This document shows positions 1 to 64,000 of a stretch of 64,000 nucleotides of DNA, piece after piece. The position numbers were made by a program, and so were the translations under genes. Positions within the stretch are counted from its first letter, which is position 1; each line of letters opens with the position of its first letter. Source of the stretch: a phage; sequence record PZ445446.1. The stretch is one strand, 5' to 3'. Below the pieces are notes generated by a model. It did not search any database, was not told the DNA's origin, and saw only the letters and a list, made by a program, of their open reading frames with translations.

Positions 1-1
1 T

Positions 2-316
2 GGATATACTTTGCTATCATGCGCCTGCTCAGACACCTACGTTGTGTGGACACTTATCCGGAAGGAAGAGCCTGCAGGGATCTTGGTGCCAAACCCTAAG
101 ATTATTAGTGAGGTGGATGACTATTCCCAGGACGGCCTGCCAGAAGGCTGGGAAGTATGGGAAGGTGGTGAAAACCCTGCACCAGGTAAGTGGGTAAAAT
201 ATAAACTACGTAGTGGTGCACAGTACGCTGACTACTCTGATGACCTAGACTGGAGTCATTCTTCACCAGGATCGTCTGCAAGTTCATATGATATCGTTGC
301 TTTTCAGGAAGAATAA
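2..316 (+). CDS. hypothetical protein, probably 5'-truncated at window edge
   Basis: Frame open from window start; track ORF 11..316; no motif recognised. Confidence 0.35.
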   Translation, partial: GYTLLSCACSDTYVVWTLIRKEEPAGILVPNPKIISEVDDYSQDGLPEGWEVWEGGENPAPGKWVKYKLRSGAQYADYSDDLDWSHSSPGSSASSYDIVAFQEE

Positions 317-328
317 GGAGATAGTGTT

Positions 329-811
329 ATGTCAGATTTTATGTGGAAAGTAGGTTACGCAGCTCCTGAAATGTGTGAGGCTTGCTTTGTGAAAATAGGC
401 CGCGAGGATATCGACAAAGTGATCCTTAAGTTTCGTGATGTGGCTGTGATCGGCAACCGAGTGCTTAAGCACTTAAAGAATCTGAAGCTCACTAAAAAGA
501 AATTCTTCGGGCTTTTCGAAGAGAAAGTTGATGCTTGGACCCATTGCATTCAGGAAGCTAAATCTCACTACAGTGCTATCGTTACCCCAGAACGGGTAGC
601 CAAGATGGAAGGACTCATCAACAGCACAGAGTTTGAGTGTCTGAAAGCTGCACTCGATAGTTATCCGAAATGCCTCAAGCACTTGGACAAGTATGTAGAA
701 AAGGATGGGGAAATGTATCTCACCCTGAACGCATATTATGAGATGCAAGAAATTTTAAATTTAGATTTGACATTGGTATCCACCGAGTATACAATAGGTA
801 TCCGGGTTTAA
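329..811 (+). CDS. hypothetical protein
   Basis: ORF track 160 aa; GGAG-type RBS upstream of ATG; no motif recognised. Confidence 0.55.
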   Translation: MSDFMWKVGYAAPEMCEACFVKIGREDIDKVILKFRDVAVIGNRVLKHLKNLKLTKKKFFGLFEEKVDAWTHCIQEAKSHYSAIVTPERVAKMEGLINSTEFECLKAALDSYPKCLKHLDKYVEKDGEMYLTLNAYYEMQEILNLDLTLVSTEYTIGIRV

Positions 812-817
812 CACTAG

Positions 818-845
818 GCCCTGCCCGAAAGGGTGGGGCTTTTTG
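818..845 (+). terminator. intrinsic terminator (GCCCTGCCC-GAAA-GGGTGGGGC + T-run)
   Basis: 9-bp stem with GAAA tetraloop followed by TTTTT; same sequence recurs at 10964. Confidence 0.6.
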
Positions 846-862
846 CATTAGGAGACAGCAAA

Positions 863-1627
863 TTGAAATTTATCTACAAAGAACACTACCACAAAGGTGT
901 TGTGTGGAGCCTATTTGACGGATCTGGTGGTGCAGTCATTGACTGGGCAAAAGCTGGATATCTGTGCCTGTGCTTTAACGCAAAAGGTGCTGACCACGGC
1001 AGTTATGCAGAGGTGATCACCGATCATCCAAATATTCACTATGTAGATTATTGGATTGATCCATGGTTCCCTCAGGAAACTTTCTGCATGTACCCAGCTC
1101 CGGACTTTGTTCTTGCATTTCCTCCGTGCACCCACTTAGCGGTGTCAGGTGCTGCACACTTTAAGAAGAAGCTGGCTAAGGACCCGTTGATCCAGATTAA
1201 TGCTGTAAAGGATGCTCGGGTTGCAGAAGAGTTGGGAGAGATTTACGATTGCCCGTGGCATGTAGAGAATCCTGTGGGTGTTATGTCCACACTGTGGCGC
1301 AAACCTGATTACCGTTTTCACCCTTCTGACTATGGCGGGTATTTACCGGAGGATGATGTAAACCCCTGGTTTCCTGAATTTATAGCTCCACGTGATGCCT
1401 ATCCAAAAATAACTTGCGGCTGGATAGGTAATGGATTTATAATCCCGGCCACAAAACCTGTCCCGCAAATAGTTGACGCGGTTAGCGGGTATTCCATGCA
1501 ACACGCCAAGCTGGGTGGAAAGAGTGCAAGAACGAAGATGATCCGAAGCCTCACACCACGTGGCTGGGCAAAAGCCGTATTCTTAGCAAACGAGCCTGTA
1601 GTAAGGAGCAGAATTAATGGGAAGTAA
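863..1627 (+). CDS. DNA (cytosine-5)-methyltransferase-like
   Basis: Motifs LFDGSGG (motif I-like), FPPCTHLAVSG (PC catalytic motif IV-like), HVENPVG (ENV motif VI-like), GNG near C-terminus; start moved to in-frame TTG 863 after terminator and GGAGA RBS (track start 833 lies inside hairpin). Confidence 0.55.
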   Translation: MKFIYKEHYHKGVVWSLFDGSGGAVIDWAKAGYLCLCFNAKGADHGSYAEVITDHPNIHYVDYWIDPWFPQETFCMYPAPDFVLAFPPCTHLAVSGAAHFKKKLAKDPLIQINAVKDARVAEELGEIYDCPWHVENPVGVMSTLWRKPDYRFHPSDYGGYLPEDDVNPWFPEFIAPRDAYPKITCGWIGNGFIIPATKPVPQIVDAVSGYSMQHAKLGGKSARTKMIRSLTPRGWAKAVFLANEPVVRSRINGK

Positions 1628-3695
1628 ATTTATGGCATCTGCATACAACCGTTTCGGTGAGCCAAACCCGAAAGCAACTAAGTATAAAAGTGGGGGAAGT
1701 GTGAAACGAGACTATCGTGATGAAAAAGAGGTTGAAACTGTAGAGACTGTTTTAGAAAATACTAAAATTGTCCCTGTTCCACAACAAAATATCGGTCTGA
1801 TGGCTGCACAATATTTTGGTGTGCGATCAGCATTGTCTCAAGAAGACGGTGTGACAGTTACTGCAACATATTTCCCATATTACGACCGCTACGGAAATCT
1901 GTCAGGTTTCAAAAAGCGTGACTGGACGATTCCTAAAGAGCAAAGGGGCCATTTCTCAGTTGTTGGCATAGTAAAGGCTAACTCTCAGATGTTTGGGCAA
2001 AAGCTGTGTGCATCTTCCAACAACCGTAAGCAAATTAACGTTTGTGAGGGGGAAGGTGATGTTATTGCAGCATGGCAGGCTGCATATCAGATACAAGTAA
2101 AAGGGATTCTCACCAACGCTAAAGCCCCGGCAAAGGTGAAGCAGTGGGCTAAAGAGGTCCAGGACGGGATCGATGCAGTTATCAACGGTGGTGATCTGGC
2201 AGGAAAACCCTGCCTACCTTTTGTTGGAATTAACTGTGGATGTGCAAACGCAGTAGATACTTTTGCAAACAATGAGAAGTTTATCCGTAGCTATGGAACA
2301 GTTGTGCTGGCAATGGATAACGATGCAGCTAACGAGGTAGAGAAGCAAAAACACGTCATTAAAGGTGTCGAGGCCACGCACAATATCGCAGCATTTTTGA
2401 TGGCTGATAACGTTTACCACGTAGAATACCCTGGTGAAGTAAACGACCCTGACGGTGTAAAAGATATCCGAGACATGCTGAAGGCTAAAAAGCTGGAAGA
2501 TATTGTCAACATGTTCCGGCATCCTGTTAAATATGTGCCTGATGCTGTGTCGGATTTAGAAGACTTCTCTATCGAGTCTTTGCGGAAAAAGACTTCCAAC
2601 GGGGTAGATATCAGCGCAGAGTTCCCAAAACTGCAAAAAATGCTAAAAGGCTTGCACAAAGGTACACTCGTAATGCTTACAGGCCCATCAGGTGGCGGTA
2701 AAACAACCGTAGCTAAAAAACTGGAACACTGTATTGCAAGATACCTAATGGACCCGACATGCCCGAAGGCTGATGACTATGAAGAGGATGATCGTCTATG
2801 TATGATCCATCTTGAGGAGGACCCAGAGGAAGCAATTAACTCCTTGTATGCAAACCAGTTAGGGTTTGATGTTAAAGAGTTTGTTGAAGATCCTAGCCAG
2901 TTTTTAACTGATCAAGAACACGCAGAGATTCATCAGTCATGGGCAAAAGCTGGAAAAATCAAAGTGTTCAAACATTTCGGGTCTATTCCGGTGGATGAGT
3001 TGATTACCAAGCTTAAGCAAATGGTTTGCCTGTACCATTGCCGTTATATTGTGCTGGATCACCTGTCCATGGTAATTTCAGGGCTTAATGTTAAGGATGA
3101 GCGAAAAGAACTGGACATGGCTATGACCCAACTGGCTGCGTTTTGTAAGCAGTTTAATGTGTTTATCTTGGTGATCGCTCACCTCAAACGTACAGAGATT
3201 GTGCCTCCTAAGGACAAGGATGGTAACCCGTTACCTTTCTGGTATCCTGTGCGAAAAGAGAATTTGCGAGGATCGGCTGGGCTTGAACAGTTGAGTTGGG
3301 TAGTTATAGGTGTCGAGGCCGAAGAAATGGTGGATCGTTCTCGTGGGCGTGTCCGTCTGGTAGGTCTTAAAAACCGTCCAGCAAAAACTTTAGGTATTGC
3401 TGACACTTTAGTTATGGACCCGCACACAGGTAAGTTCCATGATGCCAGTAACTGGTACTGGGACAAAGAAATGCAAATGTTTACAGACGGAGAAGGTGGG
3501 GAGGTTGTTTGGAGACCTCAGGCTATGTTTGAGGATCAGGAGCATGCAGTTGTAGAAACACCTATGGGCAAGGTTGTGGCTGATAAGGTTGTAACTCCTA
3601 CTGTTAAGCCTGTTGACACGCAGGAAGACCTCCAGTACGATGATCCGTCCTCTGACCATGTTCCTGGTTTTGAGGATGATGAAACACCTTTTTAA
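1617..3695 (+). CDS. T7 gp4-like primase-helicase (TOPRIM primase + DnaB-like helicase)
   Basis: TOPRIM-like EGEGD and AMDNDAANE motifs; Walker A GPSGGGKTT; AAGGAG RBS; acidic C-terminus ...DDETPF. Confidence 0.8.
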   Translation: MGSKFMASAYNRFGEPNPKATKYKSGGSVKRDYRDEKEVETVETVLENTKIVPVPQQNIGLMAAQYFGVRSALSQEDGVTVTATYFPYYDRYGNLSGFKKRDWTIPKEQRGHFSVVGIVKANSQMFGQKLCASSNNRKQINVCEGEGDVIAAWQAAYQIQVKGILTNAKAPAKVKQWAKEVQDGIDAVINGGDLAGKPCLPFVGINCGCANAVDTFANNEKFIRSYGTVVLAMDNDAANEVEKQKHVIKGVEATHNIAAFLMADNVYHVEYPGEVNDPDGVKDIRDMLKAKKLEDIVNMFRHPVKYVPDAVSDLEDFSIESLRKKTSNGVDISAEFPKLQKMLKGLHKGTLVMLTGPSGGGKTTVAKKLEHCIARYLMDPTCPKADDYEEDDRLCMIHLEEDPEEAINSLYANQLGFDVKEFVEDPSQFLTDQEHAEIHQSWAKAGKIKVFKHFGSIPVDELITKLKQMVCLYHCRYIVLDHLSMVISGLNVKDERKELDMAMTQLAAFCKQFNVFILVIAHLKRTEIVPPKDKDGNPLPFWYPVRKENLRGSAGLEQLSWVVIGVEAEEMVDRSRGRVRLVGLKNRPAKTLGIADTLVMDPHTGKFHDASNWYWDKEMQMFTDGEGGEVVWRPQAMFEDQEHAVVETPMGKVVADKVVTPTVKPVDTQEDLQYDDPSSDHVPGFEDDETPF

Positions 3696-3753
3696 TGTTT
3701 AACAAAGAGTGGGAGGGGTAGTACAACCGCCTCCCCTTTAAGGAGAACTGTAT

Positions 3754-6531
3754 ATGAGCATGTGGTCGTTCGATTTTGAGTCATCCGGTTTGCTGGAAGA
3801 CCCAGATCTTTATTATCACTGCGGCCTGTTTAAAGAGCTGAATAAGAACCGTTTTATGCTGTTCCTTCCTCTGAATGACCGCACACACTACTCCGAGGAG
3901 GATATAGAGAAGGCCAAGAACTTTATTCTGGCAAAGAAAACTCTTTATAAGGATTTTGAAGTTCGCATAGCAGATTTTTCGGAGTTGGAAGGTTGGCTTA
4001 CAGGAAATTCTGACTGGTCACCAACAGCTTTGAACTGCCATAACTGCTACAGTTATGACTTTATGCTGATGGAGAGATTATCCGGTATTCATTTTGATAT
4101 GTTCCGTGATCCTAAATGCATGGGGACTATCAACGACCACCAGGTTAACCTGTTTGATACGTTGGCGATGAGCAGAATCTTGTGGCCTGATCGCCCTTTA
4201 CCAAAAGGTTGTCCGGACTCTGTATTCAACCCGGTTACTAAGAAAATGCAGCCTGTTGGTCCTCACGGCCTTATGGCATGGGGCTACGCCCTTGGTAACC
4301 AGAAAGTTCAAATTGATGACTGGCGCGATCTTCCGTTGTGGAAGTATGTGGATCGTGTATTCGAGGACGTTATCATCCAGGAGCTGCTCTGGAAAGAGCT
4401 GGTAGCGGAATCAAAAGGTGTATTCTACGGCAAATCTGACATGCAGAACTTTATGTACGATCCAGCCAAAGAGAAGCCGAAAGGGTTCAAGAAAATCACC
4501 TGGAAGAACGCATTACGCCGAGGCATGCTGCAGCACTTCCTGATGGAGCTGCAGGCCCGTCAGGGTGTGTATTTCGACATAGATGGGGCTATTGCTTTAC
4601 GTGACCGTTGCGATGCGTGGATGAAAGAGATCGCTGATCGTGTTGAACCTCAACTTCCTTTAAAAGAGTTGTCAATGTCTCAGCGACCCAAGTTCCCTGA
4701 AAAGCCGTTTAACCAAGATGGGACAATCTCCAATAATGGTTGGAAATGGTTAAAAGATAAGCTTGGCTATCCTGTAGACATGAGCGCTTTAGAATTCAAA
4801 GCCCCGCCTAAGCGAGCATTTACCTCCACAGGAGATGTCAGCAAGATGGGGATAAAATGGTGCGAAGAGATGGGCTGCAAAGACCCCGACAAGATGGCTG
4901 ATTTCTTGAGAGGTTATATTAAGGGCACCTCCACACCACAACCTTTACCTAAAGAGCTGATGGATCAGGCAATAAGTGATCTGCAGCAGAAGCGAATGCC
5001 TGACTGCAAGATACCTATGAAAATCAGCAATCAGGACGACATTAAGCGATACCTGATCAGTGCTGGTTGGCTTCCGACAATGTGGAGAACTAAGGATGTA
5101 ACTAAGGACAGCAAGAAGAAAGCTCTACCTGATGCAGATGTTGATGCACGAGTATATGCATACATGGACGAGCTTTTAGAGTCAGAGTATTGTGACCTAA
5201 TTATCAACTTCTGGAACAAAACTGATGCTAAGTTTCAGACAACAGTGCACAAGTTCCGAAGCTTTCCTAACTCCGAAAGGATTAAAAAGGAAGTGTTCGG
5301 GAAAATACGCAGAAAAGCCAGGGCACTTATTACTTCTCCGCAACTGAAAGATACGTTTGGACACCTATGTCCGAATCTTGAAAAATTGAACGGAGAGATG
5401 GCTAAAGATATCGTCTTGTGGTTATCATTGCGAAACCGCAGATCGGTCCTTGATCCAATCAAGGAGGATAAGGTTGATACTGGTCTTCTTAATCACCCAC
5501 GTTTGAAGATTGACCATAAGCTTCCTGCTAAAAGCTCTGGATTAACAAACACTTCCCGACAGAAACACAGTATTTGTGCAAACATGCCTAAACCATCTCC
5601 TAAAGTGGTTATGGGTAAAGAGATGCGTAGCTTGTGGGGTGTTCCTCCTGGATATTTTGAGATCGGTATTGACGGGTCCAACTTAGAGCAGCTTATCGGG
5701 GCTTGGGGTGCCTTTGAGTTCGACAACGGCTTGTACTATGATGTTGTAAGTAACGGAGACGCACACCAAAACAATGCTGAGGCATATACAAAAGTAGCAG
5801 GCAGAGAGGTGTCTCGTAACGACGGTAAACCTATCACGTATGGGGTTATGTACGGGGCACAAAAAGATAAAGTTGCAGATATGCTGGATATCTCCCCAGA
5901 GTTGGGGCAAAGGGTGATCGATGCACTTTGGGATGCCAACCCCGGTCTTAAGGGGCGCAAAGAGGATCTGGAGAAATTCTGGGAAGCAACAGGTAAGAAG
6001 TTTATCTACTCTTTTGATGGTCATGCTATCTGGACCCGATCTAAACACTCTTTACTTAATGCATACCAACAAAATGGTGGTGCATCGCTGTGTGACTTAG
6101 TTGGGATACTCATGCACCACCAAATGGTGAAGCGTGGGTGGTACGATGAAGGTGTCCGTCGTATTATTTATTACCATGATGAGTACCAACTTCAGGTCCC
6201 TGACACACCTAAGTATAAGACTGTGTACACCTTCGACACAATTGAAGAATTGGAAGCATTTAAGGCAGAGCAGGAGGCCAAACTTCATGTGTTCGACGGT
6301 CATAAGTACAAAAAGGCACGCAAGGATGAAAACGGAAACGAAGTGGTTGACAGAGACGGAAACACGGTGTACGATCCTATCCTGAACGATGACGGAAAGC
6401 TTGAACTTATCTGGAGCCCTGTGGGTGAAATGGTGGTGCATTGCTTCTGGCAAGCTTCTAAAATGATGGGCGTTCCATTCCAGATCACAGGTGAATACTT
6501 GTGCGGTCGTAACTGGGGTGATTGTCACTAA
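3754..6531 (+). CDS. family A DNA polymerase, T7 gp5-like, with insertions
   Basis: N-terminal exo motif FDFESSG..YHCG; AWGYALG; motif B-like TYGVMYGAQ; motif C YYHDEYQ; C-terminal NWGDCH resembling T7 gp5 end; 925 aa. Confidence 0.85.
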   Translation: MSMWSFDFESSGLLEDPDLYYHCGLFKELNKNRFMLFLPLNDRTHYSEEDIEKAKNFILAKKTLYKDFEVRIADFSELEGWLTGNSDWSPTALNCHNCYSYDFMLMERLSGIHFDMFRDPKCMGTINDHQVNLFDTLAMSRILWPDRPLPKGCPDSVFNPVTKKMQPVGPHGLMAWGYALGNQKVQIDDWRDLPLWKYVDRVFEDVIIQELLWKELVAESKGVFYGKSDMQNFMYDPAKEKPKGFKKITWKNALRRGMLQHFLMELQARQGVYFDIDGAIALRDRCDAWMKEIADRVEPQLPLKELSMSQRPKFPEKPFNQDGTISNNGWKWLKDKLGYPVDMSALEFKAPPKRAFTSTGDVSKMGIKWCEEMGCKDPDKMADFLRGYIKGTSTPQPLPKELMDQAISDLQQKRMPDCKIPMKISNQDDIKRYLISAGWLPTMWRTKDVTKDSKKKALPDADVDARVYAYMDELLESEYCDLIINFWNKTDAKFQTTVHKFRSFPNSERIKKEVFGKIRRKARALITSPQLKDTFGHLCPNLEKLNGEMAKDIVLWLSLRNRRSVLDPIKEDKVDTGLLNHPRLKIDHKLPAKSSGLTNTSRQKHSICANMPKPSPKVVMGKEMRSLWGVPPGYFEIGIDGSNLEQLIGAWGAFEFDNGLYYDVVSNGDAHQNNAEAYTKVAGREVSRNDGKPITYGVMYGAQKDKVADMLDISPELGQRVIDALWDANPGLKGRKEDLEKFWEATGKKFIYSFDGHAIWTRSKHSLLNAYQQNGGASLCDLVGILMHHQMVKRGWYDEGVRRIIYYHDEYQLQVPDTPKYKTVYTFDTIEELEAFKAEQEAKLHVFDGHKYKKARKDENGNEVVDRDGNTVYDPILNDDGKLELIWSPVGEMVVHCFWQASKMMGVPFQITGEYLCGRNWGDCH

Positions 6532-6580
6532 TGTAAACTATCAGCACAGGGAGGTGCTGTTGAGCAAAGAGGAGACTTTT

Positions 6581-6865
6581 ATGGTAGTAGAGCCAACAAA
6601 AACATTTACATCCATGACCATTCCTGTTATTATGCAGGTGGAGTGTGTTCAGGTATCTCAAGTGTGGCCTGGCACCAAAATCCCAACAGGGCCTGATTTC
6701 TTTCAGGTTGGGAAAGTGTACAATGTCTGGAAGGCACCAGATTGTTACCCTTTCATTAAAGATGACCGTGGGATGCTGTGGTATCTTGGAAATGACTTGA
6801 CACTGCACCTTGGGAATGCTATTATTGCAGTATTCAGACTTAACAAGAAGGAGACCGATCAATGA
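6581..6865 (+). CDS. hypothetical protein
   Basis: Track ORF 6491..6865 trimmed to ATG 6581 with AAAGAGGAG RBS. Confidence 0.5.
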   Translation: MVVEPTKTFTSMTIPVIMQVECVQVSQVWPGTKIPTGPDFFQVGKVYNVWKAPDCYPFIKDDRGMLWYLGNDLTLHLGNAIIAVFRLNKKETDQ

Positions 6866-7089
6866 CGACTTTGGTTAAAGCTACCTTTGTAGAAGAAAAG
6901 ATGACAGACCTGTCATTCTTTAAAGAAGGAAAGACCTACGAGGTTTATTACGATAAAGCTCGTGCAAACAAAATGATTAAAGACGAGGAAGGGGTTGCCT
7001 GGTATATCTCTCACCTGGCAAACGGTGAGTATCATATCTACGGAACCACTTTGCTTGCCAAGTTTGTAGTTGTTGAAGAGGACCTATGA
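6862..7089 (+). CDS. hypothetical protein
   Basis: ORF track 75 aa; ATGA overlap with upstream stop. Confidence 0.5.
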   Translation: MTTLVKATFVEEKMTDLSFFKEGKTYEVYYDKARANKMIKDEEGVAWYISHLANGEYHIYGTTLLAKFVVVEEDL

Positions 7090-7280
7090 AAGTAAAGTAT
7101 CTTGCTGAAGGTATGAATAGGTATTTTACCCTTGGTGAAGAATATTGGCCCTTTACAAACAACGGTGATGTCTACGTGAAAGATAATTTCGGCACGCCGT
7201 GGTTTCTGCACTCTAATGGGCTGGGATACTCCATTTACTGCGGTGCAGTGAACAACACAACTCTTGCAGAGTTCGTTTAG
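7086..7280 (+). CDS. hypothetical protein
   Basis: ORF track 64 aa; overlapping stop-start. Confidence 0.45.
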   Translation: MKVKYLAEGMNRYFTLGEEYWPFTNNGDVYVKDNFGTPWFLHSNGLGYSIYCGAVNNTTLAEFV

Positions 7281-7290
7281 AGGAGGTAGG

Positions 7291-7662
7291 ATGTTAGTAA
7301 AAGGTACCCATACAGTCAAACAACGTATTGAAGTTGAGATTGATGATTGTGAGCTGAAGCATATTTTACGGTCATGCTCCAACGTTTTGCTCCTTAGTAT
7401 TCTCCAGGAGCGAGCGGAGAACGAGTTCTTAAATGCACTGGCAGGCCGCCCTGGTGATTTCTGTGTGCGTAAGCGTGGTGACAACAAGTCATGGCTGTGG
7501 GAGATAGACGCAGAATGGGATTACCATAAAAATGAGGGTATAGATGAACCTATTCGTGAATTGACGGACAACGAGGTTCAGATGTACAATGAAGTTTGTC
7601 AGTGGGCAAAAAGTCAACAAACTTATCTTGATCCTTGGTGGATGATCGAAAATAGTCGTTGA
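7291..7662 (+). CDS. hypothetical protein
   Basis: Track ORF trimmed to ATG 7291 preceded by AGGAGG. Confidence 0.5.
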   Translation: MLVKGTHTVKQRIEVEIDDCELKHILRSCSNVLLLSILQERAENEFLNALAGRPGDFCVRKRGDNKSWLWEIDAEWDYHKNEGIDEPIRELTDNEVQMYNEVCQWAKSQQTYLDPWWMIENSR

Positions 7663-7687
7663 CAGGAAGTAAGATTAGATATAAGAT
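7659..7687 (+). promoter_or_regulatory. sigma70-like promoter candidate
   Basis: TTGACA 7659-7664, 17-bp spacer, TAAGAT; upstream of ORF 7739. Confidence 0.35.
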
Positions 7688-7738
7688 GCTTCACACAAAC
7701 AGAGCGTTGATTGTTTAACACTTAAGGAGACCGCTAAG

Positions 7739-7993
7739 ATGAAAATTACTCTGAAGCCAGAATGCGTTGAAAATGACCGAGCTTTTAAAGATTGCACAAT
7801 CGGTGCAATTTATGAAGCAGAGTTTTGTGAGAACCCTTTGGTAAAAGCCCTTCTGGAAGAAGGAGCTCCTCTATCACAGGAAGAGCTTGATGAGTTGGAA
7901 AACTCAGCACAGTGCCTTACCTTTAAAGATGATGAAGGAGACTCTGTCTGGTGCACTGTTAATGAAGTAGTTTTTGTAAAACCTGAACATTAA
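7739..7993 (+). CDS. hypothetical protein (paralog of 8057..8329)
   Basis: ORF track 84 aa; AAGGAG RBS; shares KP(E/D)..E.D.AF(K/R)DCT segment with next ORF. Confidence 0.55.
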   Translation: MKITLKPECVENDRAFKDCTIGAIYEAEFCENPLVKALLEEGAPLSQEELDELENSAQCLTFKDDEGDSVWCTVNEVVFVKPEH

Positions 7994-7996
7994 TGC

Positions 7997-8025
7997 TTGA
8001 CAACAGTCATAGGGCCTACTATAAT
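7997..8025 (+). promoter_or_regulatory. sigma70-like promoter with palindrome over -10
   Basis: TTGACA 7997-8002, 17-bp spacer, TATAAT 8020-8025; inverted repeat TAGGGCC..GGCCCTA flanks -10. Confidence 0.45.
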
Positions 8026-8056
8026 GGCCCTATCAAAACGGAAGGGGACCACAGCA

Positions 8057-8329
8057 ATGACCAAACAATATCAACGAATTAAAGCCAAGGTTAAGCCAGA
8101 CTATCTGGAGAAGGACTCTGCTTTTCGGGACTGCACAGCTGACAAAGTTTACACAGGGGCCGTCCTGTTGAACGATGAACTTGAAGTAGATATTCTGGGT
8201 AAAGAGGCCACTATTAAGGACGACCAAGGCGATTATGTTTGCTGCACCACACGTGAGCTAGAAATCTTAGAATACTTCGGTGAAATCTTCACCTCTCTTG
8301 ATGATTACTTAGATGATGAGGAAGCGTGA
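8057..8329 (+). CDS. hypothetical protein (paralog of 7739..7993)
   Basis: Track ORF 7997..8329 trimmed to ATG 8057 downstream of promoter. Confidence 0.5.
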   Translation: MTKQYQRIKAKVKPDYLEKDSAFRDCTADKVYTGAVLLNDELEVDILGKEATIKDDQGDYVCCTTRELEILEYFGEIFTSLDDYLDDEEA

Positions 8330-8718
8330 TGAAAAATATTTGGGATATCGATATCTTTGAAGCCTCTAAGCTTGATGGTGCTGATGGAGTGATTATGGTG
8401 TCTGATGGCAAGGCAACACTAACTTCTGGGGATATCATCTATGCCTTGGACGAGCTGGCGCTTCTGAAATCTACCGGTAACACTTTAGAGGAGCGTCTTC
8501 AAGGCTTCGCCTTCAAAGAAGGCACAAATACCGCCATGATGTGCACCACACGGACAGTTCAAGTTGGTAACGGTGTCTATATGATCATTGCTGTGTGTCC
8601 TAAATTCAGCAACGTCAACAAAGATGATGCTGACGCTGTCAACGATGTGGTTGTTCTCTTCGTGGGTGACGCTATGGCAGATCTGATGAATGCAGGAGAA
8701 GCAGCAAATGAAGACTGA
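8326..8718 (+). CDS. hypothetical protein
   Basis: ORF track 130 aa; ATGA overlap. Confidence 0.5.
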   Translation: MMKNIWDIDIFEASKLDGADGVIMVSDGKATLTSGDIIYALDELALLKSTGNTLEERLQGFAFKEGTNTAMMCTTRTVQVGNGVYMIIAVCPKFSNVNKDDADAVNDVVVLFVGDAMADLMNAGEAANED

Positions 8719-9010
8719 AAACATCACCCCCGCAGGGTTCTTAAAAGTATACCGTGAACTGCTATATACTACAGAGGACAGTGTTCTAGAGTATCCAGAA
8801 TATCTTTTGCTGTATAAGTATCTGCAGGAGGCTGGTGAAAATCTGCCAGTTAGTGCAGAAGGTGGTCCGAACTGGATATACAGCGCATGGAGAAAGGTTG
8901 ACATTCTCCCCGACCCAGGTAAAGATATGGTAGTTTGGCAGCTTATTAACAACATCGGGATTCCAATCTTTGATGAAGCTGTTAAAATCTATTTTGAACT
9001 TGACGATTAA
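8708..9010 (+). CDS. hypothetical protein
   Basis: Track ORF trimmed to ATG 8708 after AGGAG. Confidence 0.45.
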   Translation: MKTENITPAGFLKVYRELLYTTEDSVLEYPEYLLLYKYLQEAGENLPVSAEGGPNWIYSAWRKVDILPDPGKDMVVWQLINNIGIPIFDEAVKIYFELDD

Positions 9011-9027
9011 TATCAGGAGACCTTAAG

Positions 9028-9273
9028 ATGACTGAAGTAGTTGCTCGCGCAGGACAGAAAGTACGTTGTGTTGAAGTAGGTTTTGGTGGCAAAGGGTGTC
9101 AAAACTTGACTCAAGGTAAGGAATACGCTGTTATTTCTGGTGGTGGCGACGAAAGTATTGTGTTCGAGGGCCACATCCTGGATGCTGAAAACTTTGAAAT
9201 CTTTGACGACGATGGAGATCCGATCACCTGCCTGCTGGACGGGAATTGGGGAACTTTCGAAGTGATTGGCTAA
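9028..9273 (+). CDS. hypothetical protein
   Basis: ORF track 81 aa; AGGAGA RBS. Confidence 0.5.
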   Translation: MTEVVARAGQKVRCVEVGFGGKGCQNLTQGKEYAVISGGGDESIVFEGHILDAENFEIFDDDGDPITCLLDGNWGTFEVIG

Positions 9274-9356
9274 CAAATACCTATTGTAATTTACAGAAGG
9301 GGATGCTAAAATAGTGTCTCCTTCTATGTTGTTCAAATAAAATCGGAGATTCCATA

Positions 9357-9722
9357 ATGGAACAAATGAACGATCAAGCGTCGGTTGCGATGAACGAGCA
9401 AGAACAACCTCAAGAATTTTTCTTAGGGTTAAGTAAAGATCAAGTGTCTCTTCTGCTAGTGCTTTCTTCTTTCATGGGAAGACTTCAGGAGCTCACACAA
9501 CAGCCAGAGGCTGAACAATTATTCCAAGCTTTGCGTGAAGAAGAAAAATATCGTCGTTTGGACTATGCCTTAGGTTGGGTAGCTCAACAACGAGATATGC
9601 TGATGGCCCTCTCTGGGACCACAAGTTTTGCAATGGGCCTGCTGGCTCAAGTTCAGGACAAATTAATTCAAGCAGGGTTTGCACACACGGCAAACACTAA
9701 CGAAGAACAAGGAGACAAATAA
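9357..9722 (+). CDS. hypothetical protein
   Basis: ORF track 121 aa; GGAG RBS. Confidence 0.5.
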   Translation: MEQMNDQASVAMNEQEQPQEFFLGLSKDQVSLLLVLSSFMGRLQELTQQPEAEQLFQALREEEKYRRLDYALGWVAQQRDMLMALSGTTSFAMGLLAQVQDKLIQAGFAHTANTNEEQGDK

Positions 9723-10948
9723 TGAGCGTTATTCAACAATTTGCTAACCCGATGAATCCGCGTGAAACTGTTTTACTGGCTCACGGCATGATTAAACGTG
9801 TCAGCATCAAACCTATCAAAGGTGCTGATCCTACAACAGGTATTAAAACCACTGTGTGGCAAGGTAAGAAAATTGAGTCCAGCCACACCATCTCTTTACT
9901 GATTTCTGAACTGGATTCCTCTGATAACCTGCTTCAAGGTGGTGAAGAAGTCTGGATCAGTATGGGTGATAAACTGCTTAAACCGGGTCATCAAGACTCT
10001 GTCTCTGTTAAAATTGATGACAAGTGGGAAACCGTAACACCGGGATGGATCGTAAATATCCCTTTGAAGGCAAACGAGCATAACGGTAAGACCTATTACA
10101 AAGGCTCACTGGCTAAGATGGTCAAGCTGGGGGCAGGAGAGGCTCCAGCAGCGACTCAGCAGCAAAAACAGCAACAAGGTGCACAATCACAAGGCCAGAA
10201 GCAGAAACCTCAGCAGAATGCCAATCAGGACGTTTTACGCATCTATGGTGATGTGACTCAGATTGTTGGCAACGTGGTTACTGTTAATGACCACAAGATT
10301 GGCGAAGGTGCTATGGTTGTCACTGATGAGCAGCTTAAAGACCTGGTGGTAGGTGGTCGTGTTGCAGCCATTGTTGACAAAGACACCGGAAACATTATCA
10401 GTGGTTTCAAAGCCTATCCACCTAAGTCAGAGAACGGCACCCAAGGCTCTGGTGGCAAGCGTAAATCCTCTTACGACCCTATTGGTGTGGAGACGGGACA
10501 TAGCATCAATGCGTTGCAAATCATCCTAGATCGCGGGTTTAAGGTGGACGACCCACTAAGCGTGGCTAAAACACTGCACGTAGTCACCATTGAGCTTAAG
10601 AAAGAGTATGCTCAAGCCACCAACCGAACTGAGGATGAAGTAGGTGCCAGTGTCGGTAATGCGGTGTTGAACGCTTGTCGCCGTATTGACAAGAAAACGA
10701 AAGTTGATGATTTTGCAGCGGCAATTACTGCAGAAGCAAAAGATGTCTTGACTAATCTGGCTGAGCCGTTGTACGATTGGATCAAGAACGGTGCTGGGTC
10801 AACTGACCATCAAGAACCTCAGGCTGCCAAACAGGAAGCAGCTCCACAGCAAAATACTGTAGACGCTCCTCCTGTAAATGATGAGGAAGATGACCCGATG
10901 GATCAGAATCCAGCACAGTACGCCTTTGATGATGACATCCCATTCTAA
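9722..10948 (+). CDS. putative ssDNA-binding protein with SSB-like acidic C-terminal tip
   Basis: Q/G-rich low-complexity linker followed by C-terminal DDDIPF identical to E. coli SSB tip; position in replication module. Confidence 0.45.
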   Translation: MSVIQQFANPMNPRETVLLAHGMIKRVSIKPIKGADPTTGIKTTVWQGKKIESSHTISLLISELDSSDNLLQGGEEVWISMGDKLLKPGHQDSVSVKIDDKWETVTPGWIVNIPLKANEHNGKTYYKGSLAKMVKLGAGEAPAATQQQKQQQGAQSQGQKQKPQQNANQDVLRIYGDVTQIVGNVVTVNDHKIGEGAMVVTDEQLKDLVVGGRVAAIVDKDTGNIISGFKAYPPKSENGTQGSGGKRKSSYDPIGVETGHSINALQIILDRGFKVDDPLSVAKTLHVVTIELKKEYAQATNRTEDEVGASVGNAVLNACRRIDKKTKVDDFAAAITAEAKDVLTNLAEPLYDWIKNGAGSTDHQEPQAAKQEAAPQQNTVDAPPVNDEEDDPMDQNPAQYAFDDDIPF

Positions 10949-10963
10949 CATATAGTTAACATA

Positions 10964-10991
10964 GCCCTGCCCGAAAGGGTGGGGCATTTTT
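10964..10991 (+). terminator. intrinsic terminator (same hairpin as 818..845)
   Basis: GCCCTGCCCGAAAGGGTGGGGC then ATTTTT, directly after SSB-like gene. Confidence 0.6.
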
Positions 10992-11010
10992 GTATAAGGA
11001 GATCTGAAAA

Positions 11011-11427
11011 ATGACATTAGAAGATATCATTGTTAAGCCTGAGAACTATGACCAATACAACCTGTCAACTCAATCTGTAGACCTTGGATGCGCCACGGTC
11101 AGTGCGTGGCTGGTTAACGGAAAAGAGCTGGATAAATGCTTAGAAGCTCACATGTCTATTAACAAGTTTCTGGATGAAAATACTCACTGGCTTGAGGGTG
11201 CAGGCGTATATGCTTCATGGTTGGAGAGTATGGGATTCGACTACCAATCTGAAGAGGGGTGGTGGAGCTATTTAGCTATCTGCCCAGAGACGCTGCAATG
11301 CTTCATGAAATATTCTGAAGATTTAGAGTATCGCGCTGTGGTTGACAGTGCTATTGCCCGTTATAGCCGTAAACCTTTTTCCCACGACATTAAAACTGTG
11401 GAAGAATTTGTTGAAGTTTTCTGTTGA
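11011..11427 (+). CDS. hypothetical protein
   Basis: ORF track 138 aa; AAGGAG RBS. Confidence 0.55.
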   Translation: MTLEDIIVKPENYDQYNLSTQSVDLGCATVSAWLVNGKELDKCLEAHMSINKFLDENTHWLEGAGVYASWLESMGFDYQSEEGWWSYLAICPETLQCFMKYSEDLEYRAVVDSAIARYSRKPFSHDIKTVEEFVEVFC

Positions 11428-11455
11428 CACAGGTTGAAAGGTGTGCAATTATAAC
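11424..11455 (+). promoter_or_regulatory. sigma70-like promoter candidate
   Basis: TTGACA 11424-11429 and AATTATAAC about 17-20 bp downstream. Confidence 0.35.
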
Positions 11456-11523
11456 TTCATAGAACGGGAGGACGTGATGAACGAAGAAAACTGGGATGTA
11501 TAACTAACAGGAGGCCACTGCCC

Positions 11524-11721
11524 ATGATTTATCGAATCCGTGTAAGAGAAGATGCACCAGGCTGTTACTTTGACTGGCGTGGGTGGTGGTTTCTCCACCC
11601 GATGGATGGACTCACAGATAGAATGCTGGATGCTGCCCTTTATACAGATACCGACATAGAATATAATCTCTATCTGAAGGACGGTATAGATAACGGTCTA
11701 TTTGAAGCAATTCCTGTGTAA
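11524..11721 (+). CDS. hypothetical protein
   Basis: ORF track 65 aa; AGGAGG RBS. Confidence 0.5.
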   Translation: MIYRIRVREDAPGCYFDWRGWWFLHPMDGLTDRMLDAALYTDTDIEYNLYLKDGIDNGLFEAIPV

Positions 11722-11789
11722 GAGACTGTGATAGCCATGTTTTATGATCTTCCTGTAGCACCACCACCTGTTGAACCTGGAGAACTAAG

Positions 11790-12215
11790 ATGATCTATGA
11801 AATGCCAAAACTGATTCGTGACGATGCCCAAAACGCTCACACCATTATTATGGGCAAACGCATGGATATTATTTGTCATAAAGATTTCTGGGAAGGAAGT
11901 TACTTCACAGAGTATTTTGGTAAACTGGACAATGGTCTGCTGATCCAGTTCTACACCGATGCGGAAAACAACATTCACTGGGAGTTCGAAACTGAAGATA
12001 TCCATAAACTTTTCACCTTCCTCGGTATTAAGGTTGAGGCCAAGTTTGAAGAAGGTGAGTGCGACGATTGTGGATTCTATGAGGTAACAGATTTCTACCT
12101 TCCAAGTGGTAAAAATCTCTACTACGAAAGCCACTTCGGCAACTCAAATATGCCACAGGGTTGGGATGAGTTTTTGGAAATTGCAGAAGAGGAGCTGAAA
12201 TACCGTGATTATTGA
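11790..12215 (+). CDS. hypothetical protein
   Basis: ORF track 141 aa. Confidence 0.5.
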   Translation: MIYEMPKLIRDDAQNAHTIIMGKRMDIICHKDFWEGSYFTEYFGKLDNGLLIQFYTDAENNIHWEFETEDIHKLFTFLGIKVEAKFEEGECDDCGFYEVTDFYLPSGKNLYYESHFGNSNMPQGWDEFLEIAEEELKYRDY

Positions 12216-12663
12216 TACTGTAAAGGGAGATCTAATCTCCATTTTCAAGAAAGGGTCAGGCCACATGATCCACGGTTGTAACTGCTTTCACACAATGGGT
12301 GCAGGTATAGCGAAAGATATTGCCCGTGAGTTCCCTCAAGCACTGGCAGCCGACAAAGAGACTGCTTATGGTAATCTAGACAAGCTGGGTATGTTTTCTT
12401 GTTGGGAGCATTTTGCCAAGACCAGGGTCGTATATGGAATCAACCTGTATACCCAGTTCTACCCAGGGCCCAATGCTGAATACTTCTCAATCATGAAAGG
12501 TTTTGAGCGAGTCAACGAGGTATTCAAAGGTATGTCATTGCCGTTCTACATTCCTAAAATCGGATGCGGTATTGGAGGTCTAAAGTGGGAACATGTAGAA
12601 GATGTAATTAATCTTGCAACCACAGATATTGATGTGGTTGTAGTAGAGTACAAAAAGTGTTGA
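12205..12663 (+). CDS. macro domain protein (ADP-ribose binding/processing)
   Basis: HGCNCFHTMGAGIAK signature typical of macro domains; 152 aa. Confidence 0.7.
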   Translation: MIIDTVKGDLISIFKKGSGHMIHGCNCFHTMGAGIAKDIAREFPQALAADKETAYGNLDKLGMFSCWEHFAKTRVVYGINLYTQFYPGPNAEYFSIMKGFERVNEVFKGMSLPFYIPKIGCGIGGLKWEHVEDVINLATTDIDVVVVEYKKC

Positions 12664-12914
12664 CGACCATCTTCTGAGGTGATATAGTTTCCACAACAAC
12701 TAAAAGAGGAGAGCACTGTGGAGACTAAAATCTTAATTCTTGCTGTGGTAGATACAACCGAAGGAGCTATATTCGAATCTGCAGGAGGGTATTTCTACCT
12801 ACCATACGGAAAAAGAACTTCCGAGCCAAGTAAAGATTCAATCCTCAAAGTGTTCCCGTGTGCTTTCTGGCTGGAGATTTTGGTATAAGATTGCAGATGA
12901 TTTGGGAGAGAATT

Positions 12915-13109
12915 ATGAGAAACAAGAAAGAACTTTACTCTGGTGAGTGGATCAACGATCAACAGGTGGGAGAGGTAACCTGCTTCCGATGTTTTACCAG
13001 GTACAATCTTAAAACTGCACCAAAAAGTGTTCCAAAGACTGATGGTTATTATATAAAAGAACCTCATTGCCCAAAATGTAAATGCCGATTGTACTGGAGC
13101 AATCTGTAA
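12915..13109 (+). CDS. small zinc-ribbon-like protein
   Basis: Track ORF trimmed to ATG 12915 after GGGAGAG; CFRC ... CPKCKC cysteine pairs. Confidence 0.45.
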   Translation: MRNKKELYSGEWINDQQVGEVTCFRCFTRYNLKTAPKSVPKTDGYYIKEPHCPKCKCRLYWSNL

Positions 13110-13113
13110 GAGG

Positions 13114-13141
13114 TTGACATCTGAAAACTGCAGTGTATAAT
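13114..13141 (+). promoter_or_regulatory. sigma70 consensus-like promoter
   Basis: TTGACA 13114-13119, 16-bp spacer, TATAAT 13136-13141, TG just upstream of -10. Confidence 0.55.
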
Positions 13142-13172
13142 ATACGCATAAACTAACAGAGAGCGATGTATT

Positions 13173-13364
13173 ATGGTAATTTTTAACCGGGATGGTATCA
13201 TAGTTAGACAGCACCCGTTCCTTGAATACTATCAAATTGAGCAATGGTGCTACGGGGATTGCAGTCACTCCTATGGGCAAAGTTGGGGATACCGTACAGT
13301 TTTTGAATCCACAGACCTTGACAAAGTAAGACAGAAAGTTTTAGAACTTATTAACAACAAGTGA
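13173..13364 (+). CDS. hypothetical protein
   Basis: ORF track 63 aa downstream of promoter. Confidence 0.5.
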   Translation: MVIFNRDGIIVRQHPFLEYYQIEQWCYGDCSHSYGQSWGYRTVFESTDLDKVRQKVLELINNK

Positions 13365-13371
13365 GTATGAT

Positions 13372-13704
13372 ATGGTAACATTAGAAAGACGTAAAGCTAT
13401 TGCCGCCACACTGGCAGACATCTTTTGGGATTGTAATTTAAAATCTACCCGAAATTGTGGCGCATCTGTAGATGTATTATTCCCACGGCCTACTATTGTT
13501 GCAATGGGCAACCTTCTTGATGTGGTATATGGAGCATGGGACAAGGAAGGTGGATTCTATATCTGGCAACCTGACTACGGGACTTGGAAAGAGGTTAGTG
13601 GTTCTACGGACTTCACTCCTGCAGTGGCTAAAATGGATGGCTGGAAAATCTATGTCGGTAACGACATGGAACTGAAAGGCGAAATTGTTTACTGGTTACC
13701 TTAA
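13372..13704 (+). CDS. hypothetical protein
   Basis: ORF track 110 aa. Confidence 0.5.
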   Translation: MVTLERRKAIAATLADIFWDCNLKSTRNCGASVDVLFPRPTIVAMGNLLDVVYGAWDKEGGFYIWQPDYGTWKEVSGSTDFTPAVAKMDGWKIYVGNDMELKGEIVYWLP

Positions 13705-13724
13705 GAAAGTGCAGGAGATAAAGT

Positions 13725-13970
13725 ATGAACAAAGGGTGGACATTTGTAGACGGCGTTGAAAACATGCCTCTAGGAAAGTATATTGTAGCCATGGCAGATG
13801 AGAATGGCAAGGTTGATTTCGGAGCTTGCGAGATTGTTCTTGCAGGATCTGGTGACCATGTGCACAAAACTGGGATAATTAACGGTCATTTCTACTTTGA
13901 TTACAACCCTGTTGTGGCGTATATGGCTATGCCAGAGTTAGAGCTCCCAAAGGAGGGTGCAGATGTTTAA
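13725..13970 (+). CDS. hypothetical protein
   Basis: ORF track 81 aa; GGAG RBS. Confidence 0.5.
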   Translation: MNKGWTFVDGVENMPLGKYIVAMADENGKVDFGACEIVLAGSGDHVHKTGIINGHFYFDYNPVVAYMAMPELELPKEGADV

Positions 13971-14160
13971 GCTTAAATCTGCATGGAACATCGCTGTGGG
14001 GGATGAGATCCGCATCCCAGGTGGAAAGACCATTATGAAGATATCACGTATCGAGTATGAAGGTGATCGTGTATTTCATATCTTTGCAGAAGATGGTCGA
14101 GAAATTTATATACAGGCAGGCTCTCACATCTATATCAGTAAGAAAGGGGACGACAAATGA
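13957..14160 (+). CDS. hypothetical protein
   Basis: ORF track 67 aa; overlapping start. Confidence 0.45.
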   Translation: MQMFKLKSAWNIAVGDEIRIPGGKTIMKISRIEYEGDRVFHIFAEDGREIYIQAGSHIYISKKGDDK

Positions 14161-14489
14161 CAGAGATCATCGTTTCAACTGCAGGGTATGTATTCCTGAC
14201 AATCATTGCGTTGGCTATTCTGGTGGCGGTGTATGGATTTGTTATCCTGCCTATTCTTGAGACATTTAGCTTGTGTCGGTGTTGGAGAAAAGCTTACGGA
14301 CCACAACCGTGGAAAGACTGGTTTCATTTGGTGCGTATAGCGTTCTCTTATGCCTATGATCACTCCAGCAGTGCATGCGTAACCGGGTACCATGCCTACA
14401 ACTGGAACTGGGAAGGGCTTGGGAGATGGACTGTTACAAAAACTATACCCTTACGGTTGTATAAAGGAAAGAACACACTGGGAGCCTGA
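14157..14489 (+). CDS. hypothetical membrane protein
   Basis: ORF track 110 aa; hydrophobic N-terminal segment IIALAILVAVYGFVILPIL. Confidence 0.5.
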   Translation: MTEIIVSTAGYVFLTIIALAILVAVYGFVILPILETFSLCRCWRKAYGPQPWKDWFHLVRIAFSYAYDHSSSACVTGYHAYNWNWEGLGRWTVTKTIPLRLYKGKNTLGA

Positions 14490-14797
14490 TATTTTAAGTT
14501 ATCAGATTGCCAGAGATCAGGAGGATTTCTAAAATGGATTTCCTCCTTTTGATATTTTACCTACCAGGATATTTTAAAATCCTTAGAAAATCAGAAAATG
14601 GATCGAAAACTAAAATGGATTTTTCAGAGCAGGCACGACGAGATGAACCACTCATCCTATCGTCTGCACCATATTCCAGACCACCATTACAGATTTCCCG
14701 CACATGCTCACACCCTTCTACTAGAACTTCCCCCACTTACCCTTGACCTTTTATAGTAATAATCCAACCACTACCTTGAAGTTGTGGCGCAGCTTTC

Positions 14798-14990
14798 CAA
14801 GTACTCGATCTGTTTTTCGTTTCAAAGATTGAATTTTCTGAAAATTTTTCTCGATAAATTTCTCAGTACTCGATCTGTTTTTCGTTTTCTGAATCGGATT
14901 TTCTGGAAATCGTTCCGGCTCTCGACCTGAAATTTTTGGGGACGAAATCGATTTTTCGTTTTCAGAAATGGATTTTTAAAATTTCTATAT
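14798..14990. repeat. about three imperfect tandem copies of a ~66-bp unit (iteron-like)
   Basis: AGTACTCGATCTGTTTTTCGTTT perfect at 14800-14823 and 14865-14888; degenerate third copy; AAAATGGATTT recurs nearby. Confidence 0.6.
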
Positions 14991-15117
14991 GGGAATATTT
15001 TAGTGGATACTATTTTATAGGAAATTGTTACGGAGGATAATTAGCGTGCTAATTAAATTTATTAAATGCGAGGAGTTCTCATTTAGAATTTTGAATGATA
15101 ATCATTCTCGTTTGCAG

Positions 15118-15165
15118 AATAACGGGCAGGCCCGGTGATTGTCTCCCGGCCCCTACTGCCCCGGC
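15118..15165 (+). repeat. GC-rich structured element copy A
   Basis: GGGCAGGCCCGGTGATTGTCTCCCGG...; homologous to 15255 and inverted copy at 24225. Confidence 0.5.
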
Positions 15166-15254
15166 TTGTTATTATAGTAACACACAGGACAAAGAAAGCA
15201 AGAAGTTTTTGCATAAATTTTTAGACGATAATGATAATCGTTCTCATTTCATGC

Positions 15255-15300
15255 AGCGCCCATCCCCGGTGGTTGTCTCCCCCGTCACCGGTGCCTGCCG
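15255..15300 (+). repeat. GC-rich structured element copy B
   Basis: CCCCGGTGGTTGTCTCCCCCGTCACCGGTGCCTGCCG; internal CCGGTG/CACCGG stem. Confidence 0.5.
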
Positions 15301-15353
15301 TCCTTTCGATAGGTATATTTTGCCACCTGGCGGGGCCGCTGTCAACACTTTTC

Positions 15354-15367
15354 AAAAAAAAAAAAAA
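15354..15367 (+). repeat. A14 homopolymer tract
   Basis: 14 consecutive A in non-coding region. Confidence 0.7.
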
Positions 15368-15509
15368 TTCTAACCTGATGCGCTGACCGCTGCAACCTGG
15401 CGGGGCCAGCCTGGCAGGGCCTAACTGACCAGGTAGGAGAGAATGAAGGCTTGCAAACCTGGTGGGCCTATGCTATAGGATAGGTAACAATTGAAGAGGA
15501 GGTACAAAA

Positions 15510-15646
15510 ATGGAAGGTAATATGATCCCCCTGGTTGAAAAGGCTATGGCGGGAGCGTTGGAACATAAAGAAGAGTACGAAAAAATGATGGTTAACCTGG
15601 CAGGGGCGGCGGCTGGAGAATTCTACCCAAAAAATAATTTTAACTA
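15510..15646 (+). CDS. small hypothetical protein (45 aa)
   Basis: GAGGAGG RBS 6 nt before ATG; below track cutoff; read by eye. Confidence 0.35.
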
Positions 15647-15650
15647 ATGG

Positions 15651-15679
15651 TTGACAGCTCGGACAGTTCTTGTTATTCT
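15651..15679 (+). promoter_or_regulatory. sigma70-like promoter candidate
   Basis: TTGACA 15651-15656, 17-bp spacer, TATTCT. Confidence 0.4.
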
Positions 15680-15732
15680 TATCCTCACAAGGTGAACAAC
15701 ACCACACCAATTAACAGAGAGGATAAAAAATC

Positions 15733-15930
15733 ATGAACGCCTACGGAATTAAAGTACGTCGCAACACTCGCCAGGTGGTCACCAATCAAGTGATTTGCCG
15801 GGTGGATGTAACCATCAACAACGGGCAAGGCCTTTATAAATTTCGTCGCGGTCATAGCTATACCCTGCAACAGCTTAACCGTTGCGCCCTGACAAAAGGT
15901 CAGATCAACCACTGGTTTAATAAAAAATAA
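15733..15930 (+). CDS. hypothetical protein
   Basis: ORF track 65 aa; leader GAGAGGATAAAAAATCATG. Confidence 0.55.
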   Translation: MNAYGIKVRRNTRQVVTNQVICRVDVTINNGQGLYKFRRGHSYTLQQLNRCALTKGQINHWFNKK

Positions 15931-15932
15931 TG

Positions 15933-15961
15933 TTGACATATGGTCTGACACAAAATACACT
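15933..15961 (+). promoter_or_regulatory. sigma70-like promoter candidate
   Basis: TTGACA 15933-15938, 17-bp spacer, TACACT. Confidence 0.4.
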
Positions 15962-15993
15962 GAAATCACAAAAGACACTAAGAGGATAAAATC

Positions 15994-16392
15994 ATGAAAA
16001 CCACTACCTTTAATTTTGATAATGCGGACTTTTCTTTTTCTGATGTCAAGAACTGCCGCCGTGATCGTGGATTTTACAAGGCTTATAATCTGGTGGGCCT
16101 GGACGATGACAATAATTTGCACGAAGTAGCTGAGATCCGGTATTATGCCGCCGCCAGTGGTAACACTCACTACTGCGTGTTTTGGATTCACGACAACAAG
16201 AACAATAAGTACGGTTATACTGGCGGCAAGGCGAGCGGTCACGGTTACGATAAAGCTAACGCAGCACTTGAGAGCGCATTAAATGCTATGGGGATCACTG
16301 CCGACGGCTGGATCTACGAAGAAGAGTTTTTGTCGGCACTTGCTGACCACCTGGGCTATAAAAAGCACATTGTGACATGCGCCCACGAATAA
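15994..16392 (+). CDS. hypothetical protein
   Basis: ORF track 132 aa; leader AGAGGATAAAATCATG. Confidence 0.55.
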   Translation: MKTTTFNFDNADFSFSDVKNCRRDRGFYKAYNLVGLDDDNNLHEVAEIRYYAAASGNTHYCVFWIHDNKNNKYGYTGGKASGHGYDKANAALESALNAMGITADGWIYEEEFLSALADHLGYKKHIVTCAHE

Positions 16393-16398
16393 AAATCA

Positions 16399-16427
16399 TT
16401 GACACGCTGCAAAATTTAAGTAAACTA
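16399..16427 (+). promoter_or_regulatory. sigma70-like promoter candidate
   Basis: TTGACA 16399-16404; followed by leader hairpin GGCGGGAATGTTTCCCGCC. Confidence 0.4.
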
Positions 16428-16475
16428 GACACAAAAGGCGGGAATGTTTCCCGCCAGCACAAAGGAAAAAAGATC

Positions 16476-16871
16476 ATGAATAAGAACGTACGCCGCATCA
16501 TGAACGAACTGGCAAACGATGAAAAAATTATTGACATGCATTTAGTCAACATTTGCCGCCGTTGTGTAACATATAACAACCGCGCCGCAAAAGCGCGTGA
16601 GATGAACGCAAAAGGCACCTTAAAGCCCTTTCAGGTGGTTGTAAAATCTATAACCAGTGCAGCAGGCCAGGCGCATGACCACAACAACGGGAGCACTAAT
16701 ATTGATCCGTCTTACGTAATGAAACGGATCCGGACTTGCAAGAATAAAGAGCAGGTGTATAATGTCATAGACTGGTTGGATTCTATGGGCGATGTGGTTT
16801 ACAATAGGTTTTCTGCAGCTATCGAGATCCAGCTTGACAGGTTGGACGGTAAAGTACTGAAAACTTACTAA
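16476..16871 (+). CDS. hypothetical protein
   Basis: Track ORF 16377..16871 trimmed to ATG 16476 after AAAGGAAAAAAGATC leader. Confidence 0.5.
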   Translation: MNKNVRRIMNELANDEKIIDMHLVNICRRCVTYNNRAAKAREMNAKGTLKPFQVVVKSITSAAGQAHDHNNGSTNIDPSYVMKRIRTCKNKEQVYNVIDWLDSMGDVVYNRFSAAIEIQLDRLDGKVLKTY

Positions 16872-16918
16872 GATTATTTTTAGATGGCCTTGACTTCAGG
16901 GCCATCAATAAAGTAAAC
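16872..16918 (+). promoter_or_regulatory. repeated palindromic TTGAC cassette, copy 1
   Basis: GATTATTTTTAGATGGCCTTGACTTCAGGGCCATCAATAAAGTAAAC directly after stop codon; ATGGCC/GGCCAT inverted repeat around TTGACT. Confidence 0.5.
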
Positions 16919-16951
16919 TAATCCCAGTTAAGCGAAAAAGGAGGCTTGAAG

Positions 16952-17071
16952 ATGAGCACTACACGCCAACACACAAAGGTAACGATTATCGTTTGCATCA
17001 TTGGTTACATCCTGGCGCAAATGTTGATGGGTAGCGCCAATGATTTCGCAAAATTTTTCTTAGACTTTTAA
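16952..17071 (+). CDS. small hydrophobic peptide (39 aa)
   Basis: Strong AAAAAGGAGG RBS 5 nt before ATG; hydrophobic core IIVCIIGYILAQMLM; read by eye. Confidence 0.45.
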   Translation: MSTTRQHTKVTIIVCIIGYILAQMLMGSANDFAKFFLDF

Positions 17072-17072
17072 T

Positions 17073-17100
17073 TGACAAGCTAACTTAAATCAGTATAATA
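17073..17100 (+). promoter_or_regulatory. sigma70 consensus-like promoter
   Basis: TTGACA 17073-17078, 15/16-bp spacer, TATAAT 17094-17099. Confidence 0.5.
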
Positions 17101-17151
17101 CTAAGCACATAAACGGGAAAACTTCCCAGAACACCAAAAGGAGAAAACATT

Positions 17152-17502
17152 ATGAATACTTCCATCACTATGACCGCCGAAGAAAAAGCCCTGCAGATCG
17201 CCGCTCTGAAAAAACAGATTGCAGAACTTGAAGACAAGATCGACAATTTTGAAATCGACGAAGACAAGTACGACGATAAATATGATGAATGGTTAGACGA
17301 GATCTACGGCGAAATTATGATCGGAAACATTTCTTTTCTTCCGTCGCGTATCCTCAAGGAGCTAGATCCTATCGCTTACCGCTGCGGATTTAGCGACTAC
17401 ATCGACAGCCTGGATATTGAGGACGATGAAGAATACCAGGAATTACAGACAGAGTTAGAAGAAGCAAAAGAAGAGCTTGCAGAACTGGAAGAAAACGAGT
17501 AA
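17152..17502 (+). CDS. hypothetical acidic coiled-coil protein
   Basis: ORF track 116 aa; AAAGGAGAAAACATTATG leader; very acidic. Confidence 0.55.
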   Translation: MNTSITMTAEEKALQIAALKKQIAELEDKIDNFEIDEDKYDDKYDEWLDEIYGEIMIGNISFLPSRILKELDPIAYRCGFSDYIDSLDIEDDEEYQELQTELEEAKEELAELEENE

Positions 17503-17550
17503 GATTATTTTTAGATGGCCTTGACTCCAGGGCCATCAATAAAGTAAACT
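17500..17550 (+). promoter_or_regulatory. repeated palindromic TTGAC cassette, copy 2
   Basis: Near-identical to 16872..16918; directly after stop codon. Confidence 0.5.
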
Positions 17551-17591
17551 TTATACTGTTAACACTGAACTAATGCATAGGAGTTAAAACC

Positions 17592-17837
17592 ATGGCAGCA
17601 CTAATCACCAAATATTATGCCCCTACCAACACCAAAAGCGCCCGTATCATGGTAAAAGGCTTCGGACGTAAAAAGGTGTACACCTGGGATTATGCCTTAG
17701 ACACGGAAGACAACTACACCAACGCGATGACCGATTTTATTAATGATCTGAACACGCGGATCTTGACAAATTATAAAATTACCGATATTGCCTATATAGG
17801 GGAAGGCGGGATCTGTTTTGTCGGTATCGTCAAATAA
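17592..17837 (+). CDS. hypothetical protein
   Basis: ORF track 81 aa; AGGAG RBS. Confidence 0.55.
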   Translation: MAALITKYYAPTNTKSARIMVKGFGRKKVYTWDYALDTEDNYTNAMTDFINDLNTRILTNYKITDIAYIGEGGICFVGIVK

Positions 17838-17839
17838 GC

Positions 17840-17885
17840 TGTTTTTTCGGTGGTCCTGGTAGCAGGGCCATCTATAAAGATAGTT
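17840..17885 (+). promoter_or_regulatory. variant of repeated palindromic cassette
   Basis: TTTTTTCGGTGGTCCTGGTAGCAGGGCCATCTATAAAGATAG; shares CAGGGCCATC..ATAAAG core. Confidence 0.35.
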
Positions 17886-17912
17886 TATCAATACAATGAA
17901 AGGAGAAAGTAC

Positions 17913-18266
17913 ATGATCAGCGGGGCAAGTTTTATTATTGGCGCTATTGCTACGGCTTTAATTGTAAACAAGATCCAATCTAAAAACGAAAAAGATAGCA
18001 ACGCCCTTACAGAATACCCGTTTTGGGTATTCAACGACAATGAAGACTATATTATCAAGTACAAGAATGAGAAGGGCGACCAGGTAACACCGCGACCGAT
18101 CCCGGCTTACAAGATGCAAGAAACACTATACCGCCTAAAGGCTGGAGGCGCAAAAATCGTAGACTTTTGGGGATACGATCACACAGATCAGGAAGTTATA
18201 AAGCGCCGTATCCGGGCTATTCAGGCCAATATTGAAGTTAGCAAGGGGGGAATATATGAAGATTAA
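17913..18266 (+). CDS. hypothetical protein with N-terminal TM segment
   Basis: Track ORF trimmed to ATG 17913 after AAAGGAGAAAG. Confidence 0.5.
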   Translation: MISGASFIIGAIATALIVNKIQSKNEKDSNALTEYPFWVFNDNEDYIIKYKNEKGDQVTPRPIPAYKMQETLYRLKAGGAKIVDFWGYDHTDQEVIKRRIRAIQANIEVSKGGIYED

Positions 18267-18453
18267 TTTTGAGAAGATTGTAAAGCGATCTCATGCTTCC
18301 GAAGAGCTGCCGGAACGCCGCCAGCGCAACAATAAACTGAATAAGCCAAAAAGATTTGGGAAGATCTGGCGGAATCATTATGATCGCAAATTACCGGGCC
18401 TGCTTTTGGAACGTGAACGACAGGCGGAACGATACCGCCACAAAGGCAAATAA
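18256..18453 (+). CDS. small basic protein
   Basis: Track ORF trimmed to ATG 18256 after AAGGGGGG; Arg/Lys-rich. Confidence 0.4.
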   Translation: MKINFEKIVKRSHASEELPERRQRNNKLNKPKRFGKIWRNHYDRKLPGLLLERERQAERYRHKGK

Positions 18454-18460
18454 CAACCAA

Positions 18461-18490
18461 CGCCCCGCCATTGTGCGGGGCTTTTTATTT
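18461..18490 (+). terminator. intrinsic terminator
   Basis: CCCCGCCATTGTGCGGGG hairpin then CTTTTTATTT. Confidence 0.6.
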
Positions 18491-18634
18491 CTATCCTACA
18501 AATAGCGCCCCTGGTTGGCCCTGTAAGCGCCAAAAAGGCCCCACCTATGCAATCGCCCCCCTTTAACCTGAAAACATCGCTTAGGGCCGTTTTATGGCGT
18601 TAAAAATATCATTGACAGTGATTTTATTTAAAGC

Positions 18635-18662
18635 TTGACATCTTAAACAGGTTAGCTATACT
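18635..18662 (+). promoter_or_regulatory. sigma70-like promoter candidate
   Basis: TTGACA 18635-18640, 16-bp spacer, TATACT; second TTGACA at 18612. Confidence 0.45.
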
Positions 18663-18694
18663 AACCACATCAAAGAGAGAAAGGAGTAAACGCC

Positions 18695-18943
18695 ATGCGT
18701 AAATTAAAAAATTTTGATAAAGTTGATGTTGTCCTGAATAATTTTTACTACTGCAACAACAAGGCCATTTGGTGGCGTGATAGTTCCACCGATAAAGTCA
18801 AGGCGCGCTTTCTCCAGGGGCACTGGCAAGGCCGCCCAGTGATTAAAATCATGGGGCAATTGGTAGCGTTTAAAAATTGCCGCCGTGTTGATGACGTTGA
18901 AGAGATCTTGAATATTTTACGCCACAATAATTTAAAAAAATAG
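18695..18943 (+). CDS. hypothetical protein
   Basis: ORF track 82 aa; GAGAAAGGAG leader. Confidence 0.55.
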   Translation: MRKLKNFDKVDVVLNNFYYCNNKAIWWRDSSTDKVKARFLQGHWQGRPVIKIMGQLVAFKNCRRVDDVEEILNILRHNNLKK

Positions 18944-18945
18944 TG

Positions 18946-18973
18946 TTGACAAGTAAATCTCAATAAGTATACT
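18946..18973 (+). promoter_or_regulatory. sigma70-like promoter candidate
   Basis: TTGACA 18946-18951, 16-bp spacer, TATACT; followed by leader hairpin GGCGGGAAGTTTTCCCGCC. Confidence 0.45.
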
Positions 18974-19030
18974 TAAGCACACAGGCGGGAAGTTTTCCCG
19001 CCACTAACAAAGAAAATAGGAGAAAATATC

Positions 19031-19654
19031 ATGACCACCGTTAACATTACCACAGGTTGCAATTTATCTTTCGACGTGCTGACCGATGAACAAAAAGAAA
19101 AAGCTATTGAAATGGTCCGCGAAAGAGAAGAACACAGCGGAGAGGATTTTTTCGCAGAAAGTGTAATTGAATATTATAAAGAACAAGTTTTTCCAGAGTA
19201 CGGCCTTGAAGATACCGATGTACATTGGTCCGGCTTTTGGTGTCAAGGCGATGGCGCGTCAATTAGTGCTGAAAATGTAGACTTAGAGAAATTCTTGCGT
19301 AAAGTCAAGGCCCTGACCAAGTTCCGATCAATTCGTCACTTGTTCGGAACAATGCACGATGGCGAACTATCAGCCAGTGTTGAACGCGACAAGTACAGCC
19401 ATTACAGCCATGAAAACACTGTAAGCGGATATATTGATACTACCTGGCTAGATCTGACCGCAAAACAAGAAAATAAAGTAGAAGATCTGGAAGAGCTGAT
19501 CACCGAGACGGTACGGGAGCTATCCCGCAAGGTTTATGTAGACCTGGAGGAGGCCTATCTTGAACAGTTTACTACCGAAAACCTGATCGGCCTTATTGAA
19601 GCCAATGATTGGCGGTTTGATGTGGATGAATATGGAGAAATGAGTTTTTCATAA
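19031..19654 (+). CDS. hypothetical acidic protein
   Basis: ORF track 207 aa; GGAGAAAATATCATG leader. Confidence 0.6.
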   Translation: MTTVNITTGCNLSFDVLTDEQKEKAIEMVREREEHSGEDFFAESVIEYYKEQVFPEYGLEDTDVHWSGFWCQGDGASISAENVDLEKFLRKVKALTKFRSIRHLFGTMHDGELSASVERDKYSHYSHENTVSGYIDTTWLDLTAKQENKVEDLEELITETVRELSRKVYVDLEEAYLEQFTTENLIGLIEANDWRFDVDEYGEMSFS

Positions 19655-19745
19655 ATAAAGTGTTGCAATAATCTAAAAACCTGCTATATTAAAACTTAAG
19701 GGGGAGAGATGACTTGCCCCCACACAAAACAAAGAGGAAAACATC

Positions 19746-20126
19746 ATGAAAAACACTACTAAAGCTATTGACACCGTTATGTTTAACCTGGTTACATTCC
19801 GTGAAGATATGAAAGATCTTCCACGTGAAACAGTGTGCGACCATATCGAAAACTATCGCAAACTAATCAAAGAGTTGCCTTTAAAACGTGACCAGTACGC
19901 GGCTAACGCTATGCTTAACGCCATGATCAAGAAAATGATTCAGTGCGATTTGACTTTAGCTTATGATTATGCAGGTGGTCGTTTTGCAGTATACAATCAG
20001 CCCGTGCCTGGTATGAGCACCACAGAAGAATTGCACGCGTTAAATCTAAAACAAGACGTATGGGATAACATGCCCCGCGTGGTGGTGTGGGCAGAAAGCG
20101 GAAAGATTTACGGCGATAATTTTTAA
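19746..20126 (+). CDS. hypothetical protein
   Basis: ORF track 126 aa; AAAGAGGAAAACATCATG leader after hairpin. Confidence 0.6.
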   Translation: MKNTTKAIDTVMFNLVTFREDMKDLPRETVCDHIENYRKLIKELPLKRDQYAANAMLNAMIKKMIQCDLTLAYDYAGGRFAVYNQPVPGMSTTEELHALNLKQDVWDNMPRVVVWAESGKIYGDNF

Positions 20127-20190
20127 TCAGGTAACAGGCGGCATATTTGCCGCCTTATTGTTAAACAGAACTGCAAAAGAGGTACATAGA

Positions 20191-20562
20191 ATGGAATTTA
20201 TTATTTTGGCTGTAGTAGTTGCCTTGTTCAACGCCTGGATCGCTGGCAAGATGGGTAGATCCGCTTTTCTATGGTTTGTTATATCTATTTTCCTGGGAGT
20301 GGTTGCAACTATTGTATTGGTTATCCTTGCAATTGTTGACAAGGGGAATAATAGAAAGGGTAAAGTATTTTCAGACCTGTACGACGCTCAAACGTTTGTC
20401 AACGCCTATTATAGTGATCTTCCAGTCTCCCTACGCTGCAGCCTGGCACAACAGGTTTTTGATGAGGCTAAAACCAGAGACCAAGCCCATGAGATATGTT
20501 TAACTGAGGCGGATCGCCTATTTGAGAGGAATAGAAAATATGTGGACCAGCCGTTTAAATAA
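20191..20562 (+). CDS. hypothetical membrane protein (two predicted TM helices)
   Basis: Track ORF trimmed to ATG 20191 after AAAAGAGG; hydrophobic stretches. Confidence 0.5.
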   Translation: MEFIILAVVVALFNAWIAGKMGRSAFLWFVISIFLGVVATIVLVILAIVDKGNNRKGKVFSDLYDAQTFVNAYYSDLPVSLRCSLAQQVFDEAKTRDQAHEICLTEADRLFERNRKYVDQPFK

Positions 20563-20781
20563 TGCCACGTTAATTAACCCCTTTAGTGAAGATTTGAAGC
20601 CAGCCGCCTGGCGGGATGGATTCAATAACGAAAGCTTTATTTTCAGGCCTGATCTTAAGGAATTTTATAACAATGGATCGAACAACGACAGAGATAATTT
20701 TTCTTGTAATGTGCGTGGTGATAATACTCCTGGGGGCCATTGCAAACCACGTCACTGCTAACAGGAGGAAAGGGGGAGACG

Positions 20782-20901
20782 ATGACACCCAAGGATAAGC
20801 CCCGCACCGATAAGGCGCGCCGTGTTATGGTATGGCTTGAGATCATCGCCCTTGAAATATTGTTAGGCGTAGGGATGTATTTTATCGCTGTAAGTAACTG
20901 A
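20782..20901 (+). CDS. small membrane peptide (39 aa)
   Basis: AGGAGGAAAGGGGG RBS; C-terminal hydrophobic segment; read by eye. Confidence 0.3.
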   Translation: MTPKDKPRTDKARRVMVWLEIIALEILLGVGMYFIAVSN

Positions 20902-21040
20902 TAACGGCCCCGATCCCTGGGGCCTAACTTTTCAAATTTTTTCTCCCTGAGTGTTGCAATCCGATCCAGAATATGGATAATAACAATCAACGGGGAGACA
21001 CTCCCCACCGCATAGACAAAGTTCCAAAAGGAGAAACAAA

Positions 21041-21241
21041 ATGAGCAACAATATCCGCGTTATTAACTTCAAAAAAGAAGAAAAAATTGCCGTGCTGATT
21101 GACGGTCAAGAAATCTTTAAAGGTGATTATGAAGATCATCAAACGGCGATTAGTATCACTCGCGTGATTGGTTACCATAATTTTTACCCTCAAGGCGCTG
21201 AGGCAGCAGTAAAACGAATTAAAGAGATTGTAGGCCTGTAA
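21041..21241 (+). CDS. hypothetical protein
   Basis: ORF track 66 aa; AAAAGGAGAAACAAAATG leader after hairpin. Confidence 0.55.
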   Translation: MSNNIRVINFKKEEKIAVLIDGQEIFKGDYEDHQTAISITRVIGYHNFYPQGAEAAVKRIKEIVGL

Positions 21242-21290
21242 AATTTATTTTTAGATGGCCTTGACTCCAGGGCCATCAATAAAGTAAATT
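21241..21290 (+). promoter_or_regulatory. repeated palindromic TTGAC cassette, copy 3
   Basis: AATTTATTTTTAGATGGCCTTGACTCCAGGGCCATCAATAAAGTAAAT directly after stop codon. Confidence 0.5.
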
Positions 21291-21332
21291 TAAACCCTGT
21301 TAAAATAATCAGTGCAAAAAGGAGTAATGATC

Positions 21333-21632
21333 ATGTTTATCCAGGCTAATAATCTTTATTTCTTTGATGGTCAGATCGTAGACGGCGTGGAGGTGGAAAT
21401 CACCGGGTGCCCTGGCGGTCAGGTTATGACTTTTCGGAATAATGCCTTTGATGATTCTCATATCGTTATGAGAATGGAAGTTAGTAAGCTGGATGACAAG
21501 AAAACACTTATCGACTATTCCGTCAAAGATCATCCAGACTACCACATGATCTATGGTGATTTGTGCATTGTTGACCGTGACAAGGTGGGCGGCATTGTGA
21601 TCGCTATTGTGAACGATGTTTTCTCAAACTAA
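21333..21632 (+). CDS. hypothetical protein
   Basis: Track ORF trimmed to ATG 21333, 8 nt after AAAAAGGAG. Confidence 0.5.
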   Translation: MFIQANNLYFFDGQIVDGVEVEITGCPGGQVMTFRNNAFDDSHIVMRMEVSKLDDKKTLIDYSVKDHPDYHMIYGDLCIVDRDKVGGIVIAIVNDVFSN

Positions 21633-21649
21633 TTTCAGCAGGTGATTTT

Positions 21650-22000
21650 ATGAAAGTAAAACTATATTACCTTAATGAGCTTAACCCCCTTGCCCAGGTC
21701 CGCGCCCTGGCTAATACCTTGATTTGTGAGAAATCTGTATATTGTGTTGAGCTTAACGCCATGCGTGAACGTCTCAAAGGTGGTTACTTTGACATCCATG
21801 CTGCAATCAACGGCCTGAATATGGAATTTATCCGCTTACGTAACAGCCGCCAGAATCTGGCAAGAATGGAACAAGATCCGGCCCACCTTCGTAAGCTGGT
21901 TATTGAAAATCATCTGATGTTTAATGCCGATGGTGATTATTACCATTTTCACCGCAAACGCTGGTACCGTGGCGGCAATACAGGCAAGAATGCAAAATAA
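21650..22000 (+). CDS. hypothetical protein
   Basis: ORF track 116 aa. Confidence 0.5.
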   Translation: MKVKLYYLNELNPLAQVRALANTLICEKSVYCVELNAMRERLKGGYFDIHAAINGLNMEFIRLRNSRQNLARMEQDPAHLRKLVIENHLMFNADGDYYHFHRKRWYRGGNTGKNAK

Positions 22001-22036
22001 GGCCCCAGGCAGGGCCTGCAGCGATATAATCACATA

Positions 22037-22070
22037 AAGGCTATGCGGTTGCATGGCCTTTATTATTTTA
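22037..22070 (+). terminator. intrinsic terminator candidate
   Basis: GGCTATGCGGTTGCATGGCC hairpin followed by TTTATTATTTT. Confidence 0.45.
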
Positions 22071-22201
22071 GCGTTACAGCGGCCCCAAGGCGCTTAAAAA
22101 ATTTTTAAAGAAGTACTTGCATCAAGTCCTACAATATGGATAATAGGACGTGTCAGGGGGGCGGCCCCCAATCATTAACCGGATAGATAGGAGTTAAAAT
22201 C

Positions 22202-22486
22202 ATGGCTATTGTCACCGTTGGCGATGTAGTGGAAATGGAAGCAAAATACTTAAAAGCGGGTATGCATATCCTACGGAATGATCAAGAATTGTTATTAACG
22301 ATGGTAGACTATAATCCCGGCCAGGATTATCCAAGCATCGACTACTTTTTTGAGTATGTTGATGAAGAATTGAAAGAGGATGAGGCTTATCAGGGTGAAT
22401 TCTGCAATTTCTTTTGCCCTGATGAGGTTGTAAAAGTTATCTATCAACCTGGAGTACCTTTCCCGCTGCACGCTATCAATAAATAA
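22202..22486 (+). CDS. hypothetical protein
   Basis: ORF track 94 aa; AGGAGTTAAAATCATG leader. Confidence 0.55.
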   Translation: MAIVTVGDVVEMEAKYLKAGMHILRNDQELLLTMVDYNPGQDYPSIDYFFEYVDEELKEDEAYQGEFCNFFCPDEVVKVIYQPGVPFPLHAINK

Positions 22487-22540
22487 ACCTGGTGGGGCCG
22501 AAAAGGCCCCAATTATGAAAATAAAGAGAGGTAAATCATC

Positions 22541-22774
22541 ATGATGGAACAAATTAAACGCGCTGAGTCTATTAATGGCAATGTGATCTATTTTGTCAGC
22601 AAAAACGAAAAAGGCGTACCATATGCGGCGGTAATAGTACAACCTGACGGCGATTATTGGTTTACTGTGTACGGCGCTTATTCTTTTGGGCGTCCGGTGC
22701 ATGATAGAATTTTGAAAGTAGCGAACCCTACCGGGAAAAATATTACAGCAGAAAAATTTTTTGAAAATAGTTGA
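22541..22774 (+). CDS. hypothetical protein
   Basis: ORF track 77 aa; AAAGAGAGGTAAATCATCATG leader. Confidence 0.55.
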   Translation: MMEQIKRAESINGNVIYFVSKNEKGVPYAAVIVQPDGDYWFTVYGAYSFGRPVHDRILKVANPTGKNITAEKFFENS

Positions 22775-22798
22775 CATGACCATATAAGACTGTAGAAT
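22771..22798 (+). promoter_or_regulatory. sigma70-like promoter candidate
   Basis: TTGACA 22771-22776, 16-bp spacer, TAGAAT. Confidence 0.45.
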
Positions 22799-22850
22799 AT
22801 AAATCAAAGGGGGCAACAAGCCCCACCAACCACAAAGAGGATAAAAAATC

Positions 22851-23030
22851 ATGGCTATTATTGCAAAGACTGAGATCGTAGGCTTAGATTCTATTCTCCT
22901 CGCATATGAGGAAGCTATAGAAATGTATGTGGTTTCCTATGGTGAATATATCCGTGAATATAAATCTATTGATCTGGCTTTTGAATGTTATATTCGCCAG
23001 GTTAATAAAGCGTACGATGATTATCGTTAA
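22851..23030 (+). CDS. small hypothetical protein (59 aa)
   Basis: Leader AAAGAGGATAAAAAATCATG after GGGGGCAACAAGCCCC hairpin; below track cutoff; read by eye. Confidence 0.4.
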   Translation: MAIIAKTEIVGLDSILLAYEEAIEMYVVSYGEYIREYKSIDLAFECYIRQVNKAYDDYR

Positions 23031-23120
23031 AATAGCTTGACAACAAACAACCATCTAACAAAGCATAATACATAAGGCGGTGGAATGGTCCGCCACCTGG
23101 AACAAGAAGAGGAAAACAAG

Positions 23121-23225
23121 ATGAAACAGAAATTAATTGATGCGGTGATCCTGGTTATTGCCCTGGGTATTGGCCTGATTGCAACCATGTCTAATATGAT
23201 CTTGTCTTCCAACGGTATCGGGTGA
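23121..23225 (+). CDS. small hydrophobic peptide (34 aa)
   Basis: Leader AAGAAGAGGAAAACAAGATG; sequence VILVIALGIGLIATM; read by eye. Confidence 0.35.
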   Translation: MKQKLIDAVILVIALGIGLIATMSNMILSSNGIG

Positions 23226-23234
23226 GGTTGGCAA

Positions 23235-23450
23235 ATGATCACTAACAAAACAGGCAAAACAGAATTTTTACGCAACTTACAGATCGGCAAGCCTGAGATC
23301 TGGTATTGCACTAAAACACCACGTGACGAAATGAAAGACTTCACCGCCACGCTGCAACGGGTAAAGATATCCATCACGCAGAAAAAGGCCTTATTAGTGG
23401 TGGAAGGTGAGATCCCCCAAACCGTTGTTATAGTTGGGCGTACAGCATAG
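23235..23450 (+). CDS. hypothetical protein
   Basis: ORF track 71 aa. Confidence 0.45.
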   Translation: MITNKTGKTEFLRNLQIGKPEIWYCTKTPRDEMKDFTATLQRVKISITQKKALLVVEGEIPQTVVIVGRTA

Positions 23451-23541
23451 TTTAATTTATACCGATACCCGAAAATTAACCAACAAAGCATAAACAGGCG
23501 GTTACCGCCGCCTTAAACGTAGCAGAAAGAGGATAGACACA

Positions 23542-23826
23542 ATGAAAAAGATGATCGCAGTGGTTGCCCTGGTTGTTGGACTTAATGCGCCTGTAATGGC
23601 TAAAGAGCTGGCAAAAGAGGTTAATCTAACGGATATTCATGCCGTCAATCAAATAGGGGTTACTTATCGCTTATGCCTTGCCGCTAAAACTTTTAAGGAC
23701 GGCACGACAGAGTACTACGGATTCGAGGGTATCCGGTGCGGTGAGCTTGCTCGCGACCTTAAGGAAGATCCAGACCTGGAAGATCTGCCCATAACCGTGA
23801 ACGGGAAAACTTACGTAAACCGTTAA
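23542..23826 (+). CDS. hypothetical secreted protein
   Basis: ORF track 94 aa; N-terminal signal-peptide-like MKKMIAVVALVVGLNAPVMA. Confidence 0.55.
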   Translation: MKKMIAVVALVVGLNAPVMAKELAKEVNLTDIHAVNQIGVTYRLCLAAKTFKDGTTEYYGFEGIRCGELARDLKEDPDLEDLPITVNGKTYVNR

Positions 23827-23975
23827 CCATGAGAAAGATAATTATCACCTTGGGGATTGTGGCGGGATCGCTGGCGCTCTTTCCCCTTATGGTTAGATAT
23901 GTGCTGATCAGTATTGTCCTGATAGTCAGTGATCTATTGGAAACGGTTGGCACCTTGTTTTAAAGAGCGGTAAAA

Positions 23976-24167
23976 ATGAATATCGAACAAGTTAGAAAGG
24001 TATTAGCAGTACTGCGTTATCATAATCATAGAAAGGTTATAGACGATCCTGATTATGTTGATTCAAGTCTGGAAGGGGATACACTGCAAGCCATAAGCAA
24101 CATGCAAGAATTGCTAAAGCGCATGACAGAGAAAAACCGACCGGACTACATAGGCGAAAAAATATAA
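23976..24167 (+). CDS. hypothetical protein
   Basis: ORF track 63 aa. Confidence 0.45.
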   Translation: MNIEQVRKVLAVLRYHNHRKVIDDPDYVDSSLEGDTLQAISNMQELLKRMTEKNRPDYIGEKI

Positions 24168-24185
24168 TCCTTATAAACTACAAAA

Positions 24186-24212
24186 CAGGGCTTGCAATGG
24201 TCCTGTTTTTTG
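24186..24212 (+). terminator. intrinsic terminator candidate
   Basis: ACAGG..CCTGT stem followed by TTTTTTG. Confidence 0.4.
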
Positions 24213-24224
24213 TTATACTTGTTT

Positions 24225-24273
24225 CACGGCAGGCACCTGGCGACGGGGGGAGACAATCACCGGGTGTGCCTGC
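24225..24273 (-). repeat. GC-rich structured element copy C (inverted relative to A/B)
   Basis: Reverse complement closely matches 15262..15300; contains GCAGGCAC/GTGCCTGC stem. Confidence 0.5.
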
Positions 24274-24295
24274 TATATAAAAATTATAAAAACCG

Positions 24296-24324
24296 TTGAC
24301 ATCTGCCAGGTGGTGGGGTAGCAT
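24296..24324 (+). promoter_or_regulatory. sigma70-like promoter candidate
   Basis: TTGACA 24296-24301, 17-bp spacer, TAGCAT. Confidence 0.4.
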
Positions 24325-24379
24325 TTATCTCGAAGGGGGCAAAAGCGCCCACACAACAACCGGAAGAGAGGAAAACGCC

Positions 24380-24652
24380 ATGTTAAGCTGGATTAACCAA
24401 GAAGTTGAATCACGTTTTAATGCTATTTGGGATCTCATCGAAAAAGAGGACGGAACATCAAGCCCTTATCTCAATAATCTTGAATTCCATTTCGTGGAAG
24501 CGATGAACGCAGAACATGATCACGAAGGTGGTGCGGATGAATTCGCTAAAGGATATGGCTTCAACAATGCCAACGAAATGATCGAGGCGGTTGTACTCCA
24601 GGCTGAGGAAGATTATCAATTAAAAACGCTTGAATTCTGCCGCCGTAAGTAA
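24380..24652 (+). CDS. hypothetical protein
   Basis: Track ORF 24296..24652 trimmed to ATG 24380 after GAAGAGAGGAAAACGCC leader. Confidence 0.5.
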   Translation: MLSWINQEVESRFNAIWDLIEKEDGTSSPYLNNLEFHFVEAMNAEHDHEGGADEFAKGYGFNNANEMIEAVVLQAEEDYQLKTLEFCRRK

Positions 24653-24712
24653 TAAGATAATGACACGGGCCAAAAGGCCCACTAATCAGAACCGCACAAA
24701 GAGGTAAACATC

Positions 24713-24976
24713 ATGAAACGTCTTGATCAGCTCAAATTAGTTCAATATATGGCTTATCGTGTTCTTGAAGTCCAGAAAGGTAGCAAAAAAGAGGTTTGCG
24801 AGAAAGCTTATAAGATCTTCACTCGCAAAAAAGATGACTGGATGCTGCGCCAGACTAAAAAGGCTGACATCTTGGGGTACCTGGAAGAAGAGATCCGCCT
24901 TGAAGAGCAAGAAGAGATCCGCCGTAGTGAGGCAGATTATCAGGCAGCTTGGGAAAACTGGATGAGCAACAAATAA
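24713..24976 (+). CDS. hypothetical protein
   Basis: ORF track 87 aa; AAAGAGGTAAACATCATG leader after GGGCC..GGCCC hairpin. Confidence 0.55.
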   Translation: MKRLDQLKLVQYMAYRVLEVQKGSKKEVCEKAYKIFTRKKDDWMLRQTKKADILGYLEEEIRLEEQEEIRRSEADYQAAWENWMSNK

Positions 24977-25042
24977 TACAACAAGTTACATGGTCAGGGG
25001 CAATAAAGCCCCTTGATCACATAAAAATTATGCTATCCCTGG

Positions 25043-25071
25043 TTGACAGGGATCGGCAGTTTTGCTATATT
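25043..25071 (+). promoter_or_regulatory. sigma70-like promoter with palindrome around -35
   Basis: TTGACA 25043-25048 inside CCCTGG..CAGGGA inverted repeat; 17-bp spacer; TATATT. Confidence 0.45.
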
Positions 25072-25120
25072 CTTTTTTGAAGGGAAGTTGTAAGAAAATT
25101 AACTAAGAGGTAAAAACACC

Positions 25121-25540
25121 ATGAACATTAAATCTAATAATCCGGCATATAGCTTTGATAACGCTTTTTGTCACGGTCCGGCGGCGAAAGGATTCGAAAT
25201 CGATGGTAAACTAATTATTGTCAATGTTGACGGGGAAGAGGTTGCAGTATATCCGGTGGCAGACGTAAAAAGCCGTTTACAATGCCGCATGGATGTTACC
25301 GCCTATCAGCTTGATCCGGTCCGCATAGTTGCCCTGGTCCTGGAAGAAGAAATTAAAGCCATGCACCATAGCAACAGATTTATTGGTGACGCGCAGGATA
25401 ATATGAAAGTATGCCGCCATAAAGTTAATGAAGTGCTTAAAGAGTACGGCTATAAAGATCTTATGATCAAACGTGAGGAAAAATTCCGCTACCGTAACGA
25501 CCTGGCAAATCGGATTTTTGAAATATACGAATCATTATAA
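25121..25540 (+). CDS. hypothetical protein
   Basis: ORF track 139 aa; last plus-strand gene before convergence zone. Confidence 0.55.
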   Translation: MNIKSNNPAYSFDNAFCHGPAAKGFEIDGKLIIVNVDGEEVAVYPVADVKSRLQCRMDVTAYQLDPVRIVALVLEEEIKAMHHSNRFIGDAQDNMKVCRHKVNEVLKEYGYKDLMIKREEKFRYRNDLANRIFEIYESL

Positions 25541-25560
25541 TTTTTTAACTGAATTATCAA

Positions 25561-25584
25561 GGGGCTTAGGCCCCTTTCTTTTTG
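25561..25584 (+). terminator. intrinsic terminator
   Basis: GGGGCTTAGGCCCC hairpin followed by TTTCTTTTTG. Confidence 0.6.
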
Positions 25585-26189
25585 TCTGCTCTTCTCCTAC
25601 CATAAACGGCCCTACCTGGCAAGTGGAATAATTGACTAGCCATCAATCCCACATACTGTACAAATATACATGGAAAATAACTATTGCATAATTTTTCATT
25701 GTGTGGTAGCAAGTCCATTTTTACCCGTTTTCTCTCCCAAAAGTGCACGTAATGCCGCTATTGCACAAATTTTAACCTGATGCACATCTCCAATATCTTG
25801 TCAACAACTAAAAATCTTTATAAGTCATACACTTACACAGCATCGAAAGCGTGTTCTACGCGAAAAATCGAGTATAACTATAGCCGCCAGATCTCAGAAT
25901 TCACGTACGCACGCCATTCTATAGCCTGCAAAGTATTTATTCCAACCACAGAATAACGGAATAGTCAATACCTGCATAAAATAATTATTCGTGTAAACTG
26001 CATAACATAAATCAGCTCAGGTGTCAACATTTTTCGTAAACAGTCCGAAATTATCACGATGAGCTATCATAAACAGAGAAATATTTAGTCGTCTAATGTT
26101 TACTGTACATTACTATACTGACTGGAATCATTAGATGACTAAGAGAAAGATAAGAAATAATTAATAATGTAATTATTTTACCTGTAACA

Positions 26190-26500
26190 ATAAGGCAACT
26201 ATGCAAACGAATGGCATGGCGCGACGGAGTCGCGACATAATATAAAAGCAGTAACCATCACCCCCGTGATAGTTTGTCTGCAAACTATTAATCAGATCAT
26301 AGTTGCCTTGTATTTAGTTAATCATGACATAACAAGCAAGGCAACTATAGATCTTCTAATAGTTGCCCTGCTTTTATATTATGTCATAGGAACGCCCGAA
26401 GGGGTGACCTAGTCACCTGGTATAGCCAGCGAAAGATTATTAACTTGTCGATTGTTATCTTGTTAATTGTTTTCATGCAAACGAATGGCATGGCTTATCA
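26190..26500. repeat. cluster of inverted and direct repeats in non-coding DNA
   Basis: AAGGCAACTAT at 26192 and 26338 with inverted ATAGTTGCC(T/C)T at 26299 and 26359; 20-bp direct repeat ATGCAAACGAATGGCATGGC at 26201 and 26475. Confidence 0.6.
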
Positions 26501-28060
26501 TCTATGCGTGAACAGTGAGGCATGCAATAGTAACAATTGTTATTGTATCCAGTGTGTTGAGTATGCCCAGTGTGTCACTATTATGTCATATTATGTCACA
26601 GTATGTCAGACAAGTTTTCCTCCTCTTTGTCAAGTGCTGCATGAAAAATTTACAAGCTTGTATGGTAGCATTTTTGCGGCCCTGTTTACATTCAGTGTTG
26701 TATGTATAATCCTTGTTGTGTGGGCGTTTAGACGTCTGGACGGTCAGAAGTTTGCAGGTCAATATCTAATCTATTGGCTGCTAACTATATCCCCCACAAA
26801 TAATAAGAAATATAATTGTTATGTGCGTAAACAGTAACCCATGTTATCAATCCCTGTATGTATCGCCAGTGGTGCGCATAATGGGTATTATGTTAAATTG
26901 CCCGTAATGATAACAGTTCTCACAATGATAGGTATTCTCATTCATCCACACAAAATAGGTTGCAAATGTTGTGCCACTGTGTGAACGGCCTGGCCTATTA
27001 ATTTCTCTCACTGCCTCGATATTTGAGAATTGTTATAAGAATGAGAAGTATTCCCATTCCGTCCGCCTGGCAGCACTCCAGTAGCTACCGGCTCCTGACA
27101 GGGCAGCACTCCTGTAGGTCAGGTCAAAATCGTGGTAGAATTGGGCCTGTTCAGATATTTCTGACTGACTCTTCAGATCTGTGTGGGAAAAGCCAACCTC
27201 TCCGGAGGGGCAGGGGAGGTCAATTAAAAAATTTACGTGGTGTATGAAGCGCTCTTCAGGTAAGGCATGTATTATGGGATGAAACCCTCTTCAGGCAATG
27301 ATATTTGTGGGTGTGATATTTGCTGGAAAGCCAGATATGACGGGACTCCCGGCGGGGATGGGGTAGTACAGACAGGGAAAATATGGGGATGTAGTTGGGT
27401 AAATTGATCAGACAGGTAGAGTATGGAATATGTTACAAGTATGTTAAATAGGGAGGATGAATATCTGCAGGATTTGTGTGTAAAATCAAAGACTTAAGTG
27501 GTGTTGTGGTATTTTCTATAAATAATTCAAGTTTAATAGGTAATATTTGTCTCTATCCACTTTGTGTGGTAAACAGATTCAGATGAAATTGGTTTACAAG
27601 TGTATACATAATATACAAATTAAAGATACAAGAAACCCCCCTCCCCCTTCGGCTACCATTCACCTTTTCCTCTGACTGGTACTTAAACACTTATTCAGAC
27701 TCTTCAGGTTATCACCCATATATCATATGGCAGTGACTGGTGTCCTCCGGCCCCTCTTTCGTCACCCGTCCGCTTCGCCATGCTAATGCCATAGCCAATG
27801 GTTCGGTTGTTCACTCTGTTCACTCAGGTGTATCTCCATACCCCTTCAAACCGAAGAGAACAGAAAACCCGAATTACTCGGTAAAAGAAAAGAGAAGAAC
27901 TTAATTTTATCAGGATAGGCAAGAATGTCAAGGCATGACTGCTCACTAAACAAGCAAACAGTCATGTGTGGAAGGTAAGTGATTGTGGTGGTGGGAAATT
28001 TAGTTGAAAGATGTGTTATAGGTGCGCTTCCAGCACTTTGGCCGGGCAGCTAATTGTGTG

Positions 28061-28276
28061 TCAGTCCAGCGGTTCATCCTCTACTTCACTGAAATCAATG
28101 TTCATGGTCTCCTCCCAACCATCGATCTCAGCACAAGAGTGGAGTTCTTTAGGGTTTACTCCCAAAGCCTCAGCAACAGAGTCTATATTTAACACCTCTG
28201 GCAGGTATGATTCATCGAATTCAAGGTAAATCAGGCCACGAGTGTTGTCAGCTCCACCAAATATCTCTATCTTCAT
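28061..28276 (-). CDS. small acidic protein
   Basis: ORF track 71 aa; GAGGAG RBS; starts MKIEI; D/E-rich. Confidence 0.5.
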   Translation of the reverse strand: MKIEIFGGADNTRGLIYLEFDESYLPEVLNIDSVAEALGVNPKELHSCAEIDGWEETMNIDFSEVEDEPLD

Positions 28277-28397
28277 GAAATCTCCTCTGGAAATGAGAGT
28301 GTGAACAGGGTTTTATACGTTCTAATGCACAGGAATTATACACGTTTGCCTCTTCAGGCCATGCTTTAGCATGAGGAACCTGTGTGGGCTCGGTGCT

Positions 28398-28610
28398 TCA
28401 TAGTCTACCACCTCTGAACTCTTCGTGCTCAGGCATAATAGAGAACCAGATATCTACGATGTCCTCCCACGTCAGGTCATCAGCCTCAGGATCTGTCTGG
28501 GACGAAGATGAAGAGTCCTCAGAATCTAAGTTTTCCTCTTTAACTGGCTCATCCAAGGGACATATGGTCACTCCTTCGGATGTCTCTTCAGATGCATGTG
28601 TGTTGATCAT
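28398..28610 (-). CDS. small highly acidic protein
   Basis: ORF track 70 aa; strongly D/E/S-rich. Confidence 0.45.
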   Translation of the reverse strand: MINTHASEETSEGVTICPLDEPVKEENLDSEDSSSSSQTDPEADDLTWEDIVDIWFSIMPEHEEFRGGRL

Positions 28611-28970
28611 GTTCCCCCCGTGAGTATTCCGGCAACAGCCGCTATGGAAGTAATGATCATCAGGATCACCACTAAAACTTCAGACAATGTTCTCATTGTA
28701 TATTCCATATTCTCCAAACTGTGTGTGGATACTATCACGGGAGCGGTAATGTGTCAACAGCAACGCCGCGAGGGTTTGGTTAAAATCCGAGCGTATGGTG
28801 ATTTGGGTCAAAACGGACGTGCGTTCTCGCTACGCTCGAAAGAGAGACTTGTTTGTAGAAAGCTCTTAAACGCTCTGTAACGAGATTATCTGTCCAAGGT
28901 ATGCAATCGTGCACCAGATAAAGAAAAGGACGCCACAGAGCGTCCTAGGTGTCTTAAATTTGATATTTTG

Positions 28971-29282
28971 CTATACCCATGAGGGCTTATCAAGGTTGGA
29001 GTAGCTGAAAGGTGTCAAAAGGTGACTGTCAAAATCCCTCAAACTATCCAAATCTTTTTCCTCGTCCTGACACCATCTGTGCCTACATTTATTGTTGTAG
29101 TGCATAGAATGCATAGCGTTCTGCAACTTAACAGGTACAAGTGATTCAGGAGTAGATAGTATTGTTGGGTATGCCAGAATCACCTCAAACAGTGGAAACA
29201 CATCGAAACTAAAGTCTATCTCTGCAGAGGTTGATGGCATATAGGAGTATTTAGCCGCCTTTGTAGACATAATCCACCTCAC
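28971..29282 (-). CDS. hypothetical protein
   Basis: ORF track 103 aa; start uncertain. Confidence 0.35.
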   Translation of the reverse strand: MRWIMSTKAAKYSYMPSTSAEIDFSFDVFPLFEVILAYPTILSTPESLVPVKLQNAMHSMHYNNKCRHRWCQDEEKDLDSLRDFDSHLLTPFSYSNLDKPSWV

Positions 29283-29605
29283 ACAGGTTTGATAATACCT
29301 TTACCGAATAATTCTTCGTATCTAATCTTATCCGGATCCCACTCTTGGATAATTTCGAAGACAATATCCAACCCAGGGATAATCACTTCTCCAGTGTCAA
29401 GTTTGGCAAGAACAAAACCAGAAGGCTGAATGGTTTCCCAGTTGCGCCGATTGGAATAGAAGACCTCGAAAATATCGCCGACCTTTATCTGTTGATCAAG
29501 ATGTTCAAGATTCTCTTTCATATAGACGCAGCGGATTTTTCGTGCAGGCCAGAGACCACCTGCATCACGTTCATTTAGCTCTTTTACAGTAATCGGTATA
29601 CCCAT
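29279..29605 (-). CDS. hypothetical protein
   Basis: ORF track 108 aa. Confidence 0.5.
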   Translation of the reverse strand: MGIPITVKELNERDAGGLWPARKIRCVYMKENLEHLDQQIKVGDIFEVFYSNRRNWETIQPSGFVLAKLDTGEVIIPGLDIVFEIIQEWDPDKIRYEELFGKGIIKPV

Positions 29606-29626
29606 CTCAAATCTCCTTCATAGATA

Positions 29627-29653
29627 GTAAAAAGAGGGGCCCAAGCCCCCCTC
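29627..29653 (-). terminator. intrinsic terminator candidate (minus strand)
   Basis: GAGGGGGGCTTGGGCCCCTC hairpin followed by TTTTT on minus strand. Confidence 0.45.
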
Positions 29654-29660
29654 TTTGTCA

Positions 29661-29966
29661 TTATTCTACAGAGCGTTTGAACAGAATGTCTGCCTCAGAC
29701 ATGTGCTCAACCTCTTCTTCGATTTTAGCGCGACGTTTTTCAGCCTCATAGCGAATATCGAACTCGGTAGCCACCAGAGATTTGATGAATTTAGGAGAAT
29801 ACAGGTGATCCTGCTTCTCAACGAGAATGATATCCTTAATGGCATCTTTCAGATCTTTAATCTGAAGTTGGAGTTCTACCAGTTCTTCGATTGTTTTGCG
29901 AAGGCGATCACGCTCTGCAGTGTCAGAAGGAAGAGAGGTGAACAGTTCAACTTTAGATTTAGCCAT
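29661..29966 (-). CDS. hypothetical coiled-coil protein
   Basis: ORF track 101 aa. Confidence 0.5.
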   Translation of the reverse strand: MAKSKVELFTSLPSDTAERDRLRKTIEELVELQLQIKDLKDAIKDIILVEKQDHLYSPKFIKSLVATEFDIRYEAEKRRAKIEEEVEHMSEADILFKRSVE

Positions 29967-29994
29967 AGTAAGAGTCTCCTTATGTTGTTTTAAA

Positions 29995-30312
29995 TTAACG
30001 TTCTACAAAAATACCGTTCAGTTCAATAACCAGGAATTTCTGGTCTTCACTATCGTCTCGTGCCAGCACCTCACAGACGTATCGGTCATCCCCATCATCA
30101 TCGCAGTCAAATACAAGACTGAGGACTTTATCATGGTAAACCTTCGCCACTACCGCCTCGTAAGTATTGCCGATTGTGAATCCAAGATAATCTCCGATGC
30201 ATTTGACAACAACATGGTCTCCAGCATTTAAGTCAATCTTCGTCATTACTGCGCTCCTTGGGTAATAATACTGTATGTAAAACTTTAACCAGAGATGTGA
30301 ATAACGCCCCAA
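29995..30312 (-). CDS. hypothetical protein
   Basis: ORF track 105 aa. Confidence 0.5.
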   Translation of the reverse strand: MGRYSHLWLKFYIQYYYPRSAVMTKIDLNAGDHVVVKCIGDYLGFTIGNTYEAVVAKVYHDKVLSLVFDCDDDGDDRYVCEVLARDDSEDQKFLVIELNGIFVER

Positions 30313-30401
30313 AACACACCGATAGCGCTAAAACAGACAAGGCCATCATTAAAGCTTCAGTAAAATCAGTCATTCCTCACCTCTTGTTAGTCACTGTACT
30401 A

Positions 30402-30665
30402 TCATTTATCCTTGTCGTCAAGAACTTTTTTAAATCTTTCAGGGATATCTCCCGTTCTTAGATAGTTCATGACCTCGCAAGGTTCCCACTTGAATTTCTT
30501 ACAGAGCAGGGCGGCTGAGATTGTTTCATTGCGAAAAGAAAGGATATTAATATCCCACTCTGAGAACCCCAACTTCCGAAGGGTAGCTACAGAAATCCTC
30601 ACCGCAACCCAGCAGCAAAAACATGCAACAAACGCCACTGCTACAACCCACATCAGGATGTTCAT
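30402..30665 (-). CDS. hypothetical membrane protein
   Basis: ORF track 87 aa; N-terminal TM WVVAVAFVACFCCWVAV. Confidence 0.5.
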   Translation of the reverse strand: MNILMWVVAVAFVACFCCWVAVRISVATLRKLGFSEWDINILSFRNETISAALLCKKFKWEPCEVMNYLRTGDIPERFKKVLDDKDK

Positions 30666-30754
30666 ATAAGCACCTTACTGAAATACAAGACACAGTGTTA
30701 AGGTTACTGACCAGCAAATAATTAACAGTGCCGTTGCAACCTTTGCAAGATTTA

Positions 30755-31042
30755 TCATAGTGCCTCTAAGATTTCATATCCTTCGGGTCGGAATACAAGC
30801 CACTCCGTGGCTCCGTTTGGTCGATACGCTTTATACAGAACAACCTGGTCTCGGCACATGCACATGGCTACATAGTTTTCATCCACACCTGCAGCCTGCA
30901 TTGCATCTTCTTCTCCGGCAACTGCTTTGCTTACAACTTCCTTGGTAGGCAGGTGTGCGATCAGCTCGTCACCATCATTAATTCCAAAATGGCTGAGTTC
31001 GCCGTTGGTATCTTTAATCTTAATCTTAACCAGATCTTTCAT
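30755..31042 (-). CDS. small hypothetical protein
   Basis: ORF track 95 aa; translationally coupled array. Confidence 0.5.
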   Translation of the reverse strand: MKDLVKIKIKDTNGELSHFGINDGDELIAHLPTKEVVSKAVAGEEDAMQAAGVDENYVAMCMCRDQVVLYKAYRPNGATEWLVFRPEGYEILEAL

Positions 31043-31371
31043 TAGTCTTCCCCCAGGTTCAAAGGTCCTAAGATTTCATATGCCAGATTAGAAGTTACAA
31101 GAGGGTCTTCTGCGTCTTTAGTATTATACCACCCGTGAATGACCAGAGTCCCACTTTGTTTCATGTCCAACTGGAACTCTTCTGCCGTTTCCTCATCCAG
31201 CTCCAAGATTTCCATAAGGTATTTGATGTTAGGGAGGTATGCAGCTGTTACAGTCCCCTCTACCAGACCTTCAGGCCAACCTACATCTGGATGACAAGTA
31301 GGAACCAGGTTGGTCAGCTTAATGGTGTACGCTTTTTCTGCACGAGCCTTCAGTAACGGGTCAATCTTCAT
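31042..31371 (-). CDS. small hypothetical protein
   Basis: ORF track 109 aa; overlapping start/stop. Confidence 0.5.
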   Translation of the reverse strand: MKIDPLLKARAEKAYTIKLTNLVPTCHPDVGWPEGLVEGTVTAAYLPNIKYLMEILELDEETAEEFQLDMKQSGTLVIHGWYNTKDAEDPLVTSNLAYEILGPLNLGED

Positions 31372-31721
31372 TATTCGTCCTCCTCTTCGGTACCTGCTTC
31401 CAGTAATAAGTTAAGAATATCTTCTGCACAAGGTTCATAGAACTCTTGGCCTTCATTATCGATGATTTTGTAGTCATCTCCACGAATAATCAGGGGATCA
31501 CTATCAAAATTATCGAGACCTTTAACAACGACAACACGATCGATTGCCATCATTGTAAGAACTTTATCGACATCTTCCTCTGCTACACCATACTGCAGCA
31601 GAATGTCTTTGGTAGGAGGAACAGCATCCACCACAACGCCGTTACCAAAACCTTCTGGAAGTTTAGCTAAAATATCTTCCGGAACCACATTCACATCAAA
31701 ACCGGTAATTTCTACTTTCAT
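31371..31721 (-). CDS. small acidic protein
   Basis: ORF track 116 aa; starts MKVEITG; acidic C-terminus. Confidence 0.5.
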   Translation of the reverse strand: MKVEITGFDVNVVPEDILAKLPEGFGNGVVVDAVPPTKDILLQYGVAEEDVDKVLTMMAIDRVVVVKGLDNFDSDPLIIRGDDYKIIDNEGQEFYEPCAEDILNLLLEAGTEEEDE

Positions 31722-31982
31722 TTACAGCACCTCTTCGTCAACTACTTCATAAAAATGGCCTGGGATTGCAATAGCGTTCTCACCTTCACCTACAAACACA
31801 GTTCCGTCAAGAATCAACATCATAAGAATTTCTGTAATATCCTCTTCCGGAACGTTGCCAAAACCTTTAATCAGCTCGTAGGTTGGAATATTTACCTCTA
31901 AGATGTCACCATCTTTAGAACGGAAATCAACACCGTCCTGAATCTCTGCCGTTTCAAGGTTTTTCAATTTAATCTTCATCAA
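31722..31982 (-). CDS. small hypothetical protein
   Basis: ORF track 86 aa. Confidence 0.5.
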   Translation of the reverse strand: MMKIKLKNLETAEIQDGVDFRSKDGDILEVNIPTYELIKGFGNVPEEDITEILMMLILDGTVFVGEGENAIAIPGHFYEVVDEEVL

Positions 31983-32058
31983 TCGGTCCCCTGTCTTGTT
32001 AAGATGAAGGTATTATTTCACACAGGGTTGGCGTTGTCAACACCTGTGTGCAAGAAAA

Positions 32059-32454
32059 TTACTGAAACAGTGCGGATAAATTACCTTCTGGTGGGAACTT
32101 ATCTGCCAAAAACGGTGTTAGCACAGTAGCCTTCTGAAGATCTGGGGTCCACTCGTTGTTCAGAACATCCCAGTAGTACGCAATGTTGCTGTGTGGGTGC
32201 CGCATTACGAACTTTTTCCCTTCGTAGTCATCTGAAACCTCTACAGAAGAAATAACAACAGAATCTTCAAGGGTTTCTTCATAGAAAGATCCACCTTCAA
32301 ATTTCCAACGAGATGCAAGAGCCCCTGCCTTGAACGCTGCAGATAACGGACTGTCGGCAAGAACATACATTTCTTGCACTCTGTCGCTGCGATCTTTGCT
32401 TCTTACGTTGTATACAGTATCTGAGCTATACTCAACACGGTATAGGCTTACCAT
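32059..32454 (-). CDS. hypothetical protein (paralog of 34261..34659)
   Basis: ORF track 131 aa; shared HP.S...YW.....WTP segment with paralog. Confidence 0.55.
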   Translation of the reverse strand: MVSLYRVEYSSDTVYNVRSKDRSDRVQEMYVLADSPLSAAFKAGALASRWKFEGGSFYEETLEDSVVISSVEVSDDYEGKKFVMRHPHSNIAYYWDVLNNEWTPDLQKATVLTPFLADKFPPEGNLSALFQ

Positions 32455-32786
32455 TACCGCACCTCCTCAATAACTTCCACATCTGAACCTACCACAAATG
32501 CAAAAGGACAGGTTTCATGAAAGATATCCGGATCGCCGCCAAGCTTGCTAACAATTTCTCCACCACTAATAAACACAAGCTCACCGATATTCATCAGATT
32601 GCTGAAATAGTACCCATAATGATTAAAGAATGCAGCAGGGTCAGGTAGACTAGTAGCCTCAAGCACTACATCAGTTGAGGTTACTTTCTTATCATAACCT
32701 CTCGCCTTTTGAGATGCAAGATCTGCAGAATCCTCAGGCGACCGGAGATGCACAGGAATTGTTTCACCAATAAAGCGTACTTTCAT
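32454..32786 (-). CDS. small hypothetical protein
   Basis: Track ORF 32454..32813 trimmed to internal ATG (MKVRFIG...). Confidence 0.4.
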   Translation of the reverse strand: MKVRFIGETIPVHLRSPEDSADLASQKARGYDKKVTSTDVVLEATSLPDPAAFFNHYGYYFSNLMNIGELVFISGGEIVSKLGGDPDIFHETCPFAFVVGSDVEVIEEVR

Positions 32787-32790
32787 ATTA

Positions 32791-33054
32791 TCACCCAACA
32801 ACCATAGCTTCAAAAGGGGTCATGAACGAATAAACGGCATCATCATCTGCTTCAGGGAATGCTCCCAAAGACTTCATGTCTGAGCCCTTGACAAATACAA
32901 GGTTTTGATCAAAAGCTTCTTGAGGATCAATCCGATACATATTTCGTAGAATATCGCCTACCTCCTCATCAAGAGGTGAGTATGCTGTGCACGTTTTTCC
33001 GATCAAGCTTTGAGAATCAGGGTATCCACCTGAAGTTTTAAAATAAACAATCAT
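32791..33054 (-). CDS. small hypothetical protein (distant member of MKVK family?)
   Basis: ORF track 87 aa; FVKGSD..LGA resembles LVKGKDLLAAGA of paralogs. Confidence 0.45.
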   Translation of the reverse strand: MIVYFKTSGGYPDSQSLIGKTCTAYSPLDEEVGDILRNMYRIDPQEAFDQNLVFVKGSDMKSLGAFPEADDDAVYSFMTPFEAMVVG

Positions 33055-33145
33055 ATAGTATCACCTCTGGTAAGAGATTGGGATTCCTTTCCCACAAATA
33101 ATTACAAACCTTCCTTATCGAGGAAGTATGCTAATCCAAGCAAGA

Positions 33146-33415
33146 TTATTCCTCTACAATCTCATACACATCCGGAGTTACAATCAACTCTTCTCCGTTA
33201 CCCGGTGCAACAAACACCACCATGCCTTCAGGTGTGTGCTTTTTAGCCATCTCGATAACATCTTCTCGCAGAGCTGGCTCCATCAGATCAAAACCTTCAC
33301 CCAGGGCATCACGAACCACCTTCATATAGTCAACTGGTTGTGCTTCGACAATCATACCTTCAACCAGTCCACAGTTTTTGTCTGCCAGCTCAGTTTTGAA
33401 TAATTTAATTTTCAT
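33146..33415 (-). CDS. small acidic protein
   Basis: ORF track 89 aa; starts MKIKLFK. Confidence 0.5.
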   Translation of the reverse strand: MKIKLFKTELADKNCGLVEGMIVEAQPVDYMKVVRDALGEGFDLMEPALREDVIEMAKKHTPEGMVVFVAPGNGEELIVTPDVYEIVEE

Positions 33416-33552
33416 TTAGAGGCCTCCTCAATTATTTGATATTAATAGCCGTAACCTAACACATTAACTACAACTGCGATTGCAAACATAATTTCAAAGC
33501 ATGCAATCTCTACATTTGGGACTAATTTCTTGATCACACCCATTGTAGCACC

Positions 33553-33870
33553 TCATTCTCTAAAGTCAATCTTTACTTTGCCTTTCCCCTTACCTTTCTT
33601 TCCACCGCATTTAGCCAGTTGACGTGCTGCAACATCTACCATACGGTCAGTTGCCTCGTAAGCATCACTGCCTTTAGCTTTGGCAATAACTTCTTTTCCA
33701 GAATTGTCAAAAATGAACGCCATAACTTCCTGGTGATCATTTTCAACTTTTACACTCACACGTGCATAGTTGGCAGAGGGATGCAAACGCTCCAGCTTAG
33801 ACATTTTGTGGGAAATGAAAGACACCATACCTTCAGTGATTTCTACGTTGCCAGTGATTTCAATTTGCAT
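33553..33870 (-). CDS. hpf: ribosome hibernation promoting factor / RaiA-like (HPF)
   Basis: MQIEITGNVEITEGM..KLER...V.VKVE...ARQLAK closely parallels E. coli HPF (MQLNITGNNVEITEAL...KLEQ...VLKVEK...ARQLTKHKDK); 105 aa. Confidence 0.8.
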   Translation of the reverse strand: MQIEITGNVEITEGMVSFISHKMSKLERLHPSANYARVSVKVENDHQEVMAFIFDNSGKEVIAKAKGSDAYEATDRMVDVAARQLAKCGGKKGKGKGKVKIDFRE

Positions 33871-33952
33871 AACGTGTTCCTTTTAAAGAAGAGGGAACCA
33901 AACCCTCTTTGAAAACAATGATACTAAATCTGAAGCGTTGTGTCAACAGTTT

Positions 33953-34243
33953 TTACAGATTGTTGTCGATAGTTTTTAAAATATCCACAGCAAGATCTGC
34001 CATTTTTCGAACATACTCTGCAAACTCAACAGGATCCTTGATCAAAGAATTCACAGGGTCGTACCCTAGAGCGTTCAAAATGGCTGCAGCATCTACAACC
34101 TTCTCATCATTTGCGAAGATCTCTCCATCAAACTTGTAGGTCCATTTTGAGTCAATCTTGGCAGGGAATGATTGGTCAACGCTTGTTACACCATCCTTTT
34201 TAAACGCTCCGGTGTTATCAGTGTCTAGAACTAAATCCATCAT
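33953..34243 (-). CDS. hypothetical protein
   Basis: ORF track 96 aa. Confidence 0.5.
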   Translation of the reverse strand: MMDLVLDTDNTGAFKKDGVTSVDQSFPAKIDSKWTYKFDGEIFANDEKVVDAAAILNALGYDPVNSLIKDPVEFAEYVRKMADLAVDILKTIDNNL

Positions 34244-34260
34244 GTTAGTACCTCACCGTT

Positions 34261-34659
34261 TCAGTTTAGCTTTTCTTCAACAACCCCATAGCTCGGGACA
34301 GAGTCAAGAGCTTTCTGGTTTAAAAGTGGTGTAGCAGAATCTGCAAACGGTGTCCAAGTTTTTGTTCTGGCGTTCCAGTAATGCTTCACTCTGGAATCTG
34401 GATGCACTATAACAAAAACTTTTTCACTTGTCAACACATTAATTTCTTCCACACCCCTGCTGATAATTTCTCCGTCATATCCCCCGGTCTGGTATCCTTC
34501 GTACCAGGTTCTTGCATAGGCATAGCCAGCCTGCCAGCATGCAGCCTCCTCCGAGGTGGAGACTACGTAGAAGTCTTTCTCAAATTCTGGGATACGCCCT
34601 TGCTTTACGCTCCAAGCTCCGCGAATTTTCATTGTAACTTTGAATAGTTTATTTTTCAC
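34261..34659 (-). CDS. hypothetical protein (paralog of 32059..32454)
   Basis: ORF track 132 aa; paralog alignment. Confidence 0.55.
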   Translation of the reverse strand: MKNKLFKVTMKIRGAWSVKQGRIPEFEKDFYVVSTSEEAACWQAGYAYARTWYEGYQTGGYDGEIISRGVEEINVLTSEKVFVIVHPDSRVKHYWNARTKTWTPFADSATPLLNQKALDSVPSYGVVEEKLN

Positions 34660-34671
34660 AACGGTTACCCA

Positions 34672-34926
34672 TCACAGTTCTACAATATCTGCATCTGACC
34701 CTGCCCCAAAGGCATAATAGGACTCTTCCCCGAAATAATATTCCGGTGCACCAGCAGCGATCAGGTCTGATCCCAAAATGAATACCACGTTGTGGCCTAC
34801 ATAGCTGTGATTTTGCCGCACAGGATCATCCCACGGCAACCCTTCGAAGTATACCGCAGGGACGACCTTTCCTTTCAGGAAGGATTGCCCCAAGTAGACG
34901 TTAGAATCAAGAATTTTAACCTTCAT
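34672..34926 (-). CDS. small protein, MKVKxLD paralog family
   Basis: ORF track 84 aa; MKVKILD...GKVV...DLIAAGA. Confidence 0.55.
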   Translation of the reverse strand: MKVKILDSNVYLGQSFLKGKVVPAVYFEGLPWDDPVRQNHSYVGHNVVFILGSDLIAAGAPEYYFGEESYYAFGAGSDADIVEL

Positions 34927-35143
34927 GATCGTCCTCCACTATCTCTACATCCTCACCTAGGGCAAAGTTGTAGGTCCACTGACTGTCAAAGCATTCCTGA
35001 GATGCACCAGCGGCAATAAGATCTGCCCCTTTTATTTTTAAAAGGTCAGGGTAATCTTCGTTAGGGACAGCAGTAAACACTTTCCCTACTAAAGGCTCCT
35101 GACCAATATAGAAGCTTGAATCTAAAACTTTAACTTTCATCAA
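34916..35143 (-). CDS. small protein, MKVKxLD paralog family
   Basis: ORF track 75 aa; MKVKVLD...GKVF...DLIAAGA. Confidence 0.55.
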   Translation of the reverse strand: MMKVKVLDSSFYIGQEPLVGKVFTAVPNEDYPDLLKIKGADLIAAGASQECFDSQWTYNFALGEDVEIVEDDHEG

Positions 35144-35427
35144 CGGTCTCCATCAGGTGGTTGTGGGACGTAAACACTGTTACGAATATCGTCCGCAGTA
35201 TAGTAATAAGTGTCTCCAACCCTATCTCTGGCTGCAATGTACTCTGCTATACCAATAAGTGCCATTGATTTGGTGGCGTATCTTCCCCACTCGTTAGCTC
35301 CCCAGTAGAATTTAGACCAGTAGGGAATAATACCGAACAAATATACCTTTTGACGAACTTCCCAGTAAGTGCCTTTTCCGACAAGTTTAAACTCTACTTC
35401 ACTACTGTTAATCTTTTTCATTATCAA
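35140..35427 (-). CDS. hypothetical protein
   Basis: ORF track 95 aa; ATGA overlap. Confidence 0.5.
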   Translation of the reverse strand: MIMKKINSSEVEFKLVGKGTYWEVRQKVYLFGIIPYWSKFYWGANEWGRYATKSMALIGIAEYIAARDRVGDTYYYTADDIRNSVYVPQPPDGDR

Positions 35428-35720
35428 TCTCCCTCTACCGTGGTCGGATTGTCAGTAAGAAATTGAGCATTGGCTGGAGGCACGCCTGACATTTTCCACA
35501 CAACCATAAGTTTGTAACCAGGAACTCTATTAAGTGCAGATCGAGTAGAGTTTGTGCACGTATACTTTCGCTTTCCAAACCCGTTCTCCATCATAATCCA
35601 GTACCCAGTATCTTTGTCACCAGGTATCGGTAGACCACCTTCATCAACCCACTGAATGGACCACGGCACGATGGCTACAGCTTTATATTTAAACTTTTTA
35701 AACCACTCAAAAAGTTTCAT
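35424..35720 (-). CDS. hypothetical protein
   Basis: ORF track 98 aa. Confidence 0.5.
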   Translation of the reverse strand: MKLFEWFKKFKYKAVAIVPWSIQWVDEGGLPIPGDKDTGYWIMMENGFGKRKYTCTNSTRSALNRVPGYKLMVVWKMSGVPPANAQFLTDNPTTVEGD

Positions 35721-35815
35721 AATTCAGCCTCGCATAGACATAATCACTATAAACAGGCAAACAATGAATCCGAATGCCACGCCACCCATAAACGTTAATA
35801 TTGATGCAATCATAG

Positions 35816-36001
35816 TCAATCAGCCTCGCTTGGCAACTCTTCTACCTTAACATGCCGAAAAGTGTTACCGTAATGGTTGATCCATGACATCAGCTCGCTT
35901 TCTTGCTCTTCCTCTGGGATGAACTCTCGAATGCTGACAAGTTTTAAGAAAACCCAATCACAATCTGCACCCATTCTACCAGACAGGCAATAGTGCTTCA
36001 T
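35816..36001 (-). CDS. small hypothetical protein
   Basis: Track ORF 35816..36079 trimmed to internal ATG to avoid overlap. Confidence 0.35.
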   Translation of the reverse strand: MKHYCLSGRMGADCDWVFLKLVSIREFIPEEEQESELMSWINHYGNTFRHVKVEELPSEAD

Positions 36002-36020
36002 AAAAACCCCCCCACCTGGT

Positions 36021-36215
36021 TTAGAATATTGCTTCTTCCATTGCACCTGAGAGCAACAAAGAGGTGATCTGGCTAACATTCATCTCAGACTCTACTTCCT
36101 CCCCTTTGAAAGGTTCGCGGCAGAATAGGACTGTTTCAGGACTTTTACTTCGAACAGTATAATACAAATCATTCAATGTGTTGTAGTAATAAGTGTTAAA
36201 ACGTAAGTTTTTCAT
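36021..36215 (-). CDS. small hypothetical protein
   Basis: ORF track 64 aa. Confidence 0.4.
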   Translation of the reverse strand: MKNLRFNTYYYNTLNDLYYTVRSKSPETVLFCREPFKGEEVESEMNVSQITSLLLSGAMEEAIF

Positions 36216-36499
36216 TTTCTAGTCCCCTTCTTAGATTTTTGTGTAGAAACGCTTTCTGCAATACGAGACAAACGTTCTTCTGAAGCCTTGCCTATTCCAG
36301 GTTTTTTGAGTGGGTTATCTTTATGACCACAATCCAATTGGATATTGGATACCTCTCCAACCTTGTAAGTCAATTCTAGCAAAAGGTTGTCGTCCTTGTC
36401 AAATGTTCTTACGATAAATTTTTTATCGTTCTCCTGAACTTCGTATCGGGTACCCGCAGTATACAGCATGGTGCCATCCGCATAGGATATCCAGATCAT
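36212..36499 (-). CDS. hypothetical protein
   Basis: ORF track 95 aa; ATGA overlap. Confidence 0.5.
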   Translation of the reverse strand: MIWISYADGTMLYTAGTRYEVQENDKKFIVRTFDKDDNLLLELTYKVGEVSNIQLDCGHKDNPLKKPGIGKASEERLSRIAESVSTQKSKKGTRK

Positions 36500-36843
36500 T
36501 GAACCTCCTTCTGCTGCAACAGCATTAACTCTTTGTTGGAGATTTTTACTGCTGTTTTTATTGTTCCATCTTCACGAAACCACGACCAGAACTCTACAGT
36601 GTCCCCACTGTCAAGCAAAGCATACCCGTGGTAGAAGTCTTTGTCCTTAGACAGTTTCTCATCTATGTCTGCATCGACACATTCGTGATCCATAGCATTT
36701 TGCCTGAATGCATCGGTTATACCAATGCACGCCTTGCTCTCAAGACTGGTATATCCGATATCTTTTAATTCAGTTTCCCAAGTCCAGTACCCTATAAAAG
36801 CTAAAACAGCTACCCACATTAATAACGTTTTAATCTTTGGCAT
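36496..36843 (-). CDS. hypothetical secreted/membrane protein
   Basis: ORF track 115 aa; N-terminal hydrophobic LLMWVAVLAFIGYW. Confidence 0.5.
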   Translation of the reverse strand: MPKIKTLLMWVAVLAFIGYWTWETELKDIGYTSLESKACIGITDAFRQNAMDHECVDADIDEKLSKDKDFYHGYALLDSGDTVEFWSWFREDGTIKTAVKISNKELMLLQQKEVQ

Positions 36844-36905
36844 TCTCTCTACCTCTTTCTTAGTTTATTTCACTATGGCACATCCTTTGTGCCATATCTC
36901 AACCA

Positions 36906-37367
36906 CTACTTAAATAGTAGTCCAAAATAGTGCAAAATTAACAGAAGTTGAACTACACCTAGTGCAACGGCGAGTATGTTAATCTTAGAATCGAAAAACT
37001 TCTTAACTTTTACTCTAAAAGGTTCCTTAATGTCCTTTACGATCCTATTTATAGATGATTTCATATCCCTGATTACCATCCTAAACATTAGAGACGGATC
37101 TTCCTTCTCTGTAATAGAATCGAAAACATACTCTCTTCGGTCATAAGGACCTCCAGATCTGCGTATTAACCTCTCCACAGAGACCTCGTACGACACACCT
37201 GTAACGTAATCATCTATGATAAGTAGTGACGGGTCTTTATCGTCCAAGGGTATTAAAGTTATCTTTCCAGATTTTGTTAAAATTTCTCCTTTTTCAAGCA
37301 AGGTGTACCAATGCTCTCTACCAAGATTGTTGAGGCACGTTTTTACATATTTAACAAACATCGTCAC
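36906..37367 (-). CDS. hypothetical protein with C-terminal TM anchor
   Basis: ORF track 153 aa; C-terminal ILAVALGVVQLLLILHYFGLLF. Confidence 0.5.
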   Translation of the reverse strand: MTMFVKYVKTCLNNLGREHWYTLLEKGEILTKSGKITLIPLDDKDPSLLIIDDYVTGVSYEVSVERLIRRSGGPYDRREYVFDSITEKEDPSLMFRMVIRDMKSSINRIVKDIKEPFRVKVKKFFDSKINILAVALGVVQLLLILHYFGLLFK

Positions 37368-37567
37368 CCCTCATCGCACGTCTGATATAACCACTCTATG
37401 AAATCTTGATACCATTCGCCCTCTGAGCGCTCCGTAGGCCAATAATCTTCACCCTCTCGTGCATTAAAATCTGAGTATTCAACTTTCCACTCCTTTACCA
37501 GCTCGTGGAGAAGGTTTTCAGCCTGCTCTAAAGATTTATTTTTTGCCATTGCTGTCTCCTTTTTCAA
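37364..37567 (-). CDS. small hypothetical protein
   Basis: ORF track 67 aa; ATGA overlap. Confidence 0.45.
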   Translation of the reverse strand: MKKETAMAKNKSLEQAENLLHELVKEWKVEYSDFNAREGEDYWPTERSEGEWYQDFIEWLYQTCDEG

Positions 37568-37768
37568 GATAGTTATACATCAGAACTGCACCACCTAAGA
37601 TGGCTACCAGTAACAATATCCCAGATAGCATCTCAATAAACATGGCTTGAAACACTGGAAGGTCTCCCTAAATTAACGCACCATTTTAAATACATGCTCT
37701 TTTCCCATAAAGGTGCCTGGCTAAGATCTGCGTAGAACGCAATCTCTTTAAGAACAGTATAGATAGTT

Positions 37769-37996
37769 TTAGGTGCGGTCTCCATCCCTACTCTCCTTCC
37801 TGATATTCTTGTAGTAATCAACTAGGCACATTATTACGATGAAGATAACAACAGGCCAAAAAGGTGCAGCAGTGATGATGGTGATAAAATCATCAAACTT
37901 CACCCTTCGTCTGGACACGATGCATACACCTGTCAAGAATACCGCTGTTATAACGGACATTACCAGGTAACCTATTAGCACAACATTTATACTCAT
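37769..37996 (-). CDS. small membrane protein (two TM segments)
   Basis: ORF track 75 aa; two hydrophobic stretches. Confidence 0.5.
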   Translation of the reverse strand: MSINVVLIGYLVMSVITAVFLTGVCIVSRRRVKFDDFITIITAAPFWPVVIFIVIMCLVDYYKNIRKESRDGDRT

Positions 37997-38026
37997 TGGT
38001 CCTCCCTTTGTAGGTTAAATTGTATA

Positions 38027-38560
38027 CTACAAATGGTCGCTGAGGGTGTCAAGAAAATTATCCCGTTCTTTCTCAGAGTTTTCATGTGTGTAGCTGAAAA
38101 ACATATCGAGAATAACCTTATTGATATATTCCAGCTCCTCTGTGTTCAGATGCTTAGCAGGATCTACAATGACATCCCAAATATCATACAGACCACACTC
38201 ATGATACCCATAACGCCACTCAATTGTCAAGCTGAGCGGCAAATCTTTACCTTCACAAACAACCTTCCATCTACATATGTTGGTATCTGGTCGTACCTGT
38301 GCACGGTAAACCTGCACAAAATCCAATTTGAATTTGAGGTACTCGTCATACAATTTAAGCACAAAGCTCTCGATTTGTGGAGACACTTTTGCAGCAAACT
38401 GTGCGTATTTGTACTTGCACTGGATGATCTTTCTACGTTTTGCAGTTAAATTTTTTGCCGCCAGTTGTTCTTCAGTGTATCTCCACCTACGATCAACAAA
38501 CGCAACAGGGTCTTTGTCCCCATAGAGGTCTTCCCAGTTAATCAGAAGCATACCTGTCAC
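38027..38560 (-). CDS. hypothetical protein
   Basis: ORF track 177 aa. Confidence 0.55.
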   Translation of the reverse strand: MTGMLLINWEDLYGDKDPVAFVDRRWRYTEEQLAAKNLTAKRRKIIQCKYKYAQFAAKVSPQIESFVLKLYDEYLKFKLDFVQVYRAQVRPDTNICRWKVVCEGKDLPLSLTIEWRYGYHECGLYDIWDVIVDPAKHLNTEELEYINKVILDMFFSYTHENSEKERDNFLDTLSDHL

Positions 38561-38790
38561 TCCTCCACAACTTCAAGGCCTTTACCGCCTCGCTCTGGCA
38601 GATTACTTAAAGATAGGTAATACATATAATCAGGAGAGATCCTGCCAGACTCTGCACCTGCAGCTAGTAAATCCTTCCCTTTAACCAGGACAACATTCTC
38701 GTTTGCAGATAGCCGTTTTGCTTCCACAATTTTACCAACACAGTCAACCAAGGAAGGGTACCCTAAATCTGTAAGAAATTTAACTTTCAT
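38557..38790 (-). CDS. small protein, MKVKxLD paralog family
   Basis: ORF track 77 aa; MKVKFLTD...GKIV...DLLAAGA. Confidence 0.55.
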   Translation of the reverse strand: MKVKFLTDLGYPSLVDCVGKIVEAKRLSANENVVLVKGKDLLAAGAESGRISPDYMYYLSLSNLPERGGKGLEVVEE

Positions 38791-38827
38791 GCTACCTCCT
38801 ACCTACCGTCCCTGGTAAGATAAATTA

Positions 38828-39226
38828 TTACTGAACAGAGCGCGGTGCTGGGAAGGATAACTCTTCTAAAGAGAAGATTTCATTTCCTACCACCCAAGTT
38901 GCTGGGTCATCTGGATCAACAGGTTGGATAATCATTACCTCATCCGCCTCGCACACACGTTTCCCACCCATAGTAGCGTCAGCCACTAACATACGCGGCT
39001 CTTCAGAAATGCACAGGTAGCCACCTCGGCCCACTGTTCCTTCCACGGGATCCTGCCCTTTGACCACAATGAATACCTTCTCTCCTGTGGCGATATTACT
39101 TTTCACACTAACAGTTTGACCAACTTTAGATGTACCGATCTTGGTGGCTTCAAACATTAAATCCCGAATTACTGTTGCATAGTTGCCGGACACTTTCTTA
39201 CCTTCTTTAGTAATCTCAATCTTCAT
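38828..39226 (-). CDS. hypothetical protein
   Basis: ORF track 132 aa; starts MKIEIT. Confidence 0.5.
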   Translation of the reverse strand: MKIEITKEGKKVSGNYATVIRDLMFEATKIGTSKVGQTVSVKSNIATGEKVFIVVKGQDPVEGTVGRGGYLCISEEPRMLVADATMGGKRVCEADEVMIIQPVDPDDPATWVVGNEIFSLEELSFPAPRSVQ

Positions 39227-39495
39227 AATCTAGGCTCCTTAAATGAATCTATGTAATCAATTAAATCCCAAGCATCCCTATGACCTGTCAGAGGGTATAC
39301 TTCTCCAAGAGGGATCATAGCAATAAGTCTATCAAAAACCCAATCTGGACGCAACATTTTATGGTGATACTCCCACTCACCTTCTACAGACTTTTTCTGA
39401 GTGATCAGGATCTCTGTGTAGTGTTTCGCCTGTCTTGAGTAGATTGAGAATGACTTGTACATAAATGGCCCCCTCTTGTTGAAAACAAAATACAC
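39223..39495 (-). CDS. hypothetical protein
   Basis: ORF track 90 aa. Confidence 0.5.
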   Translation of the reverse strand: MYFVFNKRGPFMYKSFSIYSRQAKHYTEILITQKKSVEGEWEYHHKMLRPDWVFDRLIAMIPLGEVYPLTGHRDAWDLIDYIDSFKEPRL

Positions 39496-39497
39496 TA

Positions 39498-39782
39498 CTA
39501 CCAGGTCACTGTCAAGTAGGCAACTGTGTTATTTTTCTCCGGAGAGATGCCAACAACATCCACCTGCAGACCTCCTGCCCTCAAATCCCCAACAATGTGT
39601 GGGAAGTAGTCTGAGAGGTGTGATGGGAGATTTATCGAAAATCCACATCCCAGAAAGCCTGCTAACGCTTTATTTTGTATCTCCCCAACAATCGCATCAT
39701 AAATAGAGTTAAGCTCGTCAGGAAGCGTTACAGGACGTTTTAGCGCTAACTGGTGCAACTTGTCCTTAGCACTCATTTTCAT
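39498..39782 (-). CDS. hypothetical protein
   Basis: Track ORF 39498..39851 trimmed to internal ATG that forms ATGA overlap with upstream stop. Confidence 0.4.
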   Translation of the reverse strand: MKMSAKDKLHQLALKRPVTLPDELNSIYDAIVGEIQNKALAGFLGCGFSINLPSHLSDYFPHIVGDLRAGGLQVDVVGISPEKNNTVAYLTVTW

Positions 39783-40312
39783 TTCAAGTCTGCCTCTGGT
39801 GGTGCCAACCACATAAATGGCGGCAAGTCTAGACGGTTTTTCTTGTCCCATACAAAATATGCATATGCCTGCCCATCCGTTCTACCATTAGATTGGAATG
39901 ACGGACGCTTAGATATTGTGATCACAGTGGTAGGTGCATTATCAAGCCACCATTCAAATCTGGCCTTGCTTTCCAGAAAATTAAGACGCAAAAGCATAAT
40001 AACTACGTCGGCATCTTTCAACGCCTTGTCCACAAACTCACGAGCCAGGCTGTACGGCGGGTTGGTGATAATACAGTCAACATGGTTGTATTCTGTATTC
40101 AGATAGTCAACACCTTCTTGGATTTCTCCCCATGCAGATCCTAACGGCATACGGGAGTAGAACACACCTGAGGCACTATTCCTGCAAGGCTCTAAGTAGG
40201 TCCAGTCTTCTGGGAACGGAATAAGGTCATACAGCCCTTCTGCACACCACTCCGGTGTCACATACTCATCGTAGGCGTTACGTTGTTCATCAGGTTTTCT
40301 AGCACAAGTCAT
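39779..40312 (-). CDS. putative small N6-adenine/N4-cytosine-type methyltransferase
   Basis: DCIITNPPY motif IV-like (NPPY); 177 aa. Confidence 0.45.
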   Translation of the reverse strand: MTCARKPDEQRNAYDEYVTPEWCAEGLYDLIPFPEDWTYLEPCRNSASGVFYSRMPLGSAWGEIQEGVDYLNTEYNHVDCIITNPPYSLAREFVDKALKDADVVIMLLRLNFLESKARFEWWLDNAPTTVITISKRPSFQSNGRTDGQAYAYFVWDKKNRLDLPPFMWLAPPEADLK

Positions 40313-40363
40313 GCAAATCTCCAGATCATAAAAGCCCTCCGAAGAGGGCTTTAGAATTAATGT

Positions 40364-41413
40364 TTAAGCTTCTTCGACAATTCCTGCACCCAGGATTTTT
40401 TCATTGAGCTCTTTTGCTGTTTTAATAATATTGTCCACAAGACGCTTGCGAGTCTTATCTTTCACCTTAACCTCTTCACCGCCGTTCAGAGTAGTCTTCA
40501 ATTGAGACAGAATATCCTGAAGTTCAACGACAGAGAATCTCTGCAGATCTTCTGAAGTAATCTCACCCAGGGCAATTCGGACGGTCTCGCCACTTTCCAT
40601 CTGCAGATTCAGGAACACAGTGTGAACATCACCTTTCGAACCACCCGCTTTTGCAGATTCAACAGCATGAACTAACTCATCTAAAGATGTGCACTGATGA
40701 ATCTCCGGAAGACCTGCTTCACCTAACACGCCTTCTTCATCACCTTTTGCCAGAAGCTTTTTCGGTTTTTGTCCGTTCTGGATGCGTTGTATGTTGCCTT
40801 CATCCAGAATAATAGCTCCAGTGCGTGCTGCCAACTCTTCTCCGTCCAACCACACTTCGCCACCAGCTGTGATGGATGCGATCTCATCTTCTGTCAGCAC
40901 CCCACCGTAGTATTTTTCGATCAGGTGTTCAAAACGTTTTTTCCAGTAGCTGACCTGAGTATTCATGTTAACACCGTTACCATAAGTGCCACCTTGATAG
41001 TAGTGGAACATAAATTCTGTGTCCGGAGCCACAGTACGTTCTTTGCAACCAAGCCATAAGATTGTTCCAGCAGAGCAGCACATCCCTTCAGCATGTGCAA
41101 CAACGCTTGCCTGAGACTCGCGGAATGCCTGCAGATAGGCCATTGCAATGTGCACGCAACCACCAGGGCTATTGATGATCACACGAATGCTTTCTTCCGG
41201 CTGAGCCATACGGATCGTCTGCAGACGAGACATATGATCCTGCAGGTCCTCCAAATCGTCGATATAAAGAACGTGGTCAACAACAGGTGTTGGGTAGCTG
41301 TATGTTTCCATGATACCGCCCGGCATACCAAACATTTTATTACTCATAGGTTCGAAACCGTTCTGTTTTTCTTTCATGCCGTGTACCATGGTGCTGCGAG
41401 GTGTTAAATTCAT
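40364..41413 (-). CDS. ClpP-like (S14 family) serine peptidase with C-terminal extension
   Basis: INSPGGCV, GMCCSAGT (Ser site-like) and FMFHYYQGG (His site-like) in ClpP-like order and spacing; 349 aa. Confidence 0.55.
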   Translation of the reverse strand: MNLTPRSTMVHGMKEKQNGFEPMSNKMFGMPGGIMETYSYPTPVVDHVLYIDDLEDLQDHMSRLQTIRMAQPEESIRVIINSPGGCVHIAMAYLQAFRESQASVVAHAEGMCCSAGTILWLGCKERTVAPDTEFMFHYYQGGTYGNGVNMNTQVSYWKKRFEHLIEKYYGGVLTEDEIASITAGGEVWLDGEELAARTGAIILDEGNIQRIQNGQKPKKLLAKGDEEGVLGEAGLPEIHQCTSLDELVHAVESAKAGGSKGDVHTVFLNLQMESGETVRIALGEITSEDLQRFSVVELQDILSQLKTTLNGGEEVKVKDKTRKRLVDNIIKTAKELNEKILGAGIVEEA

Positions 41414-41473
41414 GAGAAATCCTTAATATTGGAAGTTGAAAGCTATTTATTTAAACCTGATTCACATTTACCT

Positions 41474-41785
41474 TTATTTAGCAATCACTATGGAGTACTT
41501 ACGATTGTCAGAAGCATCACAACTCAATGATTGCCAATCTACCACATACCACGTATCATTGTCAACAATTACTTTATCGCCTGTTCTGTAGCAAGTGCTG
41601 CTTTCAATAATTCGAGACTCGATAAAGAATCTGTGTCGGCGCTCACGTAGCAACGCTAAGTTGATTATATTACCACCGCTGTCCTTGATCCACACATTCT
41701 TGGATCCCTTATTTGCCAAAATTGTCTCGCCGTTATAGACAAACAGGCAGTATATTTTATTCAGTTTCTCTTGTATTGTAGCCAT
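41474..41785 (-). CDS. hypothetical protein
   Basis: ORF track 103 aa. Confidence 0.5.
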   Translation of the reverse strand: MATIQEKLNKIYCLFVYNGETILANKGSKNVWIKDSGGNIINLALLRERRHRFFIESRIIESSTCYRTGDKVIVDNDTWYVVDWQSLSCDASDNRKYSIVIAK

Positions 41786-41886
41786 ACTGTCCTTCTCTCT
41801 GTTTTGTCCGATAATAATATCTAAAGCTTACCTATTTGTCAACAACTGTTTTAGATATTTAAGGGTGGAATAACCACCCTTCTGTA

Positions 41887-42675
41887 TTACTCGGAAACAG
41901 GGGTCCAAATATGATTTGCACGATCCTCAATAAGATTGAGTGCGATCTGACGACCCAACCCAGAACGAACGACATCGTCTGGACTATCAAAGCTGATCAT
42001 TCCAACCTCAGGATCTGGATGACGAGTAAAGAAATCCGTCACCCATGCAAGGCCAGATTTACCAGGGATGTCACGTTGGCTATTATCACCCATAATTACA
42101 AGGGTGGCTTGATCAGAGATCCTTGTGATAATTGACAACATTTCTTCAGGGTTAGTTTGCTGTGCCTCGTCAATCAGGACAAAGCATCGCTCATCGAAAC
42201 TACGACCACGAATGCTTTCAACTTCACAAATCTCGATACGGCTGTTCTGACCGTCTCCCAGCATTGCGGCAAAAGCACCTTTGCCAACACGACGACAAAT
42301 CGTGTCCATCATGCTTCGAAGATAGGGCCACAGTTTCTGCATTGCATTTCCAGGTTTAAATCCTGAAGTCTTTCCTGTCTGAACGTAAGGACGTGCAACA
42401 ATAATCTTATCAATCTCGTTCTTACGCAGAAGATCACCTGCATATGCAGATGCCATGAATGTCTTACCGGATCCAAACACACCGTTTACAATAATAATCT
42501 TACGTGACCCTAGATAATCAAGATACTTTTGCTGCTTCTTATTCATTGGTCGGAGAGCTGGAGCGGTGTGCTCTCTTTCGTCAGCAAATTTCTCAGCAGC
42601 CTTACGCAGGCGATCAGATTTGCGAGCCTCTCTAGCTTCATCACGCATGCGTTTTGTTTCTTTAGCTCGACCCAT
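41887..42675 (-). CDS. phoH: PhoH-like ATPase
   Basis: Walker A GVFGSGKTF; Walker B-like VLIDEAQ; size and motif spacing typical of phage PhoH. Confidence 0.7.
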   Translation of the reverse strand: MGRAKETKRMRDEAREARKSDRLRKAAEKFADEREHTAPALRPMNKKQQKYLDYLGSRKIIIVNGVFGSGKTFMASAYAGDLLRKNEIDKIIVARPYVQTGKTSGFKPGNAMQKLWPYLRSMMDTICRRVGKGAFAAMLGDGQNSRIEICEVESIRGRSFDERCFVLIDEAQQTNPEEMLSIITRISDQATLVIMGDNSQRDIPGKSGLAWVTDFFTRHPDPEVGMISFDSPDDVVRSGLGRQIALNLIEDRANHIWTPVSE

Positions 42676-42713
42676 GTTGGGACTCCTTTCAGATTGAGAT
42701 GTGCCAAGTACTT

Positions 42714-43064
42714 TTACTGCAACAGTTTTTCAATAGCCGCTTCCATGCTGCTTGCAACAGCCTGAACTCGGATATTCATCTCTTCTTGGTGGATCAGCTC
42801 CTTAAGCTCTTTAATGGTAAATTCTTTAGAGAAACCTTCCACCATAATCTTGTGCAAGGCTTCTTGCGTGTCTACTTGCAAGAACTTTTCCAGTTTGTTG
42901 GCAGAGGCTTCTAAATCAGCCCGAATACGAGGGTCATCTGTGCGATTCAGCATTAGGCGTAAGCCATCAAGATTAGTAGAAATAGCATCTGCATGTTGAG
43001 TAACTAACCGTGGCAAAATGAGATCTACAAACTTATTAGCCAAATCGATACGTTCTTGTGTCAC
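42714..43064 (-). CDS. hypothetical protein
   Basis: ORF track 116 aa; apparent GTG start overlapping upstream stop. Confidence 0.45.
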   Translation of the reverse strand: MTQERIDLANKFVDLILPRLVTQHADAISTNLDGLRLMLNRTDDPRIRADLEASANKLEKFLQVDTQEALHKIMVEGFSKEFTIKELKELIHQEEMNIRVQAVASSMEAAIEKLLQ

Positions 43065-43174
43065 TGTTGCACCCCCTCTTCATCTTCATGATGTTTCTTT
43101 TCACGCTTGTGTTTTTTCTTAAGCTCAAGCGCAATCTCTTTCTTGTACGCCTTCTTCAAGGCTTTTTTAGCCAT
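43061..43174 (-). CDS. small lysine-rich protein (37 aa)
   Basis: GAGGAGGT RBS; MAKKALKKAYKKEIALELKKKHKREKK...; stop overlaps next start; read by eye. Confidence 0.35.
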   Translation of the reverse strand: MAKKALKKAYKKEIALELKKKHKREKKHHEDEEGVQQ

Positions 43175-43236
43175 TTGGCACCTCCTCTGCTTTCATTACG
43201 GCAATTATAACCAACTCAACAAAGCTTTGTCAACAA

Positions 43237-43710
43237 CTAGTCTACCTGAACCCAACCGCCTGATACTTTTTTAAACATTCTTTGGTTATCACTGCCTCGG
43301 AACGGTTTCTTGGTTGGTAAATCTTTTACATACTTACCGTCAATGATGATATCAGCCAGTTTAAGAACATCACTAGAGATATGGTCAAATGTGAACCCAG
43401 TATATACAAGAATAGTTTTCTTGTCACCAAATTTTTCCTTAATTTTCTCCATCAGGCTAATAATATCTGGCTCATTATAGTATGCTAAGGGTTCTCCACC
43501 CAGTAGAGAGATACCGCACACAGACGGGTTATCTAAATCTGACAAGATTTTTTGCAAGTCTTCTTCAGTGAACTTCCTCCCCTTATCTTTTGACCAAAAT
43601 GCCTGATTAAAGCAACCAGGGCAAGCGTGTGGGCACCCAGATACCCACAAGGCAGTTCTAATACCTGGTCCTTCGGTGTAAGATATTTCTGTGTATCCAG
43701 CAATGTTCAT
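43237..43710 (-). CDS. nrdG: anaerobic ribonucleotide reductase activating protein (radical SAM)
   Basis: CPHACPGC (CxxxCxxC) cluster near N-terminus; immediately downstream of nrdD. Confidence 0.75.
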   Translation of the reverse strand: MNIAGYTEISYTEGPGIRTALWVSGCPHACPGCFNQAFWSKDKGRKFTEEDLQKILSDLDNPSVCGISLLGGEPLAYYNEPDIISLMEKIKEKFGDKKTILVYTGFTFDHISSDVLKLADIIIDGKYVKDLPTKKPFRGSDNQRMFKKVSGGWVQVD

Positions 43711-43823
43711 AGATACTCCGCATCACATTTAGGGCAATGCCAAATAAAATCGTCTAGTGCCTTGCACCAACGAAGATTACAACTACAGCCGCACTTGCAA
43801 ATTTTATAAATACCTGATGACAT
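43707..43823 (-). CDS. small Cys-rich zinc-ribbon-like protein (38 aa)
   Basis: AGGAGGT RBS 5 nt before ATG; CKCGCSC...WC...CPKC; ATGA overlap with nrdG start; read by eye. Confidence 0.45.
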   Translation of the reverse strand: MSSGIYKICKCGCSCNLRWCKALDDFIWHCPKCDAEYL

Positions 43824-43886
43824 ACTGCACCTCCTAGCTCACTGTGTGTCAATAATATGCCACATCCTTGTGGCTTTTGTCAAGAA

Positions 43887-46010
43887 TCAGCAACCACAAC
43901 TTCCGTAGTGCTTAACTCGCTCGATAACTTCCGCTTGCTTACCTTTATTGTAAGGACGGGAGTTAGGACTGGAAAGGTATCCAGACACACGTCGAATTAC
44001 ACTGATCGTTCCCTCTTCATGGTTTCCACACTCTGGGCATACAAAGCCTTTAGCTGTTGCACTGAACTCACCAGAGAAACCACACTTGAGACATTTATCC
44101 ACAGGCTGGTTAATACCAAAATACATAATGTGTTTATACCCGAAGTCAACAAGAGCCTCTAAAGCATCCAGGTTGTTTTTCAGGTTAGGTGTTTCTACGT
44201 ATCCGATGTTGCCACCAGAGGAGATCATAGCAAAACCTTCCTCATACTCCCACTTATCAAAAGGAGAGCTATTTATCCATACTGGCTGATGGAAACTGTT
44301 GGTGAGATATTCATGCTCGTGCTTCAACACTTCCGGATATTCACGATCCAGACAGGTTGCAGCTTTATAGCATAGACTCTCAGAAGGAGTGCCGTACAAG
44401 CTAAATGCTAGTCTACTTTCCTTCTTGTATCGCTCACAAGCATCTCTCATGTGCTGAAGGATTCCAAGAGCTAAAGCCTTGTCACCCTCTCTGCCCAAAA
44501 TCTGACAGGTTTCATACACACCGATATACCCAATACTGATGGAAGCGTACCCGTCATAGAAGAGTTTATCAATACTCTCTTCAGGATCCAGGCGAGCAAG
44601 AGCGCCTTCACACCACATGATGGGGTTCTGCCCTGCCTTTGTTCCTTTTAGACGATTAACCCTTACAAGGTGAGCCTCGTATGCAAGATCCAAGTATTCG
44701 TCAAGAACTGCAAAGAAATCAACACCTTCCGTCTTGGCTTTTGCCGCAATCATTGGCAGGTTAAGGCTAACAACGCCTAAGTTAAATCTGCCAAGGTATT
44801 TCTCCTCGCCTGTTTCCAAGTCATTGTATTTGCTAAGAAAACTCCTGCAACCCATGCTAGTTACTTTGCCATCTGTCGAGCCTGTCACTTTTCTATTTAG
44901 TGGTACAGATACGAAGTCAGGATAGATACGTTCTGCACAGCATTCCAGAGCTAATCGTTTCAAATCATAGTTAGGATCCCCAGGGTTCATGTTGACACCC
45001 TCTTCCAGGAAGAACAGCACTTTAGGGAACACAGGTGTGATACGTTCTTCACCAAGACCCATTTTGTGGACTTTCAGGTAGTTTTTGGTAATCATTCTAC
45101 CAAAGACCGAGGTATCCAGTCCTAAACTCAATGTGATGAATGGAGTTTGCCCGTTGACAGAAGTTAACGTGTTGATTTGATAGAGCAAAGTCTGCATGCT
45201 GTCAAATACGTCTTTATCTGTCATTTGCATTGCAACAGTTTCAGCATCCGGCAACCAATGTTCCTGGCAAAATTTAAGGTTCTTCTCATAGGTTGCTTCA
45301 GCATACTGTGCCAGATAATGATCAATATGGCTCATAGTCTGACCACCATATTGAGCACTAGCTACCGCACTAGAGATTTGGCTAAGGATTGTTGTTGCAA
45401 CCCCTATTGACTTCGGCTTGCTGACATGGGCGTTACCAATGTTGAATCCGTTTTCCAACATATCTGGATAATTTACCAAACAACAGTTTGTTAACGGACT
45501 GATCAAGTAGTCAAGATCATGCACATGGATGAATCCTTTATTGTGCTCTTCGGAGACACGGTCTGGCAGGATCTGTGTTGATGCAAGGTGTTTGCTAAGA
45601 ATACCTGCAAGCAGGTCGCGATGAGTGTGTACATGATTAGTAGGCTTATTTGCGTTTTCTTTTGTAAATTCATCACAAGTTCGATCCAAGAAGCCACTAA
45701 TATCTGCAAGCAGTTTTCCACCTGCCTCTCTGTTATTATCTCTTGTCTGTCTATACTGGATGTATTCTCTGGCTGCACATTTTAAACCCATATCCATAAG
45801 AGCATCTTCAACAAGGATATGGATATTTTTTACAGAGATCGTGCACTGGTCGGTTGGTAGATTGTTAGCAACAACTTCATTAACCGCGCAGGCGATCCGG
45901 TAAGCTTCTTCTTCAGTATGTCCAGACTCAAGTAAGGCGGACTCTGCCGCCTTGATCACCTTAATTCCGTTATAGAACTCTTCTCTACCGTCCCGTTTTA
46001 CAACTTTCAC
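43887..46010 (-). CDS. nrdD: anaerobic ribonucleoside-triphosphate reductase
   Basis: N-terminal ATP-cone-like; C-terminal CLKCG...CPECG zinc site and glycyl radical-like RVSGY; 707 aa. Confidence 0.8.
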   Translation of the reverse strand: MKVVKRDGREEFYNGIKVIKAAESALLESGHTEEEAYRIACAVNEVVANNLPTDQCTISVKNIHILVEDALMDMGLKCAAREYIQYRQTRDNNREAGGKLLADISGFLDRTCDEFTKENANKPTNHVHTHRDLLAGILSKHLASTQILPDRVSEEHNKGFIHVHDLDYLISPLTNCCLVNYPDMLENGFNIGNAHVSKPKSIGVATTILSQISSAVASAQYGGQTMSHIDHYLAQYAEATYEKNLKFCQEHWLPDAETVAMQMTDKDVFDSMQTLLYQINTLTSVNGQTPFITLSLGLDTSVFGRMITKNYLKVHKMGLGEERITPVFPKVLFFLEEGVNMNPGDPNYDLKRLALECCAERIYPDFVSVPLNRKVTGSTDGKVTSMGCRSFLSKYNDLETGEEKYLGRFNLGVVSLNLPMIAAKAKTEGVDFFAVLDEYLDLAYEAHLVRVNRLKGTKAGQNPIMWCEGALARLDPEESIDKLFYDGYASISIGYIGVYETCQILGREGDKALALGILQHMRDACERYKKESRLAFSLYGTPSESLCYKAATCLDREYPEVLKHEHEYLTNSFHQPVWINSSPFDKWEYEEGFAMISSGGNIGYVETPNLKNNLDALEALVDFGYKHIMYFGINQPVDKCLKCGFSGEFSATAKGFVCPECGNHEEGTISVIRRVSGYLSSPNSRPYNKGKQAEVIERVKHYGSCGC

Positions 46011-46285
46011 TTTTTCTCTCCAAAACCATTCTTAACAAAAGAGATGAAATCGTCGGCACCGCCTATATGGACACTGTCAAGATCGCTTTCTAAGAAGATC
46101 TGCGGCAACGTTCTGGGGACAATTGGACTGCACTTCTCAATAAGCTCTTCTTTTGTGTAGCCCTCGCCAAGTGTCTTATATACAAAAGGCAGACCTTTGC
46201 TGATTGCAAATTCTTTTGCTCTGACACAATGTGGGCAGTTATCCTTACCGTAAATGATGATGAAAAAAGATTTTTCGCAGCTCAT
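46007..46285 (-). CDS. glutaredoxin-like redoxin
   Basis: CPHC active site, TLPQIF and GGADD motifs; adjacent to nrd genes. Confidence 0.75.
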   Translation of the reverse strand: MSCEKSFFIIIYGKDNCPHCVRAKEFAISKGLPFVYKTLGEGYTKEELIEKCSPIVPRTLPQIFLESDLDSVHIGGADDFISFVKNGFGEKK

Positions 46286-46288
46286 ATA

Positions 46289-47377
46289 TTAAAACTCCCA
46301 AATTTCTTCTTCAGCGTCGTTAACAGTTGTGTTGACGCGGTAGTCAGTGTTCGACATTTCTTGGTTCGCCGTCTGTTGTAATGAAGGTTTCATCCACACC
46401 TGCATAAACGGTAGCGGGTCCTTTGTTGGCGGCACAAAGTCTTTGTCGATGTCGTAGTAATCATAAATCGGTGAGCAGTTATAGTCAACCCACTCTTTAA
46501 GCAACGGTGAGTTAAGACCTATAATCGCTCTTCCTTCGCTGAAAATATAGTCACTCCAACCGTACTCTTTGGTTCGTACTTCATCAAGAATCTCTTTTAA
46601 CTCCCCCTTTATCTCAAGGAAGCTTTTCTCCCATGCGGGATCATTAAGCAAGATATCAATGATGGCAAAATCACCTTTCGAATGTAGCATTTCGTCAAGC
46701 ATGATTTTTTGAACAAGCTGCGCCACCTGAACAAAGATACCCTGTTCAGCTACTGCGAAAGTGCATGCAAAACTTGCAATAAACTCAATACTTTCCAGAG
46801 CTAAAAGCGCAAAAAGCGCTCTAAGAATGCATTTCCGCACAATATCTTCTTCAACACTAGAAGGATCCAGGCGGTATTTTGCACCAATAACCTCAAGCTC
46901 TTGCATGTATTTGACAATAACGCCGGATCTGCTCAGAACGTTTTGGTTTTCCTGAATCTCTTCTATAATCTCACGGGCATTGGGGAGGCATTGTCTAACA
47001 ATCTCTGAGTAAGTTAGTGCGTGAAGAACTTCAATCTCTGACTGTTTCATCAATAGAGTGAAAAGCTCACTATTAGTGATGAATGGTGAAAAGAGGCAGA
47101 TGATCGATCTTGCCGCAACGCTATCAGCCTCCCATTGCCACATCAAGGTCTGCACCATCACGTCATAAGTTGACTTTGAGCATGTTACAAAATCTGAAAT
47201 AGATTGCGACAAATCCACTTCATCCTCTGCCCAATCTTGCTCTTTTTGTTTTTTGTATAGTTCAAACAGTTGTGGATATTTTTTGTTGATAGAGTCGTAC
47301 ATACCCATTTGCTGTCCCAGAAACAGCGGATAGTCACCAGTTTTATGAGCGGTGTTCTCAGCATTAAATACAGCCAT
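46289..47377 (-). CDS. nrdB: ribonucleotide reductase beta subunit
   Basis: Two E-x-x-H iron-ligand motifs (EVLHA, DEMLHS); track ORF trimmed to ATG at 47377 with AGAGGTAG RBS. Confidence 0.75.
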   Translation of the reverse strand: MAVFNAENTAHKTGDYPLFLGQQMGMYDSINKKYPQLFELYKKQKEQDWAEDEVDLSQSISDFVTCSKSTYDVMVQTLMWQWEADSVAARSIICLFSPFITNSELFTLLMKQSEIEVLHALTYSEIVRQCLPNAREIIEEIQENQNVLSRSGVIVKYMQELEVIGAKYRLDPSSVEEDIVRKCILRALFALLALESIEFIASFACTFAVAEQGIFVQVAQLVQKIMLDEMLHSKGDFAIIDILLNDPAWEKSFLEIKGELKEILDEVRTKEYGWSDYIFSEGRAIIGLNSPLLKEWVDYNCSPIYDYYDIDKDFVPPTKDPLPFMQVWMKPSLQQTANQEMSNTDYRVNTTVNDAEEEIWEF

Positions 47378-47393
47378 TATTCTACCTCTAAAA

Positions 47394-47407
47394 TGGGGCC
47401 GAAGCCC
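47394..47407 (-). promoter_or_regulatory. intergenic hairpin between nrdA and nrdB
   Basis: GGGGCTTCGGCCCC (minus strand) followed by ATTTTA. Confidence 0.3.
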
Positions 47408-47415
47408 CTTTAAAA

Positions 47416-49731
47416 TTATAGTGCACAGCTTTCGCAATACGGATCTTCAACTGAACTATCTGCAATCAAAGGATAGTTCTTTCTGGTTTCATCTTCAGCC
47501 TGTTTCTTGGCATGAAGTTCCTCTGCCAAGGAGTCACCAGCACCAACCCTAGAGTTTAAATAATACCATGTCTTCATCCCGAATTTAGTGGCACGGATAA
47601 GGTACCCTAACTGCTCCTTCATTGAAATTTTACCATCTTTCAACTTGGTGTAGTCTATGTATAAATCCGCGCTGATTGCCTGACCTGTGAATTTTTGAAT
47701 CACGGCATACATATCGATCATGTCGTTAGTATCAACGTCCCAAGCCGAGGTGTAATACTCTTTCAACTCATCATAGTCAGGAACGATAAACAGCACCTGC
47801 CCTTGTGGCGACTTTTTAAAGATAATGTGCTCACGGACAGGATAAACCCCGTTAGTGGTGTTTGTTGCCAGCGAAGAGCTTTCATTAGGCATATATGCTT
47901 CAAGAACGCTATTACGTAGCCCACCATTCTCAATGATTTCTTTACGTAACCCTTCCCAATCCTGTTTAAGAGAAGGATCTTTCACCACGCTATCGACCTC
48001 TTTGTTATAGGTGTCGATTGGTAACCAACCTTCTGGATATTTTGTTTTATGCATCCACTCGCAGACACCACGCTCTTTTGCCAACCGTAAACTTGCCTTA
48101 TGCAAGCTGTAGCTGTGAAGTTCTGCAAGATCGTGAACGAGCTGTTTACTTTCAGGAGACCCGTAAGTAACCTTGTGGCTGGCAATAAAATGTGCAACAT
48201 TGGTAAGGCCAACCCCGATGGATCTGCGTTTTTTAACTGTGCTTTCCATATTTTCATACGGATATGTCATGATTTCTATAACATTGTCAATCATAAGCAC
48301 CGTATAGTATGCAACATCCTCATACTCCTCTGGAGTAACCCTCCCAGCTACAAGAGATGACAGGAAGCACAATGCAACCTCTCCATCATCAGCATCGTGC
48401 TTGAAGATATTACGCATATCTGAATAGCCTTTTGTCGGGAGGGCTATTTCTGCACACAGGTTGCTTGAATAGATCACATCTTTAAAAGGTGTATGTCTAT
48501 TCATCTCATCTGTCCAGTATACGTACAGCCTTCCCACCTCAGTGCGCTGCGTGATCAGTTCAACAGCAAGATCTCTAGCTCGGATCCATGTTTTAGGAAT
48601 ACTGTCATCTTTAGCAATACGATCAACCTCTGCATCAAACTCCTCCATAGACATGGTGAAGATACCCTCATGCAGTTGAGGCGCGTGCTTATAAGAAACA
48701 AGCATCCAATCTAAATTCTTAGCCACACGGTTGATAAACGACCTATTAATACCGATGGAGTAGTCCATGGTGTTGATTCTTTTTGAAGCAACAGTCATAG
48801 GGTTTCTCAAACGGATTAGCTCATCAATCTGCGGGTCCAGTGCAAGGAATGATACTGTTGCAGAACCACCACGTGATTGTTGTCTGTTCTCCTTAACCCC
48901 AGCATCAATACCTCGATAATATGGAATCTTACCCATATGTTTAATAGTGTTACCACGAACACCATCGCCTGCAGATCTTGAGGATAAGTAGTAGCCGATA
49001 CCTGCTTGATTAACCGTCATTGTGTACGCAACTTCACGTGCCACACCAATAGATTTTGCTGTATCGTCAGCTTTTATTACACAACAAGATGCATACCCTG
49101 TCTTACCTGTGCGCAGCCCGTTTAAGTACGGTGTCGGGGCATTGATCTTTAAGTCGGACAGATAAGTGTATAATTTTACAACATCGTTGATACGACGTTC
49201 TTTCGGCATATTCTTCATGACAGCCATTGCTATCCCCATAAACATCATCTGGGGAGATTCAAACAAGGTGTCTTTAAGAGTATCCTTGATCCCATATTTG
49301 TCGCGAAACTGTTTAAGGACTGCATAGCCATAACCGAGATCTTTACTGTGGTCAATAACAGCGTCTAAAGTGTTTAGCTCGGTAAAGCTATAGCCCATAT
49401 CCTCCCAATACCCTTTCTCAACCATGGTATTGTAAAATGATGGTAAGGAAGGGATCTTTGTAAACCCTCCAAAAGCCTCTTTATAGATCTGACCAATAAG
49501 AACACGACCAGCCATACGGGAATGTGCTTCGTCTTTACGGCTAACACAAGAGTCTATAATAGCTTGGTTAACTTCTTTGGTTGTACATCCATCATACAAC
49601 CGCTTGTAGGCATCCAGTGCAATATGTGACCAATTGCCGTTACCGTCGTCACCGAAAATAGCTGCCTTATTTAAACGTTCTGGATCGAATGCCACTTCAC
49701 ATCCGTTGCTTTTAATTACCTTGGTGATCAA
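47416..49731 (-). CDS. nrdA: ribonucleotide reductase alpha subunit (class I)
   Basis: N-terminal ATP-cone-like; SSNLCAEI active-site motif; C-terminal CESCAL cysteine pair; 771 aa. Confidence 0.85.
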   Translation of the reverse strand: MITKVIKSNGCEVAFDPERLNKAAIFGDDGNGNWSHIALDAYKRLYDGCTTKEVNQAIIDSCVSRKDEAHSRMAGRVLIGQIYKEAFGGFTKIPSLPSFYNTMVEKGYWEDMGYSFTELNTLDAVIDHSKDLGYGYAVLKQFRDKYGIKDTLKDTLFESPQMMFMGIAMAVMKNMPKERRINDVVKLYTYLSDLKINAPTPYLNGLRTGKTGYASCCVIKADDTAKSIGVAREVAYTMTVNQAGIGYYLSSRSAGDGVRGNTIKHMGKIPYYRGIDAGVKENRQQSRGGSATVSFLALDPQIDELIRLRNPMTVASKRINTMDYSIGINRSFINRVAKNLDWMLVSYKHAPQLHEGIFTMSMEEFDAEVDRIAKDDSIPKTWIRARDLAVELITQRTEVGRLYVYWTDEMNRHTPFKDVIYSSNLCAEIALPTKGYSDMRNIFKHDADDGEVALCFLSSLVAGRVTPEEYEDVAYYTVLMIDNVIEIMTYPYENMESTVKKRRSIGVGLTNVAHFIASHKVTYGSPESKQLVHDLAELHSYSLHKASLRLAKERGVCEWMHKTKYPEGWLPIDTYNKEVDSVVKDPSLKQDWEGLRKEIIENGGLRNSVLEAYMPNESSSLATNTTNGVYPVREHIIFKKSPQGQVLFIVPDYDELKEYYTSAWDVDTNDMIDMYAVIQKFTGQAISADLYIDYTKLKDGKISMKEQLGYLIRATKFGMKTWYYLNSRVGAGDSLAEELHAKKQAEDETRKNYPLIADSSVEDPYCESCAL

Positions 49732-50036
49732 TTTGCTTCCTCCACTTCATTAACGTATTTATCAAGGCAGGTATCAGTATCTTGCTGGATAAAGGTATCC
49801 TCTTCTACAGAGATATTTATAATTTTACCTGTATACTCGTCATAATAAACATCATCATACATTTTAATATCGTTTGTCAGGCCGTTGAACCAAAGCCAAC
49901 CAACATACTCTGCCCGACTTGCAAAACCAAGATCCTTCCACTTGGAGTTATGACTCATCTTCACCACCTTAGCTTTCAATACCGAATAATTTTTCCAGGC
50001 GATGCAGATCTTCAAAATTGAAAGGTTCATCAACAA
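49728..50036 (-). CDS. hypothetical protein
   Basis: ORF track 102 aa; start uncertain. Confidence 0.4.
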   Translation of the reverse strand: MLMNLSILKICIAWKNYSVLKAKVVKMSHNSKWKDLGFASRAEYVGWLWFNGLTNDIKMYDDVYYDEYTGKIINISVEEDTFIQQDTDTCLDKYVNEVEEAN

Positions 50037-50469
50037 TATGAATATCTTCAGCCTTTTCAGATTGTTTTGTATACTTTCTTACATTAACACGATCCTCTAC
50101 AGGGATATCATACGGAAGATCTTGAACAAGCATTGCCTCACCGGGTGCTTTATCTACATCTAAAATATCTACACCGTTATACATTTGCGGGTATCTAAAG
50201 TCTGCACGCATGACACCAGCAAATACATCTGCCTTTCGATAATGTGTTGGCTTATTTTTGCATCGAACGTTTTTTCCACGAAGAACATCAATACTTTTTA
50301 AATCAAACCCTACGGCAAAGAGTGCAGCTCGGAGACCGTTTCGTGTGCGAACGTTAAACCCGGGAACGGTAGATAGGAAATCCAAAGTAACTGAAATAAA
50401 TGTCTTTTTAGGAATCATAACATTACTCATATCTGTCTCCATTTCTGGCTCACTAACAAAGTGAGCCAT
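49969..50469 (-). CDS. hypothetical protein
   Basis: ORF track 166 aa. Confidence 0.5.
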   Translation of the reverse strand: MAHFVSEPEMETDMSNVMIPKKTFISVTLDFLSTVPGFNVRTRNGLRAALFAVGFDLKSIDVLRGKNVRCKNKPTHYRKADVFAGVMRADFRYPQMYNGVDILDVDKAPGEAMLVQDLPYDIPVEDRVNVRKYTKQSEKAEDIHIVDEPFNFEDLHRLEKLFGIES

Positions 50470-50528
50470 TATTATAGATTATCTGATACTATTAGTCAAC
50501 ACAAAAGTTACCTATCGCTGTGATAGGA

Positions 50529-51512
50529 TTAACCTTTCACGAAGTGGTTATTAAGCAGTTGTCTGTGCTGAACCCACCCACAAAAGTTGGCAGACCAGAA
50601 TTTACCATCACGGTCTTGATGGGTTACACCTTCCTGCCAAGTACTGATGTCTTGTGTGATTTCACATGAAGACAGGTAGTAGTTTAAACGTTCCATTGCG
50701 TTATCGTGATCCATAGGTGTTGCCTGGTGCTCGTAAGGGCTTGCATGAATACGATCCCCACCAATCAATTTTTTAGCCACACTGTCTGCCTTTTCAAACG
50801 TGCTGTCAATATTTCGATAAGATACTTGTGCACAGCAACTAGCACTGATAGACAGAGCTTCTTTAGTATCGAGAATGCAGAGCTTTCCTTCTGTGTCACG
50901 CACAGCGTAGTTAAACTCTCCGTCCAAATAAACGTGCTCTACATATGGGGTGTGCCATTGACCCGGTTTAAGGATTTCAGGAGTGCTATTCCCAAGAGCC
51001 TCCCACATACAATTAGCCAACATCTGAATCGTAGGATCCGCATCGTGCCAGCAACGGAGGTGGAAAAAATTGTTCCACTCGGTGCTTGTTACAACTGTTT
51101 TCATGCGCTGAAAAGGCTCCACTAAGCGGTTACATACTTGCTTATGGTAACCAGCAAGTGCGAACTTCTCTGCATGCCAAGCGGCGTTTTTTGCAGCCTC
51201 TTTCCAAAACTCTTCAGGAGTTAGCTCCATGTCAGTGTACTCTACACGGATCTTTTGATCGTGTTCCCCACCATCCTCCATTCCTCGCTTATTTACACCG
51301 AAGCGAACTGGCATTGCCGGATTCTCCACAATCTGCTGCAGCATCTTGCCGACAGGCACTGCACGGGAAGACATGGCGTTTCGGCTGAATACTCGATGCG
51401 TCATAAGCTCTGAGTGAATAATTCGAGGATACTCTAGCTCAAAAGTGGTGATGCGCTTACCTTTCTCGGAAATGCTGTCAGCAATGATCTTTGCAGTGCA
51501 CAGTTTTAGCAT
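50529..51512 (-). CDS. thyX: putative flavin-dependent thymidylate synthase (ThyX-like)
   Basis: THRVFSRNAMSSR fits ThyX signature (R/T)HRxxSxxxxSxR; nucleotide-metabolism context. Confidence 0.5.
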   Translation of the reverse strand: MLKLCTAKIIADSISEKGKRITTFELEYPRIIHSELMTHRVFSRNAMSSRAVPVGKMLQQIVENPAMPVRFGVNKRGMEDGGEHDQKIRVEYTDMELTPEEFWKEAAKNAAWHAEKFALAGYHKQVCNRLVEPFQRMKTVVTSTEWNNFFHLRCWHDADPTIQMLANCMWEALGNSTPEILKPGQWHTPYVEHVYLDGEFNYAVRDTEGKLCILDTKEALSISASCCAQVSYRNIDSTFEKADSVAKKLIGGDRIHASPYEHQATPMDHDNAMERLNYYLSSCEITQDISTWQEGVTHQDRDGKFWSANFCGWVQHRQLLNNHFVKG

Positions 51513-51712
51513 TATTTAGCTCTCCTTGTTTTAATTTTGGAAATTTCGTCTGGGTTTATATTGGCCTTAAATGCAAGGTATCTGTTAAACATATCAGAGC
51601 ACATATCTTGGGTGATCCTGGAGGCATACACTAGCTTACCTCCTAGATCATACACCTCTAGCCAGTCACCATATCTGACTACAGGATCGCCACCTTTAGA
51701 ACATCTGACCAT
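51512..51712 (-). CDS. small hypothetical protein
   Basis: ORF track 66 aa. Confidence 0.45.
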   Translation of the reverse strand: MVRCSKGGDPVVRYGDWLEVYDLGGKLVYASRITQDMCSDMFNRYLAFKANINPDEISKIKTRRAK

Positions 51713-51713
51713 T

Positions 51714-52307
51714 TCAAATACCTTCTAAAAATTTTCCTATTTTATACCAGCTATTAGCGGTATAGTCAACACTGACCTTTAACTCCTCGAATTGCTCATA
51801 AGGCGTATCTTTTAGGATTTTAATAACTTCAGGTCGTGAAGCGAATTGGTTCAGGTATTCATGCCTGTCGTCAATTATAACATCTACAGCCACATTCCCT
51901 TTGAAATGTGTGGCGTAGAAGCCGTGGCCCTGGGTGTGGTCGTCCAGATCCATAAAATCACTGGTCCAACGCTTTAAGAACCTTGATTTAGATGCAAGGT
52001 GACCTTTCTTGCATACCGAGATAAATGCAAGCTTGTGACCACGAGCCACCAAATCTTTCATAACCTCAACAGCCCCATCTTCAGGCTTAAGAAAGTCGTA
52101 GAGGAATGGGTCACTCCAGAAATCAAAAGGCCCTATGATGTTTTCTTTGGGGCGATCAGGCCAATACTTTGACAGATCGTAATACATCAGTCCATTAGAA
52201 GGTTTAGCGACTGTCTTACTGGCTGGACCATACAAACGCTCCAACCACTCCCACCATGCTGTTCCTGAATCTACCAGTGTCAAATCTACATCAATTCCGA
52301 TTAACAT
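51714..52307 (-). CDS. HAD-superfamily hydrolase (putative nucleotidase)
   Basis: N-terminal IDVDLT (DxDxT) motif. Confidence 0.5.
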   Translation of the reverse strand: MLIGIDVDLTLVDSGTAWWEWLERLYGPASKTVAKPSNGLMYYDLSKYWPDRPKENIIGPFDFWSDPFLYDFLKPEDGAVEVMKDLVARGHKLAFISVCKKGHLASKSRFLKRWTSDFMDLDDHTQGHGFYATHFKGNVAVDVIIDDRHEYLNQFASRPEVIKILKDTPYEQFEELKVSVDYTANSWYKIGKFLEGI

Positions 52308-52918
52308 TCTTCTTGGGCCTCTTTAGCATCAATATACTTGCACACAATCTCCGATGCACACTCCCAAGGTGCACCTTCAGGGTTTACAACATCAAACTCA
52401 ACCCCTTTTATTCCGTTCTTTTCCAGACTTAGATAGGTTCTGGAATCATTTCCCCAGTCATATCCTACACGGTGAATACGGAACAACAACAGATCTCCAC
52501 CTGTGCTGTATGCGTACTCGCTAAGGCATGCCAGCTCCTCTTTGAATCCCCCATCGGAGTAAACAATAACCCCTTTACCTTCAGGGAAATCTTTCTTCAA
52601 AGATGCGACTGCGGCTTTACCGAAAGCATCTTCACCAAAGATAGGTTTAATCAGATTTTCACTACAATGGATCATCCATTCTCGCGGAGAAACATGCTTG
52701 CCGTCTATCATTAAGAAAGGGCAAGGCTCTTCTTTGTAGTGGCGGTCATAAAGTGCATTCCAGAGTTGAGGAGTTACACCAGCTGCCTTAATTGCCACAC
52801 TGAAGAGCATCTCCTTAACCTCACGGTGGTGTGAGTTAGGAATAGCTTCCAACAAGAGATCTGCAATGTGATCCTTACCACTGCTGGGTGGGGCGTTAAG
52901 AACAATAATATCCATCAA
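52301..52918 (-). CDS. putative deoxynucleoside monophosphate kinase (T4 gp1-like)
   Basis: N-terminal LNAPPSSGKDHIADL resembles T4 gp1 P-loop region. Confidence 0.4.
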   Translation of the reverse strand: MMDIIVLNAPPSSGKDHIADLLLEAIPNSHHREVKEMLFSVAIKAAGVTPQLWNALYDRHYKEEPCPFLMIDGKHVSPREWMIHCSENLIKPIFGEDAFGKAAVASLKKDFPEGKGVIVYSDGGFKEELACLSEYAYSTGGDLLLFRIHRVGYDWGNDSRTYLSLEKNGIKGVEFDVVNPEGAPWECASEIVCKYIDAKEAQEEC

Positions 52919-53118
52919 AAACCTCCATGGTATTCTTCAACTGCATCAATAATACTTTTACACTTATCTACCAGCTCGTTAGCCACTACAGCGTCGTCTT
53001 CCCAAACAGCCTCCTCAATCTGATCAAGCAATGATCGCATCTTACTCATCATTTCTGGGATAAAGTTTTCTGAAAAGCTGTCTGGAATTGTTAACTCTAG
53101 TGTCATTTCGGTCTCCAA
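52915..53118 (-). CDS. small acidic protein
   Basis: ORF track 67 aa. Confidence 0.45.
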   Translation of the reverse strand: METEMTLELTIPDSFSENFIPEMMSKMRSLLDQIEEAVWEDDAVVANELVDKCKSIIDAVEEYHGGF

Positions 53119-53133
53119 TCATACTATGCGTTA

Positions 53134-53592
53134 TTAGAAGTTTGTTTTTACACGTCCCTTTTCATCAACCTCGTTGTTAGCTAAAAGCGTTACAAAGTCT
53201 GTGAAACGGACATGAAGAACTCTTTTCTTATCAAGGTATCCTAAAGCCACCCCTGAGAAATTTAGCATCAAAGGGGCTAAAGAAGCTCTGGCACTGAAAT
53301 GCTGTTGTTCTACCCTTCCAACACCCTTAGTGTAGGATGGGTTAAGATTGTAAGTTCTGAATCCCAGTTTTGTTGGAGCTTTAGAATTAAAAACGACTTT
53401 ATAGCGTTTCTTACTCAACTTATGCTCCAGGATAAGCATTCCCTTATCACCTTTGATAAGTTGAAAATCTGTAAAGTGCTCTTTTAAGACGAAAGGTAGT
53501 GCCAGTCCCATCGCCTGTCCTCTTTGTACCGCTGTCTCACCAAAAGCTTTTGCATCAGTAAGTTCTTTGGTCAAGTCTATGCTTTTGATCAT
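53134..53592 (-). CDS. hypothetical protein
   Basis: ORF track 152 aa. Confidence 0.5.
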   Translation of the reverse strand: MIKSIDLTKELTDAKAFGETAVQRGQAMGLALPFVLKEHFTDFQLIKGDKGMLILEHKLSKKRYKVVFNSKAPTKLGFRTYNLNPSYTKGVGRVEQQHFSARASLAPLMLNFSGVALGYLDKKRVLHVRFTDFVTLLANNEVDEKGRVKTNF

Positions 53593-54403
53593 ACCTGGTC
53601 TCCAAAATGTATTGTAGTTCTTTCTTACCTATACTCTTCATTCCAGCAGTCTTACCTGCTTCTTCTTGAAAAGAAGAATAGCATTCAGCAAACACTCTGT
53701 CAACACCGTTAACTAAAGATTTTATGAAATATGTTGATTCTTCAGATTTTGGGTCATCATCCCCCAATACTTTTCCAGCATTATACCCAACACGTCTTAC
53801 ACAGAAGTCGTAGTCATCTGGTGTGCTAAAAGAAAATAACTTATTCTCTCCAATCTCTACAGGATCCCTATTGCACGCCTTTTTCTCCCAAATTTGGAAA
53901 ACACATGGCACGTCATAAGGTTTGCCATTAAGTAAAAACGAATTCTTAGGGCACCTTTCGCTGTAGACAAGGTGCATCGACATGTCCAGTTTGTTTGCAA
54001 AAAATATTTTTTCAAATGTCCGTGGCAAGATGAAGGCTATAGCCCCTCCAAGCTCTAGCAATGATGCACAATGGTTAAAGAATTTGCAAGCTAAGGATGA
54101 ATTCTTGCCAAATGGTGGGTTACCTATGAAGACATCTGCCTTGGGATGCACCTCCAAGAAGTTTGCCTGAATGCACGGTGTTGGTCCTTCAAATTCAGGA
54201 TCTGGTACTAAATCGTACGACAGTATCTCTGAAAATAGTTTTGAAAAAGAACCCCTTCCAGCAGAAGGCTCAACGTATGCACAATTCCCATACTTATCTT
54301 TTACTTTACCAACAAGATATTCTGCATACTCAGGGTTTGTGTAGTATTTGTCGTTGGACTCTTTCTTGCTCAAAGTGCCTCCAAAAGGAAAAGGGAGGCG
54401 CAA
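53555..54403 (-). CDS. N6-adenine-type methyltransferase (DNA or RNA target not resolved)
   Basis: SAM-binding-like VEPSAGRGSF then FIGNPPFG motif IV. Confidence 0.6.
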   Translation of the reverse strand: MRLPFPFGGTLSKKESNDKYYTNPEYAEYLVGKVKDKYGNCAYVEPSAGRGSFSKLFSEILSYDLVPDPEFEGPTPCIQANFLEVHPKADVFIGNPPFGKNSSLACKFFNHCASLLELGGAIAFILPRTFEKIFFANKLDMSMHLVYSERCPKNSFLLNGKPYDVPCVFQIWEKKACNRDPVEIGENKLFSFSTPDDYDFCVRRVGYNAGKVLGDDDPKSEESTYFIKSLVNGVDRVFAECYSSFQEEAGKTAGMKSIGKKELQYILETRYDQKHRLDQRTY

Positions 54404-54418
54404 GCCTCCCTATAATTG

Positions 54419-55402
54419 TTAGATTATCTGAATCAGGGTATTTTTCATTTCTTCTCTGGTGCGGATGTTGTTACGGTCACGAACAACAGATCCACAACCT
54501 TCGCAGCGGTATGTTTTAAATGCACTCAGTTGAGTATACGCCAAAGCTTCTTCCTCGTGAAGGTGTTCTCCACCACAGCGTGGGCAACGAACTTTTGGCT
54601 CCTCATCCTGGTAGTACAATGACATGTTGGGGTGCTGCTTAGCAAACGGGCGAGCCAGCAAATACAGGCCTTCCAGAGATAGGATATCGCCAACATTGTA
54701 CTCCCGCATCTGTTTAAACGCCTCAAGATCACCGTGAACACACTTGATCCACATTTCAAATGTGTGGTCAATCAGTTTCTGTCGGGCAAGTTGGAAGTAT
54801 TTGCATGCATACTCCAAAGTGTTTGCATTCAAACGGAATGCCTTCTTGATCATTTTAAGGGTGTCAACCTCTTTGTAGGGGCTTGTTGGAGGCAATCCGT
54901 GAAATGCAAATCGTTGGTTGGCCCACCCACAGTCAAAACCTGAATTGTGGGCTACTGCGACATCACATTTATCCAGATAATACCACAAATCCTGAATCAA
55001 TTCGAGATCATTGTGAATATCCTCATCCCACATTTTGTAATCAGGAAGAGCGCAGTCAACCACACTAGGACTGTCTAACCACTTACCTGCGAAAGTTAGC
55101 ATGTAGGGCATAATTTCAATACCGCAGGTTTGAATGTTGGTCTTATAGTGCCCAAAGAACCAGCCGTTTGTTGGAGATGTCTCTGTATCATACACCCAAA
55201 CTTTAGCACCTTTGTGCTCTTCAAGGAAGCGCTCCGTTGCTTCTCCTACAATCTCTGACATATTCTCTTGTGCACGTTTAAGCTGTAGTCGGATCCAGCT
55301 CTCACGTGACTCACGGCCTAAAAATTCACGAGCAATTTGTCTATTAGTGTATCCCTGTTGCTTTAGTGTTAAAATTTGCTCAAGAGTTAACTTTGTCATC
55401 AT
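54419..55402 (-). CDS. DEDDy-type 3'-5' exonuclease with N-terminal HTH-like region and C-terminal zinc ribbon
   Basis: VYDTETS (Exo I), AHNSGFD (Exo II), YNVGD (Exo III-like); CPRCGG...CEGCG. Confidence 0.5.
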   Translation of the reverse strand: MMTKLTLEQILTLKQQGYTNRQIAREFLGRESRESWIRLQLKRAQENMSEIVGEATERFLEEHKGAKVWVYDTETSPTNGWFFGHYKTNIQTCGIEIMPYMLTFAGKWLDSPSVVDCALPDYKMWDEDIHNDLELIQDLWYYLDKCDVAVAHNSGFDCGWANQRFAFHGLPPTSPYKEVDTLKMIKKAFRLNANTLEYACKYFQLARQKLIDHTFEMWIKCVHGDLEAFKQMREYNVGDILSLEGLYLLARPFAKQHPNMSLYYQDEEPKVRCPRCGGEHLHEEEALAYTQLSAFKTYRCEGCGSVVRDRNNIRTREEMKNTLIQII

Positions 55403-55414
55403 CGTTAAGATTCC

Positions 55415-55636
55415 TTAGTAAAACTGAAGAATGTCTTTTAAAGCGAAGTCACGATATTCGCCCTTGTCTACATCGAAGGCACGCATCAACCACTGCTCTT
55501 CTTTATGATACTCTGTAGAGCCAAACCATAAATTAGGCTCAGTAACGCAGCGATCTGCAACAACACCTTTCCAGTTACGGTATTTCATCCTGATCAGGAC
55601 TGAGTCGCAAGGATTGAATACCTTTTTCATCCCCAT
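55415..55636 (-). CDS. small hypothetical protein
   Basis: ORF track 73 aa. Confidence 0.4.
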   Translation of the reverse strand: MGMKKVFNPCDSVLIRMKYRNWKGVVADRCVTEPNLWFGSTEYHKEEQWLMRAFDVDKGEYRDFALKDILQFY

Positions 55637-56180
55637 AGAAATCTCTCTCCTCAGTTTTCTTTATAAACTCCTGCATGTAGGACTCAATAGCCTCATGCTT
55701 GGTGCACTCTGGATTAATGACAAGATTGAGATCTGATTCTGCTCGTGCAATGATCGTAGCTTTAGAGCATCTCCTCAAGAACTTTGTCATATCATCTCTG
55801 TAGTTTTTGTGGAGCGGGAAGTCGCTGTAGTCTTTCTCCAAATAGTCAGCCATCCGGCGCAACGCCTCTGATAAACTGCAATCTGTATACTCGTTACAGT
55901 ATTTCATCCAGTATTTAAGCACATACCCCTCAAAGGTATTAGTGCATTGTGACAAAACACCCCTGCAACGACCAGTCAGATGGTCATGATCCAAACAAGG
56001 CTTACGAAGTGGCTCGCACAAGATCGGATCAAGACCATCCTGCTCCTCTGACAATTCTTTTCGAAAGTTGGCTATGTCCTTAGAATCTTTTAACCACCCG
56101 TTATGAACGGGGGCTTTGACAGCTTTCTTTCTTATTTTACGCTTTGCGATAATCCCTCCAGATGCGCCCTGCCTATCCAA
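55575..56180 (-). CDS. endonuclease VII-like protein
   Basis: CLDHDHLTGRCRGVLSQCTN resembles T4 endo VII HLDHDH...RGLLCNLCN motif. Confidence 0.5.
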   Translation of the reverse strand: MDRQGASGGIIAKRKIRKKAVKAPVHNGWLKDSKDIANFRKELSEEQDGLDPILCEPLRKPCLDHDHLTGRCRGVLSQCTNTFEGYVLKYWMKYCNEYTDCSLSEALRRMADYLEKDYSDFPLHKNYRDDMTKFLRRCSKATIIARAESDLNLVINPECTKHEAIESYMQEFIKKTEERDFYGDEKGIQSLRLSPDQDEIP

Positions 56181-56761
56181 TAAGCATCTGCGAGATCGGC
56201 CTTACCTTGTACCAAATTGATCCCATCTAGGAACCCAGGTTCAGATACTTCGCAGGCCTTAACCATCAACTTTTTATCCATCGTAACAGGTTTCTTCACA
56301 GTATGCTCTTTACCTGTCTTTTTGTCAAGCTTTTTCTTCTCCTCGAAAGCAAGTTCCTCAGGAAGATGACTACGAGCAAACTTTTTGGCAGTTGTTGGTG
56401 TCACTGTGTGGACCTTAAACAGGCCGTCATTTTCACAATCAGCTAAGGCATCCCAAAGCATAACTTCAAGACCGTAAAACAACCCAGCCAGTTCACGTGT
56501 GGCATCCCCGCGTGATCCAAAGGAAAGCCCTTCCATAACTACAGTGTCAACGCCGTGCGTGTGGATATAATATCTGACCTGTTTGCAGATCCAGTCAATA
56601 CGCTCAGCAGCTGTTGCAAAAGAAACCGTCCCTGGTTTCTTCTCTTTTGCAGATGAGCTTTGAGTTCGTAACACAACCTTATGAACAGGCTTTCCATCGT
56701 CCCATACAACGCAAGCTGTGTGTGTCAACGACTGGTCTATGGATAATAGACGCTCTCTCAT
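56132..56761 (-). CDS. RuvC-like Holliday junction resolvase
   Basis: LLSIDQS (N-terminal Asp motif), VVMEG (Glu), ADLADAYWIG (DAxDAxxI-like C-terminal motif). Confidence 0.5.
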   Translation of the reverse strand: MRERLLSIDQSLTHTACVVWDDGKPVHKVVLRTQSSSAKEKKPGTVSFATAAERIDWICKQVRYYIHTHGVDTVVMEGLSFGSRGDATRELAGLFYGLEVMLWDALADCENDGLFKVHTVTPTTAKKFARSHLPEELAFEEKKKLDKKTGKEHTVKKPVTMDKKLMVKACEVSEPGFLDGINLVQGKADLADAYWIGRAHLEGLSQSVK

Positions 56762-57093
56762 GCTTCCTCATCCTCCTCTCCTTCATCAGGAGCATAAGCC
56801 TTATCTTTGAACAATACGAGAGAGCAAAGCTTAACATCTGTTTCCACACTGGTGAACATGCATAACCGCTCGCCCTCAATCAGCTCACAATCCTCTTTTA
56901 AAACAGCAGACCATACACGGTCATCTGCGTAATCATCCGTGTACAGGATGTATGAAATGGTGTCATCTTCATACAACCGCCACATACCTGTGGCAACAAC
57001 GAATGTATTTTTTGTTTTAAGTGTCCCTGTTGTGTGATCATCCTCAAAAACAGCTTCCATAATTGCGTTATCTACAGAATTTTTAGTCATCAA
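56758..57093 (-). CDS. hypothetical protein
   Basis: ORF track 111 aa; ATGA overlap. Confidence 0.5.
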   Translation of the reverse strand: MMTKNSVDNAIMEAVFEDDHTTGTLKTKNTFVVATGMWRLYEDDTISYILYTDDYADDRVWSAVLKEDCELIEGERLCMFTSVETDVKLCSLVLFKDKAYAPDEGEEDEEA

Positions 57094-58229
57094 ATTGCTC
57101 CAACATTTCTAAGAACGTTAACAAGTTTTGTTTGATCATTGAATGTTCGCTTCATATACAAACAGTCAAAAATTATACTCATCCATTGACCTACGGAAAT
57201 TCTACGATCAATACCATTGAAGTCAGTATACTTAACAACACCTTTCGGGAACCACTTCTTGTACTGATCAATAATAGCCACCCACATCTCCTTTGGAGTG
57301 CTGCACTGAGACAGTAGGTAGAATGCTGAGGCATCTCCGAACTTACCCTTACCGATAAGTCCTTGATACGGCTTGATGTTGTCAGCAGAGTCACCACACA
57401 GCATTTGGTATCCGAAGAACAGCATTCCGTAACCACCAACCTCTCCATTAGGCTTCATGAAGATGTCCCCCATACCGTTATCGATCAGCATAGGGGTTTC
57501 CCTTACAAAATCTCCCTTATCGTTTCGCATGGGATCGAACACAAGCCCCGGTAGTGTTCTTTGGTCCTTATCAATAGAGATAATAAACTTGTTGAACTTA
57601 CCTGTTTTTTGGTAGTGGTTCCAACCTTCAAATTGCTGGATAGCTAACCAGTCATCAGCCTCGATACCGTTGATCACTTGAGCATTATACTGCTTTTGGA
57701 GATACTGTCTTGCATCTCCAAGCAGCAGTGGTCGAAGAGTATTGTTACGGTTGGCTTTGTATCTTTCCGGCATTGGAAGATCTAGTCTGAAGTTACCTGT
57801 GCCTCCCAACACCCCGACACATCGCTCTTCCGGAATACCAAGATAGTTAAGAACTGCATTTGCCTTACATTTTATTGTGTGCAAGCAGTTCTCTACAGGG
57901 TCAGGTGTTTGGATATCCAAGACATCAAAATCTTCACGTGTCCACGGAATAAACTCCTTACCAGACTTTTTACATGCGGCTTCACGGTTGGTATTCTCAG
58001 CTTTTAGCCAACCACCAACGGTGTTCTTCTGCCGCCCCCAGAACTCTGTTCGTGTTTTAAACATCTTCTTACGTCCGGAGGCTTTGTGTGTTACCTCAAT
58101 TGTCCTTTTTTCACAACTTGCTGCAGCTTGATATGCAACCTGATCGAAGTCATAATAAACTATAGCGTCAGGTTCAAGAAGATCAGCCAGACAATCTATG
58201 GACTCAATAAGTGGATATTCTCTACTCAA
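57090..58229 (-). CDS. 5'-3' exonuclease / flap endonuclease (FEN family)
   Basis: YKANR, EADDWLA, SIDKDQ and GDSADNI..GKGKFGDASA (H3TH-like) motifs. Confidence 0.65.
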   Translation of the reverse strand: MSREYPLIESIDCLADLLEPDAIVYYDFDQVAYQAAASCEKRTIEVTHKASGRKKMFKTRTEFWGRQKNTVGGWLKAENTNREAACKKSGKEFIPWTREDFDVLDIQTPDPVENCLHTIKCKANAVLNYLGIPEERCVGVLGGTGNFRLDLPMPERYKANRNNTLRPLLLGDARQYLQKQYNAQVINGIEADDWLAIQQFEGWNHYQKTGKFNKFIISIDKDQRTLPGLVFDPMRNDKGDFVRETPMLIDNGMGDIFMKPNGEVGGYGMLFFGYQMLCGDSADNIKPYQGLIGKGKFGDASAFYLLSQCSTPKEMWVAIIDQYKKWFPKGVVKYTDFNGIDRRISVGQWMSIIFDCLYMKRTFNDQTKLVNVLRNVGAI

Positions 58230-58530
58230 AGACCCTCCTGTTAGTTATTCTGCAAGATGGTTGGATGCTGTAATGGAATGCATCATCACTCTCTGCAATA
58301 AGTGACTCAACATCCCAATACTTTTCAAAAAGGAACGGATTAGACCCCCAGTGGTGGGTTATTTTCATCAAGGAGTCTGGTATCATATAACCACAGATCT
58401 TAATTACATCGCCAGGTTGAATTGTGTTTTCATGAAGGTTGCTTGCCTTCTTCAGAATCATACCTTTATGATTCTCGTTTGCATACAACTGGACAATATC
58501 TTTATCTTCAACAATAAAAATTTTAAGCAT
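58222..58530 (-). CDS. hypothetical protein
   Basis: ORF track 102 aa. Confidence 0.5.
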   Translation of the reverse strand: MLKIFIVEDKDIVQLYANENHKGMILKKASNLHENTIQPGDVIKICGYMIPDSLMKITHHWGSNPFLFEKYWDVESLIAESDDAFHYSIQPSCRITNRRVFE

Positions 58531-58589
58531 ACCTAGTTCTCCTAGTTTATAGATATCTGACCGATAATATCAGATTAATAACACTTTTG

Positions 58590-58883
58590 TCAAGACTTTT
58601 TAGTCTTTCTTGGAGAGCTTTTTGTTGATCTTTTCCTTTTGTGGTAGATTCCAAGTGCAGCGTTTTCTTGGGCGCACGTTTTAACAGTTCTCAGACAAGA
58701 GCTTTCAGCTTTAGGCAGGTTTAACTCCCACCAACCAAGCCAGTAAAGTTCTGATTCAGACAACTGCTCAGATTCAGCCTTCCGATACAAGGCTTGCATA
58801 CCTCTGATGATATCGTCCAGAGGTGTATCGAATACAAAAGCTGTCTTATCGAATTTCTCTTTTACAGATCTCTTAGCCATCAA
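58590..58883 (-). CDS. hypothetical basic protein
   Basis: ORF track 97 aa. Confidence 0.45.
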   Translation of the reverse strand: MMAKRSVKEKFDKTAFVFDTPLDDIIRGMQALYRKAESEQLSESELYWLGWWELNLPKAESSCLRTVKTCAQENAALGIYHKRKRSTKSSPRKTKKS

Positions 58884-59337
58884 GGTAACCCTCTATCCAC
58901 GAAAAGTCAGTCTTCCACTCTGGAACTTTACTAAGCTCACGCCACTCTGCAAAGCAGTCTCGGTAATACGCCTCTGCCATACCTTTGGTGATCTTATTCA
59001 CCTTAGCCAACTGATTAACTGCCTGAGCATACTTTCCACGAATATTTGCTAACCCAGGATGCACCGATGTGTGACAATCTGGGCACAACGCTATCAGTCC
59101 GACAAGCCGGATCACTCCCTCTTCGAAAGTGTAAAGTTCATGACACTCCACTGGGTGTTTGCTGCCTTTACCGCCACACACCTCACAAGTGTAGTTGGCT
59201 TCTCTATAGCACTTCTTGCGGATCTTATCCCACTCACTCTTCTTCACAGCGTTTCGGAGGTTATTATACCAAGCTGTTTCTGGGATCAGTTGCACAATAA
59301 GCCTGCGTTCAGACTTCATTAAACGTCCGTCTTCCAC
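58873..59337 (-). CDS. zinc-binding protein, possibly HNH-like
   Basis: CEVCGG...ECHE...CPDCH cysteine/histidine pattern. Confidence 0.35.
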   Translation of the reverse strand: MEDGRLMKSERRLIVQLIPETAWYNNLRNAVKKSEWDKIRKKCYREANYTCEVCGGKGSKHPVECHELYTFEEGVIRLVGLIALCPDCHTSVHPGLANIRGKYAQAVNQLAKVNKITKGMAEAYYRDCFAEWRELSKVPEWKTDFSWIEGYLDG

Positions 59338-59346
59338 GTATCCCCC

Positions 59347-59553
59347 TTATTCAAAGAAATGGGTGCGAGGGCAGGAACCTGCCTCGCCTTGTTTCACAAG
59401 CTCGTAGAGCTCACCTTGGCTTGTCTCATAAAGGCAAATACGTTTACCATTGTCCCGATACACATCGACAAGATACGCTGTTTCACCTGCAAACACGACA
59501 CCACAGGCCAGACATGCTGCCATGAACAAAATTGCCAACAGAAAATCTTTCAT
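59347..59553 (-). CDS. small putative lipoprotein
   Basis: Signal-peptide-like LLAILFMAACLACG with lipobox-like Cys; directly downstream of endolysin. Confidence 0.4.
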   Translation of the reverse strand: MKDFLLAILFMAACLACGVVFAGETAYLVDVYRDNGKRICLYETSQGELYELVKQGEAGSCPRTHFFE

Positions 59554-59616
59554 GGTTAAACCCTCCTGAACATCTTATGAGGTAACAATACCACGTCCGT
59601 GTGGTCATGTCAATGA

Positions 59617-60087
59617 TCAATCCAGGACAACGCCGCCTGCCTTTTTAAACACCTCGATCAACTTCTCGATCTTCTGTTCATGCTGACCATATCCAGCACC
59701 AGGTAACGAAGCCCAGCGGCTGCGGCATTTATAGATGGCCTGATGAATACGCCCTTCATCAATGTCGGCGAGAGCCTTGCACTCACGGATCAGTTGCAAC
59801 GCAATCTTGTCCTGACTGGCAGGGCCAAAATCTGGTAATCCTAACTGTTTCATGTAGTGTTTAGCAAACTTCTCCAAAACCTGGTAACGACCAGCAGCGG
59901 AGGAGGTAAGTTTAGCATTTAGCTTAACGTAAACACCAGGATGCTTGCTATAATCGCTGAACAGCTTGCCGCCGACTATGACATCGTACCCCCGATCCTT
60001 AGTAGGTTGTCTACCATTATCTGTGCCTTCCGAATATGCGATCATATCCAAGAAAGCTTTTCGTTGAACATTTTTATCAAGTTTCAT
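59617..60087 (-). CDS. lambda R-like endolysin (lytic transglycosylase)
   Basis: QRKAFLDMIAYSEGTDNGRQ...GYDVIVGG...AGRYQ...WASLPGAGYGQ nearly collinear with lambda R. Confidence 0.9.
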   Translation of the reverse strand: MKLDKNVQRKAFLDMIAYSEGTDNGRQPTKDRGYDVIVGGKLFSDYSKHPGVYVKLNAKLTSSAAGRYQVLEKFAKHYMKQLGLPDFGPASQDKIALQLIRECKALADIDEGRIHQAIYKCRSRWASLPGAGYGQHEQKIEKLIEVFKKAGGVVLD

Positions 60088-60211
60088 TTTTCATACTCTC
60101 CAGTTTACTCATAACTAACCAGATCAACAACACTGCATAGTGTGGTTATGTAGGTGCCAATTGAAAAACCATCATTCAATTGGCTACCGTTACCTACTAG
60201 ACCCTCCTACA

Positions 60212-61495
60212 TCATTCCAGAACCTCCCAAGTATCTGGGTTAACATTTCGGACGCAGATACCGACAGGGAATTGGTAGTTGTTGTCTTCTGTCCTTGCTT
60301 GATATTTGAAGGTGACAAACTTGCCGATCATTTCCTGCATCCTGTCATAGCTACGCTCCTCGTGCGTGCCTTTCATCTTCATTTTAACAACAACACCCTC
60401 CTTGTCAACACAGATAAGAACACCTTCATCATTCTTATCTTTCTCAACGTCAATAACTTTCACCTCTGCGTCGTTGAACTTTTTCCATTTCAATGCTTCA
60501 GATGTTCGCTGACCATACTCATACTTACCACAGAAGTTACGCATAATGGTACCTTCATATCCTTCAGACATAAATATACCAACAGACTCTTCGCACCGAT
60601 CAACTGTATATGCAAGCTCTGCATCAACAACCTTAATATGATCAAGCATCAAAGAAGAAATAGCACCATTTGCCTCCATAAGATCCTTACAGCGCCCAGA
60701 CTCTGTTTCAGGATCCCACCACACCTTATCGCTAGGGATATCGAAAATATGATACTCTAAGTCGTAGCTGCAGTACCCTCCGTAACGCAAATCATCACGA
60801 ACAGGCTCAACATCAACAGGAATGTCCATCTTGTTGAAGTTTTTGTATGTTGCTAAACCTGCCTTAATCGCAGCCTGACGTCGTTTTTTATCTGCCTTGT
60901 AGTCTTTATCGATCTCGGCCTGAATTTCTTCCTGTGTGCGCCATCGTTTAGCAAGAGAAACTATTTTCTGCAGAGGCAGACCATGAATATAGAGCTCTCC
61001 GTCGAGCTGTTTAATCCCAGTGGTGAGGTGGAAAGAGCGAAGTTGCTCCAGAAGCTTTCCTTGAATAGGGTAGGACTTATTACCACGGGAAATAAATTTG
61101 GGCTCACCATTCTGGAAAACAACAAGTAGACGAAGGCCATCTAACTTACGCAAGATCCAGCAAGGTAATTTAAGAGCCTTGCCACGCTTCAGGTAGTCAT
61201 GCACCAGCATGGGTAAAAGGTCAACACCCTGCTCGCAATCTTCCATATTCTCAACATACCCCAGACGGACTTGTTTTTCCCACTTGCTAATAGCCTCAAG
61301 CTCGGCCTGTTGCTCAGCGGTAGTCTCGTTGGTACGACCTACGTTCTTAGGCGTGCATACCGTCTCTTTGTATTGCAGTTTACCATCAAGCTTGCCAAAC
61401 TCTACGATAACCTTATCACCATCCGTGAATACTTTCCACTGTTGGTAGCTGCCATCTTTGTTCAGTGCGTACAGTGTTGTTTTGATCTGATGCAT
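60212..61495 (-). CDS. ATP-dependent DNA ligase
   Basis: Nucleotidyltransferase motif I RKLDGLR, motif III LDGELY, motif IV EGTIMR, motif V LKWKK. Confidence 0.65.
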   Translation of the reverse strand: MHQIKTTLYALNKDGSYQQWKVFTDGDKVIVEFGKLDGKLQYKETVCTPKNVGRTNETTAEQQAELEAISKWEKQVRLGYVENMEDCEQGVDLLPMLVHDYLKRGKALKLPCWILRKLDGLRLLVVFQNGEPKFISRGNKSYPIQGKLLEQLRSFHLTTGIKQLDGELYIHGLPLQKIVSLAKRWRTQEEIQAEIDKDYKADKKRRQAAIKAGLATYKNFNKMDIPVDVEPVRDDLRYGGYCSYDLEYHIFDIPSDKVWWDPETESGRCKDLMEANGAISSLMLDHIKVVDAELAYTVDRCEESVGIFMSEGYEGTIMRNFCGKYEYGQRTSEALKWKKFNDAEVKVIDVEKDKNDEGVLICVDKEGVVVKMKMKGTHEERSYDRMQEMIGKFVTFKYQARTEDNNYQFPVGICVRNVNPDTWEVLE

Positions 61496-61764
61496 TACTC
61501 GGCCTCTTCCTTAAAAATGTTAAACATCTCTTCTTTACTCATTACCAACCAGTCTCCCATAAAGTCAACTAACCAATCTCCCTGGTACAAGACCAGGTTA
61601 CCAAACGGCTCGACAAGCTCACACATGCGACGAAGATCTCTGGTACGAACAGGTGACGATGTAAACACACCTGTATCAATCCACCGTTGCAGATCAGATA
61701 CTGATGAAGAGCTTCCGTCAAACTGGTGTGCTTCTACAGGTTTAGCAAGATTAAATAACGGCAC
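61495..61764 (-). CDS. hypothetical protein
   Basis: ORF track 89 aa; overlaps ligase start. Confidence 0.45.
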   Translation of the reverse strand: MPLFNLAKPVEAHQFDGSSSSVSDLQRWIDTGVFTSSPVRTRDLRRMCELVEPFGNLVLYQGDWLVDFMGDWLVMSKEEMFNIFKEEAE

Positions 61765-62089
61765 TGCAGTCCTCCTTATCTAATAGGTCTTTTATCGGGT
61801 AAACAAGCAGGTGTGGATCGTAATAATTTATAGTTTTATTCTGCCACACTATGAACTTAATTACAACTAAATTTACCACATCTTTATCTCCATGTAGTCC
61901 AACACACAGATTTGTCCATATTTTGTGGTTGAATACTTTGCTGTCGATGTAGATCTTAGTGTCAAACTTATCCTCTATCCTGCCTATGAGTTTAACCAAC
62001 TCTTTCATCTGATCCCCAAACACAGCATCGTTTTCAAGATCTCTAGAGTGCTTGTACATAACTATCTTCCTCACTTGCATACTTTCCAC
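61751..62089 (-). CDS. hypothetical protein
   Basis: ORF track 112 aa. Confidence 0.5.
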   Translation of the reverse strand: MESMQVRKIVMYKHSRDLENDAVFGDQMKELVKLIGRIEDKFDTKIYIDSKVFNHKIWTNLCVGLHGDKDVVNLVVIKFIVWQNKTINYYDPHLLVYPIKDLLDKEDCSAVI

Positions 62090-62122
62090 AACAAGTAAAG
62101 CCGGGTAATCCCGGCTATGTTG

Positions 62123-62836
62123 TTAAATATACTCTGTTACATCCTTGAAGCTCGAAGGCTTCATGATCTTACCTTTGCTGTCAAGGAATATGATAACTTT
62201 ATTACCGTTGTAGAATTCTTCCTTAGCAACAAAACCTTCATATCGACCATCAAAGCGTCGCTCAAGATCTTTAATCTCCAACTCGATGAGTTGTTCAGCA
62301 GGCATATCTGCACTGGCACCGTGTGAATACTGTAGATGGTTGACCCGTGCAAACTTGCTGTCATTCGATTTGAGAACCTTACGCATCATCCCGCACACAT
62401 CGCCGCGAAGCTGGAACAGCAAAGCTGTTGACAACTCTGCTAAGCGGTAAGCGGACGCTTTTTGCTTAGAGGTGTTTTTCGCAGCGATCAGTGTATCATA
62501 GAACTCACCGATCTTGAACTTAAGACCCTGTGGATTATCAAACAGGTTTGACCACTTTTCGTGATTATCATTAACAAGATAAGCGGCATAACTTGTGACA
62601 ACGTGAAGATCGCAGGCCTCTTTTAGCAGGTGATCTCCGCCATCACCTTTCTCCAGCTCTTCCAAAACTTCATTGAACTCTTCCTCAATGAAGCTAAGCT
62701 GTAATTCGAATGGTGTGTATGATTTTTTCACTTTAGCTGCCACACGGTTCCAGTTTTCCACCCAGTTGGCAGACCAAAGGTAGTTTTCAGGTTGGGACAG
62801 TTTTTCCAGGTTGTCAATTAATTTGGTATTCAGCAT
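62123..62836 (-). CDS. hypothetical protein with MazG-like NTP pyrophosphohydrolase-type N-terminal motif
   Basis: IEEEFNEVLEELEKGD..D acidic E-x-x-E cluster resembling MazG-like metal site; rest unassigned. Confidence 0.35.
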   Translation of the reverse strand: MLNTKLIDNLEKLSQPENYLWSANWVENWNRVAAKVKKSYTPFELQLSFIEEEFNEVLEELEKGDGGDHLLKEACDLHVVTSYAAYLVNDNHEKWSNLFDNPQGLKFKIGEFYDTLIAAKNTSKQKASAYRLAELSTALLFQLRGDVCGMMRKVLKSNDSKFARVNHLQYSHGASADMPAEQLIELEIKDLERRFDGRYEGFVAKEEFYNGNKVIIFLDSKGKIMKPSSFKDVTEYI

Positions 62837-62849
62837 TAAAGGTCTCCTT

Positions 62850-63611
62850 TTAAAGTTCCATAAAGTTTTCTACGGTCTCAATGAATGTTTTATCAGAGAA
62901 AGCATCAACCGCCCCGTTAAACCAAACTGGGATGCCGCGATCCTCATATTGGTAAATATCACTACGTGAAATACCATTCTCCCCTAGCTGCTGTGAGTCG
63001 TATTTGTTAACGATCAGCAGTTTGGTTCCCTTATTGCAGGCAGGGAATAGCTCCCAGTTAAAATTGATAACTGTGTTGGAACACCCTACAAGGATAACCA
63101 TATCATTACTCGTAAGAGAAGTCAACAGGTCATACATGTCTGTATACTTCGGAGCTACTTCTCCGAAGAACACCACATTAGGTTTAACCCAGGTATACTT
63201 TCCTGCATCTACCTCAGAGTATCCAATGTCCTTAATGACGTCACTTCCTTCATCGTCCTCATAGACTATTTCTGGCAAATACCCGTGAACATGTAAAATA
63301 TCTTCATGTTTTACACCAGCACGCTCCAGCAAATCATCTACATTGGTGGTAAGGTTGATCACACGACCAGACCAGCGGGAATACCACTCAGCGATCCGAA
63401 GATGTGCAAGGTTAGGCTCAACACCGCCTAGAGCTACACGACGTGCATTGTAAAAGTCATGCACCTTGTAGTAGTTCTTGGCAAAGGTGTGGATGTTGCA
63501 CACCTCATCGATGCTGAAATTCTCCCACATTGCAGTGCTACCAGATCGGAAAGTGGGAATACCAGATTCAGCGCTCAAACCAGCACCGGAGATAATAATC
63601 AGTCGTCGCAT
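62850..63611 (-). CDS. Sir2-family (sirtuin-like) protein
   Basis: GAGLSAESGIPTFR NAD-binding signature, TTNVDDL, catalytic-like HVHG; no obvious Zn-binding Cys tetrad. Confidence 0.75.
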   Translation of the reverse strand: MRRLIIISGAGLSAESGIPTFRSGSTAMWENFSIDEVCNIHTFAKNYYKVHDFYNARRVALGGVEPNLAHLRIAEWYSRWSGRVINLTTNVDDLLERAGVKHEDILHVHGYLPEIVYEDDEGSDVIKDIGYSEVDAGKYTWVKPNVVFFGEVAPKYTDMYDLLTSLTSNDMVILVGCSNTVINFNWELFPACNKGTKLLIVNKYDSQQLGENGISRSDIYQYEDRGIPVWFNGAVDAFSDKTFIETVENFMEL

Positions 63612-63619
63612 AAGTGTCC

Positions 63620-63970
63620 TCAGTAGATGTTTTGTTTAATCTCTATTCCAAACTTTTTAAACGAGTCAGCTGCAAGCATGAATTTACGAGCCGCTGATGG
63701 GTTAGAAGTATGCACGAAAATCTTCACGTTGTCAACTACAGGGGGCTTACCAAATACAAATTTTTCCTCCAACATAGATAGGCAATCGTACCCTTCGAAC
63801 ACCTCTCCAAGGTCGTTGTCCATGTGCCACTCAGAAACGCGTCTGTAGAGCTTTCCCCTATCGTTAATAAAATCTATAAACTCGGAGGAATTCTTTAGCC
63901 AAATAGCGTCTGGGAGCCCATAATTTGACGGATCTCTCAAGTCATCCAGCCACACAATCAACTTCTTCAT
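63620..63970 (-). CDS. hypothetical protein
   Basis: ORF track 116 aa. Confidence 0.5.
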   Translation of the reverse strand: MKKLIVWLDDLRDPSNYGLPDAIWLKNSSEFIDFINDRGKLYRRVSEWHMDNDLGEVFEGYDCLSMLEEKFVFGKPPVVDNVKIFVHTSNPSAARKFMLAADSFKKFGIEIKQNIY

Positions 63971-64000
63971 TGCATATAGTTCTCGTTGTGGAAATAGTAA

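Follow-up and report, generated by a model that had tools for sequence, protein, structure and literature searches.

Three Small Orphan DNA Methyltransferase Genes of Two Chemistries in a Vequintavirus Genome

Three Methyltransferase Genes in the Window

We identified three small methyltransferase genes in a 64,000-nucleotide stretch of phage DNA (sequence record PZ445446.1; hereafter the window), and consider it likely that all three products are orphan DNA methyltransferases that use SAM and belong to a Vequintavirus, with the targets and the narrow protective role proposed below. The source of the window is an rV5-like E. coli myovirus, sharing 97-100% identity with Vequintavirus genomes. 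The genes and the features associated with them are as follows:

767..795, forward strand: putative sigma-70-like promoter (11/12 matches; consensus scan)
816..841, forward strand: putative terminator-like hairpin after the promoter, just upstream of the C5 gene (consensus scan)
863..1627, forward strand: divergent C5-cytosine DNA methyltransferase gene, 254 aa (ORF; PHROG 757, E=9e-87)
1121..1129, forward strand: motif IV codons P87-P88-C89, with the catalytic cysteine (invariant in 28 aligned homologues)
1265..1273, forward strand: motif VI codons E135-N136-P137, ENP (invariant in 28 aligned homologues)
39779..40312, reverse strand: core-only N6-adenine DNA methyltransferase gene, 177 aa (ORF; Bas51 orthologue identical)
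40052..40063, reverse strand: motif IV codons N84-P85-P86-Y87 (T83, N84, P85 and P86 invariant in the family alignment)
53555..54373, reverse strand: gamma-class (TaqI-like motif order) N6-adenine methyltransferase gene, 272 aa (PHROG 5172, E=4e-129)
54110..54121, reverse strand: motif IV codons N-P-P-F (N95-F98 in 282-aa numbering; GNPPFG invariant in the family alignment)
54383..54411, reverse strand: terminator-like hairpin and T-run (hairpin 54411..54392), holding the TTG at 54403

All three ORFs had been called in an earlier, sequence-only reading of the window, and they are present where it placed them; PHROG E-values of 9e-87 (254 aa), 5e-67 (177 aa) and 4e-129 (272 aa) exclude chance ORFs. 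Homologues of the three proteins number hundreds to thousands, and the genes are kept at 90% or more nucleotide identity across about 120 genomes. Searched singly against Pfam, all three proteins score below the gathering thresholds. The division into two chemistries proposed in that reading also holds, with C5-cytosine motifs and fold in one protein and N6-adenine motifs in the other two. Neither of the two refuting conditions it had named was borne out: a class-I SAM-methyltransferase fold is present in the models of the 254-aa and 272-aa proteins, and the adenines of virion DNA are methylated in the near-identical phage Bas51. The same three genes are annotated in the matching Vequintavirus genomes, and in near-identical phages of the BASEL collection they are labelled methyltransferases. 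Since annotations of the genes existed beforehand, and experiments in close relatives have covered two of them, the finding of three small DNA methyltransferases is correct but ordinary. A further methyltransferase gene (441 aa, with a DPPF motif) lies just upstream of the window.

A Core-only Enzyme That Methylates GATC

The 177-aa protein is 100% identical in amino acid sequence to its orthologues in Bas51 (Escherichia phage WalterGehring; bas51_0176) and Bas54. The Bas51 gene likewise has a ClpP-like protease as its neighbour, and the mosaicism between the two phages is confined to the surrounding genome, with no difference at the protein level. In Bas51, the mutations D69G, D79G and T83P in this enzyme allow escape from retrons, and nanopore sequencing gave 1405 m6A calls at GATC in the wild type and 35 in the T83P mutant (PMC12548924). 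The Bas51 genome has 703 GATC sites, that is, 1406 adenines; thus GATC is about 99-100% methylated, and the product of the 177-aa enzyme is Gm6ATC, as shown for the identical Bas51 protein. The three escape positions (D69, D79 and T83) are present in the window protein and are conserved or invariant across the family.

The motifs of the 177-aa protein follow the gamma-class order X-I-IV: YVTPEW (residues 17-22), LEPC (40-43) and TNPPY (83-87), the last confirming the NPPY read earlier from the sequence. This is the order of M.TaqI (YxTP, EPxxG, NPPY/F), and the family profile matches M.TaqI residues 21-111 (E=3.3e-5). The protein stops about 90 residues past NPPY, where the TaqI catalytic domain ends, and lacks the recognition domain that M.TaqI carries. 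Alignment of the two families shows that over its full length it matches just the core of the 272-aa family, at residues 11-176 (hhalign probability 97.3%), and it has no separate C-terminal target-recognition domain. The suggestion that the small enzymes may have minimal recognition domains thus holds in part: this one is a catalytic core by itself. The description of the enzymes as unusually short did not survive comparison with their families: among the members listed, relatives of the 177-aa protein measure 132-264 aa (mostly 160-227), and at 219-262 aa the C5 family makes 254 aa a normal length.

The Gm6ATC product is common to this enzyme, E. coli Dam, T4 Dam (alpha class) and the small phage Dam enzymes, and the profiles of the latter (PF05869 and TIGR01712, about 165-170 positions) are of similar size. 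The 177-aa protein nevertheless falls short of both cutoffs, with 19.2 bits against 28.1 for PF05869 and 16.1 bits against 97 for TIGR01712, and no alpha-class Dam family is among its matches. It acts like Dam, yet stands outside both Dam families.

The 272-aa Enzyme and Methylation of GTAC

The third gene had been read as 53555..54403. Its NPPF motif stands (within GNPPFG), but the start does not: the TTG at 54403 lies in the loop of the terminator-like hairpin at 54411..54392, homologues begin with MSK, and the first 15 residues of the long form are modelled with pLDDT below 50, so the gene is likely 53555..54373, encoding 272 aa. The 272-aa version is also the one annotated in MaxBurger and Bas51. 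The family motifs DKYYTNP, EPSAGRGSF and GNPPFG are invariant or nearly so and in gamma order, and the AF2 model of the protein has a pLDDT of 90.5. Beyond the core, about 100 further residues form a C-terminal domain, for which no counterpart was detected. In 22 of 79 bacterial loci the homologue is followed immediately downstream by a conserved gene (about 210 aa), a pairing that resembles a restriction-modification (RM) operon.

GTAC is a second methylated site in Bas51. Calls of m6A there number 509 in the wild type and 511 in the T83P mutant (PMC12548924), so GTm6AC is independent of the GATC enzyme. With 258 GTAC sites (516 adenines) in the Bas51 genome, the 509 calls correspond to about 99-100% methylation. 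The earlier expectation of multi-site genome methylation is thus realised in Bas51, where both GATC and GTAC are about 99-100% m6A. The other N6-adenine candidates for GTAC are the 272-aa and 441-aa enzymes only, and E. coli K-12 is not known to have a GTAC methyltransferase. From sequence and by analogy, the 272-aa enzyme is probably the one responsible, and we prefer it to the 441-aa enzyme. A comparable case may be M.HpyAXII of Helicobacter pylori (331 aa), which makes GTm6AC and blocks RsaI (PMC2588503); offered here as an analogy to the 272-aa enzyme, it is TaqI-like too, with motif IV near residue 87 (PMC2588503), but differs in having an R.PabI-like enzyme as its RM partner.

A Divergent C5-cytosine Enzyme

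The 254-aa gene is annotated in phage MaxBurger and labelled "Dcm-like" in BASEL phages. Its ORF starts with TTG, with AGGAG just 5′ of the start; a longer form from the GTG at 833 was rejected, this codon lying inside the terminator-like hairpin at 816..841. Motif I (FxGxG) is present as LFDGSGG (residues 16-22), in which G20 and S21 hardly vary among the 28 aligned homologues, and the family profile aligns this stretch to the motif I region of DNMT3B. Of the PC and ENV motifs reported earlier, the first is confirmed (FPPC, Cys89), whereas the second is actually ENP: in E135-N136-P137-V138 (within VENPVG) the Glu and Asn are retained and the canonical Val position is Pro. No QxRxR (motif VIII) is recognisable downstream of motif VI in the 28-homologue alignment; the invariant residues K182, R228 and R233 may take its place, judging from their conservation, and an RSLTPRG motif is invariant too. 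A search of PF00145 with the window protein gave no match at E<=1, but 20 of the 28 homologues match this family (best E = 1.3e-6).

The AF2 model of the 254-aa protein (pLDDT 87.7, pTM 0.88) was compared with the PDB by Foldseek, and the top matches are all catalytic domains of DNMT3A/3B or the methyltransferase of prophage CP-933R (3g7u). The DNMT3A/DNMT3B domains are the best structural match (E about 6e-6, TM about 0.55) and share a very small recognition region with the 254-aa protein, but their sequence identity to it is just 13-17%, and the DNMT3 enzymes are eukaryotic, multimeric and CpG-targeting.

A closer relative is the "Dcm-like" enzyme of the Drexlerviridae phages K42 and Bas06 (KarlJaspers). 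The Bas06 protein (bas06_0055) is a full-length homologue with 53% identity (E=9e-86), of similarly small size and with a DNMT3A-like model, and the PPC/ENP spacing is the same (C82/E128 in place of C89/E135 in the window). The K42 Dcm, near-identical to the Bas06 protein, raised 5mC on msDNA as measured by LC-MS; this required C82 and E128, C82 being among the four residues jointly mutated in the inactive Dcm (bioRxiv 10.1101/2023.08.16.553469). The two enzymes differ in the probable recognition region, a loop spanning residues 196-215 whose sequences are unrelated, and in the KK pair of the K42 Dcm, whose second lysine (K176) is Ile in the window protein. Based on the model and on this analogy, the 254-aa enzyme would be a minimal DNMT3-like C5-cytosine methyltransferase making 5mC, and CCWGG is a possible target, suggested by the Drexlerviridae homologue.

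Orphan Status and Likely Role

All three genes are orphans, with no restriction partner recognisable alongside. Four of the flanking ORFs match solely PHROGs of unknown function in the profile search, and none of the four matches a nuclease Pfam family. The ORF at 53134..53592 shows no relationship to the family of about 210 aa that accompanies the bacterial homologues, and the gene lists of annotated relatives contain no restriction enzyme.

We propose that the three enzymes would modify short sites in phage DNA that has just been replicated. The 177-aa enzyme would turn essentially every GATC into Gm6ATC, as the identical Bas51 protein does, and the 272-aa enzyme, joining the common catalytic core to a recognition domain formed by its roughly 100 C-terminal residues, would probably produce GTm6AC. 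The multiple modifications had been taken as a likely anti-restriction measure. Broad protection is unsupported, since the BASEL study found the Vequintavirinae "exceptionally susceptible" to RM systems of all tested types, without effective protection. Any protection can extend no further than to enzymes whose cleavage sites are among the few that are methylated, and the most likely benefit would accordingly be a narrow one, the shielding of DNA from restriction enzymes cutting exactly there while replication outpaces host Dam and Dcm. A cost would come from retron defence systems that sense the methylation.

Two alternatives concern the activities of individual enzymes. The 272-aa protein might methylate RNA or be inactive on DNA, leaving the 441-aa Mod-like enzyme to make GTm6AC, which we regard as unlikely. 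The best PDB profile matches of the 272-aa family are Ta1320 (E=1.2e-4) and METTL5, the top Foldseek match of the model is the tRNA methyltransferase TrmN (also matched by the family profile, like these other rRNA/tRNA methyltransferases), the rRNA adenine dimethylase Pfam family is matched by 7 of 34 relatives, and some relatives are labelled "predicted RNA methylase" by JGI; the 441-aa protein, moreover, has a clear PF01555 match together with its DPPF motif. However, the other top structural matches are mostly DNA enzymes (M.TaqI, M.BseCI, CamA and type I M subunits, including StySJI M), the core is common to the 177-aa family, with an enzyme proven on DNA, and the RM-like gene pair also argues for DNA as substrate, as do the GTAC m6A calls of Bas51, which have no assigned enzyme. 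Among solved structures, the 441-aa protein is nearest to Mod subunits of type III systems; such subunits typically methylate one strand of an asymmetric site, and this activity could instead account for the m6A calls classed as "other" in the T83P mutant, 349 in number. As for the 254-aa protein, it might be catalytically dead or transfer a non-methyl group to cytosine C5, as could be suspected from the missing PF00145 match, the ENP form of motif VI, the lack of a recognisable QxRxR and the Ile in place of K176 of K42; C5-carboxymethyltransferases have recently been described in phages (PMC12783734). We find this very improbable: PPC, ENP and RSLTPRG are invariant across the 28 diverse homologues, the 53%-identical K42 enzyme yields 5mC, and no gene for synthesis of an alternative cofactor is found in annotated Vequintavirus genomes.

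The other alternative accepts all three as real DNA methyltransferases and places their main role in phage DNA metabolism and not in restriction defence, for example in avoiding MutH nicking at un- or hemimethylated GATC, in the timing of transcription or replication, or in packaging recognition. This, too, we regard as unlikely. In its favour, the Vequintavirinae are still exceptionally RM-sensitive, the genes lie within replication and nucleotide-metabolism modules (adjoining primase/helicase, ClpP-like protease, DnaQ-like exonuclease and NrdAB) and are retained in the roughly 120 genomes mentioned above, and GTAC is under-represented as well as methylated (124 sites, against 161.6 +/- 13.2 expected). 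On the other side, the T83P mutant plates like the wild type in the laboratory when no retron is present (PMC12548924), which shows that basic DNA metabolism can proceed without GATC methylation, and which also weighs against an anti-restriction benefit. Neither GATC nor GTAC is a target of the RM systems used in the BASEL tests, and therefore the site-specific protection that we favour is compatible with the BASEL result. Whichever role prevails, carrying these enzymes has a price: the Bas51 GATC enzyme triggers the retrons Asa1 and Squ1 (PMC12548924), and the Drexlerviridae "Dcm" of K42/Bas06, the 53%-identical homologue of the C5 enzyme, triggers retron Ec86 (bioRxiv 10.1101/2023.08.16.553469).

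Methyltransferase Genes of the Phage

Nucleotide matches place the phage in Vequintavirus, among the rV5-like myoviruses of E. coli: positions 1-4000 of the window match Escherichia phage MaxBurger (Bas54) at 99.9% identity, positions 39000-41500 match phage PMBT16 at 100%, and positions 53000-55500 match both slur16 and WalterGehring (Bas51) at 99.8%, with about 120 phage records at ≥90% identity for each of the three regions. Its genome forms a mosaic of several relatives that have been sequenced. All three ORFs that a sequence-only reading had called methyltransferases are present where it placed them, and the MaxBurger annotation names them as one "Dcm-like C5 cytosine methyltransferase" and two "putative N6 adenine methyltransferase". 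Public records of the genus already carry annotations of all three genes, and papers on related genera report that Vequintavirinae have methylases for adenine as well as for cytosine; experimental characterisation also exists for the GATC enzyme (177 aa) and for a relative of the C5 enzyme with 53% identity. The features discussed below are:

767..795, + strand: near-consensus sigma-70-type promoter (TTGACA, 17-nt spacer, TACAAT), within the end of the upstream gene
816..841, + strand: strong terminator-like hairpin with a T-run, after the promoter and directly before the C5 methyltransferase start
863..1627, + strand: C5-cytosine-type methyltransferase, 254 aa
39779..40312, - strand: N6-adenine-type methyltransferase, 177 aa
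53555..54373, - strand: N6-adenine-type methyltransferase, probably 272 aa

The start of the 254-aa gene is most likely the TTG at 863, which has AGGAG ahead of it; the alternative GTG at 833 falls within the hairpin at 816..841. The region 767..841 may combine a terminator with an early or middle promoter, and a similar promoter was described in the CB7 paper for the CB7 region with DNA helicase, methylase, and polymerase genes. For the third gene, the ORF was correctly recognised but its proposed start at 54403 is probably wrong: that TTG forms the loop of a terminator-like hairpin (54411..54392), homologues of the protein start at "MSK", and the long form is modelled with pLDDT <50 over its first 15 residues; the gene is therefore probably 53555..54373, matching the annotation in relatives. 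The 254-aa enzyme carries the motifs LFDGSGG, FPPC, and VENPVG, so that the predicted ENV is in fact ENP, invariant in the family; TNPPY is present in the 177-aa enzyme, and GNPPFG in the 272-aa enzyme.

None of the three proteins reached the Pfam gathering score, and PDB sequence searches with the single proteins gave nothing meaningful (matches came only from family profiles); PHROG matches of all three were very strong, and the homologues of each number in the hundreds to thousands. The description of the small enzymes as unusually short applies only in relation to textbook enzymes, since among the members listed the 177-aa family is mostly 160-227 aa long, and the 120 listed of the 3533 proteins found for the 254-aa family measure 219-262 aa.

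Adenine Methylation at GATC

The evidence supports methylation at several sites and by two chemistries; part of it is experimental and published, obtained with an identical or a related protein. In work on retrons Asa1 and Squ1, every escape mutant isolated from Bas51 was altered in "an adenine methyltransferase", and D69G, D79G, and T83P were rebuilt by the authors (PMC12548924). We found the bas51_0176 product to be 100% identical to the 177-aa protein of the window, which has D69, D79, and T83 at exactly the positions of the escape mutations, T83 immediately preceding NPPY. According to the source data of that study (PMC12548924), wild-type Bas51 has 1405 m6A calls at GATC, 509 at GTAC, and 576 at other positions, and T83P has 35, 511, and 349, respectively. 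The Bas51 genome contains 703 GATC sites (1406 adenines) and 258 GTAC sites (516 adenines); because the calls come so close to the adenine counts, both sites must be methylated almost completely in Bas51. Only the GATC methylation, not that of GTAC, depends on the 177-aa gene.

The match between the 177-aa family profile and M.TaqI (E=3.3e-5) covers motifs X, I, and IV. In an hhalign comparison (probability 97.3%), the entire protein aligns with the 272-aa family at residues 11-176. Judging by this alignment, the 177-aa enzyme is a catalytic core alone, without a separate recognition domain. It acts like Dam, yet scores far under the curated cut-offs of the small phage Dam families.

The C5-Cytosine-Type Enzyme

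The 254-aa family is present in 1528 phage records, many Drexlerviridae among them. PF00145 is matched by 20 of 28 diverse family members and has no match in the window protein; the PDB matches of the family profile are weak and are to C5 methyltransferases only. AlphaFold gives a confident model (pLDDT 87.7), which in structure comparison comes closest to the catalytic domains of DNMT3A/3B and to a prophage methyltransferase.

Experimental work comes from phage K42 (a strain of KarlJaspers/Bas06), in which a 711-bp "Dcm" gene triggers retron Ec86 and increased 5mC on msDNA as measured by LC-MS, with no such rise in the C82A/E128A/K175A/K176A mutant (preprint 10.1101/2023.08.16.553469). The Bas06 gene is also exactly 711 bp long, and a full-length alignment (E=9e-86) gives its product 53% identity to the window protein. 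C82, E128, and K175 of K42 correspond to C89, E135, and K182 of the window protein, whereas K176 is replaced by Ile. Since the loop at residues 196-215 is entirely different from that of the Bas06 homologue, the target site may differ from that of the Bas06/K42 enzyme. We found no 5mC data for any Vequintavirus in the literature.

Candidate Writers of GTm6AC

E. coli K-12 is not known to have a methyltransferase for GTAC, so the GTm6AC mark in Bas51 requires a phage enzyme. The 272-aa enzyme has a confident structural model (pLDDT 90.5), which over the N-terminal 180-200 residues can be superposed on TrmN, M.TaqI, M.BseCI, CamA, and type I M subunits. RNA is a possible substrate as well, given that the family profile also matches METTL5 and Ta1320; in favour of DNA, the core of the enzyme is common to the proven GATC DNA enzyme, 22 of 79 bacterial loci show an RM-operon-like arrangement in which a gene of about 210 aa directly follows the homologue, and the complete GTm6AC of Bas51 DNA has to come from a phage enzyme. 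A further gene also competes for the GTAC mark:

64323..65648 in Bas54 (MZ501093), 14456..15781 in Bas51 (L006): fourth methyltransferase gene, 441 aa, PF01555, DPPF

This gene is present in both Bas51 and Bas54 and ends 402 bp upstream of the window start; the phage methyltransferases therefore number four, not three. The nearest solved relatives of its product are type III Mod subunits, which usually methylate asymmetric sites, on one strand. This speaks against the 441-aa enzyme as the writer of GTAC, and its product could instead be the 349 m6A calls of high confidence that T83P retains at positions other than GATC and GTAC (PMC12548924 supplementary data, Fig 4f). An asymmetric 5-bp motif would be expected at roughly 275 sites in 140 kb, which is close to this number and raises the possibility of a third adenine motif. 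M.HpyAXII, known to make m6A at GTAC, belongs to the TaqI-like enzymes and has motif IV around residue 87; no Helicobacter locus is found among the 79 genome loci with 272-aa homologues. Overall, we favour, by inference and at odds of about two to one, the 272-aa enzyme over the 441-aa enzyme as the probable writer of the GTAC mark. The literature on RsaI digestion or the methylome of a Vequintavirus yielded nothing beyond PMC12548924, the viral fold library held no relatives with known specificity, and the Druantia and O-island papers contained nothing about phage methylation.

A Conserved Partner Gene in Bacteria

The gene that follows the 272-aa homologues is conserved and on the same strand, and lies about 800 nt past the start of the methyltransferase match (loci L013, L018, L034, L035, L037, L040, L042, L048, L049, L054, L056-L058, L060-L063, L065, L069, L075, L078, and L079, the last from Litorimonas sp. 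RW-G-Af-16). In the alignment of its products (A3), the invariant residues include H11, G12, F15, E16, K20, D48, K58, and an N162..R172 block, and the motifs HGK.FE..K and TSIK are conserved. The product has no match in Pfam, NCBIfam, or PDB, and thus gives no specificity for the 272-aa family; it may represent a new, as yet undescribed family of restriction endonucleases. We propose, tentatively and as something short of an even chance, that the 272-aa enzyme represents a new small gamma-class GTAC methyltransferase family, pairing in bacteria with this putative endonuclease family; if so, a new type II RM family would be defined, and the Vequintavirus GTm6AC mark would gain a gene. The observed/expected ratio of GTAC is 0.69 in loci with the partner and 0.77 in those without, a gap too slight, over too little sequence, to carry weight.

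In the window, the 272-aa gene overlaps at its end with another ORF (53134..53592), which was considered as kin of the bacterial partner and rejected (hhalign probability 0.2%).

Restriction, Retrons, and Site Frequencies

The three genes sit in replication and nucleotide-metabolism modules, and no recognisable nuclease partner neighbours any of them, so we regard the enzymes as orphan. The anti-restriction role first suggested for them is not supported in any broad form, since Vequintavirinae are exceptionally susceptible to RM systems in the BASEL study; any protection can consequently only be narrow, against enzymes cutting GATC, GTAC, or the C5 site. The window has fewer GTAC sites than expected (124 vs 161.6 ± 13.2), and in Bas51 (L005-L007) the observed/expected ratio of GTAC is 0.59, a depletion second only to that of CTAG and present despite full methylation; GATC is not depleted (ratio 0.99-1.06 in the window and the Bas51 genome). 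The methyltransferases are also liabilities through retron sensing: the GATC enzyme is sensed by Asa1 and Squ1 (PMC12548924), and Ec86 senses the C5 enzyme's relative from Drexlerviridae (10.1101/2023.08.16.553469). In practice, the methyltransferases set which restriction enzymes or retrons a therapeutic rV5-like phage evades or triggers.

Other Features of the Window and Its Relatives

Each of the three regions is also matched by 16-20 GenBank records labelled "Campylobacter phage" (MG0656xx, host C. jejuni); among the matches listed, these are 96-98% identical to E. coli Vequintaviruses, and the host label looks doubtful. At 26800..28900, about 2 kb where genes switch from the plus to the minus strand lack an annotated CDS in MaxBurger or Bas51; this stretch holds short ORFs only, with no tRNA, Rfam match, or notable repeats, and Rfam and tRNA scans across the window found no RNA genes. 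The class III ribonucleotide reductase is a single intact ORF in the window (43887..46010, 707 aa), whereas in MaxBurger and Bas51 it is annotated as two pieces flanking a homing endonuclease gene.

Follow-up and report, generated by a model that had tools for sequence, protein, structure and literature searches.

The gene tk.4 of phage T4 was the single significant hit in a genome-wide transposon screen of T4 against the defence system DarTG2, and its knockout becomes DarTG2-sensitive (bioRxiv 10.1101/2025.11.20.689424). The product has been named AdfM (anti-DarT factor Macrodomain); the evidence is genetic, stems from a preprint and comes without enzymology (bioRxiv 10.1101/2025.11.20.689424). 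A second phage-encoded stand-alone macrodomain, AdfM of PhiKZ (gp104), strips thymidine-linked ADP-ribose off DNA in vitro and acts against DarTG2 as an orphan antitoxin (PMC13309987). Among cellular macrodomains, SCO6735 of Streptomyces coelicolor, encoded by a DNA-damage-induced gene, lacks the catalytic lysine, releases thymidine-linked ADP-ribose from DNA and protects E. coli against DarT (PMC9411070). With the exchange Q85A it no longer hydrolyses thymidine-linked ADP-ribosylated DNA, and N27S leaves hardly any of this activity; Asn27 locks Gln85, the backbone of residue 25 (Val/Ile) places the proposed catalytic water, and K89 and K94, located on an extended mobile loop after the glutamine, have been proposed to clamp the DNA (PMC9411070). 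Human TARG1 (OARD1) removes thymine-linked ADP-ribose from DNA, and yeast Poa1p acts on a small molecule, being an ADP-ribose 1''-phosphate phosphatase.

Here we compare these systems with a macrodomain gene found in a window (the whole stretch of DNA analysed, 64,000 nucleotides; PZ445446.1) that belongs to a Vequintavirus and shows 99.9% identity with Escherichia phage JeffSchatz, in which the gene corresponds to bas55_0090.

The gene and its surroundings

The macrodomain gene (12205..12663, plus strand) runs from a GTG start to a TGA stop (ORF list and sequence) and encodes 152 amino acids, i.e. a single domain; a preliminary description of this DNA had placed a stand-alone gene at exactly these coordinates and was right on both counts. 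The GTG at 12205 is well supported as the start codon by a Shine-Dalgarno-like element read from the sequence (GAGGAG, 12189..12194, plus strand, 10 nt 5' of the GTG), by the alignments of homologues, T4 Tk.4 included, which begin at residue 1, and by an in-frame TGA (12196..12198, plus strand) that ends a longer frame from ATG 12166 and thus fixes the start at the GTG. This longer frame is the annotated form of the gene in PMBT16; in a three-way DNA alignment position 12198 is A in the window and G in both JeffSchatz and PMBT16, which therefore read TGG. The gene is under purifying selection, as comparison with two orthologues gave dN/dS values of 0.10 and 0.08 (dN/dS ~0.1), and its GC content (0.43, against 0.43 for the window) gives no sign of a recent foreign origin.

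The stop of an upstream ORF of 141 amino acids (11790..12215, plus strand; ORF list), which belongs to PHROG 8157 (unknown function) and has no Pfam match, overlaps the start of the macrodomain gene by 11 nt, an arrangement that makes co-transcription and translational coupling of the two probable. A conserved vs-tk.4 pair was considered and rejected, as the 141-aa ORF is not a homologue of T4 Vs (E 33). The primase/helicase (1617-3695) and the DNA polymerase (3754-6531) are both encoded upstream, the latter ending 5.7 kb before the macrodomain gene, and ~14 small ORFs, all in PHROG families of unknown function, lie in between. The gene sits among small, presumably early genes, and the term 'replication module' used in the preliminary description fits it only loosely. 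The stretch around it has more sigma-70-like promoter motifs than expected (33 versus 17.6). The ten flanking ORFs, all in PHROG families of unknown function, gave no functional clue; the sole Pfam match among them is a phage zinc-binding domain (12915-13106), and the ORFs next to the gene, none of them a DarT gene, gave no Pfam match to an ADP-ribosyltransferase. Scans of the whole window for tRNAs and Rfam families were both empty. At ~50 kb from the macrodomain gene, a Sir2-family protein is encoded on the minus strand (62850-63611); a cyclic-phosphate-processing receiver domain is found beside it, and in JeffSchatz also an RNA ligase.

Fold, class and nearest relatives

A profile search with the 152-aa protein gave 26 bits for Pfam family PF01661 (Macro; E 9.7e-6, gathering score 22), a family present in 76 of 120 among the homologues listed, and PHROG 335 was matched over the full length of the protein (E 6.1e-60). 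The AlphaFold2 model (pLDDT 96.8, pTM 0.91) contains the three-layer alpha/beta/alpha macro fold, and Foldseek with this model yielded TARG1, DarG and Poa1p at probability 1.00 and TM 0.7-0.8. Likewise, the profile of the family found five solved macrodomains in the PDB at E 1e-15 to 1e-12 (BT1257 1e-15, SCO6735 1.5e-14, TARG1 3e-14, DarG 2e-13, Poa1p 1e-12). The macro-domain assignment, already made in the preliminary description and borne out by Pfam, PHROG 335, the fold and the ADP-ribose-binding loops, is far beyond chance. As to its subfamily, the best 15 PDB profile matches and the top 16 Foldseek matches all fall into the ALC1-like/TARG1-like class, and matches to nsp3 Mac1 are far weaker (E ~7e-3); the nearest solved relatives are of the ALC1-like/TARG1-like class and not of the MacroD, PARG or viral Mac1 types.

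The highest TM-scores (0.78-0.80) are reached with TARG1 (4J5R/4J5S), a protein of equal size, and the DarG macrodomains of Thermus aquaticus (5M31/5M3E) and M. tuberculosis (5M3I) share the fold at TM 0.76-0.77. The best or near-best PDB sequence matches are SCO6735 (5E3B) and Bacteroides BT1257 (2FG1/2AFC), both Gln-type ALC1-like proteins, albeit at ~23% identity. Poa1p (6LFQ-6LFU) has the top Foldseek E-values and a common H-x-C-N-C motif, and 'Poa1p-like' appears as a label in GenBank records of the family, but identity amounts to ~22% and the yeast protein carries long insertions (~170 alignment columns; TM normalised to Poa1p 0.64-0.69).

A classification as DarG was rejected. The NCBIfam equivalog model NF048014 scored 46 bits against a curated cut-off of 250 bits and was matched only at profile positions 2-144 of 338, and the PADLOC model of DarG at positions 3-143 of 329; the C-terminal DarT-binding domain, the catalytic lysine and an adjoining DarT gene are all missing. 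T4 Tk.4 is likewise matched by the DarG models no further than its macro part.

By its sequence the protein represents the phage Tk.4/AdfM family in a Vequintavirus. It shares 40% identity with T4 Tk.4 over residues 1-150 (E 1e-44), and both are single domains of equal length that align end to end and contain the motifs HGCNCFHTMG and NLYTQ; they differ in that T4 belongs to the Straboviridae and the phage described here to the Vequintavirinae, in their gene neighbours and in the anti-DarTG2 phenotype, which has been shown for T4 only. An even closer relative (68% identity) occupies the tk.4 position (regB-vs.1-vs-[tk.4]-tk) in Krischvirus UPWr_E1, and since this gene product reaches just 44% identity with T4 Tk.4, the protein from the window nests within the diversity of tk.4 orthologues. 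Homologues of the Tk.4 type were found in 2,735 of 50,697 phage records.

Residues and loops of the predicted active site

The signature that the preliminary description had considered diagnostic of macro domains, GCNCFHTMGAGIA, was found at residues 24-36 (codons 12274..12312, plus strand), where it covers the end of strand beta-2 and the first glycine-rich ADP-ribose-binding loop (MGAGIA, 31-36). In 107 aligned homologues, G24, N26, C27, M31, G34 and A36 are invariant, and G32 is conserved in 104 of the 107. The second glycine-rich, diphosphate-binding loop, PKIGCGIGG (residues 117-125, codons 12553..12579, plus strand; IGCGIGG, 119-125), contains the invariant residues P117, G120 and G122, and G125 is retained in 105 of 107 sequences. 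It resembles that of DarG (GNGGL, compared with GIGGL in the window protein and a family consensus GIAGG) and those of SCO6735 and BT1257, which are also glycine-rich.

Between the two loops, Tyr82-Thr83-Gln84 (codons 12448..12456, plus strand) is invariant in 107 of 107 homologues. Alignments with TARG1, DarG, SCO6735 and BT1257 put Gln84 at the position of the catalytic lysine (K80 of DarG, K84 of TARG1), which is occupied by glutamine in SCO6735 (Gln85) and in BT1257. Asn26 corresponds to N22 of DarG and N27 of SCO6735 in HMMER alignments, and BT1257 also has an asparagine in the first loop; TARG1, in contrast, has a serine there (PMC9411070). The second residue of the TARG1 dyad Lys84/Asp125 is likewise replaced, Gly124 being located at the site of Asp125 in an alignment to TARG1 'IGCGLDRLQW'. 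The preliminary description had held that absent catalytic residues would speak against its reading. The lysine and aspartate known from DarG and TARG1 are in fact missing, but the position of the lysine is taken by the invariant Gln84, paired with the invariant Asn26, and given that this is the arrangement of SCO6735, the exchange of Lys for Gln does not refute that reading. PhiKZ AdfM, a Lys-type, DarG-like protein (N23/K78) that is imported into the phage nucleus (PMC13309987), is set apart, going by its description, from the Gln-type protein of the window.

The similarity to SCO6735 does not extend to the loop that follows Gln84 (FYPGPNAEY), which contains no lysine and, in the profile alignment, falls 5-6 residues short of its counterparts in SCO6735 and BT1257, so that counterparts of Lys89 and Lys94 are missing. 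The invariant Gly24 sits where SCO6735 has Val25; the side chain at this position may not matter, as the role proposed for it in SCO6735 is borne by the backbone.

Candidate substrates and functions

We consider it probable that the protein is a single-domain ADP-ribosylglycohydrolase of the TARG1/DarG/SCO6735 (ALC1-like) class and that, as a hydrolase of the Tk.4/AdfM type, it serves to remove DarT2-type ADP-ribose from phage DNA. Membership in the Tk.4 family and the need of T4 for tk.4 in the face of DarTG2 thus make a counter to ADP-ribosylating defence toxins, as suggested in the preliminary description, the best-supported reading. Host-type promoters would drive its synthesis early in infection, and the protein would bind thymine-linked ADP-ribose on single-stranded DNA of the phage, the mark set by DarT2 of host DarTG2 systems, a substrate that it would presumably share with DarG. 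Hydrolysis of the bond between base and ribose would then release free ADP-ribose and leave replicable DNA, the protein acting as an 'orphan antitoxin'. Catalysis may proceed through the Asn26/Gln84 pair instead of the lysine of DarG and TARG1; as in SCO6735, the glutamine would hold the distal ribose in position while water carries out the chemistry. In favour of this reading we count the invariance of Asn26/Gln84 and their alignment with Asn27/Gln85 of SCO6735, the enrichment of promoter motifs, purifying selection, the homology to Tk.4 and the precedent of PhiKZ AdfM. Against it count the identity of only 40% to T4 Tk.4, the loss of the catalytic lysine of DarG, TARG1 and PhiKZ AdfM, the short loop without equivalents of K89/K94, the 'phosphatase' and 'Poa1p-like' labels in databases, and the residues His23 and Ser30 mutated in Poa1p, which are probably kept as His23 and Thr30 in the window protein.

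These last points lead to small ADP-ribose metabolites as a rather unlikely alternative substrate, in which case the protein would be a Poa1p-type ADP-ribose-1''-phosphate phosphatase or an O-acetyl-ADP-ribose deacetylase that clears by-products of NAD consumption, possibly those of the phage Sir2-family protein or of RNA repair. Several database labels of the family ('phosphatase', 'Poa1p-like', 'A1pp motif') would agree with such an activity, but the 'phosphatase' labels stem from domain names and not from assays. Poa1p structures top the Foldseek list, and His23 (105/107) and residue 30 (Thr in 85/107) probably correspond to the residues exchanged in Poa1p structures H23A and S30A; yet the position of Poa1p Phe152 is probably taken by Gly or Ala (residue 124) in the window family. 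TARG1, too, was originally characterised as an O-acetyl-ADP-ribose deacetylase (PDB names), and the phage does have a Sir2-family gene, adjoined by the receiver domain and, in JeffSchatz, the RNA ligase. This cluster, however, is 50 kb off and on the opposite strand, T4 carries tk.4 without an annotated sirtuin nearby, and the annotation of the JeffSchatz stretches inspected (record 57857-130000) lists no RNA 2'-phosphotransferase, so that no source of Appr-1''-p was found. Since all functional data on the family come from T4 tk.4 and indicate DarTG2, the 'NAD-metabolite scavenger' offered as an alternative in the preliminary description has less support.

Proteins are an unlikely target: the enzyme would reverse mono-ADP-ribosylation by host defence or toxin transferases, or tune phage-directed ADP-ribosylation, in the manner of macrodomains of eukaryotic viruses (PMC9503650). 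TARG1 and SCO6735 hydrolyse glutamate-linked protein ADP-ribose too, whereas DarG acts on DNA only (PMC9411070); moreover, no ADP-ribosyltransferase is annotated in the inspected JeffSchatz stretches, and DarTG2 accounts for the T4 phenotype. RNA, carrying either uracil-linked ADP-ribose or the marks of mRNA-targeting toxins such as CmdT, seems quite improbable as the main substrate, and we know of no uracil-modifying anti-phage toxin. In vitro, TARG1, DarG and SCO6735 do cleave uracil-linked ADP-ribose off RNA, but the adenine modification by CmdT is described as irreversible (PMC13036486). SCO6735 does not act on RNA ADP-ribosylated at the 2'-OH, and its reported activity on 5'-phosphate-linked marks is inconsistent (none in the results, active on phosphate ends of RNA in the discussion; PMC11833690). 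We rejected mRNA ADP-ribosylation by CmdT as the main target, since CmdTAC still defends strongly against T4, a carrier of tk.4 (PMC11618068). Finally, replacement of the catalytic lysine by glutamine could point to a non-catalytic ADP-ribose binder or to a stoichiometric inhibitor of DarT, and the dead variant Q85A of SCO6735 indeed still inhibits DarT ('interaction-inhibition'; PMC9411070). This we hold to be very improbable, as the glutamine at this position is required for catalysis in SCO6735 (PMC9411070), Asn26, Tyr82, Thr83 and Gln84 are invariant in 107 sequences, as expected of an active site, and the protein lacks the C-terminal domain with which DarG binds DarT.

Returning to the removal of DarT2 marks from DNA, it is tempting to speculate, as a tentative extension, that two mechanistically distinct lineages of phage macrodomains are directed against one defence: a Lys-type lineage represented by PhiKZ AdfM and a much more widespread Tk.4 type with a lysine-less Asn26/Gln84 site and SCO6735-like, water-mediated cleavage. 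The short uncharged loop of the latter may confer a substrate range different from or broader than that of DarG (e.g. thymine in DNA and uracil in RNA), or the enzyme might serve mainly phage NAD/ADP-ribose metabolism together with Sir2.

The family, its fold and the function in T4 have been described before, and nothing here is surprising to a specialist. We found no report in the literature on DarTG2 against Vequintavirinae, which are E. coli phages of broad host range that are often considered for therapy. If the preferred reading is true, these phages carry an orphan-antitoxin enzyme that would render them insensitive to DarTG2-type DNA ADP-ribosylation. The gene would then join the NADAR-type AdfN used by some relatives (Bas60-62) against DarTG1, and the prediction of host range from the content of defence and anti-defence genes would be helped. 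The lysine-less Asn/Gln site, invariant across the Tk.4 family, offers enzymologists a small and plentiful model in which to examine the mechanism of the SCO6735 type.

The macro domain gene and its start codon

The preliminary description placed a macro domain gene with the motif GCNCFHTMGAGIA at 12205-12663, and there we find a plus-strand ORF of 152 codons (GTG start, TGA stop) with this motif at residues 24-36. Several independent lines uphold the product as a real macro domain. It scores 26 bits against the Pfam Macro profile PF01661 (gathering score 22) and matches PHROG 335 over its full length (E 6e-60); of 50,697 phage records, 2,735 contain a homologue by tblastn, and the 5.8 billion proteins searched yielded 370 matches at E <=1e-5. 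The AlphaFold2 model, computed with 107 homologues as input, reaches a mean pLDDT of 96.8 and a pTM of 0.91, and Foldseek against the PDB retrieves Poa1p, TARG1, DarG, BT1257 and SCO6735 (probability 1.00, TM 0.7-0.8); among viral models, Tk.4 of Acinetobacter phage 133 (TM 0.88) heads the named phage matches. The dN/dS is 0.10 against the orthologue of Vequintavirus AlexBoehm and 0.08 against that of a Krischvirus, and the GC of the gene equals that of the window. In BFVD the model matches best a Marseillevirus 'SNF2 subfamily protein' (TM 0.93), with 39% identity across the macro part; that a giant virus infecting eukaryotes carries a macro domain under an SNF2 label recalls the ALC1 architecture.

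A GAGGAG (12189-12194, +) lies upstream of the GTG, and the stop of the preceding 141-aa ORF (11790-12215, +) overlaps the start of the gene by 11 nt. In the GenBank record of the relative PMBT16, the gene is annotated from an ATG 39 nt farther upstream. The window has A instead of G at 12198, which creates an in-frame TGA; because this closes the extension, and because T4 Tk.4 and other homologues align from residue 1 onward, GTG 12205 is the correct start.

Over 3 kb around the gene, the window shares 99.9% identity with Escherichia phage JeffSchatz (a Vequintavirus, BASEL phage Bas55), and 122 phage records reach at least 80%. The gene is annotated as hypothetical in JeffSchatz (bas55_0090) and as 'Macro domain protein', 'Poa1p-like family protein' or 'phosphatase' in other Vequintavirus records. 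Sixteen 'Campylobacter phage' records that match 11000-14000 nearly full length (e.g. MG065659, 75.6 kb, 96% identical) seem to be misnamed or to stem from coliphage contamination.

A probable glutamine-type active site

Searched against the PDB, the family profile matches strongly only ALC1-like/TARG1-like macrodomains, namely BT1257 (E 1e-15), SCO6735 (1.5e-14), TARG1 (3e-14), DarG (2e-13) and Poa1p (1e-12). In the alignments Asn26 corresponds to DarG N22 and SCO6735 N27, and Gln84, aligned with SCO6735 Gln85 and its BT1257 counterpart, occupies the catalytic Lys site of DarG (K80) and TARG1 (K84); at the position of TARG1 Asp125 stands Gly124. K84 and Asp125 were located on the aligned chain by way of the human OARD1 sequence. 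The TARG1 residue numbers are those of the SCO6735 paper (PMC9411070).

The preliminary description had held absent catalytic residues to count against a macro domain: the canonical lysine is indeed missing, as in SCO6735, but Asn26 and Gln84 are invariant in 107 homologues. Because G24, C27, M31, G34, A36, D50, N80, Y82, T83, P117, G120 and G122 are likewise invariant, and because T4 Tk.4 shares the NLYTQ motif, the missing lysine is a trait of the family as a whole and not decay of the window copy.

SCO6735 has neither the Lys nor the Asp, loses its activity with the Q85A substitution and nearly all of it with N27S, and rescues E. coli from DarT; its authors regard this Gln as setting SCO6735 and ALC1 homologues apart from TARG1 and DarG homologues (Hlousek-Kasun et al., PMC9411070). 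The window protein has the same arrangement of Asn and Gln without catalytic Lys or Asp, but the loop that follows its Gln is 5-6 residues shorter and is missing the lysines for which a DNA-clamping role has been proposed in SCO6735; SCO6735 Val25 is replaced by Gly24, the role proposed for Val25 being carried by the backbone. Identity as DarG was rejected: the protein scores 46 bits against a cut-off of 250, the NCBIfam and PADLOC DarG models match with their macro part only, the protein lacks both the DarT-binding domain and the Lys, and no DarT gene adjoins it.

Relatives and proposed function

In T4, tk.4 was the single significant gene depleted on a host with DarTG2, the bacterial defence that ADP-ribosylates viral DNA, and a clean knockout was sensitised to it; the gene was named adfM, enzymatic removal of ADP-ribose from DNA being the authors' inference, not a demonstration (HIDEN-SEQ preprint, 10.1101/2025.11.20.689424). 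T4 Tk.4 is 40% identical to the window protein over the full length (E 1e-44). The gene at the tk.4 position of Krischvirus UPWr_E1 (3001-3456 of its record), between regB/vs.1/vs and tk, is 68% identical to the window protein and only 44% identical to T4 Tk.4. By this pattern the window protein falls within the range of variation among genuine tk.4 orthologues, and the identities imply that the gene has evidently been exchanged laterally between Straboviridae and Vequintavirinae. PhiKZ gp104, another macrodomain that bears the name AdfM, was shown to strip off thymidine-linked ADP-ribose in vitro and to confer protection from DarTG2 (Morgan et al., PMC13309987); it has a DarG-type N23/K78 pair, unlike the Asn/Gln type of the window protein.

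The analysis shows the gene, its fold and class, its residues and its homology directly. As to what the protein acts on, how it works and what it does for this phage, we infer that it is probably an orphan-antitoxin-like glycohydrolase, which would clear phage DNA of DarT2-type thymine-linked ADP-ribose with an SCO6735-like Asn/Gln active site rather than a DarG-like lysine. Family, fold, residue pattern and T4 function are already published, and GenBank relatives already name a macro domain protein; new here are only the AdfM function, proposed for the Vequintavirus copy, and the note that the family is of the Gln type.

Processing of a small ADP-ribose molecule, as by a Poa1p-like phosphatase or an O-acetyl-ADP-ribose deacetylase, seems rather unlikely. 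The database labels point to it but are not assay-based; His23 and Thr30 are conserved at positions mutated in Poa1p structures, a correspondence partly taken from the Poa1p sequence. The same phage also has a Sir2-family gene (62850-63611, -; PF02146, E 5.5e-27) by an adjoining gene for a cREC_REC 'cyclic-phosphate processing receiver' domain protein (63620-63970, -; PF20274, E 1.3e-14) and an RNA ligase, but this cluster lies 50 kb from the macro gene on the opposite strand, and a 2'-phosphotransferase annotation was not found in the JeffSchatz stretches inspected. The RNA ligase comes next in JeffSchatz, past the window end, and the three genes form an NAD/RNA-repair-type cluster.

Proteins are a possible substrate by analogy, since TARG1 and SCO6735 de-ADP-ribosylate them (PMC9411070), and uracil marks on RNA are possible too, whereas CmdT marks are unlikely because CmdTAC still blocks T4. 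Non-catalytic binding is unlikely given the invariant active-site residues, and removal of ADP-ribose from phage DNA is the function we favour.

Genomic setting

The placement in a replication module holds only in part. The primase/helicase (1617-3695) and DNA polymerase (3754-6531) genes do lie upstream, but the latter ends 5.7 kb before the macro gene, and the interval is a run of small plus-strand ORFs, all of PHROG families of unknown function. This stretch has 33 sigma-70-like promoter motifs against 17.6 expected, and of the terminator-like hairpins in the region the strongest is at 10964-10985. The surroundings look like an accessory block read from host-type promoters rather than the replication module proper, and its transcription is probably early.

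Just before the hairpin, a 408-aa ORF (9722-10948, +) of a PHROG family of unknown function, without a Pfam match, has a low-complexity middle rich in Gln and Pro; its acidic C-terminal tail, which ends in DDDIPF, calls to mind those of single-stranded-DNA-binding proteins. Between this ORF and a 138-aa ORF, PMBT16 carries an extra 'endonuclease VII' CDS (8371-8949 of its record), absent at the corresponding site (window 10948-11011) from the window and JeffSchatz and probably a mobile endonuclease insertion. The sole neighbour of the macro gene with any Pfam match is a 64-aa ORF 250 nt 3' of it (12915-13106, +), with the phage zinc-binding domain PF23903 (E 8e-23).

At about 25540-28060, between plus-strand early and minus-strand genes, some 2.5 kb are without an annotated gene in JeffSchatz; GC falls to 0.35-0.39, ORFs are short only, and tRNA and Rfam scans of the stretch found none. 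The equivalent intergenic region (about 2 kb) of Vequintavirus Bas54 tolerated zero transposon insertions (10.1101/2025.11.20.689424), which suggests an essential non-coding function.

Follow-up and report, generated by a model that had tools for sequence, protein, structure and literature searches.

In rV5-like phages, a 1-kb non-coding region is conserved better than the neighbouring genes, and in the phage analysed here, where it occupies positions 14533-15509 of a 64,000-nt stretch of DNA (the window), it is probably a cis-acting control locus that serves either as a replication origin or as a regulatory hub. As the best-conserved DNA of its neighbourhood, the locus must serve an essential role in cis or through RNA. 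The order of its parts is common to at least 12 genomes of at least six genera within the Vequintavirinae and Stephanstirmvirinae. The most conserved of these parts, i.e. Fur-box-like palindromes, a GC-rich element and promoters on the minus strand, were absent from the initial annotation, which had seen a candidate origin or regulatory hub in repeats, short motifs and an A tract; the idea of a hub gains in silico support from the leftward sigma-70 promoters, which are conserved, and from Fur boxes close to the consensus, both described below.

The window stems from an rV5-like Vequintavirus phage. About 1.2 kb around the locus are 96% identical to Escherichia phage MaxBurger, and the region matches 248 phage records, most of them Vequintavirus (rV5-like). 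The replisome encoded by the window is T7-like, with + strand domain matches to a DnaB-like (DnaB_C, gp4-type) helicase-primase at 1617-3695 and to PolA, a family A polymerase (DNA_pol_A), at 3754-6531. The locus had been placed just after the replisome genes, which is loose, because helicase-primase and PolA end 8 kb upstream and about 20 small ORFs lie in between, every one of them in a PHROG family of unknown function. The last credible gene upstream stops at 14489 and the next one downstream begins at 15510. The ORFs flanking the locus have no Pfam matches and also belong to PHROG families of unknown function, and no tRNA or tmRNA genes were found in the 64-kb window.

Anatomy and conservation of the locus

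The left part of the locus is made up of repeat arrays and AT-rich DNA. A repeat search found three + strand direct repeats of GATATTTT (14488, 14551 and 14568, spanning 14487-14577), and a motif scan found phased AAAATGGATTT motifs on the same strand (14526-14625), exact at 14531 and 14612 and degenerate at 14595. These are followed by a variable spacer (14626-14795) with 74% mean identity and indels of 1-2 nt, the least conserved part of the locus, and by three tandem repeats (14791-14976, + strand; repeat search and alignment), whose copies at 14791-14837, 14856-14902 and 14930-14976 have a unit of 47-57 nt and a spacing of 65 and 74 bp. The outer two copies are 77% and 74% identical to the middle one. 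Each copy begins with a conserved head of 10-12 bp, GTACTCGATCTG or, in the third copy, CTCTCGACCTG, and continues with a body of many TTTTCGTTT and A/T tracts; an inverted repeat (14932-14969) falls within the third copy. The roughly three copies of a ~66-bp unit in the initial annotation were thus recovered as three copies with a period of 65-74 bp, and so was their perfect 23-bp core (AGTACTCGATCTGTTTTTCGTTT, 14800-14822 and 14865-14887), which had no matches in shuffled sequences. Four AAAATGGATTT-like motifs had also been listed; two exact copies, one with a single mismatch (14965) and two looser ones (14595, 14891) were found, and the seven occurrences with at most one mismatch in the window, against 3.5 expected, are not significant. 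The 64 kb contain three exact copies of the 10-mer AAATGGATTT, each of them within the locus and on the + strand.

A candidate unwinding region, the AT-rich stretch at 14921-15064 (25-29% GC), is among the four lowest-GC places of the 64-kb window and contains the palindrome AATTAGCGTGCTAATT (15039-15054). The description of the entire locus as AT-rich holds for 14500-14575 and 14750-15060 (25-35% GC) but not for 15100-15420, which is GC-rich (47-63%); AT-rich DNA is confined to the left two-thirds.

The right part contains a unit of promoter, GC-rich element and Fur-like box that is duplicated in the window (15094-15201 and 15224-15345). The classical Fur box has the consensus GATAATGATAATCATTATC and was scored out of 19, and a 9-1-9 Fur model (AATGATAATNATTATCATT) was scored out of 18. 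Palindrome cluster 1 (15065-15112) consists of a weak copy at 15065-15083 and the Fur-box-like AATGATAATCATTCTCGTT at 15094-15112, the latter with 16/18 matches to the 9-1-9 model (15094) and 15/19 to the classical box (15091). Together with this box, unit 1 comprises the GC-rich element copy 1 (15162-15115 on the minus strand, nhmmer E=6e-12), which carries the invariant AGACAATCACC, and the leftward promoter P1 (15171-15201, minus strand), predicted in silico from a -10 TATAAT (15171-15176) and a weak -35 that is either TTGCTT (15196-15201, N19) or CTTTCT (N16). Unit 2 comprises the leftward promoter P2 (15317-15345, minus strand), predicted in silico with 10 of 12 matches (TTGACA, TG-extended N17, CAAAAT), element copy 2 (AGACAACCACC; 15301-15254 on the minus strand, nhmmer E=1.2e-5) and palindrome cluster 2 (15224-15248), two overlapping Fur-box-like sites at 15224 and 15230 that score 14/18 and 16/18 in the 9-1-9 model and include a 17/19 match to the classical Fur box at 15227-15245. 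The 6-bp offset of these two sites is a pattern known from real Fur clusters, in which overlapping sites are shifted by the same distance (PMC2189734). Only two 9-1-9 matches of at least 16/18 exist in the window, both within the locus, against 0.013 expected. The next-best matches to this model (26924 and 27040) fall in the window's other large non-coding region.

P1 and P2 are both predicted to aim leftward into the AT-rich and repeat DNA, toward 14921-15064; counted from the predicted start site, the Fur-like box is at about +55 to +80. Such a box, 55-80 nt downstream of the start, is not in the classical operator position. A third copy of promoter and element was found on the + strand between two genes (24192-24278, nhmmer E=1e-10), with TTGCAA (24192-24197), N16, TATACT (24214-24219) and the GC-rich element (24225-24278), and there neither a Fur-like box nor repeats were present.

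The 14-A tract that had been reported at 15354 is indeed found there (15354-15367 on the + strand, T14 on the minus strand), directly upstream of the -35 of P2, where it occupies the position of an UP element. Its length varies; aligned relatives have A7 to A13, or A5T6, and A14 itself is not conserved. Further to the right, a repeat search on the + strand found CCTGGYGGGGCC repeats (15326, 15396, 15410 and 15458) that are promoter-spacer sequences, and a rightward promoter for the downstream genes is predicted in silico at 15451-15479 (TTGCAA-N17-TATAGG, + strand); repeats and promoter together occupy 15326-15479. In four relatives, deletions of 48-62 bp between CCTGGYGGGGCC/CCTGGCGGGGCC repeats recreate a TTGCAA-N16-TATAGG promoter. 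Two other + strand promoter candidates were rejected, the Fur-overlapped TTGCAT-N18-GATAAT (15209-15238), whose -10 is lost in most Vequintavirus genomes, and TTGAAT-N18-CAGAAT, which fails in phiTE, Mydo and one UViG. The rV5 genome paper predicted no promoter or terminator within the locus (PMC3606486).

Among eight aligned Vequintavirus genomes, the mean pairwise identity of the non-coding core (14796-15345) is 94-98%, with 94.5% in the three repeats, 97.7% in palindrome cluster 1, 96.9% in GC element 1 and 98.3% in GC element 2 and its promoter. The GATATTTT/AAAATGGATTT block (14520-14625) reaches 92%, the A tract (A7 to A14, or A5T6) 79%, the end of the upstream flanking gene 78%, the spacer the 74% given above and the CCTGGCGGGGCC repeat zone 65%.

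In distant relatives (phAPEC8, phiTE, CR3, PVP-SE1-like, Mydovirus, 4MG and others), blastn reaches only window ~15050-15200, i.e. the promoter-element unit, and the flanking ORFs of these other-genus phages have no detectable similarity to the flanking ORFs of the window. The sequence of parts recurs across the genera: three to five GATATTT(T/G) repeats in the same place (phiTE, CR3, 4MG, Mydo, PVP-SE1 and others), phased AAAATGG(A/T)TTT repeats, likewise in the same place, a variable spacer, three ~70-bp tandem repeats with lineage-specific heads (..CTCGATC..) and A/T-tract tails (GAAAAAATTTTT), AT-rich DNA following the repeats, one to four Fur-box-like palindromes of the type AATGAGAATCATTCTCATT, the GC-rich element with the invariant GGTGWTTGTCTC (AGACAAWCACC) and a sigma-70 promoter reading leftward on the opposite strand. 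Depending on the lineage, the repeat heads are GTACTCGATCTG, GGTWCTCGATCG, GGGTCTCGATC or GGACTTGAGRGG, and the repeats of phAPEC8/anhysbys are far more diverged. The predicted promoters of the other genera keep their hexamers (TTGCAA, TTGATC or TTGACC and, after N16-17, TATATT, TATTAT or GATAAT) while the spacer sequence varies, and they lie 26-38 nt ahead of AGACAAWCACC when read on the minus strand. A homologous Fur-like box was found in every genus examined; in nearly all tabulated genomes it matches the 9-1-9 model at 16-18/18 and lies 32-36 nt past AGACAAWCACC, and in phage 4MG the score is 18/18. Fourteen genomes outside Vequintavirus carry a GTAAA-N5-GTAAA direct repeat 3-14 nt (mostly 5-6 nt) upstream of the -35, which elsewhere in the 139 kb scanned was found only beside a similar promoter in the terminal-repeat region of KPP-1. 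Lineage-specific repeat heads on the one hand and constant promoter hexamers and Fur-like boxes on the other fit sites for a phage-encoded protein versus contacts with host proteins.

A possible replication origin or regulatory RNA

We tentatively rank first a Fur-gated replication origin fired by host transcription that runs leftward, because this is the only reading that uses all parts of the locus. From anatomy, conservation, promoter and Fur-box matches and non-coding status, all analysed in silico, we infer every functional step as follows. Host RNA polymerase would start at the tandem leftward sigma-70 promoters P2 (15345-15317) and P1 (~15201-15171), and each transcript would open with a conserved GC-rich leader of ~50 nt bearing AGACAAWCACC and meet a near-consensus Fur box 55-80 nt downstream. 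Transcription past the box would run into the AT-rich 14921-15064 and on into the three repeat parts (~70-bp repeats, phased A-tracts, GATATTT), and might there open or prime the bent and AT-rich DNA for the T7-like replisome (gp4-type helicase-primase and PolA). Iron-loaded Fur on the boxes might act as a gate or an architectural factor, while a phage protein presumably binds the lineage-specific repeat heads.

Taken by itself, an origin at this locus is plausible. It is favoured by the conserved core between diverged flanks, the lineage-specific heads, the AT-rich stretch beside the repeats, predicted promoters that point into this region, the two strong Fur-model matches at a fixed distance from AGACAA, and a terminus that by synteny lies elsewhere. 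Of the elements of a T7-type origin, a gp4-like helicase-primase, a family A polymerase and predicted promoters reading into AT-rich DNA are at hand, and 14921-15064 is low enough in GC for a candidate unwinding region. The initial annotation had held that relatives lacking the repeats while keeping the flanking genes would speak against its proposal; the reverse was found, and since the repeats are kept while the flanking genes have diverged beyond detection, the refutation fails in the origin's favour.

GC skew, the other check that had been proposed, goes against an origin. Usually, skew is expected to rise on the + strand to the right of an origin, and the step at the locus is the opposite, from +0.13 to +0.075 at unchanged gene orientation and with no sign inflection, while AT skew rises. 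In the rV5 genome, skew changes only at strand switches (PMC3606486). The repeats, termed iteron-like at the outset, have a period of 65-74 bp and not the 17-22 bp, roughly helical spacing of iterons. Neither an exact DnaA box nor an IHF consensus was found in 14400-15600, GATC is not enriched at the locus, and Pfam and PHROG searches of the flanking ORFs revealed no recognisable initiator gene beside it. The position of the Fur box and the third copy without repeats also count against the origin reading, and because the copy at 24192-24278 has no repeats, the promoter-element unit should have a role independent of an origin.

Ranked nearly as likely is a hub of regulatory RNA or early control with no origin function, because the promoter and element are the most conserved part of the locus and also exist away from the repeats. 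P1, P2 and the copy at 24192 would then make RNAs of ~55 nt or promoter-proximal leaders with AGACAAWCACC, which would target either RNA polymerase or another RNA, in cis or in trans. How long or how abundant they are would be determined by Fur, and in other genera by a CpxR-like box; the repeats would serve as operators, as architectural sites or as 3' UTR of the operon upstream. This would agree with a unit that alone is detectable by blastn across genera, is present three times in the window (once without repeats), conserves its promoter hexamers while the spacers vary, keeps its Fur-like box at a fixed distance and, in the 14 genomes outside Vequintavirus, has the GTAAA-N5-GTAAA repeat upstream of its -35. 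However, the element is followed by no canonical terminator, only by a UAUUCU tail, and the deeply conserved architecture of repeats, A-tract and GATATTT motifs would be left unexplained. Structure does not argue for an RNA either: each element sequence admits a long, irregular hairpin, but RNAalifold found no consensus fold for the element, on both strands most sequences have an MFE z-score of ~0 and a few reach -2 to -3, and there is no significant covariation, the putative closing stem showing all four A/G x U/C combinations (A-U, G.U, G-C and an A.C mismatch). An Rfam scan of the window region and three homologous loci gave no family, only sub-threshold chance matches or none. Judged by the sequences compared, what is conserved in the element is its primary sequence, as DNA or as loosely structured RNA.

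Several candidate counterparts of the element were tried and rejected. A nut- or put-like antitermination leader suits the 24.2-kb copy, but no gene follows copies 1 and 2 on their own strand. In phiTE, the pseudo-ToxI RNA belongs to another locus, at 106.7 kb. Complete E. coli genomes had no match to 15040-15380, and the pattern AGACAAWCACC..TGCCYGYYATTC had three hits in 185,579 species genomes, chance matches that read as in-frame coding sequence and of which two, by eye from the sequence, we take to be a sensor kinase and an integrase.

Whether by origin firing or by a small leftward RNA, strictly lytic rV5-like phages might couple a key early step to host iron via Fur, which we consider unlikely, and in which case a CpxR-like box upstream of the same promoter outside Vequintavirus would add envelope stress as a second input. 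If true, this would be host-signal gating of the replication or early programme of a lytic phage at a locus common to two subfamilies, and if Fur binds, a rare case of a virulent phage reading the host's metal-status regulator.

Less likely readings: DNA entry, genome terminus and coding capacity

A DNA-entry or other structural cis signal, similar to the T5 injection stop signal (iss), is an improbable reading, made somewhat likelier by the position of the locus relative to the presumed genome end and by its strong likeness to the description of T5 iss. In KPP-1 (Mydovirus), a 514-bp terminal repeat was located by doubled coverage at 116316-116829 (PMC9862379). The KPP-1 copy of the locus lies on the other strand at 124700-125807, ~8 kb from the terminal repeat, and the genes are co-oriented between the two and convergent beyond. 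The window has the same layout: the locus is followed by small + strand genes over 10 kb, by 2.5 kb of non-coding DNA (25541-28060) and by minus-strand genes, and by this synteny the genome end of the window phage is probably to be expected in 25541-28060, 10-12 kb from the locus. The interval is full of small genes behind putative strong sigma-70 promoters reading endward, and many sigma-70 promoters were predicted among those small genes in the rV5 paper (PMC3606486). The T5 iss region, too, is non-coding, contains direct repeats of 66 bp as well as boxes for host factors, and surpasses its flanking ORFs in conservation (bioRxiv 10.1101/866236). Against an entry signal stand the missing paired DnaA boxes at the locus, a terminal repeat of ~0.5 kb instead of ~10 kb, and two-step DNA transfer, which has never been reported for rV5-like phages.

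That the locus itself is the genome terminus or a packaging site (terminal repeat, pac or cos) is very improbable, since KPP-1 synteny places the terminal repeat elsewhere; a long non-coding region with repeats and some database records that begin near the element would suit a terminus, but the record starts are inconsistent.

It is just as hard to believe that the small ORFs at 14507-14746, 14784-14930 and 15095-15373 encode proteins. There is no credible gene in 14533-15509, and annotators differ, with none to four ORFs per record; some are annotated in, e.g., MaxBurger and Mangalyan, but none in the locus in other records. ORF 14507-14746 is disrupted by frameshifting 1- and 2-nt indels in relatives, and the ATG of ORF 15095-15373 lies within a palindrome and lacks a ribosome-binding site. 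The DNA of the locus is near-invariant at all would-be codon positions including the third, and this constraint at every position points to functional non-coding DNA. Lineages differ by 1, 2 and 5 nt in the length from the start to AGACAA, and AUA often stands in place of AUG; the conserved element is therefore non-coding, as the frame shifts across genera. The earlier suspicion that 14507-14746 and 15095-15373 are probably non-coding is supported by all of these observations.

Significance and comparison with known systems

Phages of the rV5 type are common coliphages, with relatives that infect Salmonella, Klebsiella and Cronobacter, and they are used in therapy and biocontrol; to our knowledge, neither their origin nor their early regulation nor their non-coding DNA has been characterised. 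None of the papers retrieved describes the locus, its element or its Fur-like boxes; the rV5 genome paper labels one stretch of its map only "non-coding" (PMC3606486). The locus supplies a defined fragment for origin assays, landmarks for engineering and material for reporter constructs.

In T7, the primary origin has tandem promoters (1.1A/1.1B) with AT-rich DNA behind them and works without an initiator protein. The locus is similar in its T7-like replisome and in two predicted tandem promoters reading into AT-rich DNA, and would likewise need no initiator gene, but its promoters are of the host sigma-70 type and not of the phage-polymerase type, and T7 has no counterpart to its long repeat arrays and Fur-like boxes. 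As in the lambda ori, with its activation by pR and its leftward oop RNA, direct repeats adjoin an AT-rich region, a short leftward sigma-70 transcript is predicted beside the repeats, and nearby transcription under host regulators would drive initiation. In contrast, the iterons of lambda are 19 bp long, lie within the O gene and bind the O protein, whereas the repeats of the locus are 65-74 bp and non-coding, and no O-like gene was found among the flanking ORFs with Pfam and PHROG.

In T5, the injection stop signal is made of conserved untranslated repeats that bound the first-expressed genes on their inner side, ~8% of the genome away from the end that enters first. Its Repeat Region 3 shares with the locus at least 1 kb of conserved untranslated DNA, ordered direct repeats (including 66-bp ones), palindromes and host-factor boxes, better conservation than the neighbouring ORFs and, if the synteny with KPP-1 holds, perhaps a place ~8% from a genome end. 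The boxes are DnaA boxes in T5 and Fur-like boxes at the locus, and T5 has 10-kb terminal repeats and a proven two-step transfer of its own.

RyhB and PrrF resemble the predicted units in their tight arrangement, in which a short non-coding RNA is transcribed from a sigma-70 promoter close to a near-consensus Fur box; in PrrF1/2 this arrangement is also tandemly duplicated. Their Fur box overlaps the promoter -35/-10, whereas that of the locus lies downstream at +55 to +80, and the locus has no Rho-independent terminator, no sequence similarity to them and no Rfam match, and the phage that carries it is strictly lytic. Repeat-bearing origins are known, as are RNAs under Fur control, and what is new, as far as these predicted parts go, is their combination in strictly lytic phages across two subfamilies.

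Conserved elements outside Vequintavirus

In other genera, the locus holds a further leftward unit of high conservation, at about +100 to +260 relative to the main Fur-box-like palindrome (L002-L007 and L012-L017, locus sequences from other phages), in which a promoter, e.g. TTGACG-N17-CATAAT, is followed by ..CGCCACCCCACGGCGAAAAGGCGGGGCTAAC..GGAAGGTGGATCGCCGGTAG. This unit is absent from the window, and in rV5-like phages its place is occupied by a duplicate of the AGACAA element. Likewise absent from the window is a GTAAA-N5-GTAAA direct repeat, which in 14 genomes outside Vequintavirus precedes the leftward promoter's -35 by 3-14 nt, mostly 5-6 nt (loci of other genera L003, L007, L013, L015-L017 and L026-L031). 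Elsewhere in the 139 kb scanned, the repeat was confined to the terminal-repeat region of the Mydovirus phage KPP-1, where it is found next to a similar promoter. GTAAA-N5-GTAAA matches the CpxR box consensus. In phiTE and anhysbys, the locus is followed by a small gene on the minus strand that contains the motif LGWQGGTVHQVA (L003:2776-3207 and L002:2814-3080), for which we found no Pfam match and, by translated search, no homolog in the window.

Variation among Vequintavirus genomes

Vequintavirus genomes show a deletion polymorphism between CCTGGCGGGGCC repeats at window 15405-15470. These repeats are duplicated promoter spacers, because each deletion between them restores a TTGCAA-N16-TATAGG promoter. 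At 15529, near the start of a small downstream ORF (15510-15647), the window has an in-frame gap of 39 nt (13 codons) relative to the other Vequintavirus genomes, which themselves differ by 1-3 nt in length at this segment. In MaxBurger, a putative homing endonuclease gene (L001:3924-4547) is inserted after the 408-aa ORF, and the counterpart in the window (10948-11011) is without it. Also encoded in the window (12205-12663) is a 152-aa protein that has a weak Macro-domain match and also matches a PHROG family labelled 'phosphatase'. This E. coli phage locus is further matched by 17 database records named 'Campylobacter phage', with 90-95% identity over the full query length in the five listed; these records probably represent rV5-like phages that were mislabelled or are contaminants.

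The third element copy and a second non-coding region

The third GC-rich element copy, at ~24.2 kb, is embedded in an arrangement (24184-24324) where a terminator-like hairpin (24184-24208) overlapping the -35 of a promoter is followed by the element and then by a further promoter (TTGACA at 24296-24301, TAGCAT at 24319-24324), named P168 in the rV5 paper (PMC3606486). A second non-coding region, larger than the locus, extends over 25541-28060 at a convergent gene junction. Its GC content is very low, and it contains repeats of its own (e.g. 26435-26471 and 26573-26608) as well as weaker copies of the locus palindrome at 26906, 26924 and 27040. Judging by synteny with the terminal repeat of KPP-1, this region probably contains the physical genome ends.

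Fur sites in phage-derived DNA

In E. coli cryptic prophages, the genes nohA and nohB encode homologs of the terminase small subunit. Strong Fur sites have been described upstream of both (PMC2189734): the nohA site was bound in gel shifts, whereas the nohB site is a prediction. Given the terminase identity of these genes, such sites provide a precedent for Fur sites near packaging genes in phage-derived DNA.
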